From Candidatus Poribacteria bacterium (GTDB taxonomy: Bacteria; Poribacteria; WGA-4E; WGA-3G), in contig OZ244048.1 of the NCBI GenBank assembly GCA_965215265.1, positions 1,568,001 to 1,632,000 on the forward strand: 64,000 nucleotides of DNA. Reading direction: 5' to 3'. Under the pieces are notes generated by a model. The model was not told the origin of the DNA. It saw only the letters and a program-made list of their open reading frames with translations, and ran no database searches. The translations under genes and the position numbers were made by a program. Each line of letters starts with the position of its first letter. The first letter of the stretch is position 1. Below, one piece after another: positions 1 through 64,000 of the stretch.

Positions 1-507
1 AATCATGTACAAATTTCCGCGCCCTGTTTCTGAACAGTCGGAGAGCCAATACACAACCTTTATCGAAAGCCGCGGGCGTGGCGAACTTTCAATCTCTATA
101 TTGACACGACCGCTATCCTGATGCCATCCTAACGGCGCTGACTTACCCCGGGATATCTCAGGGCGCGGCGGCGTGATAATCAGATGGCTATGGTAGCAGT
201 AAATGTTCCAGCCCAAAGCACCCCACACCTTCGGAAACGTTTTATACCAATCCAAAATGTTGACGAATAGCTGATCTTTCCCGAGAACATTGGGATAGAA
301 AAAGTTTTGGGTTTCTGTCAGAGGCTTTTTGGTATACGCATCGTAACCTGCATCAAGATGCGCTTGGTAAATGCTATCAACACGGTTCTCAAGCCGTTCA
401 ACGAGCGCCAGTGGCAGCGCGTTTTCCACAATAAAATATCCTTCTTCGTTCAATCCACGGAGTTGTTCAGCCGTGATTTGATGCTGTAGATGCCGTTCAT
501 CAAGCAT
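1..507 (-). CDS. Phytanoyl-CoA dioxygenase (PhyH) family protein, runs off the window start
   Basis: Manual translation from ATG at 507 after GGAGGAG: MLDERHLQHQ...NEEGYFIVENAL...LGWHQDSG...IKVVYWLSD...GNLYMI; HxD motif. Confidence 0.85.
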   Translation of the reverse strand, partial: MLDERHLQHQITAEQLRGLNEEGYFIVENALPLALVERLENRVDSIYQAHLDAGYDAYTKKPLTETQNFFYPNVLGKDQLFVNILDWYKTFPKVWGALGWNIYCYHSHLIITPPRPEISRGKSAPLGWHQDSGRVNIEIESSPRPRLSIKVVYWLSDCSETGRGNLYMI

Positions 508-559
508 GCTCCACTCCTCCTATTGCATTCAAGACAGTCCAAACTAGTGTGCGTGTCTC

Positions 560-830
560 CTAAGCGGGTAAAGGTCCCTCTATCTCATCTACGAGGTGAA
601 TAGAATGAATGACATCGCGGAGGTCTGTCAGGGGGACTTTCGTATTGTGTATACAATCAATGAAATGGCGGTGCATTGTTAAAACCCCTTCATAACTGGC
701 TGAGTCGCGCCGGTCGACACCGTCTACCGCCCATCCGCCCATAACTTTTCTATTGTTGTCCTCATAAATTTCAATCTCTTCAGGAATTTTCAGATAACAT
801 CCGATGCCGACTCCATGTAATTCAGAAACT
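560..830 (-). pseudogene. C-terminal fragment of a Gfo/Idh/MocA-type oxidoreductase
   Basis: HRHFIDCIHNTKVPLTDLRDVIHSIHLVDEI resembles a Gfo/Idh/MocA C-terminus; no N-terminal Rossmann fold upstream; 5' boundary approximate. Confidence 0.55.
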
Positions 831-989
831 ACGACATCAAGTATCGGATGGGGTTAGCAAAGGACTAAGACGGTTGAACAAACCGCTTCCCTAAAGGAAA
901 TGCCGCTGCAGATACCCAATAGTATGGATAAATAAACAGATGTCAACAAGCGCATCTGGGATGATATAAATCCTGATTCCGTTAATTAA

Positions 990-1862
990 TTATCCATGCC
1001 AATTCAGATCGATGCTGGTGTATCCGTGCGTGTATTGGTGGAGATGGGGCGGTAATTCTGTTAAAAACTGCCTACCCGCGTCCGGTATCTCCCAGGGAAT
1101 ATCGATGTGATGGGCCCGGCTCCGGAAACCGACACCGCACGACAACCGAATTTCATCGATTTGATTGGGGAATGCGGCGTGATACGTCCGGTGTGCAAAC
1201 ACAATCATATCCCCCGGATTCGTGAAGAGCGGCACTAACCCCGGAATATCAAAACCGTTGTATGCTTTTTCTTCTTCACCTGCTTTATAGAAGGAACGTC
1301 TGTCCGCTGTCATGTTGAAACCTTCGGGCCCTTTCCAGTTTTCAACATGAGAATCTTCAATTATGCACAGCCCTCCATGTTCCGGACGAGAACCGGTCAG
1401 GTAGAACCATTTGCCGGAGGGCCACATGCCCCGGTTGAGCACATCCCCTGAATTTTTGGGTGATTCGTTCGAAAACCCACACCAATCTGTGTGCCATGCG
1501 ACAGGCTGAGACTCCGGCATCCGAATAATAGCGGCGGAACGGTGAAGTGTCAGTTCGTCCGTCCCGAGCAGGTGTCGGTGGATTTTCATAAAGGGTTCGT
1601 ATCCTAAGATTTGCCATGCCCCTGCTCCGGATTCGATCCAAGCGTGTCGTGTACGGCTTTGCCCTGGCTGCAATTCTCTGTTCGGGTCCGTTCCAACGAA
1701 AACCGCCTGTTTTAAACTGTCAACCCACTCATGTGGTAAGACATCTTTAATAATTGCGAAGCCGTGTGCGTCTAGACATTCGGACATCAGAGGAAGCTCA
1801 TCGACGGTAAATTCGTAGGTATATTCCAGTTCAGGTTTTTGAATCTGTAGGTAATGTTCCAT
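990..1862 (-). CDS. PhyH family Fe(II)/2-oxoglutarate dioxygenase
   Basis: GFAIIKDVL, WHTD, GGLCII, PGDMIVF...YHAAFPN...R motifs. Confidence 0.85.
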   Translation of the reverse strand: MEHYLQIQKPELEYTYEFTVDELPLMSECLDAHGFAIIKDVLPHEWVDSLKQAVFVGTDPNRELQPGQSRTRHAWIESGAGAWQILGYEPFMKIHRHLLGTDELTLHRSAAIIRMPESQPVAWHTDWCGFSNESPKNSGDVLNRGMWPSGKWFYLTGSRPEHGGLCIIEDSHVENWKGPEGFNMTADRRSFYKAGEEEKAYNGFDIPGLVPLFTNPGDMIVFAHRTYHAAFPNQIDEIRLSCGVGFRSRAHHIDIPWEIPDAGRQFLTELPPHLHQYTHGYTSIDLNWHG

Positions 1863-2220
1863 AATTTCGTCAGACCTAATTGCCGTAGATATTAAGTGCT
1901 GTCATTTTAGCAGACGTTCAGCGTTGCGTCAACCGTATTTTTTTTTGAGCAGGAGGCGTGCCTGGGAAATCGATTCTGCAGGGGAAAAAACTCAAAAGGT
2001 ATCATGCACTTGCATGAATTGCTAGCTTTTGTTAAAATATGACTGCTTCATAAACATCTCCACTCATAGCAAAGCATTCATTTTCCAAGGATTCGGTATA
2101 AGAGCGCCCGAATAGGCAAACGAGATAAGAACTATAATTTGGTTCGTTCATTACATCTGTCGCGACATTCGCCTGGGTAATGGCTAAATAACCAGGGCAA
2201 ATAGGAACATAAAGCAGGCA

Positions 2221-2868
2221 GTGACACAATCAATTCAACTTATCACACAAAAAGAGACGAATTATCCGGCAGGGTTGAAGGACTATCTAAAAACAGCAAC
2301 CCCAGAAATTATCTGGGTGAGGGGGAATATCGGCTTATTTCCGGGAGCGAATACCAGTTTAAACGGAGATCTCTGGACGTTCTTTTGCTCCAGCAAATGT
2401 CCGGGGGAAATTATTTTGAAAGCACATGAGTTGGCACAAGCATTCAAGGAAACAGGGGTTCCAACAATTGGTGGCTATCATTCCCCGGTTGAACGTGAAT
2501 GCTTACGCGTCTTACTGCGTGGTTCACAACCGATTCTCTTATGCCCGGCACGGAGCATCGAAAATATGCGGTTGAAACCGGCGTGGAAAGGTGCGTTAGC
2601 CGGGGGGCGTTTATTAATTGTATCTATTTTTGGGGGTTTCCATCGGCGATCGACTGCTGCATTGGCGAAGCAGCGCAACGTTTTCGTTGCAGCACTTTCG
2701 GACAAAATTTGTATCGCGCACGCTGCCAAAAACAGCAAAACCTTGGAATTCGCAGAGATGATAGTGGCGTGGGGTAAACCTATTTTCACTTTTGAGGTAC
2801 CAGCAAACGATGCACTTTTTCAACTGGGGGCGCAGCCGATAGAGGCGTACTTCGGCTGCCTGCAATAA
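2221..2868 (+). CDS. DprA/Smf-like (SLOG) protein
   Basis: YPAGLK, IGGYHSP, QRNVFVAALSD, SKT motifs. Confidence 0.75.
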   Translation: MTQSIQLITQKETNYPAGLKDYLKTATPEIIWVRGNIGLFPGANTSLNGDLWTFFCSSKCPGEIILKAHELAQAFKETGVPTIGGYHSPVERECLRVLLRGSQPILLCPARSIENMRLKPAWKGALAGGRLLIVSIFGGFHRRSTAALAKQRNVFVAALSDKICIAHAAKNSKTLEFAEMIVAWGKPIFTFEVPANDALFQLGAQPIEAYFGCLQ

Positions 2869-3006
2869 CATTTTTCGCAGGTAAGCATAGGGTCTATTTT
2901 CGTTCTGGGAGTGGCCCTTGGTATGTTTCAGGATTGCAATCTTGATTCTATAACAGGCTTCAAGGCATCCAAGGCACACCTAAACGGACAAAAACAAGAA
3001 AAAAAT

Positions 3007-3035
3007 TTGACATCGTTAAAAAAAAGTGTTATACT
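3007..3035 (+). promoter_or_regulatory. sigma70-type promoter
   Basis: TTGACA-17 bp-TATACT upstream of the 3082 gene. Confidence 0.7.
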
Positions 3036-3081
3036 TATTTTATAATGTAGATTTTGTTTTTTGAAAGGATTCGGTTGAAAT

Positions 3082-3873
3082 ATGGAGCTCGGACTCACGG
3101 ACAAAGTTGCTGTAGTGGGTGCATCCAGTAAAGGGCTTGGTCGTGCCATTGCTGTTGGATTGGCACGAGAAGGCGTGAAAGTCACTATCTGTGCAAGAAA
3201 CAGTGATGCACTTGAGGCGACAGCTAACGAGATTCGCCAAGAAACAGGGGCTGAGGTTCTGGCTGTTCCTACCGATGTGAGTGTCCCTGCACAGGTTAAT
3301 ACACTCATTGACAACGCAATAAATCAGTTTGGCGGCATTGATATTTTGGTGAATAATGCGGGGGGTCCGCGTGCAGGACGGTTTGCAGAGTTGTCTGCCG
3401 AAGATTATCAGACTGCGGTTCAATTAAACCTGATGAGTACCATAAACCTCTGTCGTGCCGTTGTGCCCACAATGCAGGCACGCGGTGGAGGGCGAATCAT
3501 CAACCTCACTTCAGTCTCTGTGAAACAGCCGGTGGACGGATTGATGCTGTCAAATATGGCACGGACGGGTGTCATCGGGTTTGCCAAAACATTAGCGACG
3601 GAACTGGCTCCCGACAAAATCCTGGTTAACAACGTGTGCCCCGGGATTATTTTCACGGATCGTATCCGCCAGTTAGCAACGGTGCGTGCAGAAGAGAGCG
3701 GACTCCCTTTTGATGAGGTGCTTGAGAAGATGATAGCGGATATTCCGCTCGGTAGAATTGGAGAACCGGAAGAGTTTGCGAACCTTGTTGTATTTCTTGC
3801 CTCCGCACGTGCGAGTTATATTACAGGGACGACGATTCAAGTTGATGGGGGTATGGTGAAGGCTCTGCTTTAA
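3082..3873 (+). CDS. SDR family oxidoreductase
   Basis: GASSKGLG, NNAGG, GRIGEPEE, VDGG. Confidence 0.92.
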   Translation: MELGLTDKVAVVGASSKGLGRAIAVGLAREGVKVTICARNSDALEATANEIRQETGAEVLAVPTDVSVPAQVNTLIDNAINQFGGIDILVNNAGGPRAGRFAELSAEDYQTAVQLNLMSTINLCRAVVPTMQARGGGRIINLTSVSVKQPVDGLMLSNMARTGVIGFAKTLATELAPDKILVNNVCPGIIFTDRIRQLATVRAEESGLPFDEVLEKMIADIPLGRIGEPEEFANLVVFLASARASYITGTTIQVDGGMVKALL

Positions 3874-3933
3874 TGACGTTACGCGTCTGGAGAGACAAAT
3901 TATTACCGTAATATAGCATTAGAGGAGTGATGA

Positions 3934-4653
3934 ATGATGATAATATCTGTAATCATTCCTGCGTTTAACGAAGAGAGGACAATTCAAGAAGTCGTCGATG
4001 CTGTACAGGCGCTTCCAATTCAGACACAGATTATAGTTGTTAATGACGGTTCTACGGATAGGACCTACGTGATTCTGGAAGAGCTACTTAAGAATCATAA
4101 TGCACGCCTACACGGTTCATCGCTTACCGTTGTCCAGTATAAAGAGAATAGAGGCAAAGGGTTTGCAATTCGGAAGGGTTTGTTCCATGTTGAAGGTGAT
4201 GCTGTGGTGATTCAAGATGCAGACTCGGAGCTCTGTCCGAAAGACCTCTTGAAGTTAGTAGAACCATTGAAAAAGGAAGAGATTGACGTTGTTTATGGTT
4301 CGCGTTTTCTCAACGGTCGGGGAAACGCGAGTTACCTCAATTTTGTAGCGAATCGGTTGCTTGCCATGTATACCAATCTGCTTTACGGATGCCGCATCAC
4401 TGATGAATCTACAGGGTATAAAGCTTTTTCGGCAGCATTGATAACCCGGTTAAATTTGAAATGCGAAGGGTTTGAATTTTGTCCAGAAGTTACGGCGAAG
4501 ATATTGCGTGCAGGCTATCATATCCGTGAGGTACCGGTTTCGTATTTTCCGCGCACGAAAAAGGAGGGTAAGAAACTACGATTCTGGTCAGATGGATTTT
4601 TTGCCGCGTGGACGCTTTTAAAATATCGGTTTCTATCAAAGATCGATCTATAG
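3934..4653 (+). CDS. Glycosyltransferase family 2 (DPM1-like)
   Basis: IIPAFNEE, VNDGSTD, QDAD, GSRF. Confidence 0.9.
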   Translation: MMIISVIIPAFNEERTIQEVVDAVQALPIQTQIIVVNDGSTDRTYVILEELLKNHNARLHGSSLTVVQYKENRGKGFAIRKGLFHVEGDAVVIQDADSELCPKDLLKLVEPLKKEEIDVVYGSRFLNGRGNASYLNFVANRLLAMYTNLLYGCRITDESTGYKAFSAALITRLNLKCEGFEFCPEVTAKILRAGYHIREVPVSYFPRTKKEGKKLRFWSDGFFAAWTLLKYRFLSKIDL

Positions 4654-4654
4654 A

Positions 4655-4779
4655 TCGCCACTCCTCTCTCCTGCGAAGAGAGACAAAGAAAGGAATTGGG
4701 TGGGCACCACCCTCAACTTCGTAATCTTATCTCTCCTTTAGGAGAGATAAAGAATACCGAACTTGCCAATCTATAGATC
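4655..4779. repeat. Family-2 palindromic repeat cluster
   Basis: TCTCTCC..GGAGAGA(C/T)AAAGAA units flanked by a repeated ATCTATAGATCG. Confidence 0.7.
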
Positions 4780-4892
4780 GTCGGAGATGACTTAGGTTTA
4801 GTCTTTAAAAATCTAAACATCAGAACCCTCTGGCGAGATTTGTAAAGGATTTAACATAGCAGCCGCCTTTATTAGGCTCCTGTATACAAAAA
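4779..4892 (+). mobile_element. Family-1 element, partial (arm A end)
   Basis: Ends GCAGCCGCCTTTATTAGGCTCCTGTATACAAAAA, matching the copies at 13189, 23145 and 62914. Confidence 0.75.
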
Positions 4893-4968
4893 GTTGTATG
4901 CCTGCTATAAGTCCTGTTTACCTGAGTCTATTAAGTCATTATAATAAAAAAATGGAGGTTAATCAATT

Positions 4969-6657
4969 ATGTTTAAAAAAAACATCAGTGTCCTTCCACC
5001 TTGGAAGGCCGCTGATTCGCTCGCAGGAGATAGAAAATCTTACACACAGGTTTCGTTATATTCTGTCTTAATTCTAACGCTAATGTTATCAGGGTGGTTA
5101 GTTTTCTCAGCATTTGGGCATAGTGACACATCAGCATTTCTGGAGGACGTTAACAAAGATGGTGTAGTCAACATCCAAGACCTGGTGCTTGTTGCGGCTG
5201 CTTTTGGTAATGCGGCAGACCGGAACGCGCTGCAAAGTCCTGATGTGAATCGCGATGGTATCATCAATGTGCTGGATCTTGTGCGTGTGGGCAATAGTTT
5301 CGGCCAGAGAGGCGAGGTTGACAATTCGACGTATCATGATATTCAGGATTATGTGTTCGATAAAAGTTGTGCAAATAGCGTGTGCCATGCCGCGCCGGCT
5401 AACGCTGCAAACCTGAATCTCACCTATGGGCTCTCTTATGAGGATTTAGTCGGCCGGACACCGCAGAATCCTGCGGCTGCAGCGGCAGGGATGAAATTGG
5501 TGGATCCGGGGAATCCAGATAACAGTTTCCTTTTAACAAAATTGGTGGGCCCCCCGCCGGAACAGGGGACTCGGATGCCGTTTAATGCCGGGCCTATTCA
5601 TGAGGGGAAGATAGAAGCGATTCGGACTTGGATTGCGGCGGGCGCGCCTCAAGACGATCAGCTTGCCGGTATCGGAGACCTCTCTGTACTACGCGATCCG
5701 GAGGAAACGTTTGTGGCACCTGCACCGCCCGCACCTGGGCAAGGCTACCAACTCCGGCTCCCTCCCTTCAAAATTGAACCGGGAACAGAACGAGAAGTCT
5801 TCTATGCAACGCAAATTAAGGATGAAAATGGGCAGCCGCCGGCGGGCGACATCTTTATTAACAAAGTTGAGATTTATTACCCCTCTGGTAGCCATCACTT
5901 CATCGTCTATCGCATTACAGAGGAAGGATTGGCGAAGGATGTCCTGAGTAGAGGTGTGATGCCCGGTATTGCTGTCGACCCGGCAGAGAGTTTCCGAGAG
6001 CTTGATACCGAAGATCCGCAGGTCCTCGGGAATTTTGGAATTGATCGGCTTTTCGTAATAGGGACACAGACAGACGACACCTCGTTTGAATTTCCAGAGG
6101 GTGTGGCCCTAAGGCTCCCTGGCAACACAGTCTACGATCTGAATTCGCATTACATCAATCTATTGGGAACGGAGCCTCTCATCGGGGAAACGTATGTAAA
6201 TTTCTACACGATTCCGGAAGAAGAGGTGCAATACGAGGCGGTGGAAATCTTCATTTCTAATCGGAGCATTTACGTGCCGCCTGGGACGACACGGCTTGCC
6301 ACAATGGATATGTTTGTTGAGGATGAGCTCGAACGCCGGGGCCACACGCCTGATACAAAGTTGAATGTGTTCTTGCTGACATCTCATATGCACCGTCACG
6401 GCGAGTTGTTTGAAATCAATCAGATGTCGACGGATGAATTGTTGCATCGGAGCGTGGCTTATGACGATGCCCCAATAACCTTATTCGATCCGGCTCTCGT
6501 CTTAGACGTAACAGATGGACTCAGTTTCCAATGCACGCACAGCAACTATGATACGCCTACGCCTCTCGAATTCGGACTGACCTCTGAGGACGAGATGTGT
6601 ATCATGTTCGGTTATTACTATATCCCAACTGCAAATGCAGGGGAACAAATTAAGTAG
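4969..6657 (+). CDS. Secreted multidomain protein: dockerin-like repeats, c-type cytochrome-like domain, copper type II monooxygenase-like domain
   Basis: DVNKDGVVNIQDL and DVNRDGIINVLDL; CANSVCH...MP...IRTWIAAGA; SHHF, SHY, HMH, EMC. Confidence 0.75.
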   Translation: MFKKNISVLPPWKAADSLAGDRKSYTQVSLYSVLILTLMLSGWLVFSAFGHSDTSAFLEDVNKDGVVNIQDLVLVAAAFGNAADRNALQSPDVNRDGIINVLDLVRVGNSFGQRGEVDNSTYHDIQDYVFDKSCANSVCHAAPANAANLNLTYGLSYEDLVGRTPQNPAAAAAGMKLVDPGNPDNSFLLTKLVGPPPEQGTRMPFNAGPIHEGKIEAIRTWIAAGAPQDDQLAGIGDLSVLRDPEETFVAPAPPAPGQGYQLRLPPFKIEPGTEREVFYATQIKDENGQPPAGDIFINKVEIYYPSGSHHFIVYRITEEGLAKDVLSRGVMPGIAVDPAESFRELDTEDPQVLGNFGIDRLFVIGTQTDDTSFEFPEGVALRLPGNTVYDLNSHYINLLGTEPLIGETYVNFYTIPEEEVQYEAVEIFISNRSIYVPPGTTRLATMDMFVEDELERRGHTPDTKLNVFLLTSHMHRHGELFEINQMSTDELLHRSVAYDDAPITLFDPALVLDVTDGLSFQCTHSNYDTPTPLEFGLTSEDEMCIMFGYYYIPTANAGEQIK

Positions 6658-6668
6658 GAAGCCTGACA

Positions 6669-6714
6669 TTATATGAGTGGGTACTTTTTGAGTACCTGCT
6701 CATATAACGTTTTT
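6669..6714 (+). terminator. Intrinsic terminator-like hairpin
   Basis: TTATATGAGTGGGTAC..GTACCTGCTCATATAA followed by a T run, after the 6657 stop. Confidence 0.6.
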
Positions 6715-6909
6715 CGTATATTTCAGCCCAATAAAGGTCTTTTGTATACAGGAGCCCAATAAAGGCGGCTGCTATGTTAAATCCTTTACAAATCTCGTCT
6801 GAGCCTTCTGAAGCTTTGACTTCAAAAGACTATACCGAAGGTGTCTCCGACGAGATGTACATCGGATTTAACAAGACATAACCCTTGATGGGGCTGAAAT
6901 ATACAAAAA
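6710..6909. mobile_element. Family-1 element, full palindromic copy plus an extra terminal fragment
   Basis: TTTTGTATACAGGAGCCC...AATCTCGTC / GACGAGATGT...GGGCTGAAATATACAAAAA arms. Confidence 0.8.
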
Positions 6910-6920
6910 GATGTTTTCCT

Positions 6921-8813
6921 ATGGGTACCACTTATCTAAAGCAAAGCGGCTTCCTGGAGGCCCTCACGGAGCGCATTCTTGTGTGCGATGGTGCCATCGG
7001 CACGGAACTCCGAAAACGCGTCCCGTCCTATTTACAGTGCATTGATGCGTGCAATATTCATAGCACGTACGCGCCTATCGTCAAGGAAATTCACTGCACT
7101 TATCGGGACGCGGGGGCTGATGTCATCCAGACTAATACCTATCAAGCGAATAGAGAAGCTTTAGCGGTTCATGGCTTAGCAGAACAGGTAGAACTGATAA
7201 ACCGGGCAGGTGTGCAGCTTGCGCAAGCTGTGGCTGGAGATAGATGCTATGTGGCAGGTTCTGTCGGGCAAATTCCGTTTCAAACCTTAGACGCTGCGGG
7301 TACCGACCGGAGCGTCTCCACGAAAACGGTTCGCCGGCTCTTCAAAGAGCAGATGGATGCTTTGGTTCATGAAGGGGTGCAGCTGCTAGTTTTGGAAACG
7401 TTCGTTTCTGTGAGGCAAGCCGAGATTGCGACAAAGCAGGCACTCACGTACGGTGTTCCTGTAATCGTTCTCATGAGTGGGATTTCAGGTGGCACGATGG
7501 GCAGCGGGCTGGATGTCCGTGTTTTCGCCCGGGAGTTGGAGCAGTTAGGGGCGCACGCGGTTGGGATTAACTGTAGGGGGCCGCATGACTTAGTTGAAGC
7601 GATGGAACTGCTGGCACCAGTCATTAAAGTCCCGCTCGTTGTGCAACCTAACGCTGGAAATCCGAGGATTGAACAAGGAGAAATTGCGGTTTCATACACG
7701 GTGACTGCAGAGGTTTTCAGCGATTATGTAGAAAAATTAGTTGAACTTGGTGCGAACATGATAGGCGGCTGTTGTGGTACAACACCGGATTACACAGCAA
7801 AAATCCGCTCTATTGTTGGAGAACAGAAGCCGGCGGAACGGCAGACGCGAATCTTCGTTCTACCGCGCCGTATCGCAGCCAAACCATCAAAGCGTGTTCC
7901 AAACGAAAACCCCGTCCAACAAGTATTTGAAACACGCGAACGTATTGTGAGTGTAGAGACGCGCGCAAATACGTTCCCGCAATTGCGTGCGTTATTGAAA
8001 GAAGCGAAAACCCTCGCCCAACTCGGTGTAGATTTATTTGATGTGACTGACAATTCTGGGGCTGTGGTTAACATCGGAGCAGTTGGCACAGCGTATCGCC
8101 TTCAGCAATCCACTCAGATTCCGACACTTATCCATTGGACAACGCGTTCGCGAAACCTGATTAGTATGCAATCGCATCTTTTGGAAGCAGAGACGCTCGG
8201 TATCCGCGGTATTGTCGCGCTATCCGGAGACCATCCGAAGGCAGGTCCCTATGAAGCAGCGAGCCTTGTCCCTGATGTGCGGGGAGCGGTGCAACTGATG
8301 AAACTCATCGCGCGGTTAAACCGGGGGGAGCTCGCAGACGGTTCGTCGATTGGCGAACCATGTTCGTTTTACTATGGCGGTGGGTTTACAATCGCCGAGA
8401 ATCTTAAGCCCCATGTCAAACACCTCACAAGTAAAGTAGAACAAGGTGCTAAGTTCGCTTATACGCAACCGGTCTGGACGTTTGAAGATGTTGTGCATAC
8501 ACAGAAAGCGACCGAACACCTCGGCATCAAAATCCTTTACGGTATCCTTCCCTTAACGAGTTTCCGTAGTGCGTCCTACCTACGGGACAACTTGGGCCTC
8601 TATATTCCACAGTTCATCGTTGAAAAATTCCACGACCTTGGCGATACCGCGGGGCATGAACTTGGAATGAAGTTAACCTTGGAATTGGTCAAAGAACTCC
8701 GGAATCAGGAGCAGATACCTATAGATGGTATCTACCTGATTCCGCCAGCTCGCATGAATTGGAAAAACAGGTGCCGCGCGATCTCGGAAATCGTCAAAAC
8801 GTACCGTTTTTGA
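6921..8813 (+). CDS. Bifunctional homocysteine S-methyltransferase / methylenetetrahydrofolate reductase (YitJ-like)
   Basis: DGAIGT, GINC, GGCCGTTP, followed by an MTHFR domain (GDHP, TQP); the track start at 6885 lies inside a repeat. Confidence 0.88.
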   Translation: MGTTYLKQSGFLEALTERILVCDGAIGTELRKRVPSYLQCIDACNIHSTYAPIVKEIHCTYRDAGADVIQTNTYQANREALAVHGLAEQVELINRAGVQLAQAVAGDRCYVAGSVGQIPFQTLDAAGTDRSVSTKTVRRLFKEQMDALVHEGVQLLVLETFVSVRQAEIATKQALTYGVPVIVLMSGISGGTMGSGLDVRVFARELEQLGAHAVGINCRGPHDLVEAMELLAPVIKVPLVVQPNAGNPRIEQGEIAVSYTVTAEVFSDYVEKLVELGANMIGGCCGTTPDYTAKIRSIVGEQKPAERQTRIFVLPRRIAAKPSKRVPNENPVQQVFETRERIVSVETRANTFPQLRALLKEAKTLAQLGVDLFDVTDNSGAVVNIGAVGTAYRLQQSTQIPTLIHWTTRSRNLISMQSHLLEAETLGIRGIVALSGDHPKAGPYEAASLVPDVRGAVQLMKLIARLNRGELADGSSIGEPCSFYYGGGFTIAENLKPHVKHLTSKVEQGAKFAYTQPVWTFEDVVHTQKATEHLGIKILYGILPLTSFRSASYLRDNLGLYIPQFIVEKFHDLGDTAGHELGMKLTLELVKELRNQEQIPIDGIYLIPPARMNWKNRCRAISEIVKTYRF

Positions 8814-8824
8814 ATCACACATCA

Positions 8825-8915
8825 CATCAAAGGATTTGGGCCCTAATCCAAAGACGAGATTTGTAAAAGAATTTATCAAAACACCAGGCTTTTATGTGCT
8901 CCTGTAGACGAAAAA
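8825..8915 (+). mobile_element. Family-1 element, degenerate arm A copy
   Basis: GACGAGATTTGTAA...GCTCCTGTAGACGAAAAA. Confidence 0.6.
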
Positions 8916-8924
8916 GGAACCTTG

Positions 8925-10844
8925 ATGCGAAACCCGCCCGAAAAAAACCGCATAACGGGCCGTTCCCTGCTTTTAGGGGTACTTCTGATACCGCTTAACG
9001 TCTATTGGATGACGCTGGTTGAAGTAAAGTACTATTCACTTGACGGTTCGTGCCTCCCGCTTTTCATCCAACCTGTTTTTATAATGTTTGTGTGCGTTGT
9101 AGCAAACTGTGTGCTGAAATATCTCGCGCCGCGACAGATGCTACAGCAAGGTGAATTGTTATGCATCTATATTATGGTTGCCATCTCTTGTACGTTTGCT
9201 GGGCACGATACGATGCAGAATATGTTCGGCAGCATCGCGCATCCGTTTCGGTTCGCGACAGAAGAAAATGAGTGGCAGGCCCTCTTTTTTCGTTATCTGC
9301 CGGCGTGGTTAACCGTAAGTGATGTACAAAGTTTACAAGGGTTTTATGAGGGAGAATCGAGTTTCTATAATCAACATAATTTTTATACTTGGATAAAGCC
9401 GCTGGCGTTCTGGGGGCTTTTTTTTCTCATCATGATGTTCATGATGCTTTGTATCAATACACTGATTCGTAAGCGGTGGACGGAGCATGAGAAACTGGCG
9501 TACCCAATTATCCAATTGCCCCTGGGACTATCTGAGGCGGGTGGCTTCCGGCTGCTGAAAAATCGGATGATGTGGTTGGGTTTTAGCATCGCCGTAGCGA
9601 TTGGTATCATAAACGGGATTCACTATCTGTTTCCGCAATTTCCGGAGATTCCGTATATTAAGCGTGCGCCGGTGTGGCATAACATTTTCACAGAGCGCCC
9701 TTGGAATGTTATCCGTTGGACCCGGATTTCAGTGTATCCATTTGCGGTCGGTTTAGCATTTTTTCTTCCGCTGGATCTGTCATTTTCGTGTTGGTTTTTC
9801 TTCGTTGTGCGTTTAGCGGAGCGTGTTCTCGGTGCAGCATTAGGGACGCGTTATTTTCCGGCACTCAATGAACAAGCGTATGGCGCGTGGATTGCACTGT
9901 TCGTGCTTGCAGTCTGGGTGACGCGCCGTCATCTGTTTGAAGTGATGAAAAAGGCATTTGGCTTCAATTCACGGCTTGACGATTCAGAGGAACCGATGCC
10001 GTATCGTGCCGCGTTGTTCGGGATAGTCGGTTCGCTAATCGGGCTTGGCGTGTTTGCCTCAATTGCGGGAATGGCACTATGGGTTGCCGGCATCTTCTTC
10101 GGGCTGTATTTCCTTCTCTCTTTCGCCATTACGCGCGTCCGTGCGGAACTTGGCACGCCGCATGAGATTTACTACGTCAATCCACACGACATCATCGCCA
10201 CTGTAGGAGGCACTCGTCAATTCGACCCGTCGAGTTTGACAATTCTATCGCTTTTCTATTGGTTCAATCGCGGTTATAGGAATCACCCGATGCCGAATCA
10301 AATTGAGGCGTTTAAACTTGCAGAATCGACAGGCATGGGCAATCGCCGTTTGTGGATAGCGATGCTGATTGCTATCATCGTCGGGATAGTAGCAACGTTT
10401 TGGGCGAATCTGGACATCACGTTCCGTAACGGTGCCGTTGCAAAGGCTGGCGGATTTAAAGGATGGGTAGGCAGAGAGTCGTTTAACAGACTTCAACGTT
10501 GGCTGCACAATCCGTCTGAACCGAACTGGACTGGCATTGGCTTCATGGGCATCGGTGCTTTGCTAACCTTTCTGATGATGTATATGCGGATGCATTTTTT
10601 GTGGTGGCCATTTCATCCGGCGGGGTATGCCCTCGCGATTAGTTTTGCGATGGATTATTTCTGGTTTGCGTTCTTGGCTGCGTGGTTTCTCAAGCTTATG
10701 ATTTTACGGCATGGTGGGCTACGGCTGCATCGTCGTGTCGCGCCGTTGTTTTTAGGCTTAATCTTGGGGGATTATGTTATCGGGAGTATCTGGGCAATTA
10801 TCGGCCCGGCGTTCGGTATGCGTACCTATAAAATTTTTATCTGA
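8925..10844 (+). CDS. Polytopic membrane protein (DUF6785/DUF6784-like, putative peptide transporter)
   Basis: Many TM segments; WTEHEKLAYPI, WWPFHPAGY, GLILGD. Confidence 0.65.
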   Translation: MRNPPEKNRITGRSLLLGVLLIPLNVYWMTLVEVKYYSLDGSCLPLFIQPVFIMFVCVVANCVLKYLAPRQMLQQGELLCIYIMVAISCTFAGHDTMQNMFGSIAHPFRFATEENEWQALFFRYLPAWLTVSDVQSLQGFYEGESSFYNQHNFYTWIKPLAFWGLFFLIMMFMMLCINTLIRKRWTEHEKLAYPIIQLPLGLSEAGGFRLLKNRMMWLGFSIAVAIGIINGIHYLFPQFPEIPYIKRAPVWHNIFTERPWNVIRWTRISVYPFAVGLAFFLPLDLSFSCWFFFVVRLAERVLGAALGTRYFPALNEQAYGAWIALFVLAVWVTRRHLFEVMKKAFGFNSRLDDSEEPMPYRAALFGIVGSLIGLGVFASIAGMALWVAGIFFGLYFLLSFAITRVRAELGTPHEIYYVNPHDIIATVGGTRQFDPSSLTILSLFYWFNRGYRNHPMPNQIEAFKLAESTGMGNRRLWIAMLIAIIVGIVATFWANLDITFRNGAVAKAGGFKGWVGRESFNRLQRWLHNPSEPNWTGIGFMGIGALLTFLMMYMRMHFLWWPFHPAGYALAISFAMDYFWFAFLAAWFLKLMILRHGGLRLHRRVAPLFLGLILGDYVIGSIWAIIGPAFGMRTYKIFI

Positions 10845-10931
10845 GGTTCTGTGCCTGCAGCATGCGGATGACTCGGATAAGTCCGATAGGCGGACAGTGC
10901 CATCCGTCCCCTATATCTCCTATAAAAACAA

Positions 10932-11543
10932 TTTTTTGTATATCTCCGTACCATCAACGCTTATATCGTGGGTACTCGTGTGTAAATCTCGCCAGAGCCA
11001 TTCTAGATTATGATTCCTCAATCACCTTCAGACGCTTTTATGCTTCATCACGTTTTTTTGTATATCTCCGTACCATCAACGCTTATGTCGTGGGTACTCG
11101 TGTGTAAATCTCGCCAGAGCCATTCTAGGTTATGATTCCCCAATCACCTTCAGACGCTTTTATGCTTCATCACGTTTTTTTGTATATCTCCGTACCATCA
11201 ACGCTTATGTCGTGGGTACTCGTGTGTAAATCTCGCCAGAGCCATTCTAGGTTATGATTCCTCAATCACCTTCAGACGCTTTTATGCTTCATCACGTTTT
11301 TTTGTATATCTCCGTACCATCAACGCTTATGTCGTGGGTACTCGTGTGTAAATCTCGCCAGAGCCATTCTAGGTTATGATTCCTCAATCACCTTCAGACG
11401 CTTTTATGCTTCATCACGTTTTTTTGTATATCTCCGTACCATCAACGCTTATGTCGTGGGTACTCGTGTGTAAATCTCGCCAGAGCCATTCTAGATTATG
11501 ATTCCTCAATCACCTTCAGACGCTTTTATGCTTCATCACGTTT
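10932..11543 (-). repeat. Five tandem 122-bp units of family-1 element plus flank
   Basis: GTATATCTCC at 10938, 11060, 11182, 11304 and 11426. Confidence 0.95.
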
Positions 11544-11557
11544 CCCTCCTAAAAAAG

Positions 11558-13130
11558 TTAAGCATGCCCTTCTTCACGGATAAGGCCGCCAACGAACACT
11601 CCGGAAAACAGCAGGATTGCAAGGGCGTAAGGTGCCGCTTCAGCGAACATCGCTTCTGTTGTGTAACTCCATACGTTGAGCGCCAACGTCTCATAACCGG
11701 CAGGCGATAAGAGAAATGTGAGCGGTAACTCCTTCATCGTCGCCAGGAAAACGAGAACGGCAGCAGCACGCATGCCTCGGATAAGAATAGGGATAACAGC
11801 CCGGAAAAACGCCTGTACTGGTGAATCTCCGAGCGAACGTGCGGCTTCCTCTAAGTGGGGTGAAACTTGGTACAGTGCACTGCGTACGGGTCCGATGGCT
11901 TCCGCCAAGAAGTGTAGCGCACATGCGTAGATGAGGACGAACACCGTTTTATAAATAAAAGAGACAGTATTTAAAACAAAAAAGATCAGCGAAAGTGCGA
12001 ACGCAAGCGGGGGCACGGCATAAATGATATAAGCAACCCGCGCTAACCCGTTTGAGAAACGTGACGGATAACGTACATCGACGTAAGCAAACGGCACCGC
12101 TAAAACGGCACAGATAACTGCTGTAGGGATTGCGATTGACAGGGAGCCGATAAAACCGTCTAACATCGCTAAGAAGGGGTTTCCGGAACTGACGGTACCT
12201 CTGAATAGCCACAGGATAACTGCACCCGCTGGCACAACGACCGTTGCAAAGATAAGCAAGGCGAGATAAAAATATGCAGGAACACGCAAGCCTTTGAGCG
12301 AAACCAATGATACTGGACGGGACAATCCACGTCCCACTCGGTGCAAGGCAACCCGCCTGAGCAACTTTGCCTCAATGTAAAGCAGACAGCTTGTAAACGC
12401 GAGCAGCATCAACGCAAGCCATGCCGCCGAAACATGCTCAAAAGAAAGCATATATTCTGCATAGAGGGCGTAACTAAAGGTTTCATATCGCATTAACGAC
12501 ACAACCCCAAAGTCGCCTAAGACATGTAAACTGATGAGCAGCCCACTGGCGTAGAACGCAGGCTTAAGTTGTGGGAGAATAACGTGGTAGAAAACCTCAC
12601 GGGAACTATAGCCGAGGCTTCGGGCGGATTCCTCAAGGGGCGCATCGAGCCCTAACAGCGCTGCACGTAGATTTAAAAAAAGATAGGGAAATGTGTAAGC
12701 GCCGAGCGCGAGGAGCGCTCCCCAATACCCACTTAGGCGAGGAATGCTCCTGCCGAAAAACGCGGCAACAATGCCGTTGTTACCGCCAAGTGCCAATAGC
12801 GCATACGCCATAACGTAACCGGGAATCGCAAGCGGCAAAACGCATAGCACCGTAAAAAAACGTTTGTTCCTCAGGTTTGTTCGGCACGTCAACCATGCCG
12901 CCGGCATTGCGAAAAGAAAATCGAGAATGAGTACGCCGATGCCCAGCAGCAACGTGTTAAGCAGAAGCTTGAAGTTCCGCCCCCGAAATACAATCTCAGA
13001 AAGCATCTTACCCTCAACTGAAAATGCTTTCCAGAATAGGTAGCCTAATGGAATCAGGCCCCCGAGTGCTACGGCGATTGCGATGTAAAAGAAATACGCA
13101 TGTCCTCCGTCAGGAATAATGCGGTGTTTG
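11558..13130 (-). CDS. Fe3+ ABC transporter permease (FbpB-like); 5' end abuts a family-1 element
   Basis: Two EAA-type motifs (LEESARSLG, LEEAARSLG); frame open from the ATG at 13006 up to the element. Confidence 0.85.
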
Positions 13131-13362
13131 TTTTGTATATCTCCGTACCATCATCACTTATGTCGCGATGTCCTATGTGTAAATCTCGTTTTTTTGTATA
13201 TTTCAGCCCCATCAAGGGTTATGTCTTGTTAAATCCGATGTACATCTCGTCGGAGACACCTTCGGTATAGTCTTTAAAATCATAACATCAAACGGCTCAG
13301 ACGAGATTTTCACAGGTTTTTATATAGCAGCCGCCTTGTTACGGGCTCCTGTATACAAAAAA
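13131..13362 (-). mobile_element. Family-1: ~60-bp truncated unit plus a full palindromic copy
   Basis: TTTTGTATATCTCCGTACC...AAATCTCG then TTTTTGTATATTTCAGCCC...CTCCTGTATACAAAAAA. Confidence 0.85.
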
Positions 13363-13498
13363 CCTTTATTGGTTATGATACAAAACATCAATCTGCCTCT
13401 TCAATCACCCTCCTCCCTCAACGCCCAGATTTCAAGGTGCGCGGCTTGCAACTCAGTCTATCAACCGGATTCCGGAACATTGATTTGGCATACCGTGC

Positions 13499-14509
13499 TC
13501 ATAAAACTTCAACGTGCTTTAACAACCGGGTCGTTCCCTCGAGATCGTCCATCTCATTGAGATTGAAACTGGGTACCAACTCAAGCAGCTCAGATAACGG
13601 CAACAGATTCTCATTGGGAGTGACACCCTCGATGACAGGATATTCAAAAACCTCATTCACAAAGTAATCTTGCGCTTTCGTGGCTAGCAAGAATTCAATG
13701 AATTTCACTGCAGTGTCCGGATTCTTGGCATTTTTCAACAAGCCGATGCCAGCAACATTCACCAGATTCCCCGGGTCTCTCTTCTCAAAAAAAGTCTGTG
13801 CCACAGGAAAATTTGCATCCCTGTTTTTGAAACGGAGAAGGTAGTAGTGGTTCGGTAACCCGAGGTCAATCTCACCTGCAGCGAGTGCCTCAATGATCGG
13901 TGTATTCTTAGCGTAGACTTTAGCGCCATTGGCTTTCATACCCTGTAGCCATTCTTCCGTCTGCTCTTCACCGACCTGCATCCGCATCGCCGTGACAAAC
14001 GCTTGAAAGGAAGCGTTGCTCGGTGCCCAGCCAACTCTGTCTTTCCACACCGGCTGCGTTAAGTCAAAGATACTTTTCGGGAGTTGTTCCATAGTCACCC
14101 GTTCAGGACTATAGGCAAGCACGCGCGCCCTGCCGCTTGTAGCAACCCACAATCCATCTGCGTCTCGAAAATTGGCTGGAACCTTGGCTTGAATTGTCGC
14201 TGGTAACTCTTTAAACAGCCCTTTTTTGCTGACAGCCCCCAAAGCCCCGGCATCCTGCGCCCAAAAAAGCGCAGCAGGGCTCTTTTTCCCTTCCGTCATG
14301 AGTGCTGCAGCCAACGGCGTGGTACCGCCATAGTTAACCTTGACCTGAATGCCTGTCTGTTCTTGAAACTGTTGAATAATGGGTTCAACAAGACTTTTGC
14401 TCCGTCCGGAATAGATAATCAACTCATCTGCTGCTGCGAACGCAACGCTGAAGATGGATAAGAGTAATATAGATAAAACACGGTTAAACATAGTTATCTC
14501 CTTTAGCAA
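13499..14509 (-). CDS. Fe3+ ABC transporter substrate-binding protein (FbpA/FutA-like)
   Basis: Signal peptide; IYSGR, NHYY, EYP motifs. Confidence 0.9.
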   Translation of the reverse strand: MLKEITMFNRVLSILLLSIFSVAFAAADELIIYSGRSKSLVEPIIQQFQEQTGIQVKVNYGGTTPLAAALMTEGKKSPAALFWAQDAGALGAVSKKGLFKELPATIQAKVPANFRDADGLWVATSGRARVLAYSPERVTMEQLPKSIFDLTQPVWKDRVGWAPSNASFQAFVTAMRMQVGEEQTEEWLQGMKANGAKVYAKNTPIIEALAAGEIDLGLPNHYYLLRFKNRDANFPVAQTFFEKRDPGNLVNVAGIGLLKNAKNPDTAVKFIEFLLATKAQDYFVNEVFEYPVIEGVTPNENLLPLSELLELVPSFNLNEMDDLEGTTRLLKHVEVL

Positions 14510-14595
14510 CTAAAAAGATTGTTATGAACATTTGCCAGATGAAAGTAGGCATAACACCAAAGATTTTGACACATCAACGAGAAGAAAGTTCAGAA

Positions 14596-15642
14596 TTACT
14601 GTTTTGGTACGACCCGCCAGCGCGTTACCATCCCTGCCGTAATATGATCTGCGACATGGCAATGATACATCCAGTTTCCAGGTGTTTTCGCTGTCATATC
14701 TACAGAGATCATAGTTCCAGGAAGGAGTTCAACAACATCGGTGCGTCTACCAGCATTCAGCACTGTTTGCCCATGCCAATGCACCGTGTGCATATCAACT
14801 TCGGTCCCCAAGCCGACGAGGTACCAGCGCACTCTGTCGCCCTCAGTCACTTCCAACCCCAGCAGATTACCAAAGATAAACCCGTTAATCGTATGCTTGA
14901 GATTCCCTTCTTCTGCCTCTTCAAGGGAATCATAGTCAGTCTGCTGTCCGCTTTTGATAATTTCTCTTCCATTTTCATCGAAGATGAGGAAGAGTGTGGT
15001 GAACGTTTTGTCAATATCCTTTGGGCGTGCATCTGCCTCTGAACGTTCCATTCCTTTTTTGGTGACGACGATGGTGCCGATTAACCCGTCATACACCTCT
15101 GTAACAGCATCCACATGTGAATGATAAAGCCAGACGATAGACGATGGGTCACTAGGCCCTGGGGCAGCGTCGCTGTTTACCTCCCAGTGATAGGTAAACG
15201 TACTACCGGGACCCACGGCGGCACCGGGTCCCTTCATATCCGCCCCTTCATTCTGCTCGTCGTATTGCAGTCCGTGTACGTGGATGCTCAACGGTTTATC
15301 AGCAAGGTTACGGAAATGCACCGTCAGGCTATCGCCTTCGACAGCGTGCAGCTGCGGTCCGAGAATCCCCATCCACTCAGGCTGCTCAACCCGTGTCGTG
15401 TAAGTACCATCAGTGTATTGAATGTACCGGTACTTCTGATACACAAGCGCCTTGCCCCAAACTCCGAGTCCTGTTTTGGGATGCATAAGGTTTTGTCCAC
15501 TCGGTGCGTAATTCCATTCAACTTTCTCCGCTGCGAGCCAATACTCCCGTGTCGCTGCACCTGCAATCCCAATATACAGAGATAATAGCACACCTATGCC
15601 CACGAAAAAGACAAACTTCAATTTTATGATAGTGAGACTCAT
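14596..15642 (-). CDS. Two-domain multicopper oxidase, ceruloplasmin/hephaestin-like
   Basis: HVHG, YHSH, HTVHWHG, HCHVADHITAGM; signal peptide. Confidence 0.88.
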   Translation of the reverse strand: MSLTIIKLKFVFFVGIGVLLSLYIGIAGAATREYWLAAEKVEWNYAPSGQNLMHPKTGLGVWGKALVYQKYRYIQYTDGTYTTRVEQPEWMGILGPQLHAVEGDSLTVHFRNLADKPLSIHVHGLQYDEQNEGADMKGPGAAVGPGSTFTYHWEVNSDAAPGPSDPSSIVWLYHSHVDAVTEVYDGLIGTIVVTKKGMERSEADARPKDIDKTFTTLFLIFDENGREIIKSGQQTDYDSLEEAEEGNLKHTINGFIFGNLLGLEVTEGDRVRWYLVGLGTEVDMHTVHWHGQTVLNAGRRTDVVELLPGTMISVDMTAKTPGNWMYHCHVADHITAGMVTRWRVVPKQ

Positions 15643-15646
15643 TTTC
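15628..15646. promoter_or_regulatory. Fur-box-like operator
   Basis: GATAGTGAGACTCATTTTC matches GATAATGATAATCATTATC at 15/19; overlaps the start of the iron operon. Confidence 0.6.
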
Positions 15647-15704
15647 AAAATAAATACGTCGACTCCATAAGAACCTATATTCGGTTAGATTTACTATGTA
15701 TTGT

Positions 15705-15733
15705 ATTATACCACAAAAATACCCCAATGTCAA
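15705..15733 (-). promoter_or_regulatory. Consensus sigma70 promoter for the oxidase/iron ABC operon
   Basis: TTGACA-17 bp-TATAAT on the minus strand. Confidence 0.8.
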
Positions 15734-15970
15734 AAAAAATTGACAAATGTCATTAATTCATGATAGCATGAAAAAAATGATGACTCAGGACAATTCCATG
15801 AAAAATTCAATCATACCTTGCTGTCTATTCTTGATGCTGCCGTTTTTAGACAGAATCAGTATGAACAGATATGCAGCCGATGTTACCACTAAACCATTGG
15901 CTAGCAGCACTCAATTTAGGGAAGTTGAGGAAGCCGCGAAGGCTTTTTCATGTTTCATAAAAGGATTTCA

Positions 15971-16876
15971 ATGAATTTGAGGCTTTTCTTGTCTGCTAAA
16001 AACGTATCAATGGTATTGGCGTGTCTACTCACCGTTTTGGGTTGCGGTGGCACGAAAAGGGCTGCCCCGACCGCCGCGCCGCCTGCTGGCATGGCGCTTA
16101 TCCCTGCTGGCGATTTCCGGATGGGTAGCGACGATACAGATTCTCGGACGAATGAGCAGCCGGTGCACCGTGTGTATGTGGATGCGTTCTATATGGACAC
16201 GCACGAGGTGACAAATTCGGACTACAAGCGTTTTCTGCTTGCAAATCCGCAGTGGCAGAAGGGACGTATTTCTCGTGCACTCCACAATGGTGAGTACCTA
16301 AAAGACTGGAATGGGAATAACTATCCTGCGAGTAAAGGAGAGCATCCGGTGAAGCATGTGAGTTGGTATGCGGCGATGGCTTATGCACGGTGGGCAGGGA
16401 AACGTCTGCCGACGGAGGCGGAGTGGGAGAAAGCGGCACGCGGCGGTAAAAAAGGGCTAAAATACCCGTGGGGTAACACGATAACGCCGAGTGATGCGAA
16501 CTATGGTTGGAATGTCGGAGATACTTGTGCTGTAGGGAGTTATACGCCTAACAGGTACGGGCTGTATGACATGGCGGGTAACGTTCACGAGTGGTGTCTT
16601 GATGCATATAATGTGGATTTCTATTCTTCGTCTGCGCGGCGTAATCCGTTAAGTGACGTGGGTACGATAGCCAATCTGGGTGCGATTATAGATGCTTTCA
16701 CAAAAGTTAAGTCGGTTCGCGTGTTGCGAGGCGGTAGCTGGTACGATAATGCCCGACCTGTTCGCGTCGCCTATCGTGGCGGGGCAACGCCGACGGATTC
16801 GTTCATCAACCTCGGTTTTCGTTGCGTGAGGTCTGTTCGACAGTCAGAAGCAGGATTTGCAAGATTGGAGGACTGA
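15971..16876 (+). CDS. Formylglycine-generating enzyme (SUMF1/FGE-sulfatase) domain protein, probably a lipoprotein
   Basis: RLPTEAEWEKAARGG, GLYDMAGNV, RGGSW, GFRC; lacks the catalytic Cys pair. Confidence 0.88.
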   Translation: MNLRLFLSAKNVSMVLACLLTVLGCGGTKRAAPTAAPPAGMALIPAGDFRMGSDDTDSRTNEQPVHRVYVDAFYMDTHEVTNSDYKRFLLANPQWQKGRISRALHNGEYLKDWNGNNYPASKGEHPVKHVSWYAAMAYARWAGKRLPTEAEWEKAARGGKKGLKYPWGNTITPSDANYGWNVGDTCAVGSYTPNRYGLYDMAGNVHEWCLDAYNVDFYSSSARRNPLSDVGTIANLGAIIDAFTKVKSVRVLRGGSWYDNARPVRVAYRGGATPTDSFINLGFRCVRSVRQSEAGFARLED

Positions 16877-17027
16877 CAGGATAAGAGGGGCCTCGTGCAG
16901 ACAGCAGGCTCTTGAATAGCACGCAGCAATCCGTCTAAAAAGGTACAGCGGTGGTGTCTGTCTGTTGCAGTTGAAAAAACGTGCGTTGATCGGATATCGC
17001 TTAGAGGTGATTTATCCAAAATCACAA

Positions 17028-17096
17028 TTCGTATCTCTTGGTACCATCATCGCGTTTGTTTTGATGGCTCGTGTGTTGGCAGGATAGGTATTCTTT
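17028..17096 (-). repeat. Degenerate family-1 end fused to a family-2 fragment
   Basis: TTCGTATCTCTTGGTACCATCA...GCTCGTGTGT then TGGCAGGATAGGTATTCTTT. Confidence 0.6.
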
Positions 17097-17097
17097 A

Positions 17098-17700
17098 ATG
17101 TCAAATACAGTTAATCTAAAAATATTTCAAAAAACGTTCGATTCTTATTTTTGGAAATGGTACGGAGTTGTGAGCATCCTTTATGTTTCTATTTTCTGCA
17201 CCTACACTGCCGTGGCATTCGGTATCCTCACAAGTGAGTCTGAGTTACCTCCGTTTCTCTACCGACTCATTGCCCCGCTTGAATATTCAGAGTGGATGGG
17301 TGGCATTCCAATTGGCGGAAAGCAAATCGGTTTTCTAACATTTGGTGCTATGTCAGTTGGGGCTGTGTCTATCGGTGCCTTTTCTGTTGGGATTGTTTCT
17401 GTTGGTGCTTTTTCAATAGGAGTTTTTGCGTTTGGTGGTAACTCTTTGGGTATCATCGCCATCGGAGGAGGGACAAGTTTTGGGTGCTTTGCCGGAGCGG
17501 CAAAGACAAGCGGGAGATTTGACATCGGTAAGGCGTTAGGTGTGTTCGCGGTTGCTCCTGAAACTTATGGTGTCTATACGTTATCTTACAATGGCGGCGG
17601 CACCTACAGTTTATCACCATCTCGTGCGGACGCGGAAGCGGTTGCATTTTTTTGCCGGTGGTTACCAAAATTCAAGAAAACTTTTCACAGTCCGGCTTAA
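17098..17700 (+). CDS. Hypothetical membrane protein with Gly-rich pentapeptide repeats
   Basis: GAMSVGAVSIGAFSVGIVSVGAFSIG. Confidence 0.6.
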   Translation: MSNTVNLKIFQKTFDSYFWKWYGVVSILYVSIFCTYTAVAFGILTSESELPPFLYRLIAPLEYSEWMGGIPIGGKQIGFLTFGAMSVGAVSIGAFSVGIVSVGAFSIGVFAFGGNSLGIIAIGGGTSFGCFAGAAKTSGRFDIGKALGVFAVAPETYGVYTLSYNGGGTYSLSPSRADAEAVAFFCRWLPKFKKTFHSPA

Positions 17701-18050
17701 CGCTCGCCAATTGTCGACGGCAACTTCTCTCGAAATCAGTCGCTTATGGTTGTTGGAAAACGTTCCGTCCATTCTGAGTTTGCCATGTCTTATCTGATGT
17801 TTTTGACATGCGCCCAGGTACTCGCCAATTTCCCAGTCGGTGAAACGGCTAAGGCTTTCTCAAGTCCGTTATTCATGACATGTTTGATGTTATCGTCGGT
17901 GAGTGGTGCGTTAAAAACGCCGACTTCATCAATGAACCCGCGGAAAGACCAGCCAGGATTTTTCCAAGAGGCAAGCCAAATCTCACCATCGGGTTTATCG
18001 TCAGCTTTCCCGACCTTTTTATCTGCAACGGGTTCGCCGTCCACGTAGAG

Positions 18051-18170
18051 TTTTTCGTATATCTCCGTACCATCAACGTCTATGTAATGATAACTCGTGT
18101 GTAAATCTCGTCGGAGCCTCACTAGGTTATGATTCCTCAATAACTTTACGTGCTAACTCTTCAATCTCGA
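18051..18170 (-). mobile_element. Family-1 insertion carrying a coding tail
   Basis: Fixed end GGTACGGAGATATACGAAAAA; 5' part encodes EIEELARKVIEES*. Confidence 0.85.
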
Positions 18171-18261
18171 AATGATATCGCCATCATAGGTGAGGGCGAC
18201 AAAACTCCACTCGTCTTGTTTCCATGTACCACCTCGGATATGCGTTGCGCCCTGATCTGCG

Positions 18262-18347
18262 TTTTTTCGTATATCTCCGTACCATCAACGCTTATGTCAT
18301 GAGTACTCGTGTGTAAATCTCGTCGGAGTTTTTCGATGCTATGAATC
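18262..18347 (-). mobile_element. Family-1 truncated insertion
   Basis: Fixed end present; flanked by duplicated AACG. Confidence 0.85.
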
Positions 18348-18939
18348 GTTAACAGCAATACTTCCGTAAAAATCGGCAGCTCCGATTTGTATGGTGGGGT
18401 TATGCCAATCGCGTTCAATTAGCCGTGTGTGCGGATTGGGGGGTGCAGTAGTCGGTTTGACCCAGAGGAGATACGTGAAACCGTCAAGGTAATCGTCGGT
18501 AGTTTTGCTTGCGAGGATGGCGACGTGGCCCGTGCCATCAAACTCCAACCCTTTCCCGAGTTTTCCATCTGTCCATTTCGCTTTTACTACGAGTCCATCA
18601 TTGCCGTTTCCGGAACGATCTTCGACTTTGTCGCCTTTTCCTTCGTCAAGCAGCCAGATGCCAATAATCGATTCCGGATCTATTTTGGCAAAGGCATCGT
18701 GCTGGTAAATCTGAATTGGGAATATCGCTACCAGAGTTATGAGACAAAATGCGATACATGTTATAGTTCTCATTTTAGAAGTTTCCCCTTTGCTTAGATC
18801 TGATTTTACTACATTTAAAAGATTATAGTATTTCCCGTTTATTGTCAATGAACTTACGAGATATTCATTAGCCCCATTTTTTTGCGTGAGTAATATATAG
18901 ATGCGATGCGTTGCTGTCAGAGAGAGCGTGTCTCGGGAA

Positions 18940-19110
18940 TTTTGTCTCCGACTACCCAAACAACAATTCCTCCCTCTTTTGTTACGCGATAGAGATGCAC
19001 TGCGATACTTTCGAAGTCAAATGAGTATCCTTTGTAGTCACGAAACTTGTCGTAGGGAGGAGATGTCGCGGTGATATCTATAATTTGTTCATCAGAGAGG
19101 TGCCCAGTTT
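18940..19110 (-). pseudogene. Fragment of an N4/N6 DNA methyltransferase
   Basis: IDITATSPPY...LYRVTKEGGIVVWVVGD; truncated, boundaries approximate. Confidence 0.7.
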
Positions 19111-19175
19111 CCGTTAGTGGCAGAACTGATTGAAATCTTGGCGGCAAATATTAAGAGATAAGCCACACATGTGCC

Positions 19176-21878
19176 TCAAAACTCATATATAATTCCGAAA
19201 GAGAAAAAGATGGGGAATTGGGGTATCTCCAGAGATTCATTGGCTTCTCTCCAGTCAAGTTCTTCCATGTCACTCTCATACTCTAACGTTTCGATGCCCT
19301 CTACCAATTGATCAGCAATGCTTAACCTTATTTTATTTCTGCTGTTGTAGACATTCAAGATTTCGATAAACGTCGTTATAGGGATTCCCCACCGCGTTGT
19401 TTTGCGACTGAAACGGAGATCCAAGCGGTTATAAGCCGGGAACTCTGTTGGCAAAATTGCACCTGTAACATCAGAGATGAGTGGGTGCATCCCCACCGTT
19501 ACAGGGTCCTGAACCATAATGAGGGTATTTAAGGGAACTGCGGTGGTACCACTAGAATATTGCCACCTCGCACCGATCTCCGTTTTAGTCGTTGGGTTGT
19601 AGTTGGCAACAATGCTAACAACGTGTGTGTTATCAAAGAGAAAAGGTTTGTAGCCATCTTCCGGTGTCTCACGTCGTTCGGCGTGGGTATAGGCATAAGA
19701 TACCCATCCGAAGAATTTTTCGCTCACGCGGTGCCGCAAGAACATCTCTGCTCCGCTCACAAACCCTTTTCCTTGATTGAGGTACGGTGTTGTAATCACG
19801 GTGTCCGATTCATCAAAAAGTGCCCCAAGATCTACGGATCGCGTGGCTAATTTTTGCATGTGTTTGTAGTAGAGTGAGAATTTGAGTTCTGTCTGCGGTG
19901 AGAGTTGATGTTCTAACTCCATGATATAATGCTGGGTTAGGCTTGATTTTAGCTTCCGGTTCCCCTCGGCCTTTAGGACCTGATATGCTAAGGGGCTCTG
20001 TTCATAGCTGCCGTAGGCGAACCGGAGGGTGGAAGTCGTTGGCAATGTGACGCTAAGGCTTCCACGCGGCTGAATTGAGAGTTCATCTGTCAAATTGAGA
20101 TAATCAAACCGCACACCGATTGCCATTGACAGAAATGAGAACAGATCATAGCGTCCTTGTAGGTATCCCTCGGCACGCCGAAACGCGTAATTAAATTCGT
20201 CGTGTTTTTGGCCCCATGACGGTTCCTCATCATCATCAAAATCTACGGTTGCTAGGAAAGTGGTGCGTGCGAGACTCTTGGCTGGACTAAATGCAAGGAG
20301 AAATCCTGGCTCAAATTGAAGTGTCGGTGTTAATTGGTAAAACACGTCTTCGCGAAGCGTATACATAGGGGTGTTAACCTTGACATTGTAGATGAATTCT
20401 TCGTTCTCAGCGCTGTCGTCTTGACTTGAGGCATCCTTGAAATTGACATTGAGAAAATTGTGAGAACGTGTGAGGGAGAGATAGGACGTGAGTTTATCAG
20501 TGAAATTAGAGCGGAGATGGATGCCTTCTGCTTCAAACCCGTTTTTGAAATATGCAGAAAAATCACCGGTGTCTTCGATATCTTCTGACCTAAAATTAGA
20601 GAAGTCAAAAAAATCTGTGGCTCCCAAACCGTTGAGCGTGAGGTGATGCTTTTTCGTGAGTTGATAAGCAAATTTGAGTTGATAGTCAGACCAGTTTGGA
20701 AATGTCCAATCAACAAAACGCCCTAAAATGAGATCGAGTGTGGTGAATCGCCCTGCAATGGATGCGTACCCCTTGTTGCCAATTTTGGCTCCAACGAAAC
20801 CAGAGGGTGAAAAAATGTTCAGGTCGAGCGTGCCTGTTAGCCTCTTTTTCAACTCTTCACGCGAACGGATGTCAATAACCGATTGTGAATCCAATCCAAA
20901 TTCGGCACCGTAGCCGCCAGCATAGATGCGAATGTCTTCAATACTATTTGAGTTAATCGTTGAGATAATGCCGCCAAAATGGAACGGATAGCCGACCGGG
21001 GTTCTATCTAAATACATGAGCGTTTCCCCCGGCGCACTTCCACGGATATAGAGGATTCCGAAGATATCGTTGGGGATACCGATGCTCGGCAGCGTCGTGA
21101 GCCCTTTGAGTGCATCACGCCCTATGCCGGGAATCCGTATCAGTTCGCTACCTTGAATCTGCTTTCGGCTAATCGTCGGCCGGAGGCGTTGGCCCTCCAC
21201 CACAACTGTTTCTAGCTTTGCCACTGTCCCGAGATATACTTTCACCTGTGTAGTCTCGCCTGCTGTTACCTCTATTGTCGTAGCCATCGGTGTCTTATAC
21301 GCTGCATGTGTGATGGACAGGGTGTAGGTGTCAGGCGCGATGTCTGTAAACTGAAAGTTTCCGGAAGCATCTGTTTTTCTGGACACGTTGATTTCGACAA
21401 GGAGGCTCTCTGCCTCGGCAAGAGGCTTCCCTGTTGTTTGGTCATAGACATAACCGTCGATATCCCCGTTATTGGTGGCTTTCACAAACGTAACCGCTGT
21501 ACCGGGGTAAAATCTTCCGCGGAGCGTCTCGCCCGCACGAATCTCAATCAGAATCTCTGTGGGTGTACTATAGATGGGATGGGATATGGAGAGTGTATAT
21601 GTTCCGGTAGGAATTTCGGTAAACCGAAATGTTCCGTCTTCATCTGTTTTTTGGGACTCCTCAATCTCAACGAGGTGCACCTCAGCTTCAACTAACGGTG
21701 TAGCGGGGTCGTGCTGGAGGACTGTGCCTTCTATATCACCTGTGTGCGGAAAAACCCGCTGCCAGATGCTTTTTTTCGTTTTTGAGGTCTTGTCTTTTTT
21801 AGTATCGTCCGTTTCGGCAAAAACAGAGAACGTTACCATGAGCACTACAAACAGAACTAGATATGAACAAAATTTCAT
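19176..21878 (-). CDS. TonB-dependent receptor with two N-terminal carboxypeptidase-regulatory-like domains
   Basis: Duplicated GDI(E/D)G...TD..G.F.FT.I domains, plug YIRGS, C-terminal YEF. Confidence 0.9.
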   Translation of the reverse strand: MKFCSYLVLFVVLMVTFSVFAETDDTKKDKTSKTKKSIWQRVFPHTGDIEGTVLQHDPATPLVEAEVHLVEIEESQKTDEDGTFRFTEIPTGTYTLSISHPIYSTPTEILIEIRAGETLRGRFYPGTAVTFVKATNNGDIDGYVYDQTTGKPLAEAESLLVEINVSRKTDASGNFQFTDIAPDTYTLSITHAAYKTPMATTIEVTAGETTQVKVYLGTVAKLETVVVEGQRLRPTISRKQIQGSELIRIPGIGRDALKGLTTLPSIGIPNDIFGILYIRGSAPGETLMYLDRTPVGYPFHFGGIISTINSNSIEDIRIYAGGYGAEFGLDSQSVIDIRSREELKKRLTGTLDLNIFSPSGFVGAKIGNKGYASIAGRFTTLDLILGRFVDWTFPNWSDYQLKFAYQLTKKHHLTLNGLGATDFFDFSNFRSEDIEDTGDFSAYFKNGFEAEGIHLRSNFTDKLTSYLSLTRSHNFLNVNFKDASSQDDSAENEEFIYNVKVNTPMYTLREDVFYQLTPTLQFEPGFLLAFSPAKSLARTTFLATVDFDDDEEPSWGQKHDEFNYAFRRAEGYLQGRYDLFSFLSMAIGVRFDYLNLTDELSIQPRGSLSVTLPTTSTLRFAYGSYEQSPLAYQVLKAEGNRKLKSSLTQHYIMELEHQLSPQTELKFSLYYKHMQKLATRSVDLGALFDESDTVITTPYLNQGKGFVSGAEMFLRHRVSEKFFGWVSYAYTHAERRETPEDGYKPFLFDNTHVVSIVANYNPTTKTEIGARWQYSSGTTAVPLNTLIMVQDPVTVGMHPLISDVTGAILPTEFPAYNRLDLRFSRKTTRWGIPITTFIEILNVYNSRNKIRLSIADQLVEGIETLEYESDMEELDWREANESLEIPQFPIFFSFGIIYEF

Positions 21879-21879
21879 G

Positions 21880-22113
21880 TTTTTGTATATCTCCGTACCA
21901 TCAACGTCTATGTAATGATAGCTCGTGTGTAAATCTCGTCGGAGCCGTTCGACGTTTTGACTCTAAATATCACCTTCCTCCTCCTCCGTATCTTCACCGC
22001 TTATCGCTTTTTTGTATATCTCCGTACCATCAACGTCTATGTAATGATAGCTCGTGTGTAAATCTCGTCGGAGCCGTTCGATGTTTTGACTCTAAATATC
22101 ACCTTCCTCCTCC
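21880..22113 (-). mobile_element. Two tandem family-1 truncated copies (129-bp period)
   Basis: GTATATCTCC at 21885 and 22014. Confidence 0.9.
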
Positions 22114-22265
22114 GTTTTCAGTTTTGTTGCCTGCCGCCGCGGCTTGGATGAGGTAAATTCACTCAAGCTGGGACAGGAATATTCTCTGATTTCGATTAAT
22201 CGTGGAATACTTCCATCAATTGAATCTGTTTCGAACTTAAATTGGTTGTAATGATCGAATTGGGT

Positions 22266-22829
22266 TTATTCAAAATTCTCTCTGTTCAAATCAAATGAAA
22301 ATTGCCCGAAAACCTTTGATTTACTGACAATTTCATCTTCATCTGAATCAACCAGTTTGCCTTTGAAGTTAAGTTCACCACCGCTATTATGGGAAAACTC
22401 TCCTGTCAAAAGGTAGGTACTGCCAGCTTCTACATCAGCAGAAAATCTGGATAGGATTTGACGATCACTCGGTGTGTTTTCATGGAAAGACTCGTATATG
22501 ATGAGTAATGACATCTCATATTTTCCGGGATCGACCAAAATCTCGTCGATAGCGAGCTCTTCATACGCGTCAATTTTCTGACGCAAGGCTAACTTGCCAT
22601 CAATTCTGAACACAATCAGATTGGGACGTTGGATCCACTGTCCGTCCGTGTCGATTTTGATAGTAGCGAGTGAGGATTTTGGTAGCTGTGCTACTTTATA
22701 CTCACTCTCTCGCATTAAAAGTGTACCACACCCGGTAAGTAGCGAAACTAGGAGCACAGCCGCTAATAGAATAGAGAGTTTTGTGCTGATATTATCAAGA
22801 TAGAAGTGTATAAATTTGACGCGTTTCAT
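22266..22829 (-). CDS. Hypothetical lipoprotein
   Basis: LLTGC lipobox-like motif; GGGGAG upstream. Confidence 0.6.
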   Translation of the reverse strand: MKRVKFIHFYLDNISTKLSILLAAVLLVSLLTGCGTLLMRESEYKVAQLPKSSLATIKIDTDGQWIQRPNLIVFRIDGKLALRQKIDAYEELAIDEILVDPGKYEMSLLIIYESFHENTPSDRQILSRFSADVEAGSTYLLTGEFSHNSGGELNFKGKLVDSDEDEIVSKSKVFGQFSFDLNRENFE

Positions 22830-23144
22830 TTTTTCCTCCCCTAAGTTTAAGTGAGGGTTTTTCGTTAATAATGGGACGATGGGTCCTCATGATGTCACCG
22901 CCGACATCCGTTTTTGTTTGCACGGTTTTTCGTTAATAATGGGACTATGGGTCTCTCCCAAGCCTTAGCGTATTGCATTTGAGCCCTTTTGCAAAAAGTA
23001 TAAGATAAGTCGCAAAAAATATCAAGAAAAATCAGTTTTTTTATACATGAAAGCGATAAGGCGTGCTTAGCGTGAACGGACTCGTGCCCATTTCGCCAGA
23101 ACTGCTTTGGCCGGATTTTTTCTTCATAGATAGAGACGCATACG

Positions 23145-23321
23145 TTTTTTTGTATATCTCCGTACCATCAACGTCTATGTAATGATAGCTCGTGTGTAAA
23201 TCTCGTCGGAGACTCCTTAGGTAATGTCTTTAAAATCATAACATCAAACGGCTCCGACGAGATTTGTAAGGGATTCAAAATAGCAGCAGCCTGGATTGGG
23301 CACCTGTAGACAAACAAAAAA
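23145..23321. mobile_element. Family-1 element, full palindromic copy
   Basis: Arm B - AAATCTCGTCGGAG...CTCCGACGAGATTT - arm A. Confidence 0.85.
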
Positions 23322-23554
23322 AACGGAATCATCAACGAAAAACGACGCTAGAAATGTAAGCGCTGCTACGTCCCATGCAAACACAGCACATCACGCGGCA
23401 GAATGCCCGTAGAACGCAGATGAACTGTCTTTATCTACTGTCATGGACTTTCGGCTCTCTCCAAACTGCAAGCCTCCGATGGAGCCACAAGTTCAGCACT
23501 CAACACGCACAACCGTCGCTACTGTACCTTCATCTACCTATGTTAGGATTCCTA

Positions 23555-24611
23555 TCAACTCGCCTGTAATCGTCGAATTCGGGCAGGCGTGTCGTCATTC
23601 CGAATCTCGGAAGAGAGGATTCGGAGGTGCAGGTCTTGAATAGGGAGATTTACCTTTACGCCGCCCCGGCGGTGCGATTCGTGCAGTGCGACGGCAATCT
23701 CTAACGCGGCACGTACGTCTTCACCGGAACATTTCGGGGAGTTCTCGTTTTCAATGGCGTTAATCAAATCGGCGACAATCGTTAGTCCCATGCCTTGCAT
23801 TCTGACAGGCAGTGGGAAGGGGCACTTTGCCGGCACTCCGCGTCCGCGTCGTCCGCCGGGAACCATACGGATTAATTCAAAGGTTTCGGCATTGTTATTC
23901 GTATAGTGCAGCCCGCAACAAGGCTGCTGCTATATTAAACCCTTTACAAATCTCGTCGGAGGGTTCCGATGTTTAGATTCAATACATCAGGAGGCTCTGG
24001 CGAGATTTATACAGTAATTTACAAAACATAAACCTTTATGGTACGGAGATATACGAAAAATTGAACGGGTACGCCCGGTTGTGCCGATAACATCGACTTC
24101 CCAGGGTGCTGCCCCACATGCGGTACTGCGTAGATATGCGCGTACGCCGTTATCAAAAACGAGGTAACCGTTTCCCGAGAGATCGTTTTCATCGGCGGCG
24201 GCTTCATCGGATTCCATTTCGCAGAAAACCCATTTGACATTTCCGCCTGCCATGTAGCGAAGAATATCAATGGCGTGACTGCCGTTATGGGAGAGCCCAC
24301 ATTGGGCATACACGGTCACTTGCAGCACGTTGCCGATTTCATCAGCGTCAATTAATCTACGGGCTTCGCTAAAGAACGGATTCCAGCGGCGCACACAATT
24401 TATCGCCAAGGCGACACCTTCTGTGCGGCACGTCGCCACCATCGCATCTGCTTCAGCAAGACTAAGCGAAATCGGTTTTTCTGCCCAAATTGCTTTGACA
24501 CCTGCACGGGCAACATCTTTCACAATAGTAGCCCGAATTCTTGATGTGGTGCAAACGCTGACGATGTCCAAATTCTCTTTCGTCAGCATCTCTTGATAAT
24601 TGTTGTAAAGG
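23555..24611 (-). pseudogene. Gfo/Idh/MocA oxidoreductase, 5'-truncated and interrupted by a family-1 element
   Basis: EKP and HNGSHAID motifs; the two halves share one frame across the 23900-24058 insertion; N-terminal GxGxxG missing. Confidence 0.85.
23898..24060. mobile_element. Family-1 full copy inside a gene
   Basis: TTCGTATAGTGCAGCCC...GGTACGGAGATATACGAAAAA. Confidence 0.85.
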
Positions 24612-24781
24612 TTTTTCGTATACTGCAGCCCAATAAAGGCGGCTGCAATGTTAAAACCTTTACAAATCTCGTCAGAGCCGTTTATGTCTACGATTTTAAA
24701 GACTATACCTAGATAACCTCCAGCGAGATTTACACACGAGCCATCAAAATCATAGGCGTTGATGGTACGGAGATATACGAA
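24612..24781. mobile_element. Family-1 full copy at the junction of the pseudogene and the RM system
   Basis: TTTTTCGTATACTGCAGCCC...GGTACGGAGATATACGAAA. Confidence 0.85.
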
Positions 24782-24826
24782 CGGTATCAGCTTCTCAAAC
24801 ATAATTTAGTCAGAGTTAGAAAAAGA

Positions 24827-25810
24827 TTATTTTGATTCTTGAAAAAGAAGCAGCTGAACAGATTGAGCTCGGCTTGTATCCGCTGAATTCTGCTTCTCTT
24901 CAATGTAAGCGCGAAGGCAACGGGCAACATACTCAGCTTGTTTGACTGGTACGGCGTTTCCAATCATCTGCTCCACATCGGTTTTGGAGCCAGAAAAATG
25001 AAAATTTTTCGGAAAGGTTTGGAGATAACTCCGTTCCAAGGTTGTGAGTGGACGGACTCCGGCTGAAATTGGAGCCGTGTCTTTTGGATGTGTTTTGTAA
25101 GTTTTAGGAATTGGGCGATTGACTCCTCGAACCGTTGGACTCGGTTCATCAACGCTAAAAACGGCGCGTCGGCTATAGTTGCGAGGATGCCGGTAATAGT
25201 GAGCTATGCCGAGGCTGTCTCCCAAATAATCCCGTACTGTTATGGGTATCGTCGTCAACTGGTCATCCAGATAACTTCCAAGGGCTCTTCGTTCTTCAGT
25301 TGTCTCAAAGGATATTCCCAACTCGCCAATCAGAAAAAGCCGTTTTCGCCTTTGGGGCACCCCACACCGGTTTGCCTCTAAAATCCGCTGCGTCAGCGAA
25401 TATCCAGCCGCTCTTAAAATCTCATCTGCACGACGATATCGTAGACTTTTTACGGTGCGTTCTACATTTTCCATGACAAACCACTGTGGCTTGGTGTGTG
25501 CTACAATCTGTGCAAAGTTCACGGTGAGGTCTGCTCTACCTAATTCCTCATTGCGTTTTCCTGCGTGTGAAAAATCTTGACAGGGTGGTCCGCCAATAAG
25601 CATGTCAAATTGATACGCATTTAGTGTTTTTAAGGTCTGCTGCCATTTGCTGAGATCGCATTCGTGTATTTTATGTGCAAAATTATCTCGGTAAACTTGT
25701 ATTGCTGGGTGCCAGTTATCAAAAGCAGCAACGGCATCAAATCCGGCATTTTGGAATCCGAGCGTCATGCCGCCGCATCCTGCAAAGAGATCTATGAATT
25801 TTAGTGCCAT
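24827..25810 (-). CDS. DNA (cytosine-5)-methyltransferase, M.HindV/M.HgiDI-like
   Basis: FAGCGG, GGPPCQDFS, ENV, QRRKR, GNAVP; YYRHPRNY region. Confidence 0.92.
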   Translation of the reverse strand: MALKFIDLFAGCGGMTLGFQNAGFDAVAAFDNWHPAIQVYRDNFAHKIHECDLSKWQQTLKTLNAYQFDMLIGGPPCQDFSHAGKRNEELGRADLTVNFAQIVAHTKPQWFVMENVERTVKSLRYRRADEILRAAGYSLTQRILEANRCGVPQRRKRLFLIGELGISFETTEERRALGSYLDDQLTTIPITVRDYLGDSLGIAHYYRHPRNYSRRAVFSVDEPSPTVRGVNRPIPKTYKTHPKDTAPISAGVRPLTTLERSYLQTFPKNFHFSGSKTDVEQMIGNAVPVKQAEYVARCLRAYIEEKQNSADTSRAQSVQLLLFQESK

Positions 25811-25828
25811 TTGTTATTTCTCCTTTTT

Positions 25829-26926
25829 TTACATAAAGATTTCTGGAGAATTAGCCAGAATCGCATCAAAACGTCTCTCTGGGCTTAGCAGCTTCTCGCC
25901 TTGGCCAAGGATAATATGTTTAATTTCAGTTTTGCGGATTCTAGGATGTAAAAGTTCTGCACAGGACATATATGGTTGTATCTTTCTTCCACTCAGGGCA
26001 AAAGCTTTGTCTGTTTGTCTAGAGAATCCAGCACTTACAGTCTGTGTATCAATTTTCCCATCTGTAGAGAAATCAGTAAGCATTTTCATCATCCACAAAA
26101 CCGCTCGCTTTGCTCGTGAGAGTTTTCTAGAATGTCCGTGTTCAGCTGCGTCCAAAAGTAACTTTGCAAAAGCGAACGCACTCCAAACAAAAGCGTCCAA
26201 ACAGTGCTCGTGAAGCCGTGAGAATTTTCCAACAGTCTTCCAAATGGGTTGTATAACTAAGGGTGTTTGATCCTCTATCTTTGTAAGTAACAGATGCCTG
26301 ATAGTTTGGATAATATGTGGCATTTTCTTCAATATGTTATCTTCTGCTTCCCAGCCAAAGTTATTTTGAAACATGGGTCGTAGTATCTCTAAAAACTCTC
26401 TTTGGTGTTCGGCATATTTGGCAACAATCTCAAGTGTTAGATGAATAATTGTATTGGGCCGAGTTACAAGTTCACAACCATACTGTTCCTCAGAAAGATT
26501 ACAAGTTGAATTATCAGGCAAAGCTGTCAATTTAATTTCCAGAGCGCGTAGCCATGGGTTCACAGAATTAGAATTATCCATTACGACGCAATCAATCCGA
26601 GGTAAGGTGCCTTTGACAAACTGCTGATTTTTCCCATAAGTATACTCAAAGGCAAAGAAAATGTCCTGAGAGTCATAGGGATGTCCAAAGATGGAATTCA
26701 CATCAACCTTCTTATGAACAAGATCCGAATTCCTATCTAAAACCAAGTAGATAGGGGCAATATTTAGACTTTGCATGTAACATAATAATGAAATAGGAAA
26801 ACAGTTATTAAAGCTATTCTTGCCCCATGCTTTTGCGTGCCTGAAATCCTTGTTTGTGTTAAGTTGATTTAAACCAAATAGGGCGGGTGTACCGCTAACT
26901 GATGTCGATTCCATTAAATTCCTCAT
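25829..26926 (-). CDS. Type II restriction endonuclease, HindVP-like
   Basis: WGKNSFN, LEIKLTALPD, GEKLLSPERRFD; adjacent to the C5 methyltransferase. Confidence 0.8.
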   Translation of the reverse strand: MRNLMESTSVSGTPALFGLNQLNTNKDFRHAKAWGKNSFNNCFPISLLCYMQSLNIAPIYLVLDRNSDLVHKKVDVNSIFGHPYDSQDIFFAFEYTYGKNQQFVKGTLPRIDCVVMDNSNSVNPWLRALEIKLTALPDNSTCNLSEEQYGCELVTRPNTIIHLTLEIVAKYAEHQREFLEILRPMFQNNFGWEAEDNILKKMPHIIQTIRHLLLTKIEDQTPLVIQPIWKTVGKFSRLHEHCLDAFVWSAFAFAKLLLDAAEHGHSRKLSRAKRAVLWMMKMLTDFSTDGKIDTQTVSAGFSRQTDKAFALSGRKIQPYMSCAELLHPRIRKTEIKHIILGQGEKLLSPERRFDAILANSPEIFM

Positions 26927-27170
26927 TATGTTTCAAGTAGCAAACTCCGCTAGCAAAGAGTCTCTATTCCTCCTCACGGTACTTTGAACTCCGGCCGGAT
27001 TCCGCGCATCTGCCATACATCGATGCCGTGTCTCTTGCCTTTATCATTGCAGATGGTCAAGAGACTATCCGGCAGCCGAAGGAACCGTGGTTAATTCTGC
27101 CGTGAATTTGTAGATTGTTCGATCGTATTCACCTATATAATAGTGAACAGAAGGTTTATGACTAAACAGA

Positions 27171-27450
27171 TTTTTTGTATATCTCCGTACCATCAACGCC
27201 TATGTAATGATAACTCGTGTATAAATCTCGCCAGTGGCAGGGCAGGATAGGTAATCTTTTCTCATGGACAAAAAAAGAATACCTTTTACCTGCCACCCAC
27301 TGGGAGCCATTCTAGATTATGATTCTTCAATCACTTTTCGCGCAAGCTCCTTAATCTCTACAGGATCCCCACCTTGTTGTACTGCATTGGATTCGTGGGC
27401 ACAGAAACCTTGTTTAGACAAAAAGGAAGCAAACGTTCCACTTCAACGGT
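27171..27450 (-). mobile_element. Family-1 copy with nested family-2 repeat and a long coding tail
   Basis: Fixed end at 27171; family 2 at 27232-27303; tail encodes ...GDPVEIKELARKVIEES*; distal boundary uncertain. Confidence 0.75.
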
Positions 27451-27451
27451 C

Positions 27452-29020
27452 CTATTCATAAATATTCTTCATCTGCCAAGCATCTAGAGACTTGAGTTCA
27501 CACGTTTGCCCTTGCGAACGCAATGACACCCCTATGCTCTCTTGCTTATCTGGGTAGACACGCATGGCGAGACATTGCCGCCCGTTTGCAAACACTTCTA
27601 CAACGCTTTTGTCAACAAAAACACGCAATTTGAGGGTTTCGTCTCGTTCAATGGAGACAGCCCCGGTTTCTGGTGCGCGCGATAGCACATCCGGTGCGAT
27701 GGATGAATACGAAGAATCGATGGTTAGCAGACTGTCGCGAACGTCACGATGTGAGTCCGGATGCCGCATGCCGCGTTCTCTGAAGAAGGCGATGCGTGTG
27801 TATTCCTCTTTCTGCGGGGAACGTAGGACGTTCAACTCGACCATCGGTGCAGATTTCACATCGATTTCCAGTTCAAGTTCCATGGCGTTGCCGGCGATGC
27901 CTTGAAGCACGACTTCCTGGTTGGCAGGGAGAGACATCGCATTAATGTGCTGATGCGTGTGGCGAAGCGATTGAATGTCGCCGGCCGGTTCGATTCCCAC
28001 TTCGTCCTTGGAAAGGAGCGTGAGGTGTCGCGGCAGTGTCATAATCTGGTTCCAACCTTTAGTCGGTTTAGCGGGGTTCATGTTATAGATAACGATAAGT
28101 CCGCCTTTACCATCCGGCGTTGCCGAGGGTGCGTGGACACCTGCCGGGGACGCTGCGCCAAAATTGTTCTTTGCACCGGTTGTCACAACGAACTTGTCGC
28201 GTTCCGTGTCATAATCGCCGAGCAGGTACTGCCCACCACTCATGTGACTAAAAAAGAGGAGCATGTGCCTATCGCCGATCGGCCAAAAATATGGGCAGGC
28301 TCCGTCATCGCCGACCAACGTATACATATCATCCTCAAGGAAGGGATGCAGATAGACCCAATTCGCCAAATCAGCTGAACGGAGGAGGAAGTTGGCACGC
28401 ACTCGCTTCCCGCCGGGTCCATGCGGAAGTGTGCCGCCTGAAAGGGAGTAGTACATGCCATCTTTCTTCCAGATGCACGGATCGAACACACGATAGACAG
28501 GGGTTGTACCGTCCGCGTGTTTCGCCGGGATGACCGCCTTGCCGGACACCTTCTCCCAATTTAAGAGCAACGGATCACTTGAAACCGCCACCATATTACC
28601 GACGACCGTTCCGTGGTACATTGCAATCACGCGTTCTTCTTCTACGAGTGTTGCACCAGAGAAACAGCACCGTTCCGGATTCGGGTAAATAGCGTAAGGC
28701 AGATCTCGCCAATGAATGAGATCATCGCTTATGGCGTGGCCCCAGTGCTGACGTGTATCTTCAGGCGGATATGCCTGATAGAAGAGGTGCCAGTGGCCCT
28801 GCCAGAAACAGAGCCCGTTCGGGTCGTTTAGCATCGCTTCGGGGTTCACGTAATGGTAAATCGGACGGTGTGGGTCGGCGGCATACCGTTTTCGGTACTC
28901 AAGCAGTCTGAGCATCAGCGGATTCGTTTTCAGTTGTTCTTTCTGCTTTTCTAATGTATCAGCAAAGGTATAGTGAGGAACTTTTGAGGTATAATCCTCA
29001 ACTGAATGGGTATTATTCAT
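27452..29020 (-). CDS. Glycoside hydrolase family 32
   Basis: NDPNG, WGHA, FSG, FDP, DKSVVEVF. Confidence 0.9.
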   Translation of the reverse strand: MNNTHSVEDYTSKVPHYTFADTLEKQKEQLKTNPLMLRLLEYRKRYAADPHRPIYHYVNPEAMLNDPNGLCFWQGHWHLFYQAYPPEDTRQHWGHAISDDLIHWRDLPYAIYPNPERCCFSGATLVEEERVIAMYHGTVVGNMVAVSSDPLLLNWEKVSGKAVIPAKHADGTTPVYRVFDPCIWKKDGMYYSLSGGTLPHGPGGKRVRANFLLRSADLANWVYLHPFLEDDMYTLVGDDGACPYFWPIGDRHMLLFFSHMSGGQYLLGDYDTERDKFVVTTGAKNNFGAASPAGVHAPSATPDGKGGLIVIYNMNPAKPTKGWNQIMTLPRHLTLLSKDEVGIEPAGDIQSLRHTHQHINAMSLPANQEVVLQGIAGNAMELELEIDVKSAPMVELNVLRSPQKEEYTRIAFFRERGMRHPDSHRDVRDSLLTIDSSYSSIAPDVLSRAPETGAVSIERDETLKLRVFVDKSVVEVFANGRQCLAMRVYPDKQESIGVSLRSQGQTCELKSLDAWQMKNIYE

Positions 29021-29106
29021 AACAGATTCTCCTTTTTACGATAATCAACTGCTTGCATCATAACATAAACAGATAGTAGATTCAAGGATTTCTTCAGTTA
29101 TTTAAA

Positions 29107-29135
29107 TTGACTAGATTTCACGGTTGTGTTAAAAT
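29107..29135 (+). promoter_or_regulatory. sigma70-type promoter
   Basis: TTGACT-17 bp-TAAAAT. Confidence 0.55.
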
Positions 29136-29210
29136 GTGTATGATAGGCGAGTGTCTTCTTGTTAGAATAAATCGCGACAATCGGATCCATTACCAGAGGA
29201 GAGCAGAACG

Positions 29211-30191
29211 ATGGATAGCACGGAAAAAGCAGCGATGCATGTGGGTGTGCAAGGCATCGGAACATCGCCCAAAGAATTGGCATTCCTCGTTCGCCACGGT
29301 GTGACGCACATGGATGCATCCGTCGAAAACAGTGAAGCTGAAACCTTGATACGACACAAGGAGAGAGCGGCAGATGCAGGTGTTAGTCTTGAAATGATTC
29401 ATATCGGGCTGCCCCGTAGCATACCGTTGGCACAAGTGCCGCAGCGTGACAGAGATATCGATCAGGTTTGCACGATGATTGAAAATGCCGGGAGAGCCGG
29501 GTTACGTGGACTAAATTATAATTTTTGTATTCTCAATCATCAACGCACTGGGCGTACACCAGGGCGCGGCGGTTCAACTTATAGCAGCTTTGACATCTCA
29601 AAGTATGATAACGAGACTTTGTCAGAGGCAGGGAAGGTGAGCCGTGATGAGGCGTTTGACCGAATTGCATATTTTATTGAACGGGTAATTCCGGTGGCTG
29701 AAGCGAATAAAGTGCAGCTGGCGTGCCACCTCAATGACCCACCGGCCCCTGTCTTAAGAGGGGTTGAGCGGTGGAATTATCCAGTGTTTGAGGGGTTAAA
29801 ACGTTTTACTGAAATTGTAGAGAGTCCGTACCACGGTTTTAATTTTTGTTGTGGTACGGCTTCGGAGGGTTTAGATGACCCGGGTACCGAGCTCTACGAA
29901 ATTATCGAGTATTTCGGCAAGCGGAAGAAGATTTTCAACATCCACTTCCGCAATATTCGCGGTGGACTTCACAACTTCCAAGAAGTTTGGCCCGACGAGG
30001 GTGATGTGGAGATGTACAAAGTGGCGCGAACGCTGCGTGATGTCGGCTATCCGTATATGCTGATGCCGGACCACGCACCTAGTCACCCTGATGACACAGC
30101 ACCGCCCGGGGTTTCTGGACGTGTCCGGCAGGCATGGGCGTTCCAGTTCGGATACATTATCGCGCTCATTCAGGCTGTCAATTCGGAATAG
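29211..30191 (+). CDS. Mannonate dehydratase (UxuA) family protein
   Basis: YNF, HLNDPP, IHFRN, GDVEM, PDH. Confidence 0.85.
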   Translation: MDSTEKAAMHVGVQGIGTSPKELAFLVRHGVTHMDASVENSEAETLIRHKERAADAGVSLEMIHIGLPRSIPLAQVPQRDRDIDQVCTMIENAGRAGLRGLNYNFCILNHQRTGRTPGRGGSTYSSFDISKYDNETLSEAGKVSRDEAFDRIAYFIERVIPVAEANKVQLACHLNDPPAPVLRGVERWNYPVFEGLKRFTEIVESPYHGFNFCCGTASEGLDDPGTELYEIIEYFGKRKKIFNIHFRNIRGGLHNFQEVWPDEGDVEMYKVARTLRDVGYPYMLMPDHAPSHPDDTAPPGVSGRVRQAWAFQFGYIIALIQAVNSE

Positions 30192-30271
30192 TAGATTAAT
30201 TGGTTTCAGTTAGAGTGATACACTTAGTTAAAACTTATCTTAATGCTAAATTCAACCTTTAGGAGGGAAAA

Positions 30272-31051
30272 ATGAAATCCATTATAGTTTGCTTAGTGCT
30301 CCTAGCCATCAGTCTAACCTTTACAGTCCAAAGTTATGCGGAGATCGACTTTGGAACCGCAAGAGGGATTTGGCTATTAGACGAGGCTCAAGGCGATGTT
30401 ATCAACGATATTTCTCAGAACGACAATCACGGTGAACTTCAGGGCGGAAAATGGGTCAAAGGACCCAATGGGCCTGCGCTAAGTTTAGACGGGGTAAACG
30501 ATCGGGTTATCATTCCGGATTCCGATAGTTTGTATCTGGAAAATGCGTGGACGATTACGGCCTGGACTTTTGTGAATAAAGCCGAGAACGGTTATGGACA
30601 TATTCTCGGCAAAAGGCCTGCGGCTGGTACAGTGGCAAATTACGCGTTCAGGACAAGTAGCAACGGGGCCGGCTGGGAAGCTTACTTTGCTAGAGACGGC
30701 TGGAAGGGTGCTTGGGGGCAAGGGAACGTGAAGAAAGATACTTGGTTGTATATGACTGCAACCTATGACGGCAAGGATAACATTAAAATCTACGAAAATG
30801 CAGAGGAAATCGGTTCTGTTGGCGGGATGGGGAAACCGGCACCTCAGAATAACACGGATGTCAATATTGGCGGTTGGACTGACAACACTTCAGAAACGCT
30901 TAACGGTATGCTCTATGAGGTGGCACTTTTCGATGTTGCCCTGGAAGTAGAGGATATAAGTGAACTGATGGAGAGTGGGCTCTCGACACTCCTGCCTGTT
31001 GAGCCTTCTGGCAAACTTGCTACTACATGGGCAAGAATCAAATCTGAGTAA
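30272..31051 (+). CDS. Secreted LamG-like jellyroll protein
   Basis: Signal peptide, GIWLLDE, TYDG, VEPSGKLATTWARIK. Confidence 0.88.
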   Translation: MKSIIVCLVLLAISLTFTVQSYAEIDFGTARGIWLLDEAQGDVINDISQNDNHGELQGGKWVKGPNGPALSLDGVNDRVIIPDSDSLYLENAWTITAWTFVNKAENGYGHILGKRPAAGTVANYAFRTSSNGAGWEAYFARDGWKGAWGQGNVKKDTWLYMTATYDGKDNIKIYENAEEIGSVGGMGKPAPQNNTDVNIGGWTDNTSETLNGMLYEVALFDVALEVEDISELMESGLSTLLPVEPSGKLATTWARIKSE

Positions 31052-31530
31052 TACGTCCTGAGCTTACTCTGTAAAGGGGAGCTCTGTCTCCGTCTATTTT
31101 CTGAAAAGACACGTCCTGAACTTGTTTTCTATGGGCGGAGCTCTGTCTCCGTCCGTCTTCCGCAACGAAAACGTCATAGAAAAGGAAGACGGCATGAGCG
31201 AAGATATTGGACATGCACGAGCACTGAGCCGTCAAGTGTGTTATGACATCTCTCATGGTGAGCTGGTGCGGAAGAAGCACATACAAACCTGGGTTTGATT
31301 TATAGTTGGCAAGGGCGATATGATGAGGCGATAGTGTTGCATAAGGAGGCACTCGATATGTCGATTGATGCCGAAAACTTACAAGCGGGACATACCAACC
31401 TCTCGCTACTGACCGATTCTGCAAAAACCATAAATGCAGCAGACCTCCACGCCTCACCCATTGGGATGCCAGTCGGTGTACCAGCCGTATGGTGTGAAAT
31501 TGTGGATTAGTAAAGCAAAGGAGATGCCTT

Positions 31531-32811
31531 ATGGCACAAACGCCAAACGTACTACTCATCTTCGCCGATGACCATGGGTATGGCGATGTATCGGTACACA
31601 ACGGGCCGTCCATTCAAACCCCAAACCTCGACCGGATTGCATCCGAAGGAGTGCGGTTTACGCAGTTTTATGCGAATTCCTCCGTCTGCTCTCCGAGCCG
31701 TGCTTCCTTGATGACCGGTCGCTATCCTGACAGAGCGGGGGTGCCCGGTGTTATTCGCACGCATGCGAATAACAGCTGGGGATATTTCCGACAAGATGCA
31801 ATCACACTCCCGTCAATGCTGAAGCAAAAAGATTATCGCACCGCACTTATTGGGAAATGGCACCTTGGGCTTGAACCCGAAAATCATCCGTGTCGGCGCG
31901 GCTTTGACCATTTTCACGGGTTCCTTGGGGATATGATGGATGATTACTACACGCACCTTAGGCACGACATCAACTACATGCGACACGGATTTGAGCCTAT
32001 AGATGCGAGAGGACACGCTACAGATCTCTTTACAGATTGGAGTATAGAGTTCCTGAAAGCGCAAGCCCATTCATCACAACCTTTCTTTCTCTATCTCGCC
32101 TACAATGCCCCGCACACCCCGATCCAACCGCCTGCTGATTGGGTTGAACGTATCCGCGAACGTGAACCGGATATTTCACCGCAGCGTGCGAAATACATCG
32201 CGTTGGTTGAGCACATGGATGCGGGCATTGGACGGGTGCTTGATACACTCGTTGAAACCGAGCAGCTCTCCAACACACTCGTCATCTATACGTCAGACAA
32301 CGGAGGCGATATGCGGGTTGGCGCACATAATGGGCCGTTGCGCGGGCAAAAGGGCGATATGTACGAAGGAGGCATCCGGGTACCAGCGTGTGCTATGTGG
32401 CCAGGATATATTCCAGAAGGATATATCACAGAGCAGGTTGCAATGCTGATGGATCTCTATCCGACGGTGTGTGAAGTGGCCGGCATTCCGAGCTCGCACG
32501 ATATTGAAGGGCGTTCTATCTGGCAGACACTTCAGGGCGAACCACAAGATTTCTCCAAGCGTGTTCTATACTGGCTACGAAGAGAAGGTGGCCAACGTTT
32601 CCTTGGGCAGTGTCAACACGCAATTCGACGCGGCGAGATCAAATTGTTACACAACAGCCCGTTCCAACCGCTTGAACTCTACAACCTCGGTAACGATCCA
32701 CTGGAAACGACAGACGAAGCGCAGCCACAAGCGGAGCGATTCAGAGAAATGAGCCAACTGTTCCAGATGGAAATGCAGCAGGCGGGCAGCGTGCCGTGGC
32801 AACGCGGGTAA
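31531..32811 (+). CDS. Sulfatase
   Basis: ADDHG, CSPSRASLMTGR, GKWHLG, SDNG. Confidence 0.93.
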   Translation: MAQTPNVLLIFADDHGYGDVSVHNGPSIQTPNLDRIASEGVRFTQFYANSSVCSPSRASLMTGRYPDRAGVPGVIRTHANNSWGYFRQDAITLPSMLKQKDYRTALIGKWHLGLEPENHPCRRGFDHFHGFLGDMMDDYYTHLRHDINYMRHGFEPIDARGHATDLFTDWSIEFLKAQAHSSQPFFLYLAYNAPHTPIQPPADWVERIREREPDISPQRAKYIALVEHMDAGIGRVLDTLVETEQLSNTLVIYTSDNGGDMRVGAHNGPLRGQKGDMYEGGIRVPACAMWPGYIPEGYITEQVAMLMDLYPTVCEVAGIPSSHDIEGRSIWQTLQGEPQDFSKRVLYWLRREGGQRFLGQCQHAIRRGEIKLLHNSPFQPLELYNLGNDPLETTDEAQPQAERFREMSQLFQMEMQQAGSVPWQRG

Positions 32812-33267
32812 CGACTGGCTTAGCTTGCTACTTCTTCCCCTGAATCGCAGATTTTCACTGACTATACAGATTACACTGATTGCTGCCTTATCTAAACACG
32901 CGGGCACTCTGGGCACAGAGGACACCAATTTTAGTGTGAAAGAGATAATGGCTCGGGTACTAAAAATCTAAAAAAAGAGTGACTTTTTTCAAACGCTGTG
33001 GTATGCTTATTTGCGAGCCAAGTGGCAAACTCTAAAAAAGCAGCTTGCGGCATGCAGACGAACAACAAGGAATGGGGGTATTAAGATGAAAAAACGCCTA
33101 ACGTTATTCTGTTTTCTAAGTATTACCATGTCAAGTGTTTTACTACCGGTTGCCCCCGTCACCGAAGACCGCTTTTTGCGTTATAGTTTTCCCTCTGCTT
33201 GCGGGGGTTAGCGGGGTTCGTCTTTTACAGAGGCTATCCGCTGCCACCGAACAACAGACAAAAAACA

Positions 33268-33297
33268 TTGACACTCTCCACTCATTTGTGCTATAAT
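33268..33297 (+). promoter_or_regulatory. Consensus sigma70 promoter
   Basis: TTGACA-18 bp-TATAAT with TG extension. Confidence 0.75.
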
Positions 33298-33358
33298 GAT
33301 ATAAAACGTTGTCGAAAAAAAGACGACGCAACCAAACACGAGGTATACTCACAACATC

Positions 33359-34297
33359 ATGGCAGAACCCGACATCACCTCTAAATATATGGCACGCGAA
33401 CATCTCAACGCACTCCTAAAGTTGTTCGGCATTCCGAACGCGGTTGTATTGGAGCATGTGGACAGCGTGCAAGCGAGAGTCAAGGAATATCAAGGCGACA
33501 GCAGCGCGAAAGTGAAAATAGATGGTAAAGAGGTGATACTTCATATAGAAATCCAAACCACAGATAGCCGTCAACCGATGTGGGCGCGCGTGGCGAACTA
33601 CTGCGGACACCTGATGCTGGTGCACCAGCTGCCCGTTTACTGTGTGGTGCTCTACCTGCGTCCAAACGCTGGGCGGCGCGACAGTGGCACCTTTGGGTAT
33701 GACGCGACGGATTTCAAATATCTGCTGCAATATAAAGTGGTTCGTCTGGCAGAAGTGGACGGTGCATCGATATTAGCATCGGGTGAGCCGGGTTTGCTGC
33801 CGTATACGCCGTTGATGAAAGCACCTGTGGATATGGACGGTGATGCGTGGTTACGGCGGTGTGTAGAGCAGGCGGAGGTAACATTAGAAAACAATCCGGC
33901 GCGTGCGAATCTAATGACAGCATTCGCAGTATTCGCAGGGCTGCTGCATAGCAAGAGCACGATAGCATCCCTGATTACGGAGGTCATCATGCAAGAGTCA
34001 ACAATCTTACAACCTTACTTCGAAAAAGAACGTGAGGCAGGACGAAAACAAGGTTTAGAACAAGGCATAGAACAAGGTATAGAACAAGGTATCGGACGAG
34101 GTATAGAACAAGGTGAAAAGAAAGGCCTCACCGAGGCGATTTTAGTCTGCCTAGGAAGTCGATTCCAACCGCGTGCCGTCCGTGCCATAAAACCCGCATT
34201 GGATAACATCCAAGATACCCAGCACCTCAAGCAGTTATGCCAAGTCGCTGCAGTCGCCGAAACGCTTGAAGCCTTCATGCAGCAACTTGCTGAATAA
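33359..34297 (+). CDS. Rpn-like PD-(D/E)XK putative transposase/nuclease
   Basis: D...ILHIEIQ, VVLYL, IMQES, C-terminal GIEQ repeats. Confidence 0.75.
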   Translation: MAEPDITSKYMAREHLNALLKLFGIPNAVVLEHVDSVQARVKEYQGDSSAKVKIDGKEVILHIEIQTTDSRQPMWARVANYCGHLMLVHQLPVYCVVLYLRPNAGRRDSGTFGYDATDFKYLLQYKVVRLAEVDGASILASGEPGLLPYTPLMKAPVDMDGDAWLRRCVEQAEVTLENNPARANLMTAFAVFAGLLHSKSTIASLITEVIMQESTILQPYFEKEREAGRKQGLEQGIEQGIEQGIGRGIEQGEKKGLTEAILVCLGSRFQPRAVRAIKPALDNIQDTQHLKQLCQVAAVAETLEAFMQQLAE

Positions 34298-34408
34298 AGC
34301 CGCTTTTCTGAGACGCTCACGCACCGGCTTCCGCAGGCAGGAGTGTCTCAGAGAACTATCTATTAGCAAACAGCGATTTCAGGTACTGTTGGGAACACTA
34401 TTATTACG

Positions 34409-34498
34409 TTTTAGAGTCAATACATCGAACGGCTCCGACGAGATTTACACACGAGCTATCATTACCTAGACGTTGATGGTACGGAGATATACGAAAAA
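34409..34498 (+). mobile_element. Family-1 truncated copy on the plus strand
   Basis: TTTAGAGTCAATACATCGAACGGCTCCGACGAG...GGTACGGAGATATACGAAAAAA. Confidence 0.88.
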
Positions 34499-34579
34499 AT
34501 CCGCCCCCAAAAAAACTGTTTGACATTGTCCGTAATTTCGTGTAACATAATCTGGTAAGCAATATAAATAATAGCCTGC

Positions 34580-37500
34580 ATGCTTAGAGACAAGGACAAT
34601 ATGTCAATACATCCATCGAATCCCGAAGCCGAGGCGTTCAAGATACTTTGCGATAAACTCCGTGAGATGTTTCATTTCGCGCATAACGAGCTCGACTTCG
34701 GCATCTTCCGTATCCTAAAAATCAAGCGTGATGAAGTTAACCTATTTATAGACACTAAATTGACGCGTATCGTCGAAGACACGCTGGCGGAGGCTGCACA
34801 GGCACTTTACAATAGCCAACTCGCTGAAGTTACCGAGTATGTTAAGGAAACTGGAGGCGACGCAGAAAAAAACTACCTCTCCGATATTCCCGCCAATCGA
34901 CAACTCCTTATCAACTTTTTCAGGTATAAAGATCGGGAAGACCTTATCGCGCCATTAGAGAATGAGCCCGCGGCTCTCAAAACGAAACTCGCCTTCGGAG
35001 TCTATAACCACGTCCACAACTTTTTTGAACGTTACTACCGAGATGGCGACTTCGGCTATAATGAGCGGAGCACTTCTGTCTATCAAGTGGATTATCCAGA
35101 CGCGGCAGACTACGGGGGCACGGATACCTTATTTCATTGGAAAAGCCGGGATAACTACTACGTCAAAACCGCCTCCGGTTTCAATAGCGTCGCATTTGAA
35201 GTCGACGGAAAACGGATTGAATATCGGTTAGAGGGCCAAGCATATTCCAGCATCGCACAGAACAGTAACCGAGACGATTTCAAACATTACCGCTTCAATA
35301 GAATTGAACCCCCAGAACCAGACGAGCCCGAACCCACATGGCGGGTTATCCTTCACTTAGCTGAAACTTCAACCCAGAAAGTGGACATCTACCGCGAAAT
35401 GAACGCACAGATTTTTGAAGAAACAGCTGAAGATGTGGATGTCTACCTCCACGAACGCCCCAAGCACGGTGAGGCACACGGCAAACCGATTTTTAAAGAA
35501 CTCGCGGATACCTACGACAAAATACAGGGCGGCAAATTGAAAGGGGTTAACGCATTACGGCTCAACCTCGCCAACTACGCTGAAAAATTGGCAAACCGTC
35601 ACGACTTCAAGCAACTCGGCAGAAATAAGACAGAGAGACAAGCAGCTTTACAAACACGCCCAAGAGTCATAAGACTCCACACCTTTGATAAAAATCTGAA
35701 CACCTTTTTCGTCGGCATGGACTCCGACTATTTTATCCATAAGGACTTGGATAAATTCCTGAAAACTGAGCAACGTCGGTATATTCAGAATAGCATCCTC
35801 GGTGATTTAGACACGCTCCTCAACCTCAGCCCTAACAACCCAACGTTTGCTGTCGCCAGAACGTTCAAACAGGTGACAGACGAAGTCATCACGCTGCTCG
35901 TCGCCGTTGAAACCTTCCAAAAGAACCTATTCCTTATGAAGAAAAAGGTAATTAGCACGGATTATCTCATTTCTGTTGGAAAGATCGCCGAGCTGACGAA
36001 GAACGATGATGTCCAACGCCAATATTTTTTCTCGCAGATTCTGGAAAACCCTACACAACTGGCAGACTGGAAAGAAACGTTCGACGTTGACATTACCGAA
36101 CTGTTACCGTTGCTTGAAGGATGGTATCCAACGCTACCGCTCGACACCCAGTATTTCGATGCAGACTTCGTTGACAAACTCCTCGCCCTTTTCGCCGATT
36201 TAGATGCACAGACAGACGGCCTGCTGCTTAACAGCGAGAATTTTCAGGCGTTGGATCTCTTAATGGACAAGTACCGTGGTGCCATAAGATGTATTCACAT
36301 CGACCCGCCCTACAACACGAACACGAGTGGGTTTCTATATAAAAACGATTACCAGCATTCTAGTTGGCTAACACTGATGGAAAATCGGTTGTTCTTGGCT
36401 GAACAGTTGATGGCACGTGATAGCTGTATCCTCTGCCATATTGATGAGAACGAATATGAAAATTTGTTTCATATATTCAACATCCTGTTGAGGCAAAACC
36501 AAGGAACTCTCATCTGGGATAAAAGAAACCCAGTCTTCGGAACAAATACGATAGCGACGCAGCACGAATATATCGTCTGCTATTCTAAGGGAGCTGTAAA
36601 ACTTCATAATCGTTCTCTCAATCGCCCAGCAATTCTTAGGAAAGCCGCTTCATTAATAAGAAAGCACAGTGGTGTCACACAAAAATGCCGCAGAGAATTT
36701 GCGGAGTGGATTAAAAACAGACCTAATTTGAGTGCCGGGGAACGGAACTATTCGGAAATTGATGAGGATGAACAGGTTTACGCGAGTGTCGGTATGGGGG
36801 CACCAGAACTTCGTACCAACCCTAAATTCTTTCAACCCTTAATTCATCCAATCACTAATAAACCATGTGCGATTCCGCAGAATGGATGGAGTAGAACCCC
36901 TGAAACTATGCAGAAGCTATTGGAAAAAAACCTGATTATTTTTGGGAAAGATGAAACAACACAACCGCTACGAAAAATTTATTTGAAGGACCATGTTGCT
37001 AGTGAATTAACATCTGTAATTTCTTTAGGCGAAAAAGGTAAACCTCAAGTAGACTCTTTAGGGTTAAGTTTTCCTTATTGCCATCCTGTTGGGCTGTATG
37101 AGAGGCTTATCTGGGCGGTTACACCGGAGGGAAAGGGCGTAACGCTCGACTTCTTCGCAGGGAGTGGCACTAACGGCCATGCGGTACTTAATCTCAATAA
37201 AGCTGACAACGGCAGCCGCAAATTTATTCTCGTTGAAGAAATGGAAACCTCCTTTGAAAATATCTTGAAAGAACGCATTCGCCGCGTTATGTTCTCTAAA
37301 AACTGGAGAAATGGCAAACCGAAAAGTAAGGAGATCGACGGTACTATCGGCATCGTTAAATATCAACAACTGGAACAGTATGAAGACGTTCTTAACAATA
37401 TCGTTTTTACCCCCCCCCTTGTTTGTTAAGTAATTCTAGAACTGATGAGCCTCCACCTATTTCCATTAAATATCTCTATCGTCCGGAAGAACAACAGATT

Positions 37501-37896
37501 CGGTTGATACTGGACCTGCGGCTGCCGTTTTCAAACCGCATCAGATACGGTAAAGAGAGCAAAGAAGGCACTGTCGATGTGTTAGAAACCTATTGCTATC
37601 TCAAGGGGCTCCCTATTCAGAGACGGCTCCGTTTCGATTTGAACGGGCAAATATACCGGGTCGTCCGAAGCGGCACGCGAGCCGTGGTATTCCGTAACGT
37701 GATTGATGGGCTGGACGATACACCACAGTTTTTAGAGATTCTCGCGGATGAACGGCTACAAGGCATCACTCGGTTAGACGTTAACTACGACGCAGATCGG
37801 AACAAGTTGCTAGAAGAATCCGGGCTGCGGGATATCCACTGTATCACAACATCGGATTTTGACACCAGCGCGGTCTGGGATAATGCCGATGAATAG
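34580..37896 (+). CDS. mod: Type III RM modification methylase, split by a frameshift at a C9 tract (37410-37418)
   Basis: DPPY and DFFAGSGT; ORFs 34580-37429 and 37423-37896 join with +1 C. Confidence 0.8.
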
Positions 37897-37916
37897 ACGA
37901 ATATTTCGGGGAACCC

Positions 37917-40900
37917 ATGGCACTCTACCAAGACTATGAAACGAAAATCCTAACTGAAAACGGCATTGACATCCGCGATGAGGTTATAAAACGAGATATT
38001 GAGCGGTACGACCCAGAACGTGTGTTACAACTGCCCCCAGAACCGTTAGAACGGATCCTGAAATTCTTAGAGGATTACAATTACCTGACCGGAAGTCATT
38101 TTGAACTCCGTTACTATCAGGTGCTGGCATTGCTGTTCACCGAGCAATTCTTTATCGATCGGGAGGATTCGGAGGTTGATGCGGAGGCCCGGCGGATGCT
38201 CGCATACTGGATGGCAACCGGCAGTGGCAAAACCCTCATCATGCACCTTAACATCCTCCAGTATCTACACCATTTCTTTGGAACAGAGAGCACTTGCCTC
38301 CAAATCTACCTGACAACTCCCTTAGCAAATCTGATTAAACAGCATGAACGCGAACTGGTACCGTACATCCGTCAGTTAAACGAAGTTTATAACAGACGCA
38401 TTGAACTGGTTATTGAGACGACGCAAGGACTCTTGCAGAAAGCACCTGACTATTTTGAGTTACCAAATGATGGAAAAACGTGTCGGCTCATTTTAGCAGA
38501 CGAAGCACATATCGGGTTGACCCGCCAAGAATCTGGAAAATTCAGAGACCTCCGCAACCGCCTCAATGTAGGGGACTCCTTTCTATTTGAATACTCCGCC
38601 ACTTTCCACAACGTCGCCAAAGAATTGCGAGACGAATACGATAAGGCGATCATCTATCGATACGACTACGCCCGATTCTACAACGACGGGTACGGGAAAG
38701 ACCATTTTTTCAAACCGATCGCCGCTGATACCGTAGCCACCGAATCCGCAAAGCAGCTCAGGGACAACCTGAATGTATCTTTCTGGGTTATGGAGGAAAA
38801 GTTACAGACCTTCAAAAGGGTACGTGATGCGGAAGAGTACGACCTTGATTTGACGGTACATCGGCCCTTAATGGCGTTTATGGGACATACGGTAGAAAAT
38901 CCGAAGGATGAAGGCGAAGCGGATGAAGTTTCTGACATTCAGAAGGTGTTAGATTACCTCGCTGCGTTGAGCCCAGAGGAGCGTGAAAAATTTAATTCTG
39001 TTTTCCATGGGGATATTATCGGGCCCCTGGTCGTCGCGTGCAATCCGGATAACAACAGCGAGCTGCTGCTCTCTTATGGCGAAGGCGAAAAATGGGGCAT
39101 GATTAACGTCGGCGAAGGTGTCCGTTTTTACAACAGCATCGAAAATCCCCGTATTGAAACCCGCATGGAGACAATAGCGAACCCGAACCTACACTTTGAA
39201 AACCTCGATACAGAGACCAGTCCCATAAATGTTCTTATTGGCAGCCGGAAGTTTGCAGAAGGCTGGAACTCCTATCGGCTCTCTGTCATAGCTCTGATTA
39301 ACTTGGGCAGTGCCAAAGGGAATCTGATTATCCAGATTTTTGGGCGTGGTGTCCGACTCCGTGGGAAGGGCGGCGATGGCAAACGCCGGTATTTGCAACA
39401 GATGCTAAACTACCCGCCCTCTTCTTATAAAGATAAGGAGTCCGACATCCGACGTTTGGAAACCTTGACCGTTTTCAGCTTGCGCCGCAGCTACCTAGAA
39501 CGTTTTCTTAAGGAAGTACACGATGGAGGTATCCCGCTCTATCACACCTTCAAGATTCAGGTGAATCCAACACTTTTCAAAGTCGATACTGATACAGACC
39601 TCCGCTTTGAGGAATATAGGGAGCAATTGCCCATCTTTAAACAGGCTGGCAGCGACACGAGTACAATCAAACGTGTGACGCTCAGCGACGGGGACATCCG
39701 TTATACCTATTTCGATGGTACTACCCAAAAGTGTGATGTTATCAGTAATTGGCGAGAACAGACGCTGGACTACCGGACGGATCGGACGCGCGATGTTCCT
39801 AATGTTTATGAAGACCTGCAGCGCTATAATAAAGTCTACTTTCACTATCTGAACAGAGCCCGGCTTGCTACTGTCATCCGGCGTGAGGCTGAGAGAAACG
39901 GTATACAACTCTATGGCCACGAAAATAGCGAACCGACTATAACAGATATTCTAAAGCTCGTCTCAGATATCCGCTATCGACAGTACGATACGGATGCCAT
40001 CGCTTGGACAGATCGGCTCAATCGCCGTGTAGTCATCGATGTCATCCAGAAACTGCGGAACCGCATCAACACGCATATCAACCGGGCGAACTACGATTAT
40101 CGCCATGTGGAACGTGAGGATTTTATCTATGAATATACTGTGACACGAGAATTCGAGACGCGCGAGGCCTATGAACAGTGCTTGCAGCAGATCGACGGAG
40201 CAACACAAACCGGTAAGAACCCGGAAACCCGCATCCGGAGCCTGTTAGAATTATTGTCGGACCCGAAACATCGACAACATAGACATATTTACAAACCTCT
40301 TCTATTAGACCCACGGGAACAGAACACCCCTGACTTGAAAAACGTCAAAATTTCACCGGACCGCTTAAATGCAGGCGAACGCAAATTTGTTGAAAATCTG
40401 ACAGATTACATCAAGCAAGCCTACCACGACAACGACCGGTATCAGTTTTACCTATTGCGGAACGTACAGAAAATCGGGATATATCTGGAGAGCGACGACG
40501 GCAGCTATTTTCCAGACTTTGTACTGTGGGTAGTAGATACAAAAATAGAGAGAACTCACATTCTTTTCATTGATCCGAAGGGGCAGCGCGGCATCATTGA
40601 TGATGCGACGCTCAATTACAGAGAGCACCCCAAAATCCGACTTGCCCGTAAATCGAAAGATTGCACGCTCAATATGCTCGAAGAACGTTTAAAAGCAGCA
40701 TTCGACGGGACGTTCTGTCTAAGCGCCTTCATCCTCCTCCGCGACAGTTCAAAAATGGGCTACAATAAGCCTTCGCCGTGGATCTACGAGAATATGTTGG
40801 CATATAACATCCTCCGGTTGAATTGGCATGAGAAAACGGAGAGTGGGGCGACTAGTCAACTGTTCAACGGTAAGTCGTATCTGGATTTAATGTTTGAAAA

Positions 40901-40919
40901 AGCGGGAATTGAACCGTGA
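37917..40919 (+). CDS. res: Type III RM restriction subunit
   Basis: MATGSGKT, DEAH, SAT, QIFGRGVR, C-terminal PD...DPK. Confidence 0.88.
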   Translation: MALYQDYETKILTENGIDIRDEVIKRDIERYDPERVLQLPPEPLERILKFLEDYNYLTGSHFELRYYQVLALLFTEQFFIDREDSEVDAEARRMLAYWMATGSGKTLIMHLNILQYLHHFFGTESTCLQIYLTTPLANLIKQHERELVPYIRQLNEVYNRRIELVIETTQGLLQKAPDYFELPNDGKTCRLILADEAHIGLTRQESGKFRDLRNRLNVGDSFLFEYSATFHNVAKELRDEYDKAIIYRYDYARFYNDGYGKDHFFKPIAADTVATESAKQLRDNLNVSFWVMEEKLQTFKRVRDAEEYDLDLTVHRPLMAFMGHTVENPKDEGEADEVSDIQKVLDYLAALSPEEREKFNSVFHGDIIGPLVVACNPDNNSELLLSYGEGEKWGMINVGEGVRFYNSIENPRIETRMETIANPNLHFENLDTETSPINVLIGSRKFAEGWNSYRLSVIALINLGSAKGNLIIQIFGRGVRLRGKGGDGKRRYLQQMLNYPPSSYKDKESDIRRLETLTVFSLRRSYLERFLKEVHDGGIPLYHTFKIQVNPTLFKVDTDTDLRFEEYREQLPIFKQAGSDTSTIKRVTLSDGDIRYTYFDGTTQKCDVISNWREQTLDYRTDRTRDVPNVYEDLQRYNKVYFHYLNRARLATVIRREAERNGIQLYGHENSEPTITDILKLVSDIRYRQYDTDAIAWTDRLNRRVVIDVIQKLRNRINTHINRANYDYRHVEREDFIYEYTVTREFETREAYEQCLQQIDGATQTGKNPETRIRSLLELLSDPKHRQHRHIYKPLLLDPREQNTPDLKNVKISPDRLNAGERKFVENLTDYIKQAYHDNDRYQFYLLRNVQKIGIYLESDDGSYFPDFVLWVVDTKIERTHILFIDPKGQRGIIDDATLNYREHPKIRLARKSKDCTLNMLEERLKAAFDGTFCLSAFILLRDSSKMGYNKPSPWIYENMLAYNILRLNWHEKTESGATSQLFNGKSYLDLMFEKAGIEP

Positions 40920-40937
40920 GGCGAGATGGTTAATCTC

Positions 40938-41022
40938 ACCCCAGTGGGTGGCAGGTGGTGCCCACCCACCCTTTTCCAGTCTCTCCTACAAGGAGAGACA
41001 AAGAATACCTATCCTGCCACTC
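40938..41022. repeat. Family-2 palindromic repeat between convergent genes
   Basis: CCCAGTGGGTGGCAGG...GTCTCTCC.GGAGAGACAAAGAATACCTATCCTGCCAC. Confidence 0.8.
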
Positions 41023-41031
41023 CGATTAAGC

Positions 41032-42402
41032 TCAAACTAATAAAAGATAGGGATGCTGAATGGCCTCAGAAACCGTCTGAAGGAACTGCGCGGCGGGTGC
41101 CCCATCTACAATCCGGTGGTCGAACGTCAGGCTCAGTGTCAACATACTGCGAATAGCAATCTCATCGTTGTGGACAACCGGCTTTTTGAGAATCCGGCCG
41201 ATGCCGAGGATCGCACATTCCGGTGGATTGATAATAGGCGTGAACGCATCAACCCCAAAGTTACCAAGGTTCGTAATGGTAAAGGTGCCTCCCTGCAGTT
41301 CACCGGGGGTGAGTTGATTGTTTCTCGATTTTTCTACAAAAGTCTTTATCTGCTGAGAGATTTCGGATAGTCGTTGCCGGTCGGCGTTGGGTATGACCGG
41401 CACGAGCAAGCCGTCTTCAACGGCTACAGCAACCCCGATGTTAATTTCCGTTAAAAGTTGAATTCCATCATCAGTGAGCGTTGCGTTGAGTCGTGGATGC
41501 TCACGCAACGCACTTGCAACCACTTTTACCAGCAGCTCGGTATAGGTAAGGGTGATGTCTCCATCTTGTAGTTTGTGGTTAAGAAGGCTGCGTAATTCTA
41601 CGAATTCTGTCGCATCAACTTCGGTATGGAGTGTGACGTTCGCGTTCGTTTGCAGGCTCATCGTCATCCGTTCGGCGATAATTTCACGCATGCCGTGCAT
41701 CGGGATGACTCTCGCAGGTTCGGTTGGCACAGTTGGTTGTGGCAGGACGGGGGGTTCAACTGCAGCATCTTTTGCTCTGAGCACATCATCCCGGACAATT
41801 CTGCCATCAGGTCCTGAACCTATAATTTCACTGAGCTTGAGTCCATGCTCTTTTGCCAATCTGCGTGCCAAAGGTGATGCTTTCAGCCGCGTGGATTCAC
41901 TGAAGAACGGCTCCTGCAACTCTATGTAACGTTGCACATCGCTTTCAAGGATGCGGTTACCGGGTCCGGAGGCAGTGACATCTTCTAACTCAATAGAGAG
42001 TTTTTCTGCGAGTTGACGGGCAGCAGGTGATGCTTTCCTCCTGTCAGCCTGTGTCTTTTGGGACACTTGTGGAGGAAGAGAAGCAGTTTCCGGGGAAGCC
42101 TCAGGGACAGCGGGCGTTTCTATTTGAACAGCCTCCTCCATTTCAATGCGTGCGACAACTTCTCCCGGTGCTGCAATAATGGCTAATACAGCATTGACAG
42201 GCACCTCGCTCCCTTCCGCAGCGACGAGCTGCGCGATAACGCCATCCGCTGGAGATTCTTGCTCATGCACGACTTTATCCGTTTCAATTTCCAGCAACGG
42301 CTGCCCCTCTGTCACGGTGTCGCCTTCACTAACGAGCCATTTCCCGATTTTCCCTTTCGTCATCGTCTGATCCATCTGAAGCATTCGGAGTTCAACAGCC
42401 AT
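41032..42402 (-). CDS. 2-oxoacid dehydrogenase E2 (dihydrolipoamide acyltransferase) with two E3-binding domains
   Basis: IETDK lipoyl motif, two KASP repeats, DHRIVDG. Confidence 0.93.
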   Translation of the reverse strand: MAVELRMLQMDQTMTKGKIGKWLVSEGDTVTEGQPLLEIETDKVVHEQESPADGVIAQLVAAEGSEVPVNAVLAIIAAPGEVVARIEMEEAVQIETPAVPEASPETASLPPQVSQKTQADRRKASPAARQLAEKLSIELEDVTASGPGNRILESDVQRYIELQEPFFSESTRLKASPLARRLAKEHGLKLSEIIGSGPDGRIVRDDVLRAKDAAVEPPVLPQPTVPTEPARVIPMHGMREIIAERMTMSLQTNANVTLHTEVDATEFVELRSLLNHKLQDGDITLTYTELLVKVVASALREHPRLNATLTDDGIQLLTEINIGVAVAVEDGLLVPVIPNADRQRLSEISQQIKTFVEKSRNNQLTPGELQGGTFTITNLGNFGVDAFTPIINPPECAILGIGRILKKPVVHNDEIAIRSMLTLSLTFDHRIVDGAPAAQFLQTVSEAIQHPYLLLV

Positions 42403-42441
42403 CTTTGTGATACGGGCTTGCAAGCTTCGCCCTAAATTCTC

Positions 42442-42777
42442 CTATTCTTTTTTTTTATGTTCATATTCTTCAATGCACTCTATCAGCAGCTCGACATTCT
42501 CATCTTTTTCGAGGATAAGCGCCAATTTGTGGTATTGCTCAGCCTTGAAAAATGCCCGTACAAATGGACTAAATGCAATCAGCAATTGGCAGCCCAAAAA
42601 GTTGAGTGGCTTGCCAGTCTCTAAGAAAAGAATGGCAGGCACCGTTAAGTTCCGTTTGACAATCCAGCGCGCCAATTTTTCCAAGAGGTTGCGCTGCTCA
42701 GATTCAGAGATATCTTCAAGGATACGTGGAATTTCCGGAGGTGTATTGAACATCAATATGTTTGCCGTAAATAACAT
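42442..42777 (-). CDS. Conserved hypothetical protein
   Basis: PAILFLE..KPL.F...Q pattern; start uncertain. Confidence 0.65.
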   Translation of the reverse strand: MLFTANILMFNTPPEIPRILEDISESEQRNLLEKLARWIVKRNLTVPAILFLETGKPLNFLGCQLLIAFSPFVRAFFKAEQYHKLALILEKDENVELLIECIEEYEHKKKE

Positions 42778-42801
42778 TGAGATAGCCCGGTAATCGTTCA
42801 G

Positions 42802-42905
42802 TTTTTTGTATCTCTCCGTACCATCAACGTCTATGTAATGATAGCTCGTGTGTAAATCTCGTCGGAGCCGTTCGATGTTTTGACTCTAAATATCACCGTC
42901 CTCCC
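42802..42905 (-). mobile_element. Family-1 truncated copy
   Basis: Near-identical to the copies at 21880 and 22008. Confidence 0.88.
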
Positions 42906-42959
42906 AGCTGCTCAAGAGTCCTCATCAACCCGTGTAAAACCGATCAAGTTAATAGGGTA

Positions 42960-44000
42960 TTAGAGCGACAAATCGCTGAGGTAATCGTTTATCAGCTTGG
43001 GTTGTCCGTCAAGCGTAGTCTCCATAGCAGCGATTACAAGGACGAAGCTCTTAATATTATCCTCAATCCGTGTATCAGAAGGTTCTCCTCCATCAAGCCA
43101 TTTCAGAAATTCATCAAACAGGTGCTGATGTGCATGATAAGGTATGGCGGGTGCCTCGTAGACTTCAGTTTGGCTGCCGGCGCGGTGGAGAGTCATCTGG
43201 TTTCCGCCGGCGATTTCAACTGCCCCTTCTTCAAATTCAGCGCGGTAGTGTTCCTGATTCCAGCAGTTGATGATGCCTGCGGAAGAGCTGTTCCCCTCAT
43301 AAGAGGTATGGACACCGTTATCCATCCGCATAACATAGAAACCGCTGGAGTAGTGTTGAAAGCTGGACCATTCTGGATTCCACCCGAACCCAATGAGCGT
43401 TTCACAATCGCCTCCGGAGAGGAAACGCAACATGTCCAAGTGATGAACGGAACCTTCAAAGAGCAGTCCAAAATCCATATCGTGTCGCCATGCTTTCCCC
43501 CAGGAGAGGTAGCGGCGATAATCGCAGGCGTAACGTCCGACAATATGCTGGAGTCGTCCGAGTCGTCCTTCATCTCGAATGCGAATCAGTTCCTGTTTAT
43601 TATCTGCATAACGATAATTTTGGATGATAGCACAGGGCAGTCCGGTTTTTTGTGCGGTGCGCACCATTGCCTTGGCGGCCTCCAGCGTGTCCGCAATCGG
43701 CTTTTCACAGATAACCGGCATTCCATTTTCCATCGCTGCAATGGCAGCCGGGCTGTGGAATTGCGGTGGCACAGCGATGCCACAGAAGTCTGCTTTTACG
43801 GTTGCACACGCCTCGTTAAAGTCTGTGAACAGTTGTGACTTGCTCAGTCCTAACGCTTCTCCTTGGGTTGACAACACGTCTGTATTCACATCCGCCAACC
43901 CGATAATTCTGATCCGGTCGCTGAAATTCTGCGTAAAATTTGCTATCCAGCCACCCGCCATACCGCTACCACCAATCATCAAACATGTTTTCTTTGCCAT
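42960..44000 (-). CDS. Gfo/Idh/MocA oxidoreductase
   Basis: GGSGMA, CEKP, SVHHLD; AGGAG before the ATG at 44000. Confidence 0.9.
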   Translation of the reverse strand: MAKKTCLMIGGSGMAGGWIANFTQNFSDRIRIIGLADVNTDVLSTQGEALGLSKSQLFTDFNEACATVKADFCGIAVPPQFHSPAAIAAMENGMPVICEKPIADTLEAAKAMVRTAQKTGLPCAIIQNYRYADNKQELIRIRDEGRLGRLQHIVGRYACDYRRYLSWGKAWRHDMDFGLLFEGSVHHLDMLRFLSGGDCETLIGFGWNPEWSSFQHYSSGFYVMRMDNGVHTSYEGNSSSAGIINCWNQEHYRAEFEEGAVEIAGGNQMTLHRAGSQTEVYEAPAIPYHAHQHLFDEFLKWLDGGEPSDTRIEDNIKSFVLVIAAMETTLDGQPKLINDYLSDLSL

Positions 44001-44028
44001 AGTTTCTCCTATAAAAAGTATATTCGTA

Positions 44029-44340
44029 TTTTTTGTATATCTCCGTACCATCACCGCGTATGTAATGATCACTCGTGTGTAAATTTCGCCAGTGGCAGGA
44101 TAGGTAATCTTTTCTCATGGACAGAAAAAGAATACCTTTTACCTGCCACCCACTGGGAGCCATTCTAGGTTATGATTCTTCAATCACTTTCGTCAAGCAG
44201 CCAGATGCCACTAATCGATTCTGGATCTATTAGTGCAGCACCACAACGCCTGATGTGATGTTAACCCGTAAACAAAACTCGTCGCCCGCCCACCCAAATC
44301 CTTTGATGTTTAGAATCAATACATAAGAAACCTCTGGTTG
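44029..44340 (-). mobile_element. Family-1/family-2 composite, 43-bp LamG fragment and a second degenerate family-1 copy
   Basis: 44029-44190 matches 27171-27337; 44231-44337 resembles 23904-24000. Confidence 0.75.
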
Positions 44341-44371
44341 GATCAAAAGGTGCCTACAATGGGCTCCTATC

Positions 44372-44890
44372 CTATAAAATTGAACGTGCATTTCGCATCA
44401 GCTTGCTGCGCAAAATGTAATCGTCTTTTCCGCGTCTAACCCGTTCCAGTTCATCCTCAGTAACATCACGTCGAACTTTCGCCGGAACTCCCATTGCTAC
44501 GGTGCCGGGTGGAATTTCTTGTCCTTCGCGCACAAGCGTTCCAGCTGCAACGACTGCGCGCTCGCCAATCGTAGCACCTGTTAGCAGGATCGCCCCCATG
44601 CCGATAAGGGCTTCGTTGCCGATCTTGCAACTGTGGAGTATAGCACCGTGCCCAATGGTAACATCATCGCCGATAACACACGGAAGCTCCTTATCCATGT
44701 GAACAACAGTTCCATCTTGAATATTAGTACGACATCCAATGCAGATGGGTTCTAAATCACCTCTGAGGACGGTGTTAAACCAGATGCTTGATTGAGAGCC
44801 AATCGTTACCTTCCCAATAATCATCGCCCCTGGGGCGATAAAAACTGAGTGATGAACGTCTGGCGTTTTTCCTTCATATTCTATCAACAT
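44372..44890 (-). CDS. Gamma carbonic anhydrase family protein
   Basis: LRGD, TNIQD, IGHGAILH hexapeptide repeats. Confidence 0.9.
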   Translation of the reverse strand: MLIEYEGKTPDVHHSVFIAPGAMIIGKVTIGSQSSIWFNTVLRGDLEPICIGCRTNIQDGTVVHMDKELPCVIGDDVTIGHGAILHSCKIGNEALIGMGAILLTGATIGERAVVAAGTLVREGQEIPPGTVAMGVPAKVRRDVTEDELERVRRGKDDYILRSKLMRNARSIL

Positions 44891-44935
44891 ATTTTTGGTC
44901 TTGCATTTTCTTTCATTGTTATTTTGGCGTATCCG

Positions 44936-45030
44936 TTTTTTCGTATATCTCCGTACGATCAACGCTTGTGTAATAATAACTCGTGTGTAAATCTCGTCAG
45001 ACCCGCTCTAGGTATAGTCTTTAAAAATCA
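44936..45030 (-). mobile_element. Family-1 truncated copy
   Basis: TTTTTTCGTATATCTCCGTAC...GTCTTTAAAAATC. Confidence 0.85.
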
Positions 45031-45088
45031 AACAGCTTAGGTTTACAAGTTGTGCGTTCAAGCTGTCTACGGAGAGCAAGCGTCGCCT

Positions 45089-46780
45089 CTAAGATTGGGC
45101 GGCCAAGAGTTTCCGTAGATTCCGTATACCTATTTTGTAAAACAGAGCGAGTCCTCCAGCGATGCACACACTCACTACTCCAAGCCAAGCAACTTCTCCA
45201 ATGTGCAAAGTTATCATCGGCCCGCTTATCAGCACCAGATCTGCGAGAATCGTGAGCATGAAAGTTAAAGCACGTAATAGTGGCTGGGATCTAGCACGGA
45301 AATTCAATTCTGCCATCCAGGGCAGCGTGCCAATGGCGGTGTTCAAAGCACAAACCGCCGATAGGCTTAAAACAGGCGTTAATAGGAACGGTAGCCAGGC
45401 ATTTACCGGAATTTGGAGTAGATTCAAAGCAATTAGCGTCCAAAATTCAGTGTAAATGAACGCACAGAGCAACCCTGTCAGGAATTTACTCGTGTACGCC
45501 AATTCAGGTGTAACTGGAGTCACTTTCAACATCCACCAGGTTTTTGCCTCATCGTAAAACCCGCGGCAACTCAACCTGAAAGTGATGAGGATACTGTAAA
45601 TCATTATCTGCACACTAAGCGTGAGGGCATCGTTCACATCTTCAACGCTGCCTCGCGCAAGTAAGACACCGATATGGACTATTAAAAAGAGCGTCAGCAT
45701 AACGATGCCGATTATTCCGCCCCTATGCCTAATGAAAACCGTAAAGTCTTTTAACATCATTGCTCGTACGCGTTGAAGGAAAGTTCCACGCGCGAATGAA
45801 AAAAGCCCGGTAGTACGGGTAACACGTTTCACTGTGCGATGCCACACGCGCTTTGATTGCAAGCACAAGATATTTTCCCAGCCTTTTGGATAAATCTTTA
45901 TCGCTAGGAGCACTGTGAGACAAACAGACATGAAACTGCCGGCAATAAGAAGAGCCCCGTACTGCATCCGTGCACCTGCCGATTCATCTATCCAACTGAA
46001 CATCAGTCGCCCGAGCCATTGATGCGGATACCATGCAGTCCCTAACAGTTCTGCCTCTACGCCTACATTTCTGGTCGAAGCCCACTTCAAAAAGAACTGC
46101 TTTATCTGCAGTAGGTCGAATCCAACTTCGAAGTTGGGCACTAAAAGCATGAATCCCACTAAGAATCCGACGGCTACGCTTACTGCAGTAGCGAGCATCT
46201 TGAGTGTAGAAAGCAGCTGGCCGGATGAAAAGAATCGTGCTATCACCATCATGCAGATCGTCACATAACTCGCAATCAGAAGGAGTAAGCAAAAGCATGC
46301 CGGAACCAGCGTCACGTAAAAATGCCACGGGAGTTCGAATATTTGCCCGAGTGCGACCCACGGAGGTCCCAACAAGCAGAGCAGAGTCAGGAAACGGGTT
46401 CCAGTCATCTGAACGAACTTAACTCCGAAAATCACGACCTGCGGTATCGGTAGGGAACGTAATAGGACACTGTCTGCGGCTTCATAAAGCACATTCAGAG
46501 AAGTCTCCATCAACTCTTTGGCAACGATGACAGATCCAAATAGTATAAACCCGTTAATCACAGTGAACACTAGGGCAGGTGGGGCTTCGTCCATGCGTAA
46601 GGATGCGAAAATTTCGTTTCCTAACACCGATAGCACAAGGATGAAAATCAGGTAACCGATTGCCTTCAGAAAGTATTTACGCTGTGGTTGATGTTTAAGT
46701 TCATTTAGCCATCCTTGCCAACTTGCCTTGAGTAAAATTTTTGTTTGGTCAATTTTTGTATCTCTCCGTACCGTCATCAC
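45089..46780 (-). CDS. Putative ABC transporter permease
   Basis: Multiple TM segments, LLRSLPI, KD....R; downstream of an ABC ATPase; the predicted start lies inside a repeat. Confidence 0.7.
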   Translation of the reverse strand: MMTVRRDTKIDQTKILLKASWQGWLNELKHQPQRKYFLKAIGYLIFILVLSVLGNEIFASLRMDEAPPALVFTVINGFILFGSVIVAKELMETSLNVLYEAADSVLLRSLPIPQVVIFGVKFVQMTGTRFLTLLCLLGPPWVALGQIFELPWHFYVTLVPACFCLLLLIASYVTICMMVIARFFSSGQLLSTLKMLATAVSVAVGFLVGFMLLVPNFEVGFDLLQIKQFFLKWASTRNVGVEAELLGTAWYPHQWLGRLMFSWIDESAGARMQYGALLIAGSFMSVCLTVLLAIKIYPKGWENILCLQSKRVWHRTVKRVTRTTGLFSFARGTFLQRVRAMMLKDFTVFIRHRGGIIGIVMLTLFLIVHIGVLLARGSVEDVNDALTLSVQIMIYSILITFRLSCRGFYDEAKTWWMLKVTPVTPELAYTSKFLTGLLCAFIYTEFWTLIALNLLQIPVNAWLPFLLTPVLSLSAVCALNTAIGTLPWMAELNFRARSQPLLRALTFMLTILADLVLISGPMITLHIGEVAWLGVVSVCIAGGLALFYKIGIRNLRKLLAAQS

Positions 46781-46975
46781 TTATGTCGCGATGTCTTATA
46801 TGTAAATCTCGTTTTTTCGTATCTCTCCGTACCATCAATGTCTATGTAATGATAGCTCGTGTGTAAATCTCGTTTTTTCGTATCTCTCCGTACCATCAAC
46901 GTCTATGTAATGATAGCTCGTGTGTAAATCTCGTCAGAACCGTTTGATGTATTGTATTGACTCTAAACATCACCT
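46752..46975 (-). mobile_element. Three stacked family-1 units (~60, ~61, ~103 bp)
   Basis: Three GTATCTCTCCGTACC motifs; the first two units end at AAATCTCG. Confidence 0.9.
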
Positions 46976-46992
46976 TAAGCAGATGCGTCCTT

Positions 46993-47757
46993 TCATGCAT
47001 GACTACCTGGATGCTCTGTCAGATCAAAGAAGATATCCTCAAGTGTAGATATCTGTTCACGAGTGTCTGAGGCATGAATTCTACAAGCCTGTTTCTGCCG
47101 CAGTTCAGTTAAGGTTCCCAGGGCAATGAGTTTTCCTTGACTAATAATTCCGACGCGATTGCAGAGGCGTTCAGCGATGTCGAGAATGTGCGTTGTTAGA
47201 AACACAGTGCATCCTTCTTCACACTGTTCGCGTAGGATTTCACGAACAATGCGTGCACTTCTCGGATCCAGTCCACTTGTCGGTTCATCAAGGAAAAGGA
47301 TACGCGGGTGATGTACCAGGACTGAAATCAAGAGAATCTTCTTCTGCATCCCGTACGAATACCCTTTAATTAAATCATCTGCTGCATCGGTGAGTTCGAA
47401 TTGTTCAAGCAATTGCTCCATCTCATTTTCAGCTTGATGCGGTCCTATCTTATACAGATCGGCAATAAGTCGGACGAATTGCCTGCCCGTTAGGGCTTCA
47501 TAGAGTTGCGGTGTATCGGGCATGAGCCCTACAATTGATTTCGCTTGTAAGCTCTGGGTTTGAATATCATAGCCACCGAGTACTGCGGCACCAGATGTTG
47601 GGCGGAGGAGTCCTGTTAACATATTGATTGTGGTTGTTTTCCCTGCACCATTTGGACCGAGGAATCCGAAGATTTCGCCGGGGTCAACCTGCAGTGTCAA
47701 ACTATCCACAGCACACAATTTACCGAAGTACTTCGTGAGGTTGATTGTTTGAATCAT
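46993..47757 (-). CDS. ABC transporter ATP-binding protein
   Basis: GPNGAGKTT, YSYGM, LDEPTSGLD. Confidence 0.93.
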   Translation of the reverse strand: MIQTINLTKYFGKLCAVDSLTLQVDPGEIFGFLGPNGAGKTTTINMLTGLLRPTSGAAVLGGYDIQTQSLQAKSIVGLMPDTPQLYEALTGRQFVRLIADLYKIGPHQAENEMEQLLEQFELTDAADDLIKGYSYGMQKKILLISVLVHHPRILFLDEPTSGLDPRSARIVREILREQCEEGCTVFLTTHILDIAERLCNRVGIISQGKLIALGTLTELRQKQACRIHASDTREQISTLEDIFFDLTEHPGSHA

Positions 47758-47786
47758 CGGTTTTCCGTTCAGCATACCGCAAAACC

Positions 47787-48524
47787 CTAGTTTCCCAAGA
47801 TATCTTTTTTGAGTTCTGCAAGTGCGTCATCTAGATTTTTCGTATCCTGAGTTTTCGGTTTTTCGGTTTTATGCAAGGCTGTGTCTTGCTCGGGGTTCTG
47901 TTTTTCGGCTTTGCATCGGCAATCCGCGGATCTTGATATTTCATTCATATATTCTGCCGTTTCAGCTCTCGCTTCCAACTTTTCCACTATCTGCTCCATT
48001 TTCTCCAAAACGGTACTTGCGTTCTCTTTGCTGAATCCGGACAACACGTCATAAAATCGCGTCCGTGTATCTGCTTGTTTTTGACGGTAGTCGAGAGATT
48101 CTGCCCGGTCTACCATGCTTTGGAATTCGTGATAAAATTCGCGGAGTGCCATTTTGAGCTGTTCTACTGTCTCTGTATGTGCTGCGATTCGTTGCTGTAG
48201 GCGAGTTGCGCGGTTTTGACATATTCGCTTTTGCCGTAATGCCCTATGTGCTGCCTCAAGTTTTCCCTGTCGGAAAGCTATATCTGTCTTTTCTCGCCAT
48301 TCGCGTTCAGCCACCAGTGCATTTTGATAGTTTCTTTTTAGTTCTTCTTCTTTCGCCATTGCGCTGGCAGCGAGGTCTTTTGCAACGGAAAGCCGCTTTT
48401 TCATATTAACGAGAGTTTCATCCAAAACAGATAAAGACCCGTCCTGTGCTGCCAAAAACTTATCTATGTTTTCTTGCAATCTTTCTGCCACTTTCCGAAG
48501 TCGTTTCATTTTGATATTCTCCAT
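47787..48524 (-). CDS. PspA/IM30-like coiled-coil protein
   Basis: Coiled coil, W..K...A...G....A..AL, ends LAELKK. Confidence 0.7.
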   Translation of the reverse strand: MENIKMKRLRKVAERLQENIDKFLAAQDGSLSVLDETLVNMKKRLSVAKDLAASAMAKEEELKRNYQNALVAEREWREKTDIAFRQGKLEAAHRALRQKRICQNRATRLQQRIAAHTETVEQLKMALREFYHEFQSMVDRAESLDYRQKQADTRTRFYDVLSGFSKENASTVLEKMEQIVEKLEARAETAEYMNEISRSADCRCKAEKQNPEQDTALHKTEKPKTQDTKNLDDALAELKKDILGN

Positions 48525-48773
48525 ATTTTTATTTTAGATAATTTTCCGAATAAGAATTCACCCCGCCCTGCGGGGAGAAAGTTCTTAACGGCGGTTTCAT
48601 TTTGAGGATCCTTGTATTTTTATTATACCGAATTTTCGAATTAGAATCAAGCGGATTTCAAGTTTCTGCAATCGGTTCGGTACACATGCAGCGGTTATGA
48701 CGGAATTATAGCAGTGTACCGATAATTTATTCAAATTTAGGGAGGCTGTGGATATATTTGGGCAAATTTCCCC

Positions 48774-48802
48774 TTGACTCGATTAAATTTTTCGTGTAGA
48801 AT
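48774..48802 (+). promoter_or_regulatory. sigma70-type promoter
   Basis: TTGACT-17 bp-TAGAAT. Confidence 0.55.
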
Positions 48803-48929
48803 TTAAAGAGTAGTTCTTCTGTAGTTGCCTGACTTCAAAACCGTTGTATTCGGCAACAACAGAAAATGTTATGTGACGGAAAGATTTACCGCTGTATAGC
48901 GACTTGTGCCTTAGCACCGCGCGGGAAAC

Positions 48930-50732
48930 TTGATGAAAATTCTGAATCTGAATCGAAAGCTCAGAAGTGCGAGGCGCCTCCCTGAGATTCTCAGTGTTTT
49001 CGCGAGACACGGTTTCGGCCATATTATCTCGCAAATTTTGAACCGAGGACGGACAACCCGTTTCAGCCTGACAAGGGGGCTGGCACGGAAAGTAAAGGAA
49101 GACATCGATCCTTACGAACGGAAGTGGTGGGATTTTAGGCGTAGCAAAAAAGCCGCATCGGATGCATCGAGCGGTGCCGGTACTTCGGGGCTATTATCGG
49201 TTCCAGAACGGATGCGACTGGCATTTGAAGAGTTAGGGCCGACCTTTGTTAAATTGGGGCAGATCCTTAGCACACGAGTAGATCTACTCTCTGAAATTGT
49301 TGGTCAGGAAGAGGCGTTGGAGTGGATTACCGAACTCAGGAAGTTGCAACAGCACACTCAGCCTTTCCCGTTTTCAGCCGTACGCAAGACGATTGAACAA
49401 GAATTCCAAAAACCACTTGAGGAGGTGTTTCTGACATTTGAGAAGCAGCCCTTCGCAGCAGCTTCTATCGCTCAAGTTCACTATGCGACGTTGTCTTCAC
49501 AATACGGGCAGGAACCTGTCGTGGTAAAAGTTCAACGGCCTCGTGTGGCTTCGCTCATTCAGACAGATCTCAACCTGTTGATGGAATTAGCTGAAAGGCT
49601 TGAGAGACACAGTCCAGAGAGCCATCTTTTCAAACCAACAGAATTGGTGCGTGAATTCTCACGTTCTCTTCGGAAAGAAATTGATTTTACGATGGAAGCC
49701 GCCAATACGGATACTTTCTACCACACCTTTGCAACATCAAAGCAGGTGAAGATTCCTAAAGTCTATTGGGAATTTACGAATCGCCGTGTTTTGACATTGG
49801 AACGGATTGACGGCATCTCCATCGACGAAATCGAGCAATTAGAGGAGCAGGGATTCGATCGGGCTCAACTTGCTGAAACAGTTGTCGAACTGTTTTATGC
49901 ACAGGTGCTCAATAATGGACTCTTCCACGCTGACCCGCATCCGGGGAACGTCTTTGTCTTAGAAGATGGACGGATTGGATTGGTGGATTTTGGCATGGTC
50001 GGTAGAATAAGTGGTGACATGTCCCGGCATATTTGTACCTGGTTTGGTGCAGTGTTAACTCGTGATGTAGATACTGTTGTTAGATGTTACATCCGGATGG
50101 GCATTCTCGACGATGAAACAGACGTTGCCTCGTTGAAATTAGAGATGAACGATTTTCTGGAACGCTACCTCAACATGCCTGCAGACCGGCACCGCATTGG
50201 CGACATGATTCATGAAGTTTTTCATGCATCTTTACGCCATCAAATTCATGTACCACCAGCGTTTCTCATGTTGAGCAAAACCGTTGCAACCGTTGAATCC
50301 GTTGTCATGAAACTCGCTCCCAATTTCAATATTGTGAAATTCAGTCAACCGTACGTCGCGCAGTTTCTATTCCAAAATTGGAGTAGTGACCGGTGGGCGC
50401 GGCAGTTCTCGGATTCAGTGGAAGATTTCACGGAGTTGGCACGCGATATGCCGCTCCAACTTCATCAAATCCTGCAAAAATTACAGCGCGGGACGCTCAA
50501 ATTTGGTCTGGATCTTCTCAGTTTAGAAGTGGTGCTTAAGGCTTTCGACCGGGGTATCAATCGCATCGCGTTCAGTTTGATTATCGCTTCACTCATTATC
50601 GGTTCATCGTTTATCCTACAAAATGTGACACTTTGGGAGTGGAAATTTTTCCTCGGAATTATGGGTTATGTGACAGCGACGTTCTTTGGATTCGGGTTAG
50701 TAATTTCGATTTTACGTTCGGGACGATTTTAG
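48930..50732 (+). CDS. AarF/UbiB/ABC1 kinase family protein
   Basis: LGPTFVKLGQ, AASIAQVH, VKVQRP, FHADPHPGN, DFG. Confidence 0.92.
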   Translation: MMKILNLNRKLRSARRLPEILSVFARHGFGHIISQILNRGRTTRFSLTRGLARKVKEDIDPYERKWWDFRRSKKAASDASSGAGTSGLLSVPERMRLAFEELGPTFVKLGQILSTRVDLLSEIVGQEEALEWITELRKLQQHTQPFPFSAVRKTIEQEFQKPLEEVFLTFEKQPFAAASIAQVHYATLSSQYGQEPVVVKVQRPRVASLIQTDLNLLMELAERLERHSPESHLFKPTELVREFSRSLRKEIDFTMEAANTDTFYHTFATSKQVKIPKVYWEFTNRRVLTLERIDGISIDEIEQLEEQGFDRAQLAETVVELFYAQVLNNGLFHADPHPGNVFVLEDGRIGLVDFGMVGRISGDMSRHICTWFGAVLTRDVDTVVRCYIRMGILDDETDVASLKLEMNDFLERYLNMPADRHRIGDMIHEVFHASLRHQIHVPPAFLMLSKTVATVESVVMKLAPNFNIVKFSQPYVAQFLFQNWSSDRWARQFSDSVEDFTELARDMPLQLHQILQKLQRGTLKFGLDLLSLEVVLKAFDRGINRIAFSLIIASLIIGSSFILQNVTLWEWKFFLGIMGYVTATFFGFGLVISILRSGRF

Positions 50733-50771
50733 GATTTTTTGTATTGGTGTTAGATTGAGAATTGCCTGATT

Positions 50772-51126
50772 TTGGCAGGATAGGTATTCTTTGTCTGTCC
50801 ATGAGACAAGAAACCTTTTCCTGCCAATCTATAGATCTGATAGAATTATGCCGTGTTAAATAGTGCAGTCAACCATGTACTGCAATTCACGTCCGTTCGC
50901 GGACTGTAGTTTTTAATGCTACGCCAATCAATACGGAATCGTTTTCTCAATAGATACATCACGCCATTGTTAGGTAAAAACAAAAAAAAGTGGCAGGTTC
51001 GGTATTCTTGTCTCTCCTGCAAGGAGAGACAAAGTGGCGAGATAGGTATTCTTTCTCTGTCCATGAGAGAAGATAACCTTTTACTCGCCACCCACTGGGA
51101 TAACCTTTTCCTGCCACCCACTGGGG
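50772..51126. repeat. Cluster of family-2 repeats
   Basis: GGCAGGATAGGTATTCTTT..., CCTGCCACCCACTGGG (50772-50838 and 50990-51126). Confidence 0.8.
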
Positions 51127-51133
51127 ATCTATT

Positions 51134-51553
51134 ATGGGAGTTTACCTTGGATTAGACCTGGGTGATACACGAATTGGGGTTGCCCTGAGCGACGAACTCG
51201 GTGTGACAGCACATCCGTTATGTACCCTGACTCGGAAAAACCGAAAAGTCGATCTAGTAGCAATTTCAGATCTGGTTTCTATTCATAAGGTTGAACGCGT
51301 TATTATCGGATTACCTATTTCACTTGATGGTTCAATCGGACCCCAGGCACAGAAAGTGCAAAAGTTTGCGCAACGTTTGGGGAAGGTTATCAAAATTCCA
51401 ATTGAACTTTGGGATGAACGGTTCACTACAGCAGAAGCAGAAGCAGTTTTGCAGGAATTAAACAAGAATTCCAAGCAGCAGAAGGATATCATAGACCAGG
51501 TTGCCGCGATGATTATCCTTAACGAATATTTGGAAAATCAGCACGATAGCTAA
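51134..51553 (+). CDS. ruvX: Holliday junction resolvase-like RuvX/YqgF
   Basis: LGLDLG..RIGVALSD, GLP, WDERFTT. Confidence 0.93.
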   Translation: MGVYLGLDLGDTRIGVALSDELGVTAHPLCTLTRKNRKVDLVAISDLVSIHKVERVIIGLPISLDGSIGPQAQKVQKFAQRLGKVIKIPIELWDERFTTAEAEAVLQELNKNSKQQKDIIDQVAAMIILNEYLENQHDS

Positions 51554-51651
51554 CTACGTAGACAGTGATAAACCGGATAAAGTGTCTAAAATTGAAAGGG
51601 GTGCGTTCTTAACTTCGCAACTTTCTTGATAGCAGAAAGAAGGCATGCACT

Positions 51652-52773
51652 ATGATGCATATTCAATCAGGACATTTAAGAAGAACTTGGCTTCAAATCG
51701 GTAGATGGACGCTTTGTTGCCTTGGAGGGCTCTGCTTTATTGCTATTCTCATTGGTTGGTTCTACCTGGCTCCTATCAATAAAGCGGACTCATCGACAAT
51801 AGAAAAGTTTGTTAACTTCAATGTCGTAACTGGCAGCAATTCGCGGACAATAGCGAAGCAGTTGGCTGCTGAGAAACTCATTCGGAGCGAACTTGCTTTT
51901 CTGGTTGCGCTCCGCTACTGTGGAAACGATCGACACTTAAAAGCAGGTAGTTATCAGCTGCAGCAGAGCATGTCCTTACTGCAAATCCTCAATGAACTTC
52001 AAAAAGGACAGGTCAAGTTAAAGAGTTGGACGGTCCCGGAAGGACTCACTGTCCGAGATATTGCTGGGCTCTGGGAAGCTGCCGGGTTTGGTACGGCGGA
52101 AGCGTTTCTTCGTGCCACGAAATCAGCCGACTTGCTCCGAGGTTCAGGCCCAGATAGGGATTCAAATTATATGTCAGTAGAAGGATACCTGTTCCCCAAC
52201 ACCTACAAGTTCGCTAAAGGCACACCTGTGAAGACAGTTGTCGAAATGATGCTTGCTGAATTCAACCGGCAATGGGATGAAACATTAAGAGAAAAAGCCA
52301 AGGACTTAAACATGACACGCCATGAAGTTGTGACACTCGCTTCGATTATTGAAAAAGAAGCACAATCCGGAGCTGAACGACATCGCATCGCGAGTGTCTT
52401 CCACAACCGTCTCAAGCGGAACTGGCGCCTTCAGGCAGATCCTACGGTAATTTACGCGTTAGAGCACGCGTCCGACTATGCAACAGAAACTTACGATGAC
52501 AGCAAGGAAATTATTCCAATGCACAGCCAGGAAAAACGTCCTCTCACAAAGGCTGACCTCAAAGTGGATTCGCCATACAATACTTACTTGTATAAAGGAT
52601 TACCTCCCGGGCCGATTAGTAACCCAGGCATCGCTTCAATCAGAGCAGCATTGCATCCCGAAAAAACCAACTATCTCTACTTCGTTGCAATTGGGAACGG
52701 CCTCCATCATTTTTCAAAGACACTTTCTGAACATAATAGGATGATCCGAGAAATCAGGCGAAAAGCGCGATAA
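51652..52773 (+). CDS. mltG: Endolytic transglycosylase MltG
   Basis: EGYLFPNTY, LASIIEKE, LQADPT, SPYNTY, GLPPGPISNPG. Confidence 0.94.
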   Translation: MMHIQSGHLRRTWLQIGRWTLCCLGGLCFIAILIGWFYLAPINKADSSTIEKFVNFNVVTGSNSRTIAKQLAAEKLIRSELAFLVALRYCGNDRHLKAGSYQLQQSMSLLQILNELQKGQVKLKSWTVPEGLTVRDIAGLWEAAGFGTAEAFLRATKSADLLRGSGPDRDSNYMSVEGYLFPNTYKFAKGTPVKTVVEMMLAEFNRQWDETLREKAKDLNMTRHEVVTLASIIEKEAQSGAERHRIASVFHNRLKRNWRLQADPTVIYALEHASDYATETYDDSKEIIPMHSQEKRPLTKADLKVDSPYNTYLYKGLPPGPISNPGIASIRAALHPEKTNYLYFVAIGNGLHHFSKTLSEHNRMIREIRRKAR

Positions 52774-52813
52774 TTATGTCCCGGCGGGGCAGTCGAAAGG
52801 AAATCACAACAAA

Positions 52814-54139
52814 ATGGAAACGGCTGAGTCACAGCAGACACTTCAGAATCAAACAACATTTTCAGGCAAAGGCTTAATGCTCGGTGCACCTGTTACATTA
52901 ACCTTGAAACCGGCACCTGCAGATGCCGGCATCATATTTAGACGTGTGGATATAGAGGGTGCACCTGAAATCAAGGTGTTTCCGGAAAATTGGGTTGACC
53001 TGCTTCCACGGTGCACCAGTTTACAAAGCAGGAATGCAGCTGGGCAGAACAATCCATCCACTGCGACGGTGAGTAGCGTTGAACACATTCTATCTGCTCT
53101 CGGTGGCCTCGGAGTCGATAACGCAATAGTCGAGCTTGACGCACCTGAGCCGCCCGCACTGGATGGCAGCGCATTGCCTTACGCAGAGCAAATTCAGAAG
53201 GTCGGGGTTATCCGACAAGAAAATACCCACCGACGCTTTATAGAAATATCTGAACCGTTTGTCATATCAGAAGATAATAGACAACTCGTTCTGCTACCGG
53301 CTGATGCCTTCCAAGTCACATTCATTTATGCCCATCCCCAAACCACCCCGCAAGTCGCCACTTTCCAAATAACCCCAGAATCCTATATTCGTGAGATTGC
53401 GCCTGCGAGAAGTTTCTGTTTCGCGAGTGAAATAGATGCCCTTCAAGCACTCGGCATCGGTAAAGGGGCGAGTTATGACAACGTGCTTGTTATAGACGCG
53501 GAGAATGCTACGAGTCAGGCACTTCGATTCGAAGACGAGTACGCCCGCCATAAAATGCTAGACCTGATTGGCGATCTCTACCTTGCAGGCTGTCTCCCGA
53601 AGGCACACGTCATCGCATTGCGCACTGGGCATACATTCCATGCGAAACTTGTTCAGGCGCTTGCAGAAAAAGGTTATCTGCAGCCATCATCTATTCGATC
53701 TCCGGTTGAAGTGAAGGAGATTTACCGCATCCTTCCACACCGGCATCCGATGTGTCTATTGGATAGAGTGCTTGAGTATGAAGATGGGAAGTATGCTATC
53801 GGTATTAAGAACGTGACATATAATGAGCGGGTGTTCGAGGGACATTTTCCTGTCCAACCGGTTATGCCGGGTGTTTTACAAGTTGAGGCCCTCGCCCAAC
53901 TTGGTGCTTGGTTAGTACTTCAGGAAATCGGGAAAGAAGGGCAGTTAGGTTACTTCCGGACTATCAACAAAGCAACATTCCGGCGGGCTGTCATTCCGGG
54001 TGACCAGCTCCGTTTGGAAATTGAGGTGGTACAACGACGGAGCACCTTGGCACGCATTAAAGGAGCGGCGTATGTCGGCGATTCTCTCGCAACCGAAGCT
54101 GAACTGTCAATCGCGCTCGCACCAACTGAACGCGAGTAA
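52814..54139 (+). CDS. lpxC: Bifunctional LpxC/FabZ
   Basis: VEH, DGSA, HKMLDLIGDL, then LPHRHP and FEGHFP..PVMPGVL. Confidence 0.93.
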   Translation: METAESQQTLQNQTTFSGKGLMLGAPVTLTLKPAPADAGIIFRRVDIEGAPEIKVFPENWVDLLPRCTSLQSRNAAGQNNPSTATVSSVEHILSALGGLGVDNAIVELDAPEPPALDGSALPYAEQIQKVGVIRQENTHRRFIEISEPFVISEDNRQLVLLPADAFQVTFIYAHPQTTPQVATFQITPESYIREIAPARSFCFASEIDALQALGIGKGASYDNVLVIDAENATSQALRFEDEYARHKMLDLIGDLYLAGCLPKAHVIALRTGHTFHAKLVQALAEKGYLQPSSIRSPVEVKEIYRILPHRHPMCLLDRVLEYEDGKYAIGIKNVTYNERVFEGHFPVQPVMPGVLQVEALAQLGAWLVLQEIGKEGQLGYFRTINKATFRRAVIPGDQLRLEIEVVQRRSTLARIKGAAYVGDSLATEAELSIALAPTERE

Positions 54140-54217
54140 CCGGTTTTAATTTCAGGAGTCAGGCATCCAAGCCCCGGCTTCTAACGAAAATTCGTACAAA
54201 CTGAAAGAGGTACATCT

Positions 54218-55042
54218 GTGCTACAGCCAAACATTCACCCGACCGCGATAATCTCTCCAAAAGCCAGATTGGACGAAGACGTTCACGTCGGTCCCTACAG
54301 TCTTGTTGGCGACTATACGTATATCGGGCGAGGAACCCAGATCGGTGCGCACGTTCAGATTGGCGACTGGACAACCATTGGTGAAGAATGTCAGATTTTT
54401 TTTGGCGCGACTCTCGGGAATCCATCGAAAGATCTGAAGTACAGAGGTGGACGCAGTTATCTCAAAATCGGTAACCGGAATACGTTACGCGAATATGTCT
54501 CTATCTCCAGATCTTCCTTTGAGGAAGGTGCCACTGTTATTGGGGATGGCAATCTATTCATGAATTGGGTGAACTTGGCACATGATACCGTTGTTGGTAA
54601 CCGCACGATTATGGCGAACTTTGCTACGCTGGCGGGGCACGTAGAAATTGAAGACGACGTTCGCTTAGGTGCCCATGCAGCGTTACATCAGTACGTGCGC
54701 GTCGGCAAAATGGCGATGGCAGGCGGATTCTCAAAAATTGTTCAGGACATCCCGCCCTTTGCCCTTTCAGCGGGACAACCGGCTCGAGTTCGCGATTTAA
54801 ACCGTCTCGGTATCCGGACCTCACAAATCAATCCCTTGGCGCGTCTCACACCTGAAACCCGTGTCCTCCTCAAAAAAGCGTTCCGCATTCTGTTTCGTTC
54901 GGGGATACCGCTAAAGCATGCTGTTAATCAGGTCAGACAAGAATTAACATCAGACCCGGAAGTTGAATATTTACTCTGTTTTATTGAGACATCCAAACGC
55001 GGCATCGGATTTAGCCATCCGAATCGGCCACTTGTCGGGTGA
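54218..55042 (+). CDS. lpxA: UDP-N-acetylglucosamine acyltransferase
   Basis: IHPTA hexapeptides, DLKY, AHD, LAGHV, HQY, QDIPPF. Confidence 0.93.
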   Translation: MLQPNIHPTAIISPKARLDEDVHVGPYSLVGDYTYIGRGTQIGAHVQIGDWTTIGEECQIFFGATLGNPSKDLKYRGGRSYLKIGNRNTLREYVSISRSSFEEGATVIGDGNLFMNWVNLAHDTVVGNRTIMANFATLAGHVEIEDDVRLGAHAALHQYVRVGKMAMAGGFSKIVQDIPPFALSAGQPARVRDLNRLGIRTSQINPLARLTPETRVLLKKAFRILFRSGIPLKHAVNQVRQELTSDPEVEYLLCFIETSKRGIGFSHPNRPLVG

Positions 55043-55137
55043 AGCCGGTTTTGCGGTGTTTGCCTTAGCGTAACACTCGGCAAAATTTCTCCGAGGCATC
55101 TTAGCCAGCAGTCCATTCGTAAAAGGAAACCGAAGCT

Positions 55138-55938
55138 GTGGAAAAACTTGGCATCATCGCGGGGGCAGGAGAGCTGCCTGTTCTATTAGCACGTTCGGCC
55201 ATCGCTCATCAACGTGAACCTGTTATCATACAAATTACCGCACCGGATGCGAAACGTTTTGCAGGAATTGCGGATGAAATTTATACTTTAGGCGTTGGAC
55301 AAATTCAAAAGATTATCCGCACATTTCAAAAAGCCGGTGTAAACGAGGTCGTGCTTATCGGCAAAGTTCAAAAGAACATCCTTCTACGCCCTTTTCAAGT
55401 AGATGCCACCATCATTAAACTCTTAGCACAAAATCGAAGAAAGCCATCAGCACTCATCTCTGCAATTCTCGCCCACTTTGAGACATCCGGTATCTCGATC
55501 CTTACACAAGACCGGTTCCTTGGCCATCTCATGCCGCAACCCGGAATTTTAACAGCACGAAAACCGACTCTTCGTCAAGAATCAGACATAAAACTCGGCA
55601 TTACCGTCGCGCAACAGATGGCAAACATGGATATTGGACAGACGGTTGCCGTTAAAAATCAGATCGTCCTCGCGATTGAAGCGATTGAAGGAACAGACGC
55701 AGCAATTCGCAGAGGAGGGAAGTGGGGAGGAAAAGGAATTGTCGTGGCTAAAGCCGCTGCCGAGCATCACGATTTCCGAATTGACATCCCAACAGTCGGC
55801 GTGCAAACGCTACAGACGCTGCATAATGTCAAAGCAAGTGTACTTGCAATAGAGGCTGGAAGGACCTTCGTTATCAATGCGGGAGCCCTCATCGAACAAG
55901 CAGATCGGTGGAAAATATCAATTGTTGCTGTCAAATAA
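55138..55938 (+). CDS. lpxI: UDP-2,3-diacylglucosamine diphosphatase LpxI
   Basis: GIIAG.G.LP, DIGQT, AIEAIEGTD, D.R.D.PTVG. Confidence 0.9.
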   Translation: MEKLGIIAGAGELPVLLARSAIAHQREPVIIQITAPDAKRFAGIADEIYTLGVGQIQKIIRTFQKAGVNEVVLIGKVQKNILLRPFQVDATIIKLLAQNRRKPSALISAILAHFETSGISILTQDRFLGHLMPQPGILTARKPTLRQESDIKLGITVAQQMANMDIGQTVAVKNQIVLAIEAIEGTDAAIRRGGKWGGKGIVVAKAAAEHHDFRIDIPTVGVQTLQTLHNVKASVLAIEAGRTFVINAGALIEQADRWKISIVAVK

Positions 55939-55973
55939 ATGTAAGAACGGATGCTTCGTATTTATAGGAAAGT

Positions 55974-56038
55974 GTGGCAGGATAGGTATTCTTTGTCTGT
56001 CCATGAGACAAGAAACCTTTTACCTGCCGCTCACTGGG
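55974..56038. repeat. Family-2 repeat
   Basis: GTGGCAGGATAGGTATTCTTTGTCTGTCCATGAGACAAGAAACCTTTTACCTGCCGCTCACTGGG. Confidence 0.8.
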
Positions 56039-56090
56039 TTGTTCCAGTCCATACAAAAAATCCGTCCTTATGAGTATTTAGATATGTAGG

Positions 56091-56321
56091 CTACGCACCT
56101 TCAATTGCGGTAGTTATTTGGCCTGTTGTTGGAAACTGTCCTGTCTCAAGTTTAGAGTAGAGCAGTGTCCCATTTAACGAAACTTCAAAAGCCCCGCCAC
56201 TGCCTGGAATTAACTCTACTGACTTCATCTCCGAACCATACTTCTGTTTCAAGGCATCTGCCAAACTGGCTGCCCGTGGTTGGTAGTTTCAGGCGCTGCA
56301 GTACTCAATTCTCACTTCCAT
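56091..56321 (-). CDS. SelW/Rdx family selenoprotein (CxxU), 76 aa
   Basis: GAGGAGG RBS; MEVRIEYCSA-TGA-NYQPRAASLA...GSGGAFEV..NG.LLYSK..TGQFP. Confidence 0.9.
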
Positions 56322-56636
56322 TAGATTTAATCCTCCTCATTTATATAAATGCTGATATGTCAGAGTAATCTTTCGTATTCACTCATAATAGACTGGCTGA
56401 GGTTTCGTTTATCAAAACCCCAGGGGGCACTGTTTCCTATCAAGCGGAAAATATCCCTCCCTTTTTATTAATTTTAGCAGCAAAGTTTGGAAATTGCAAA
56501 TTTTTTCGTCTTTTTGACACCGTTGAATTCTCGCATTCGTTTTGGCACAAATATTGCTTATAATTTAGACATAACGATTTGCCTCTTCCGTAATAATATT
56601 TTGTAGATGTCTCGGTATAGTGTAGCATTAGACTAG

Positions 56637-56711
56637 ACCCAATGGGTGGCAGGTAAAAGGTATTCTTATCTCTCCTGAAAGGAGAGATAAAGAATACCTC
56701 TCCTGCCACTT
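56637..56711. repeat. Family-2 repeat
   Basis: GGGTGGCAGGTAAAAGGTATTCTT.TCTCTCC..GGAGAGA.AAAGAATACC..CCTGCCAC. Confidence 0.8.
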
Positions 56712-56811
56712 CCGGTTATTTCGAACGCGAAATAACCACGTTAGAGATACCGTAAATTAATGCCAATTTGTGGGCATTAGGGCGCAACATTGACATGCAG
56801 GTGTTTAAATT

Positions 56812-57624
56812 ATGAACAAAACCATCCAATTTCTGAACAAATTTGTAATACCGTCTATCTGCATCCATCTGATAGGCGTAACTGTAGTGTCTTTGTCTAT
56901 CGGGGGTTCCGCTAATATTCATCAGGACGCGATTGTTGCTGAGGTTTTCGTCGTCCACAAGGCAAAGCCTATTCTCACAACACCTCGACCAAAACGCATA
57001 ATTCCTGAATCAACGCAGCCAGCCGTGTTTAACCTACAAGTCGCGCGTATACAGACAGCTGCGGAAGTTACGCAGGTCCCACAAAACCAAATACAACTTT
57101 TTGTGGAGAGAACCCCCTTGCCTGCTGAATTTGAGACAACTTCTTCAATAGGTTACGGCAAGTTATTTGCTTCGGATACTAACCGGAGAGAGTTCTCGCC
57201 AGCCTTAATAGGCACCCGCCTAAATTCACACGTGATGTCTGTAACTCCTAAACGGGCACCAAAGTCAGCGTTCACAATACCGACTGTGCCGGGAAGTGTT
57301 CAGGTAGATGAACTACCCCCACCCTCAATGCCTTTAGACGAGCCAACGCAAGATGCACAGTTCCTCCGAAAAGTTGAACCTCTCTATCCTGCATCCGCAC
57401 GATTCTCCCATAAACAAGGTAGTGTTCTGCTCGAAGCAACAATAGGCGTAGATGGAAAAGCGAAAAACATTCAGGTCATTGAAGTGACTAACGTGAGTGG
57501 GTTAGGATGTGAGCAAGCAGCAATTACCGCCTTGAAAGCCTCAGAATTTATACCTGCAATGTCCGGTAAAGTTACCGTGAGCCAACGTATCCGGATTCCT
57601 TACCGTTTTAGTCTTAAAAATTAA
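56812..57624 (+). CDS. TonB family energy transducer
   Basis: N-terminal TM with His, Pro-rich linker, P.YP..A...QG.V C-terminal domain. Confidence 0.85.
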   Translation: MNKTIQFLNKFVIPSICIHLIGVTVVSLSIGGSANIHQDAIVAEVFVVHKAKPILTTPRPKRIIPESTQPAVFNLQVARIQTAAEVTQVPQNQIQLFVERTPLPAEFETTSSIGYGKLFASDTNRREFSPALIGTRLNSHVMSVTPKRAPKSAFTIPTVPGSVQVDELPPPSMPLDEPTQDAQFLRKVEPLYPASARFSHKQGSVLLEATIGVDGKAKNIQVIEVTNVSGLGCEQAAITALKASEFIPAMSGKVTVSQRIRIPYRFSLKN

Positions 57625-57710
57625 GCATTTTTCGTTAGGTGCTCACTTCTTTCCTAAAATCTTCTTCCAGCTTGCTAAATTTCCGCTTCGTAAATAAAGT
57701 CTAAAAAGGT

Positions 57711-57739
57711 TTGCCTACCAAATAGTTTTCGCGTATAAT
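57711..57739 (+). promoter_or_regulatory. sigma70-type promoter
   Basis: TTGCCT-17 bp-TATAAT. Confidence 0.6.
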
Positions 57740-57813
57740 CTTTTCAATTGGGGAAGTTCTCCCTGCAAGCGGGGATGAATCCCCAAATTTCAGTGAAAAC
57801 TTAGGAGAAACCA

Positions 57814-58566
57814 GTGAAGATTCAACTTACAGACAAAGTGGCTGTGATTACAGGCGGGTCAACTGGCATTGGGGCAGCAACAGCGATTGCCTATGCGAAA
57901 GCCGGCGCGCGCGTTGTGTTTGGTGATATTAATGAAGAAGATGGTAAAAAAACACTGAGTACGATTGTTAAAAACAACGGAATTGCCAAGTTCCAGCGCA
58001 CTGACGTAGCCGTTGAGACAGAAGTCGATGCATTAATCCAAACGGCTGATACCGAATTCGGCGGTATTGACATATTGGTAACATCAGCAGGTATCCTGCG
58101 CGGACCGAGTGTGCGAATTGATAATTTTGAGGAAGCTATCTTTGATTCAGTGATTGATGTCAATCTCAAAGGCACCTTTTTTTCACTCAAATACACTATC
58201 CCCGTGATGGAAAGACGGGGTGGCGGGGTTATCCTCTGCATTGCATCCGGTGCGGGCGTTCGGGGCGGCAGCTCCTCTGTTGCTTACGCGTCAAGTAAAG
58301 GCGGTGTAAATGGACTTGTGATGACGGTGGAGAACCAGGTCGCTTCGCTTAACATCCGGATGCATACTATCTGTCCGGGTGGGCTTGCAACGCCGCTCAA
58401 ACTGGGCCAGATTGCTGAGTCTGCTACGCGAGAAGGGCAAGACGCAGATGCGGCAGTCGTGCGGGCGCGGCAGTCGCTCGGAGACCCAGCAGGTGTCGCC
58501 CGAATTTTGACATTTCTCGCCTCTGACGAAGCCTCTTATACGCGTGGGCAGATTTTTACACGATAG
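57814..58566 (+). CDS. SDR family oxidoreductase
   Basis: TGGSTGIG, YASSK. Confidence 0.92.
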   Translation: MKIQLTDKVAVITGGSTGIGAATAIAYAKAGARVVFGDINEEDGKKTLSTIVKNNGIAKFQRTDVAVETEVDALIQTADTEFGGIDILVTSAGILRGPSVRIDNFEEAIFDSVIDVNLKGTFFSLKYTIPVMERRGGGVILCIASGAGVRGGSSSVAYASSKGGVNGLVMTVENQVASLNIRMHTICPGGLATPLKLGQIAESATREGQDADAAVVRARQSLGDPAGVARILTFLASDEASYTRGQIFTR

Positions 58567-58589
58567 GGCGGAAGAAGCACGGGGCGTGC

Positions 58590-58952
58590 TTAAAGTGGAT
58601 TGAGAATCCAATCAAAACTCAGCCACAAACTTTTTGAGTAGCGGTAGAAAAAGATAGGGAAGATAGCAGAAAACGCGCTCCACACCCCGAAATTGAGCAG
58701 AAAAGGAATTGCGGTAAACGTCGTAAGTAACAAGTAACCCGGAAAGGCAATGATTACCGTTGCCCCATAATTGAGGTACATCGCGCCGATAAAATAGCCC
58801 TGCTCTCGTTCAAATTTCATCTGACACTGCGTGCAGTGTGAAAACATTGAGAAATATTTCTTATACAAGGCCCCTTGTTCACATTTTGGGCACTTCAGGC
58901 GGAATCCGCATCGTAGGGCTTTAGTAATGCGGTTGAGATTCCCTGTTTTCAT
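58590..58952 (-). CDS. DUF983-like membrane protein
   Basis: CPKC..G.L, C..C, EREQGYFIGAMY, two TM segments. Confidence 0.75.
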   Translation of the reverse strand: MKTGNLNRITKALRCGFRLKCPKCEQGALYKKYFSMFSHCTQCQMKFEREQGYFIGAMYLNYGATVIIAFPGYLLLTTFTAIPFLLNFGVWSAFSAIFPIFFYRYSKSLWLSFDWILNPL

Positions 58953-59079
58953 TGCATCTTCACCGTAGCCGGGCGGCTTATGCCTCGCCGGGCGTTTTTT
59001 ACAAATTTAAACATCGTTCTTTTGAACTGTTGATCTTTTCAGTTCCCGGTAGCTGGTGCAATCTCTATGTACAAAGAAC

Positions 59080-59697
59080 TCAATAGGTGTTATTGTCCCA
59101 AAAGACCTTGAAAGTCCGAAGCAATATCTTAAAATCGTTCCAGAACGATAGATTTTCAATGTACTCCAGGTCGACGGGAATCCCTTCTCGGATTGAACCA
59201 CGCCGGTGCGGGCTCAACTGCCAAAGTCCGGTCATCCCAGGCCGGACAAGGTGCCGGCGGTTCTCCCAAGGCTCATAGTGTTCAGCAAGGAACGGCATCT
59301 CAGGCCGTGGACCTACGAGGCTCATCTCCCCCTTTAACACATTAAAGAGCTGCGGTAATTCATCTAAACTCGTTTTGCGAAGCCATTTTCCGACTGAGGT
59401 AATGCGAACATCTTCCGTTGAATCAGGTTTTTCGGAATAGGAAGGCGTATCAATATGAAGGCTCCGAAACTTGTAAATAAGAAAGCGCTGATTGTCTAAG
59501 CCGATGCGTTTATGCGAGAAAAAGACGGGGCCTCGTGATGTTAACTTAATGAGCATCGCAATTAGCAACATCAACGGGGCAAAGAAGAGTATAAGAAAAA
59601 AAGCCGCGAGCCCATCAAAAAGATGTTTACCGTGCTTTGCGTAAAAAGAAGAGAGTCGTTCCACTGCGGTTCCTGGTTTTTCGTGTATGACTTTCAA
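59080..59697 (-). CDS. Sugar transferase (polyprenyl-phosphate glycosylphosphotransferase catalytic domain)
   Basis: [33 protein letters not shown]. Confidence 0.92.
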
Positions 59698-59780
59698 AGG
59701 TGTTTGTCTTGACTTGAATTAACCGTCTATCAATCCCTCCAACCTGCCACTTTTGGTCCGAGAGACTTTATCCATACCGT

Positions 59781-60893
59781 TTATACAAGAGATTCAAAGA
59801 CATCAAGATATTCTTGTGCAATGCGATCCCAATTAAAGTGGCTCCGTATCCTTTCGGGGGCCTGTTGACGGAATGCCTCAACCTCGTCAGGGTGGTTTTC
59901 TAAATAATCAATTTTCGATTGCAAGTCACTCACATTTTTCTCAAACAGAATGCCGTAACGTCCGCCATCCAACACCTCATCATTGAATGGGGTATTCAGT
60001 GCCAGGATGCAGTTAGAAAACCCTAATGCCTTCAAAATTGAAGGATTGATGCCACCAAACTGATGTCCATGGACATAAGCGAAACAGTGATGGTGAAGTT
60101 CTTTTATATGTTCAGAATCATCTATATGACCAAGGAACTTCACCTTGTCATTAGCAATGCTTTTGAGTTTATCTAAAAATTCCTTTTCAAGGTTATTGCC
60201 TTTGTAATCCGCTCCGCCGGCAATAGCCAACTGTTTCTGACTGTTTGATGCCACGAATGCCTCTAAAATTAGATCTGCGTTATTATCAGGTACAAGTCGA
60301 CTTGCAATCAGATAGTAATTCCGGGACTCAAGTCTATATGTCTCAAGAATTTCAGGGTGTTCTGAGGGTTCAATGTTCGCCCCGTAAGCGATATAGGTAG
60401 TTTCTGCCCCCAACTCCTCTAAATAGAGGCGCTTCATTTCACAAGCGTCCGTAATGACAACAGGAAACGCCGCGGTCGCCATCTTTGCTGCCCATTTAAA
60501 GTAAACCGCCCCTAAGCCTTTCCATTTGGGACGGAGCCACTCCATTCCGTCAACATTAATCACTGCAGCCTTGCCCGCTATCCGGAAAAACCAACCGAAA
60601 GGACCGTTGCCTGCATTCCACGTCAGGATAACATCCGAAGGGGCTACCGAAGCATGCAGCGTTGCCAAAAAACTGTGAGTGAGTGTGCTAAACATCTTGT
60701 GTTCAATACTCGGTAGGTAAACTAAATTGATGCCCTTCCATTCTGGAGGTCTCTCTTTGAACAGTGCCTTTCGGCAATAGACGGTGACTTCATGCCCTGC
60801 CTCTATCCAGCGTGGGGCGAGTTCACTCATGATCGTTTCTAATCCACTGTAGGTAGCGGGAAGCCCGCGAATGCCTAATACTCGAATTTTCAT
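59781..60893 (-). CDS. Glycosyltransferase, GT4/DUF1972-like
   Basis: GIRGLPA.Y.G.ET, NVDG.EW.R.KW, HGH..GG.NPS. Confidence 0.88.
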   Translation of the reverse strand: MKIRVLGIRGLPATYSGLETIMSELAPRWIEAGHEVTVYCRKALFKERPPEWKGINLVYLPSIEHKMFSTLTHSFLATLHASVAPSDVILTWNAGNGPFGWFFRIAGKAAVINVDGMEWLRPKWKGLGAVYFKWAAKMATAAFPVVITDACEMKRLYLEELGAETTYIAYGANIEPSEHPEILETYRLESRNYYLIASRLVPDNNADLILEAFVASNSQKQLAIAGGADYKGNNLEKEFLDKLKSIANDKVKFLGHIDDSEHIKELHHHCFAYVHGHQFGGINPSILKALGFSNCILALNTPFNDEVLDGGRYGILFEKNVSDLQSKIDYLENHPDEVEAFRQQAPERIRSHFNWDRIAQEYLDVFESLV

Positions 60894-61230
60894 GTTTTTC
60901 GTAGAGTTTCTATCCGTGTGATTTATACCGTAATCCCCATCGCAGTTGCACGCCGACAAACACTGTTTTTAAGGATGGCCATCTCTATTTTCTGCAACGA
61001 CAAACTAACTCGCTCCTACAAAGGCACTATATATTATACCTAATTTTGGCGCAAAAGTCCAATTTCAACCGTGGATTAAACTGACAACACTAAGGGCATC
61101 GCGCATCTTTCATGTTTGCAACTTAACTGCTTTGATGAAGGAAACGCGTTAAATCTTCATTCAAAAAACGTGGCCGGCACTTAATTCAGGTGCTCTCTCT
61201 ACAAATTTGAAAAAAATAAATAAGAAGCGT

Positions 61231-62898
61231 TTACCAAAAAGCAGGGAATTCACCCTGGAAACGGAGCAGTGCTTTGGCTTGAATTTCATTGCCGCTTTCA
61301 TGAACATCTCGACGATTCCCTACGTTCCTCCGCCACACGCGTGCCCACTCTGCATAGAGTGAATAGTGCCCGATTGTCACCCAATTAGCACCAACCTTGA
61401 GTCTATGCTCACTCTGAGTGACACCGGATAAAGGTGTCCACACGTCGTCTGCAGGCGCGTCCTCGGGGTGCCGCTTATCAATGTCGCCGCTTCCATGGCG
61501 TTCCAGTTCGTAGGTAAAAACAGTTTCCAGTTTATCAGTAAACCGTCGACGAAGTTCTATCCACCAATTGTCTGCGTCACTCCCGAGTTGATGCCCAAGC
61601 GGTGTCGTAAAATGTTTGTAAACGTTCACTGGGTTTTCATGCGTATACGCGTATTGGTTGATAAAGGCGTATTCAGCGTGCAAATCGGTATCGGCTATCC
61701 CGAACGGATCCGTGAGGTAAATCCCACCAAGAATACCAAATTTTGTGTCCCAGTGTTTAAAACCTGCGGCAGGGTTGGCATCATCCACCATCAATTCACC
61801 ATAAATCTCAACATCATCCGCAGTCCTGAACCGCATGTCAATGCTAGCGGAAACGTTATCGCCACTGCCTGGCGCACGGCTATCCGCACGCGAAATTGTC
61901 TGTTCGTTCACTAAATAGATGTTGACAGGATTCAGATAGCCAGGTTCAAAACGGTTTCCAAAGACGACAACCTCAGACACCCCGAATCCGAACCAGTCCC
62001 AGAAATATCCCTCAATTCTATGTGCTGAAATATATTTTTCATTGATTTCCGCATCCATGTCTTCCAAGACACCGGTAAATGAGGTGAAGGAAACTGTTTT
62101 GTAAGTCCCTTGCAATTTAAGCATGTCTATCGCAATAGGATTTTCGGAAATCAGCAAGTTTCCATGATACCCGGGTCCCCATCGGAGGGCATCTTGACCG
62201 AGTTGTAACTCAAACCATGGTAAGTTAAATTTAACGTAAGCATTCGCCGCCGTCCGATTTTTCAATCCTCCTTCTAATTGCCTATATTTTGATTCATCCG
62301 GAAAAATATCGTCAAAGAAGTCGCCATATAAAAACCGATAAGCGAAATCGGAATTGAACGCGAACCCTTCCCCGACTTGTCCATAGACGTGCGGAAACAA
62401 ATTAGTAACAAACATTGTTCCTTCAACCGGAGCCTCTCCGGACACGTTGTCAACGAGCCGAGTGATTGCCTGTTGCTGTGCTCTTAAATCAAAGGCCAAA
62501 CGGTAGTCCTCACCGACGAGTGTCAGGATGTGCATTTTTCTATGGGAAGTCGTTTGGCTTCCCATAGGTGCTGCCTCCCCGTAAAATGCTAACAACGCAT
62601 TTAGCCGGCCCTGGTCATTGGCACTCAGCGTTATTTCGCCATTCCGCTGTTTACGCGACACTTCCATCAGCAAAGATACCACCTGTTTACGCGTTAAGGG
62701 CAGCGAACCACGCGGCATGCCGGGCAATACCCGCTTATTAAGTAAACGATGAATAAAACGATAAGTTTCACGATTGAAATCGGAAAGAGTTGGGTTAAGG
62801 GGAACATTAAGAAGCGACGCAGCTTCTACTTCCCCTATAAGGAAAAAAGTCAACAGAAACACCGCAATGGGAATCATTAATAGGGTCCGAAAATTCAT
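61231..62898 (-). CDS. Capsule assembly Wzi family outer-membrane protein
   Basis: Signal peptide, WGPG..G.L..S.N, GDN, LGH.LG.D. Confidence 0.75.
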   Translation of the reverse strand: MNFRTLLMIPIAVFLLTFFLIGEVEAASLLNVPLNPTLSDFNRETYRFIHRLLNKRVLPGMPRGSLPLTRKQVVSLLMEVSRKQRNGEITLSANDQGRLNALLAFYGEAAPMGSQTTSHRKMHILTLVGEDYRLAFDLRAQQQAITRLVDNVSGEAPVEGTMFVTNLFPHVYGQVGEGFAFNSDFAYRFLYGDFFDDIFPDESKYRQLEGGLKNRTAANAYVKFNLPWFELQLGQDALRWGPGYHGNLLISENPIAIDMLKLQGTYKTVSFTSFTGVLEDMDAEINEKYISAHRIEGYFWDWFGFGVSEVVVFGNRFEPGYLNPVNIYLVNEQTISRADSRAPGSGDNVSASIDMRFRTADDVEIYGELMVDDANPAAGFKHWDTKFGILGGIYLTDPFGIADTDLHAEYAFINQYAYTHENPVNVYKHFTTPLGHQLGSDADNWWIELRRRFTDKLETVFTYELERHGSGDIDKRHPEDAPADDVWTPLSGVTQSEHRLKVGANWVTIGHYSLYAEWARVWRRNVGNRRDVHESGNEIQAKALLRFQGEFPAFW

Positions 62899-62913
62899 GA
62901 GTTTAGATTAACC

Positions 62914-63082
62914 TTTTGTATATCTCCGTACCATAAAAGTTTATGTCGTGTTAAATCCGATGTAGATCTCGTCGGAGACGCTCTAGGTAATGTCTTTAAA
63001 ATCATAACATCAAACGGCTCTGACGAGATTTGTGCTAAGGTTTACATAGCCGCAGCCTTTATTGGGCTCCTGTAGAGAAAAG
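62914..63082. mobile_element. Family-1 full palindromic copy
   Basis: Both arms present. Confidence 0.85.
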
Positions 63083-63085
63083 ACC

Positions 63086-63400
63086 TTATTTCAGGATGGC
63101 CATCTGGCGTGTGGCTTGATGCCTGGATGCATCCGCATGCAAAACCTATAGTCTATAGAAATAGACACCACTTGCCACGCGCTCACCCACGGCATTGCGT
63201 CCATCCCAATATGCCGCACGCGTGCGCTTCCGATAGATACCCGCAGATTGGAAACCGAGTGATAACTTCCGGATAGGTTCGCGATTTGGTGTGTGGATAT
63301 GAATGGAGACCTCGGCATCATGTGCCAAATCGTAAGGTATCCACGTCTCTGGGTTAAAAGGATTTGGATAGTTAGGAAGCAAAACAGTCTCTGTAGGCAT
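63086..63400 (-). pseudogene. Orphan C-terminal FlgD-Ig/T9SS-A-like domain with an internal TAG
   Basis: LLPNYPNPFNPETWIPY...YWDGRN..GE.VASGVYFYRL* continues in frame to ATRQMAILK*. Confidence 0.75.
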
Positions 63401-63493
63401 ACCCCTGTTAAGGGTCGTTTTGTCGAGGCACGCCTCTGTATTCTCTTAATTGGATTTTCATGCATTGAGCGAATAACTCCTATTATTTATCGC

Positions 63494-63595
63494 TTTTTTG
63501 TATACAGGAGCCCAACACCAATCTATGTTATGAAAGGAATTGGGTGGGTGGGCGCATAAATCTCGTCGGAGTTTCTCTCTGTTTAGATTCATAAT
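63494..63595 (-). mobile_element. Degenerate family-1 arm A copy with a family-2 fragment
   Basis: TTTTTTGTATACAGGAGCCCAA...GAAAGGAATTGGGTGGG...AAATCTCGTCGGAG. Confidence 0.65.
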
Positions 63596-63608
63596 TTGTA
63601 AGCGAGGA

Positions 63609-64000
63609 CTAACTGTTATAACCTAACTGTGCCATTGTGTTATGGAAAATGAGAGCCAGTTTTGGATGCATATCAAACGGAGCACGAGCAGGCACCGGAT
63701 GTAACGTTTCACAAGCATAATCCAGAAATCCTTTGTCTTCCGGTAGTTCGCAGAAGGCACATAACTTTGAAAGCGTTTCGTCAGGCTGTGTTGCCAATTC
63801 CTCAAAACGGAGCATGTGGACACAATCCGGTAAGGTGTCTATTAAACGGCACCCCTCCTGCATTGTTACTATCCATTCTACGGTAGCTCTGTCCAAATGT
63901 CGATCCATTTTTGCGATTTCTTCAGATATGTTGCTGAAATCAACATTTCCGGCGATAAGTTGTTTTACCAGGAGTTTCCATTTCCTGTCATTCACGCCCC
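63609..64000 (-). CDS. Sulfotransferase-like protein, C-terminal part (continues beyond the window)
   Basis: LRFEELATQPDETLSKLCAFCEL...MAQLGY. Confidence 0.65.
   Translation of the reverse strand, partial: GVNDRKWKLLVKQLIAGNVDFSNISEEIAKMDRHLDRATVEWIVTMQEGCRLIDTLPDCVHMLRFEELATQPDETLSKLCAFCELPEDKGFLDYACETLHPVPARAPFDMHPKLALIFHNTMAQLGYNS

Follow-up and report, generated by a model that had tools for sequence, protein, structure and literature searches.

Among described systems, the REP, BIME and REPIN repeats that go with RAYT come closest to the family reported here. They are high-copy, intergenic and non-autonomous, are found as single units, inverted pairs or mosaic clusters, pass down within lineages and are thought to be mobile without classical terminal repeats. 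The units of the present family, which we call arms, resemble them in these respects. However, REPs are hairpins of 20-40 nt, whereas arms are 61 nt long and do not fold on themselves; BIMEs alternate in orientation, whereas arms often lie head to tail (242 same-strand neighbours); and REPIN/RAYT systems have a single-copy Y1 gene flanked by repeats, whereas the genome studied here (G000) has neither a RAYT nor a Y1 gene. Of the REP tags GTAG and CGTC, arms have CGTC, but without the REP stem-loop. CGTC-tagged REPs have stems of 8-9 bp, loops of 4-5 nt and a short unpaired tail, and form mostly head-to-head dimers (Di Nocera et al. 2013, PMC3733652). Arms share the CGTC with these REPs, but the 61-nt arm has nothing of this layout of stem, loop, tail and dimer.

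BOX elements of Streptococcus pneumoniae are modular intergenic repeats in which one module occurs in variable tandem number. Arms are likewise modular with a tandem module, but sequence, module sizes and host differ. We know of no transposase for BOX elements, nor of any description of a fixed tip beside start codons in them. Integron cassettes with their attC sites resemble arms in being discrete, in having a fixed junction opening with G|TT and in being added serially in one orientation without duplication. The attC core, however, is GTTRRRY, which the arm junction G|TTTTTYG does not fit. Integron cassettes are confined to one array, whereas arms are dispersed among 387 loci and lie in either orientation, and as a candidate integron integrase G000 holds only one tyrosine recombinase match (PF00589), a broken fragment carrying a stop.

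The repeat family in the window (the whole 64,000-nucleotide stretch of G000 analysed here) is real. The fixed end GATGGTACGGAGAKATACRAAAA had 22 matches with at most 3 mismatches, compared with 0 in 100 shuffles, which confirms the dispersed repeat with a fixed end that had been proposed in a sequence-only reading of this DNA. That reading had counted ~29 copies per 64 kb; the density stood, but by our arm model the count is 35 arms (modules) at 18 loci, spanning 4828 to 63571. The six full copies that it had listed were all recovered in place, each with the inner AAATCTCGTC / GACGAGAT pair, and the tandem copies correspond to arrays of 122 nt (×5.0), 129 nt (×1.8) and 61 nt (×2.2, at 46801-46934). 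The loci in the window are listed below.

4828-4892, minus strand: solo arm, tip at right (arm model; the palindrome model lengthens the match to 4769-4891).
6710-6909, unstranded: full copy plus a 28-nt piece of tip at left (>><; arm model); an ATG lies 3 nt past the A-run of the right tip, in frame with ORF 6885-8813.
8813-8917, minus strand: 105-nt insertion, arm plus half-centre; the orthologous G001 site is empty, without target duplication; the insertion gives ORF 6885-8813 a new stop codon.
10932-11543, plus strand: five tandem 122-nt units (arm, centre and 17 nt), 98% alike, with convergent genes on either side.
13131-13362, unstranded: full copy with one further arm stacked at left (>><; arm and palindrome models).
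18051-18390, plus strand: two arms separated by 212 nt; in strain data set X6 this locus is ~204 nt shorter.
21880-22113, plus strand: two tandem 129-nt units, 99% alike.
23145-23317, unstranded: full copy (><) that shares 96% identity with the one at genome position 817243-817412.
23895-24060, unstranded: full copy (><; arm and palindrome models).
24611-24781, unstranded: full copy (><; arm and palindrome models).
27170-27234, plus strand: solo arm, with a copy of a second repeat family (27235-27295) immediately after it.
34433-34498, minus strand: solo arm, tip facing the start of ORF 34580-37429 (DNA methylase; arm model).
42802-42867, plus strand: solo arm (arm model).
44029-44284, plus strand: two like-oriented arms, separated by a member of the second repeat family (44093-44148).
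44936-45001, plus strand: solo arm (arm model).
46753-46938, plus strand: three head-to-tail arms repeating every 61 nt; the outer arm belongs to another subtype, and the inner pair is near-identical.
62913-63083, unstranded: full copy (><; arm and palindrome models).
63493-63571, plus strand: solo arm (arm model).

Across G000 (4.83 Mb) we found 834 arms at 387 loci. The family kept genome-wide the character first ascribed to it in the window, that of a dense, non-autonomous repeat with one constant outer end per unit and with stacking in tandem. By crude longest-ORF calls, which underlie all position statistics in this work, long ORFs make up 85% of the genome, yet 85% of arm bases fall outside them. 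Rfam covariance models gave 0 matches at gathering score across the window, and 0 matches at E up to 1 in 22900-24900, a region with three full copies inside. A limited literature search found no account of this arm family; related families may be listed in the repeat tables of PMC3733652 (Additional file 1). In public collections the exact tip occurred once in each of two unrelated MAG contigs, and the central-stem pattern had two GC-rich matches in metagenomes, both unrelated. The GC skew of the genome was too weak for locating origin and terminus, which precluded a replication-strand test.

The unit of the family is an arm of 61-64 nt that runs from an outer tip (T-run plus GTATA) to an inner block, AAATCTCG, with both ends conserved; half of a central segment usually follows. 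Arms occur alone, in head-to-tail stacks with a 61-nt period, or as two unlike arms face to face, and the 170-nt full copy consists of two arms of differing subtypes that face each other across a short central stem. The inner block contains the tetranucleotide CGTC, as do many tips. The sequence after ...CTCG was the centre in 473 of 686 arms and the tip of another arm in at least 92.

The tip, with its A-run end, was intact in 805 of the 834 arms (start at model positions 1-7), whereas 127 of the 834 ended before model position 62. A constant end therefore exists, as had been claimed, but GATGGTACGGAGAKATACRAAAA is the tip of one arm subtype and every arm type keeps its own tip. The other end had been described as variable. 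Inner ends do vary, but they fall into few length classes (arm only, arm plus half-centre and a truncated minority) rather than into a continuous smear. Over the family as a whole, lengths gather around 61 nt and at the boundaries of motifs. Among right-only copies, the end peaks were at model positions 92, 112, 111, 121 and 82. Because losses were on the inner side only and the tip was nearly never lost, the pattern is not that of ordinary two-ended MITE decay, in agreement with the view first taken of these copies.

Of 3322 matches between loci at ≥93% identity, 2099 comprised a single arm and 24 a whole palindrome. They had sharp ends, starting at the T-run and stopping at model offsets 61-62 or 67. 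The sequence-only reading had described the full copies as imperfect palindromes with ~65-bp arms; we found palindromy confined to the termini and a central stem of ~14-17 bp, and the two arms are unlike. Each outer end carries the T-run plus GTATA, which gives terminal inverted repeats of ~10 nt, and the arm interiors differ. Identity between partner arms in full copies was 0.48, compared with 0.56 for random arm pairs, and reached 0.8 in 0 of 111. Since partner arms are less alike than random pairs and the DNA fold of a full copy shows pairing solely at the termini and the central stem, we regard the family as not hairpin-driven. A mutual-information scan of the arm yielded a subfamily signal with just two or three covarying pairs and no conserved internal hairpin.

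Insertion was examined at six empty sites, four of them relative to G001, a genome of the same genus (window 8813-8917, loci 84a, 311 and 145), and two relative to paralogous copies inside the genome (loci 39 and 193). Units had entered gene spacers without target duplication (0/6), in most cases at T|A-like steps with A-rich or Shine-Dalgarno-like sequence alongside and without a fixed tetranucleotide, where the junctions of the four sites that rest on G001 (~20% diverged) may shift by a base or two. The flank beside the tip was A-rich at most empty sites. This choice of site explains why many tips directly abut a start codon. At locus 84, the arm was inserted in otherwise conserved sequence, a coding region. 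Of 98 flank pairs found in 1.2 Mb of G001, 44 were aligned and only 4 had ≥70% identity on both sides of the gap; clean orthologous empty sites are few because the spacers are too diverged. The orthologous site at locus 287 is filled in both G000 and G001, with a tip family that differs by genome, which concerted evolution or conversion explains as well as repeated insertion.

We found 242 same-strand neighbouring arms, with a period of 60-62 nt in 107 and of 28-49 nt in ~29; the latter are short tip fragments stacked beyond full arms. As only 22 of 97 adjacent arms were ≥90% alike, most stacks are not local duplications. Extra arms, frequently of another subtype, accumulate outward of the resident arms. 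Arms are also exchanged between paralogous loci: methylase paralogues have flanks that are 91-95% identical and right arms that are different.

In the 20 kb compared among four strain data sets, contigs broke at the same arms, and the sole difference seen was that of ~204 nt at the 212-nt tandem in X6. These short-read contigs end at arms, most joints are repeat artefacts and were left out, and rare empty sites were undetectable because such contigs break at repeats. An active element had been proposed, with sites that are not polymorphic among relatives as an argument against it; the sites examined were indeed fixed in the four data sets, which goes part of the way. The family looks like the product of a past burst that is now largely quiescent and changes mainly in how many tandem copies it has. 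More than 2000 arm pairs are nevertheless ≥93% identical, which sits uneasily with loss of the mobilising enzyme.

Solo arms pointed their tip downstream in 82 cases and upstream in 24, and the start codon was most often located directly after the A-run of the tip. Among tips at gene starts 100 of 272 carried GGAG, compared with 46 of 210 at stops. The distance from the tip GGAG to ATG was ~13 nt, compared with 5-9 nt in other genes of the genome. Tips bearing GGAG are probably kept preferentially before genes, as part of the translation start region.

The window had been reported to lack a coding partner (RT or HUH), and no coding partner of the arms was found in the whole genome either. The Y1_Tnp profile (PF01797) had 0 matches in G000 (control positive in 6 of 14 genomes), as had the TnpB and IS110 profiles (controls positive), and tblastn of the G001 TnpA and TnpB against G000 gave nothing below E 0.8. 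The HUH-Y2 profile PF04986 matched neither G000 nor the control genomes, so that its silence in G000 carries no weight. DDE_3 transposase genes are present in G000 as fragments. Its one strong serine-recombinase gene is located just downstream of a full copy and is interrupted by the second repeat family; a search of 40 family genomes, G001 and G004 among them, gave no relative at E 1e-10. Its presence thus does not track the arms, and we rejected it as mobiliser of the arm superfamily, keeping it as a weak lead for a G000-specific burst. The Rpn-like Transposase_31 (24 matches in G000, present in 32 of 41 family genomes) was rejected since it is absent from arm-bearing G001. The multi-copy genes of G000 encode methylases and Rpn-like, MgtE_N and FGE-sulfatase proteins, none of them a transposon ending in arms, and the multi-copy MgtE_N, 340-aa and 339-aa proteins matched no transposase family in Pfam or NCBIfam. 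No candidate mobilising gene of the known families searched for appears intact in G000. Because no mobilising enzyme was identified, we infer transposition and do not regard it as demonstrated.

Two elements of related genomes were considered as well. G001, with 17 arm-pattern matches, has an IS605-like element with a solo arm between tnpA and tnpB in at least 5 copies; it was rejected as arm source, as its own ends, compared by eye, have neither tip nor inner block. In G004, inverted repeats of 183 nt and 162 nt flank an OEP/HlyD operon and a 125-aa ORF, without a transposase, and were rejected.

Taken together, we give about an even chance to the explanation that arms are REP/BIME-like non-autonomous DNA cassettes, a modular, intergenic and lineage-restricted repeat that is largely quiescent. 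The arms would act as cassettes that are cut and joined at the fixed junction ...CTCG|TTTTT... by an enzyme provided in trans. This enzyme would leave no staggered cut, working by single-strand nick-and-join (HUH-like) or as a site-specific recombinase, either of which would on that account be likelier than a DDE transposase or an RT. It may have been lost from G000, where it is not identifiable, and after a past burst the family would change chiefly through tandem copy number. A bolder version, doubtful but worth stating, is that arms are a new bacterial mobile cassette. Addition, stacking and swapping of the 61-nt unit would then all take place at one fixed junction and without target duplication, carried out by a host function or by an enzyme outside known transposase, recombinase and RT families, and would deliver GGAG and an A-rich spacer as translation start to the downstream gene.

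It is unlikely that arms are functional spacer modules (for translation start, mRNA stability or protein binding), spread and homogenised by recombination, conversion and slippage and immobile at present or perhaps throughout their history. The enrichment of GGAG tips at starts with ATG right after the tip, the fixed strain sites with variation in tandem copy number alone, the genome-specific tips at the site filled in both G000 and G001, the arm swaps between paralogues and the failure to find a transposase all speak for such modules. However, unit boundaries are base-sharp, insertions interrupt otherwise conserved sequence including the coding region at locus 84, and unrelated subtypes make up the stacks. 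Conserved arm blocks of 8-14 nt are also short for RecA-type exchange.

One-ended rolling-circle transposition by a HUH enzyme (IS91/Helitron-like or IS200/IS605/RAYT-like), starting at the tip and using alternative inner ends, is quite unlikely. It had been suggested for this DNA, and insertion without target duplication, the single constant end, head-to-tail stacks and the strand bias of solo arms speak for it, the more so as arm-bearing relatives own Y1 transposases (34 matches in G001 and 3 in G004). IS91, ISCR and Helitron elements likewise combine one constant with one variable end, leave no target duplication and give tandem products, but they are gene-sized and no HUH gene was found in G000, and their targets differ from the T|A-like junctions of arms. 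G000, by far the richest in arms, has no Y1 gene, whereas G002, G003 and G005 equally have Y1 genes with arm-pattern counts at background. Small elements derived from IS200/IS605 have ends that match a resident IS; G000 holds no such IS, and the IS605-like ends in G001 are visibly unlike arms, which also have no conserved internal hairpin.

That arms are an ordinary DDE-type MITE (e.g. IS630-like) whose parent IS was lost, with solo arms and stacks as decay products, is very improbable. Arms share with DDE-derived MITEs the small size, the ~10-nt terminal inverted repeats and the many intergenic copies, and DDE_3 fragments are there as a potential remnant, but all six empty sites are without target duplication, the loss of inner ends with the tip kept is non-random decay, full copies pair two dissimilar arms, and recent amplification has involved single arms rather than complete elements. 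A parent IS was not found either: of the neighbouring arm pairs with a spacing of 400-8000 bp, just 10 are inward-facing (at 435-7697 bp), and arms bound no repeated element of gene size. A SINE-like retroelement, in which arm RNA ending in the A-run would be copied by an RT in trans into nicked A/T-rich targets, which predicts that the 3' end stays fixed, that truncation is 5' and that copies pile up in older tails, is highly improbable: the fixed A-run end with truncation at the opposite end only, the stacked tip fragments (with a 20-nt tip stutter ×3 in G004), the A-rich tip-side flank and the orientation of solo arms along transcription agree with it, but the sole RT of G000 (one RVT_1 match) is that of a diversity-generating retroelement, in a cassette where bAvd and FGE-sulfatase targets are its neighbours, arm-bearing G001 has no RVT_1 match, target duplications are absent, lengths cluster at 61 nt with a conserved motif rather than a random point as inner boundary, and full copies contain two opposed arms. 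The target-primed reverse transcription put forward in the sequence-only reading is thus unsupported on these counts and on the 60-62-nt period of the stacks.

If the tip does act as a translation start region, expression of the genes downstream of many of the 387 loci is rewired by the element. BOX, ERIC and CGTC-type REPs are high-copy repeats without a known mobiliser and a long-standing puzzle. The arm family is useful for that puzzle, as it offers a base-sharp 61-nt unit, duplication-free insertion, ordered stacking and arm swapping between paralogues, in a genome where no searched mobilising gene of a known family appears intact. If an unknown enzyme moves the arms, their conserved junction would be a direct handle for finding it.

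The dense repeat that the sequence-only reading had proposed, with a fixed end, full copies and tandem arrays, was borne out. The fixed end matched 22 times in the window (≤3 mismatches) versus 0 times in 100 shuffles. The six full copies (~170-nt elements in which two arms face each other across a centre) could be aligned across ~175 nt and have the inner pair AAATCTCGTC / GACGAGAT in common. Tandem Repeats Finder recovered these arrays in the window:
10932-11543: tandem array, 122 nt × 5.0
21880-22113: tandem array, 129 nt × 1.8
46801-46934: tandem array, 61 nt × 2.2
The whole genome, G000, is a single 4.83-Mb contig with 48% G+C in which the window occupies positions 1,568,001-1,632,000. 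A genome-wide search, as had been suggested, but with a 15-nt core of the fixed end, gave 347 matches (≤2 mismatches), which are unevenly distributed and densest at 0.8-2.0 Mb and 4.0-4.6 Mb.

A whole-palindrome profile of 171 positions, with matches counted non-overlapping across G000, gave 542 matches (118 full, 282 right side only, 128 left side only and 14 internal); since one-sided matches of both kinds occurred, either side can be missing. The arm itself is a 61-64-nt module that runs from an outer tip (a T-run and GTATA) to an inner block ending in ...CTCG. A single-arm profile detected 834 arms (420 on the plus and 414 on the minus strand), of which 805 start at the outer tip and 707 reach or pass the inner block, the other 127 stopping earlier. 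We conclude that there is indeed a fixed end with a variable other end, as claimed, but that this is true of every type of arm. The other end comes in a few length classes, namely the arm alone, the arm with a half-centre that stops close to the TTTAAA midpoint and, in a minority, truncated forms. The 834 arms are held by 387 loci, among them 155 solo arms and 74 plain facing pairs; the remainder are stacks such as >><<, ><<< or >>>>>><< (symbols give arm orientation). Same-strand neighbours (n=242) were spaced by 60-62 nt in 107 cases, and tip-to-tip neighbours (<>) were rare (20 vs 185 facing pairs). At ≥93% identity, single arms accounted for 2099 of 3322 inter-locus matches and whole palindromes for 24; these matches had sharply defined ends, as they began with the T-run and broke off at model offsets 61-62 or 67. 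Of 686 arms, 473 continued after ...CTCG into the central segment and at least 92 into the next arm's tip; most of the other 121 showed small repeats nested there or a weaker tip of a next arm. Many arm loci carry a variant centre with GC-rich GCCCGCCCACCCAAATCC in place of the usual GGAGCC (e.g. at 819.5 kb and 4115.4 kb of G000), which sometimes forms its own small hairpin.

The description of full copies as imperfect palindromes held only in part. Folded as single-stranded DNA (dG −23.7 kcal/mol, z −3.6), a full copy paired only at its termini and in a central stem of ~14-17 bp, whereas the variable 40 nt of facing arms were 0.48 identical, below the 0.56 of random arm pairs, and none of 111 facing pairs reached 0.8. 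Full copies are no true long palindromes. Long inverted repeats of close match are unstable in bacteria, which likely explains why the arms within a facing pair are unlike. Only 22 of 97 adjacent stacked arms were ≥90% alike, and most stacks therefore consist of different subtypes and did not arise by local duplication.

We compared filled with empty sites using G001, a relative of the same genus that is syntenic with G000 at ~77-84% identity. The G001 counterpart of window 8813-8917 reads ...CCGTT|AAGG... with nothing between, where G000 has 105 nt (an arm with its half-centre) and no duplication of the flank; this insert replaced the stop codon of the upstream gene and left the downstream Shine-Dalgarno sequence intact. 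Across 1.2 Mb of G001 (98 flank pairs), most G001 spacers were short and without the element, although base-exact junctions were few because the spacers have diverged. Two G000 loci have paralogous empty copies in G000 itself (flank identity 83-98%), which gave the exact junctions CCAT|AAATCC and ACG(T/C)T|GAATTA, again without duplication. At the six clean empty sites, T was the usual base preceding the insert and the flank past the tip mostly began with A or was AAGG-like. None of the six had a direct repeat of ≥2 nt, contrary to the target duplication expected for target-primed retrotransposition. At G000 1275465-1275744, two solo arms lie within a stretch whose G001 counterpart is conserved and apparently coding. 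Of these inserts, one (87 nt) is read through in frame and the other adds a stop, which may mean that the gene is split. One orthologous site was filled in both genomes, with a common inner block and a genome-specific tip family.

This specificity of tip families was found in each of G000, G001 and G004 (another genus of the same family). The exact tip had no match in 30 relatives. A loose arm pattern (inner block, 38-58 nt, tip) matched 170 times in G000, 54 times in G004 and 17 times in G001, versus 0-3 times in each of the other 118 genomes of the order and 0-2 times for reversed-pattern controls. G004 has full copies and a 20-nt tip stutter. The Rfam search that had been recommended returned no match. 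In G001, a solo arm lies between tnpA and tnpB of an IS605-like element (L012, positions 1360-1620 of that extracted stretch), whose 322-aa tnpB frame starts downstream of the arm. With the arm inside it, this element has been amplified to at least five copies.

The reported absence of reverse transcriptase and HUH genes from the window could be extended to G000 only in part. Y1_Tnp gave no match (control genomes positive), Y2_Tnp gave none but its control was equally silent, and the only reverse transcriptase belongs to a diversity-generating retroelement:
G000 1416.7-1421 kb (extracted stretch L017, 738-4945): complete-looking diversity-generating retroelement with two FGE-sulfatase-domain genes, bAvd and a 354-aa reverse transcriptase
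TnpB and IS110 were likewise not matched in G000 (controls positive), DDE_3 gave fragments only and DDE_Tnp_1 weak matches only. The sole tyrosine recombinase match (PF00589) was a fragment with a stop; thus, no Xer-type gene was detected in G000 at E up to 0.001, while all 14 control genomes were positive for PF00589. The one strong serine-recombinase gene has no relatives in the family and is split by a copy of a second repeat family, and a second, weaker match has two stops. Known recombinases and transposases are strikingly scarce in G000. G001 has 34 Y1_Tnp matches, many TnpB matches, few arms and no reverse transcriptase. Y1 genes also occur in arm-free relatives, and Rpn-like genes do not track the arms. 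No repeated gene-sized element in G000 ends in arms.

The second family is a small palindromic repeat of ~55-100 nt with ends TGGCAGG ... CCTGCCA, found in the window at:
27235-27295
40949-41019
44093-44148
50773-50826
56647-56708
A strict pattern finds it 90 times in G000; 27 of these copies lie within arm loci, often directly next to the inner block of an arm.

About ten paralogous two-gene modules in G000 share flanks of 91-95% identity, each pairing a 128-aa ORF with an overlapping N6/N4 DNA methylase (430-499 aa; proteins 75-79% identical):
G000 223-227, 548-550, 818-819 and 1195-1199 kb: two-gene methylase modules
G000 1395-1397, 2776-2778, 4115-4117 and 4829-4831 kb: two-gene methylase modules
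The element follows immediately past the stop codon in 7 of 10 modules. Six of these seven have kept the left arm and centre while the right arm varies in subtype, number or completeness; thus, arms change faster than their surroundings. G000 also has other large paralogous families, with 17 MgtE_N-domain proteins, 24 matches to Rpn-like Transposase_31 and a set of FGE-sulfatase proteins that carry dockerin domains. The element had also been proposed to be active, a view that a lack of polymorphic sites among close relatives would count against. In four strain data sets from four studies, short-read contigs stopped at the same arms across 20 kb in all four, including X6, the most divergent (~0.3-0.9% other letters per contig). 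The only structural difference seen was at the 212-nt tandem near 18.05-18.35 kb of the window, where X6 is ~204 nt shorter. The arm loci examined look fixed on the strain time scale.

Of all arm bases, 85% fall outside long ORFs, although such ORFs make up 85% of G000. Solo arms between co-directional genes mostly have the tip downstream (82 vs 24), and of the inner ends exposed at locus edges, 139 point towards a stop codon and 50 towards a start codon. Where tips face gene starts, the commonest layout has the start codon immediately past the A-run, and 14-20-nt tip fragments often lie between the full tip and ATG. GGAG-containing tips were enriched at starts (100/272) compared with stops (46/210), but GGAG lies ~13 nt before the ATG, a longer distance than the 5-9 nt observed alongside for other G000 genes. 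That the tip has a role in translation start is therefore no more than plausible. A solo arm also lies just upstream of window 34580-40919, where a 949-aa protein with a DNA-methylase domain and, after it, a 1000-aa ResIII/DEAD helicase protein resemble a type III-like restriction-modification pair. Short tandem repeats occur in ORFs at window 34047-34114 (12 nt × 5.7) and 17342-17414 (15/30 nt).

Our findings fit a non-autonomous, REP/BIME-like DNA family that has a 61-nt cassette as its unit. Such a cassette would be attached at a fixed junction with no staggered cut involved, new cassettes would be added outside resident units, and cassettes would be swapped between loci. The best fit for the mobilising activity is a nick-and-join (HUH-like) or site-specific one. 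Reverse transcription fits worst, and the SINE-like, target-primed reading is disfavoured by the missing target duplication and the retroelement context of the only reverse transcriptase. A bolder reading, in which a new cassette mechanism also delivers start regions to genes, seems unlikely to us. According to PMC3733652, CGTC-type REPs seem to have no transposase dedicated to them; as regards the missing enzyme, they are the closest parallel described, although their anatomy differs from that of the arms. It is possible that G000 has lost its mobilising enzyme. The cassettes would have been spread by a past burst specific to G000 and would be mostly static today.
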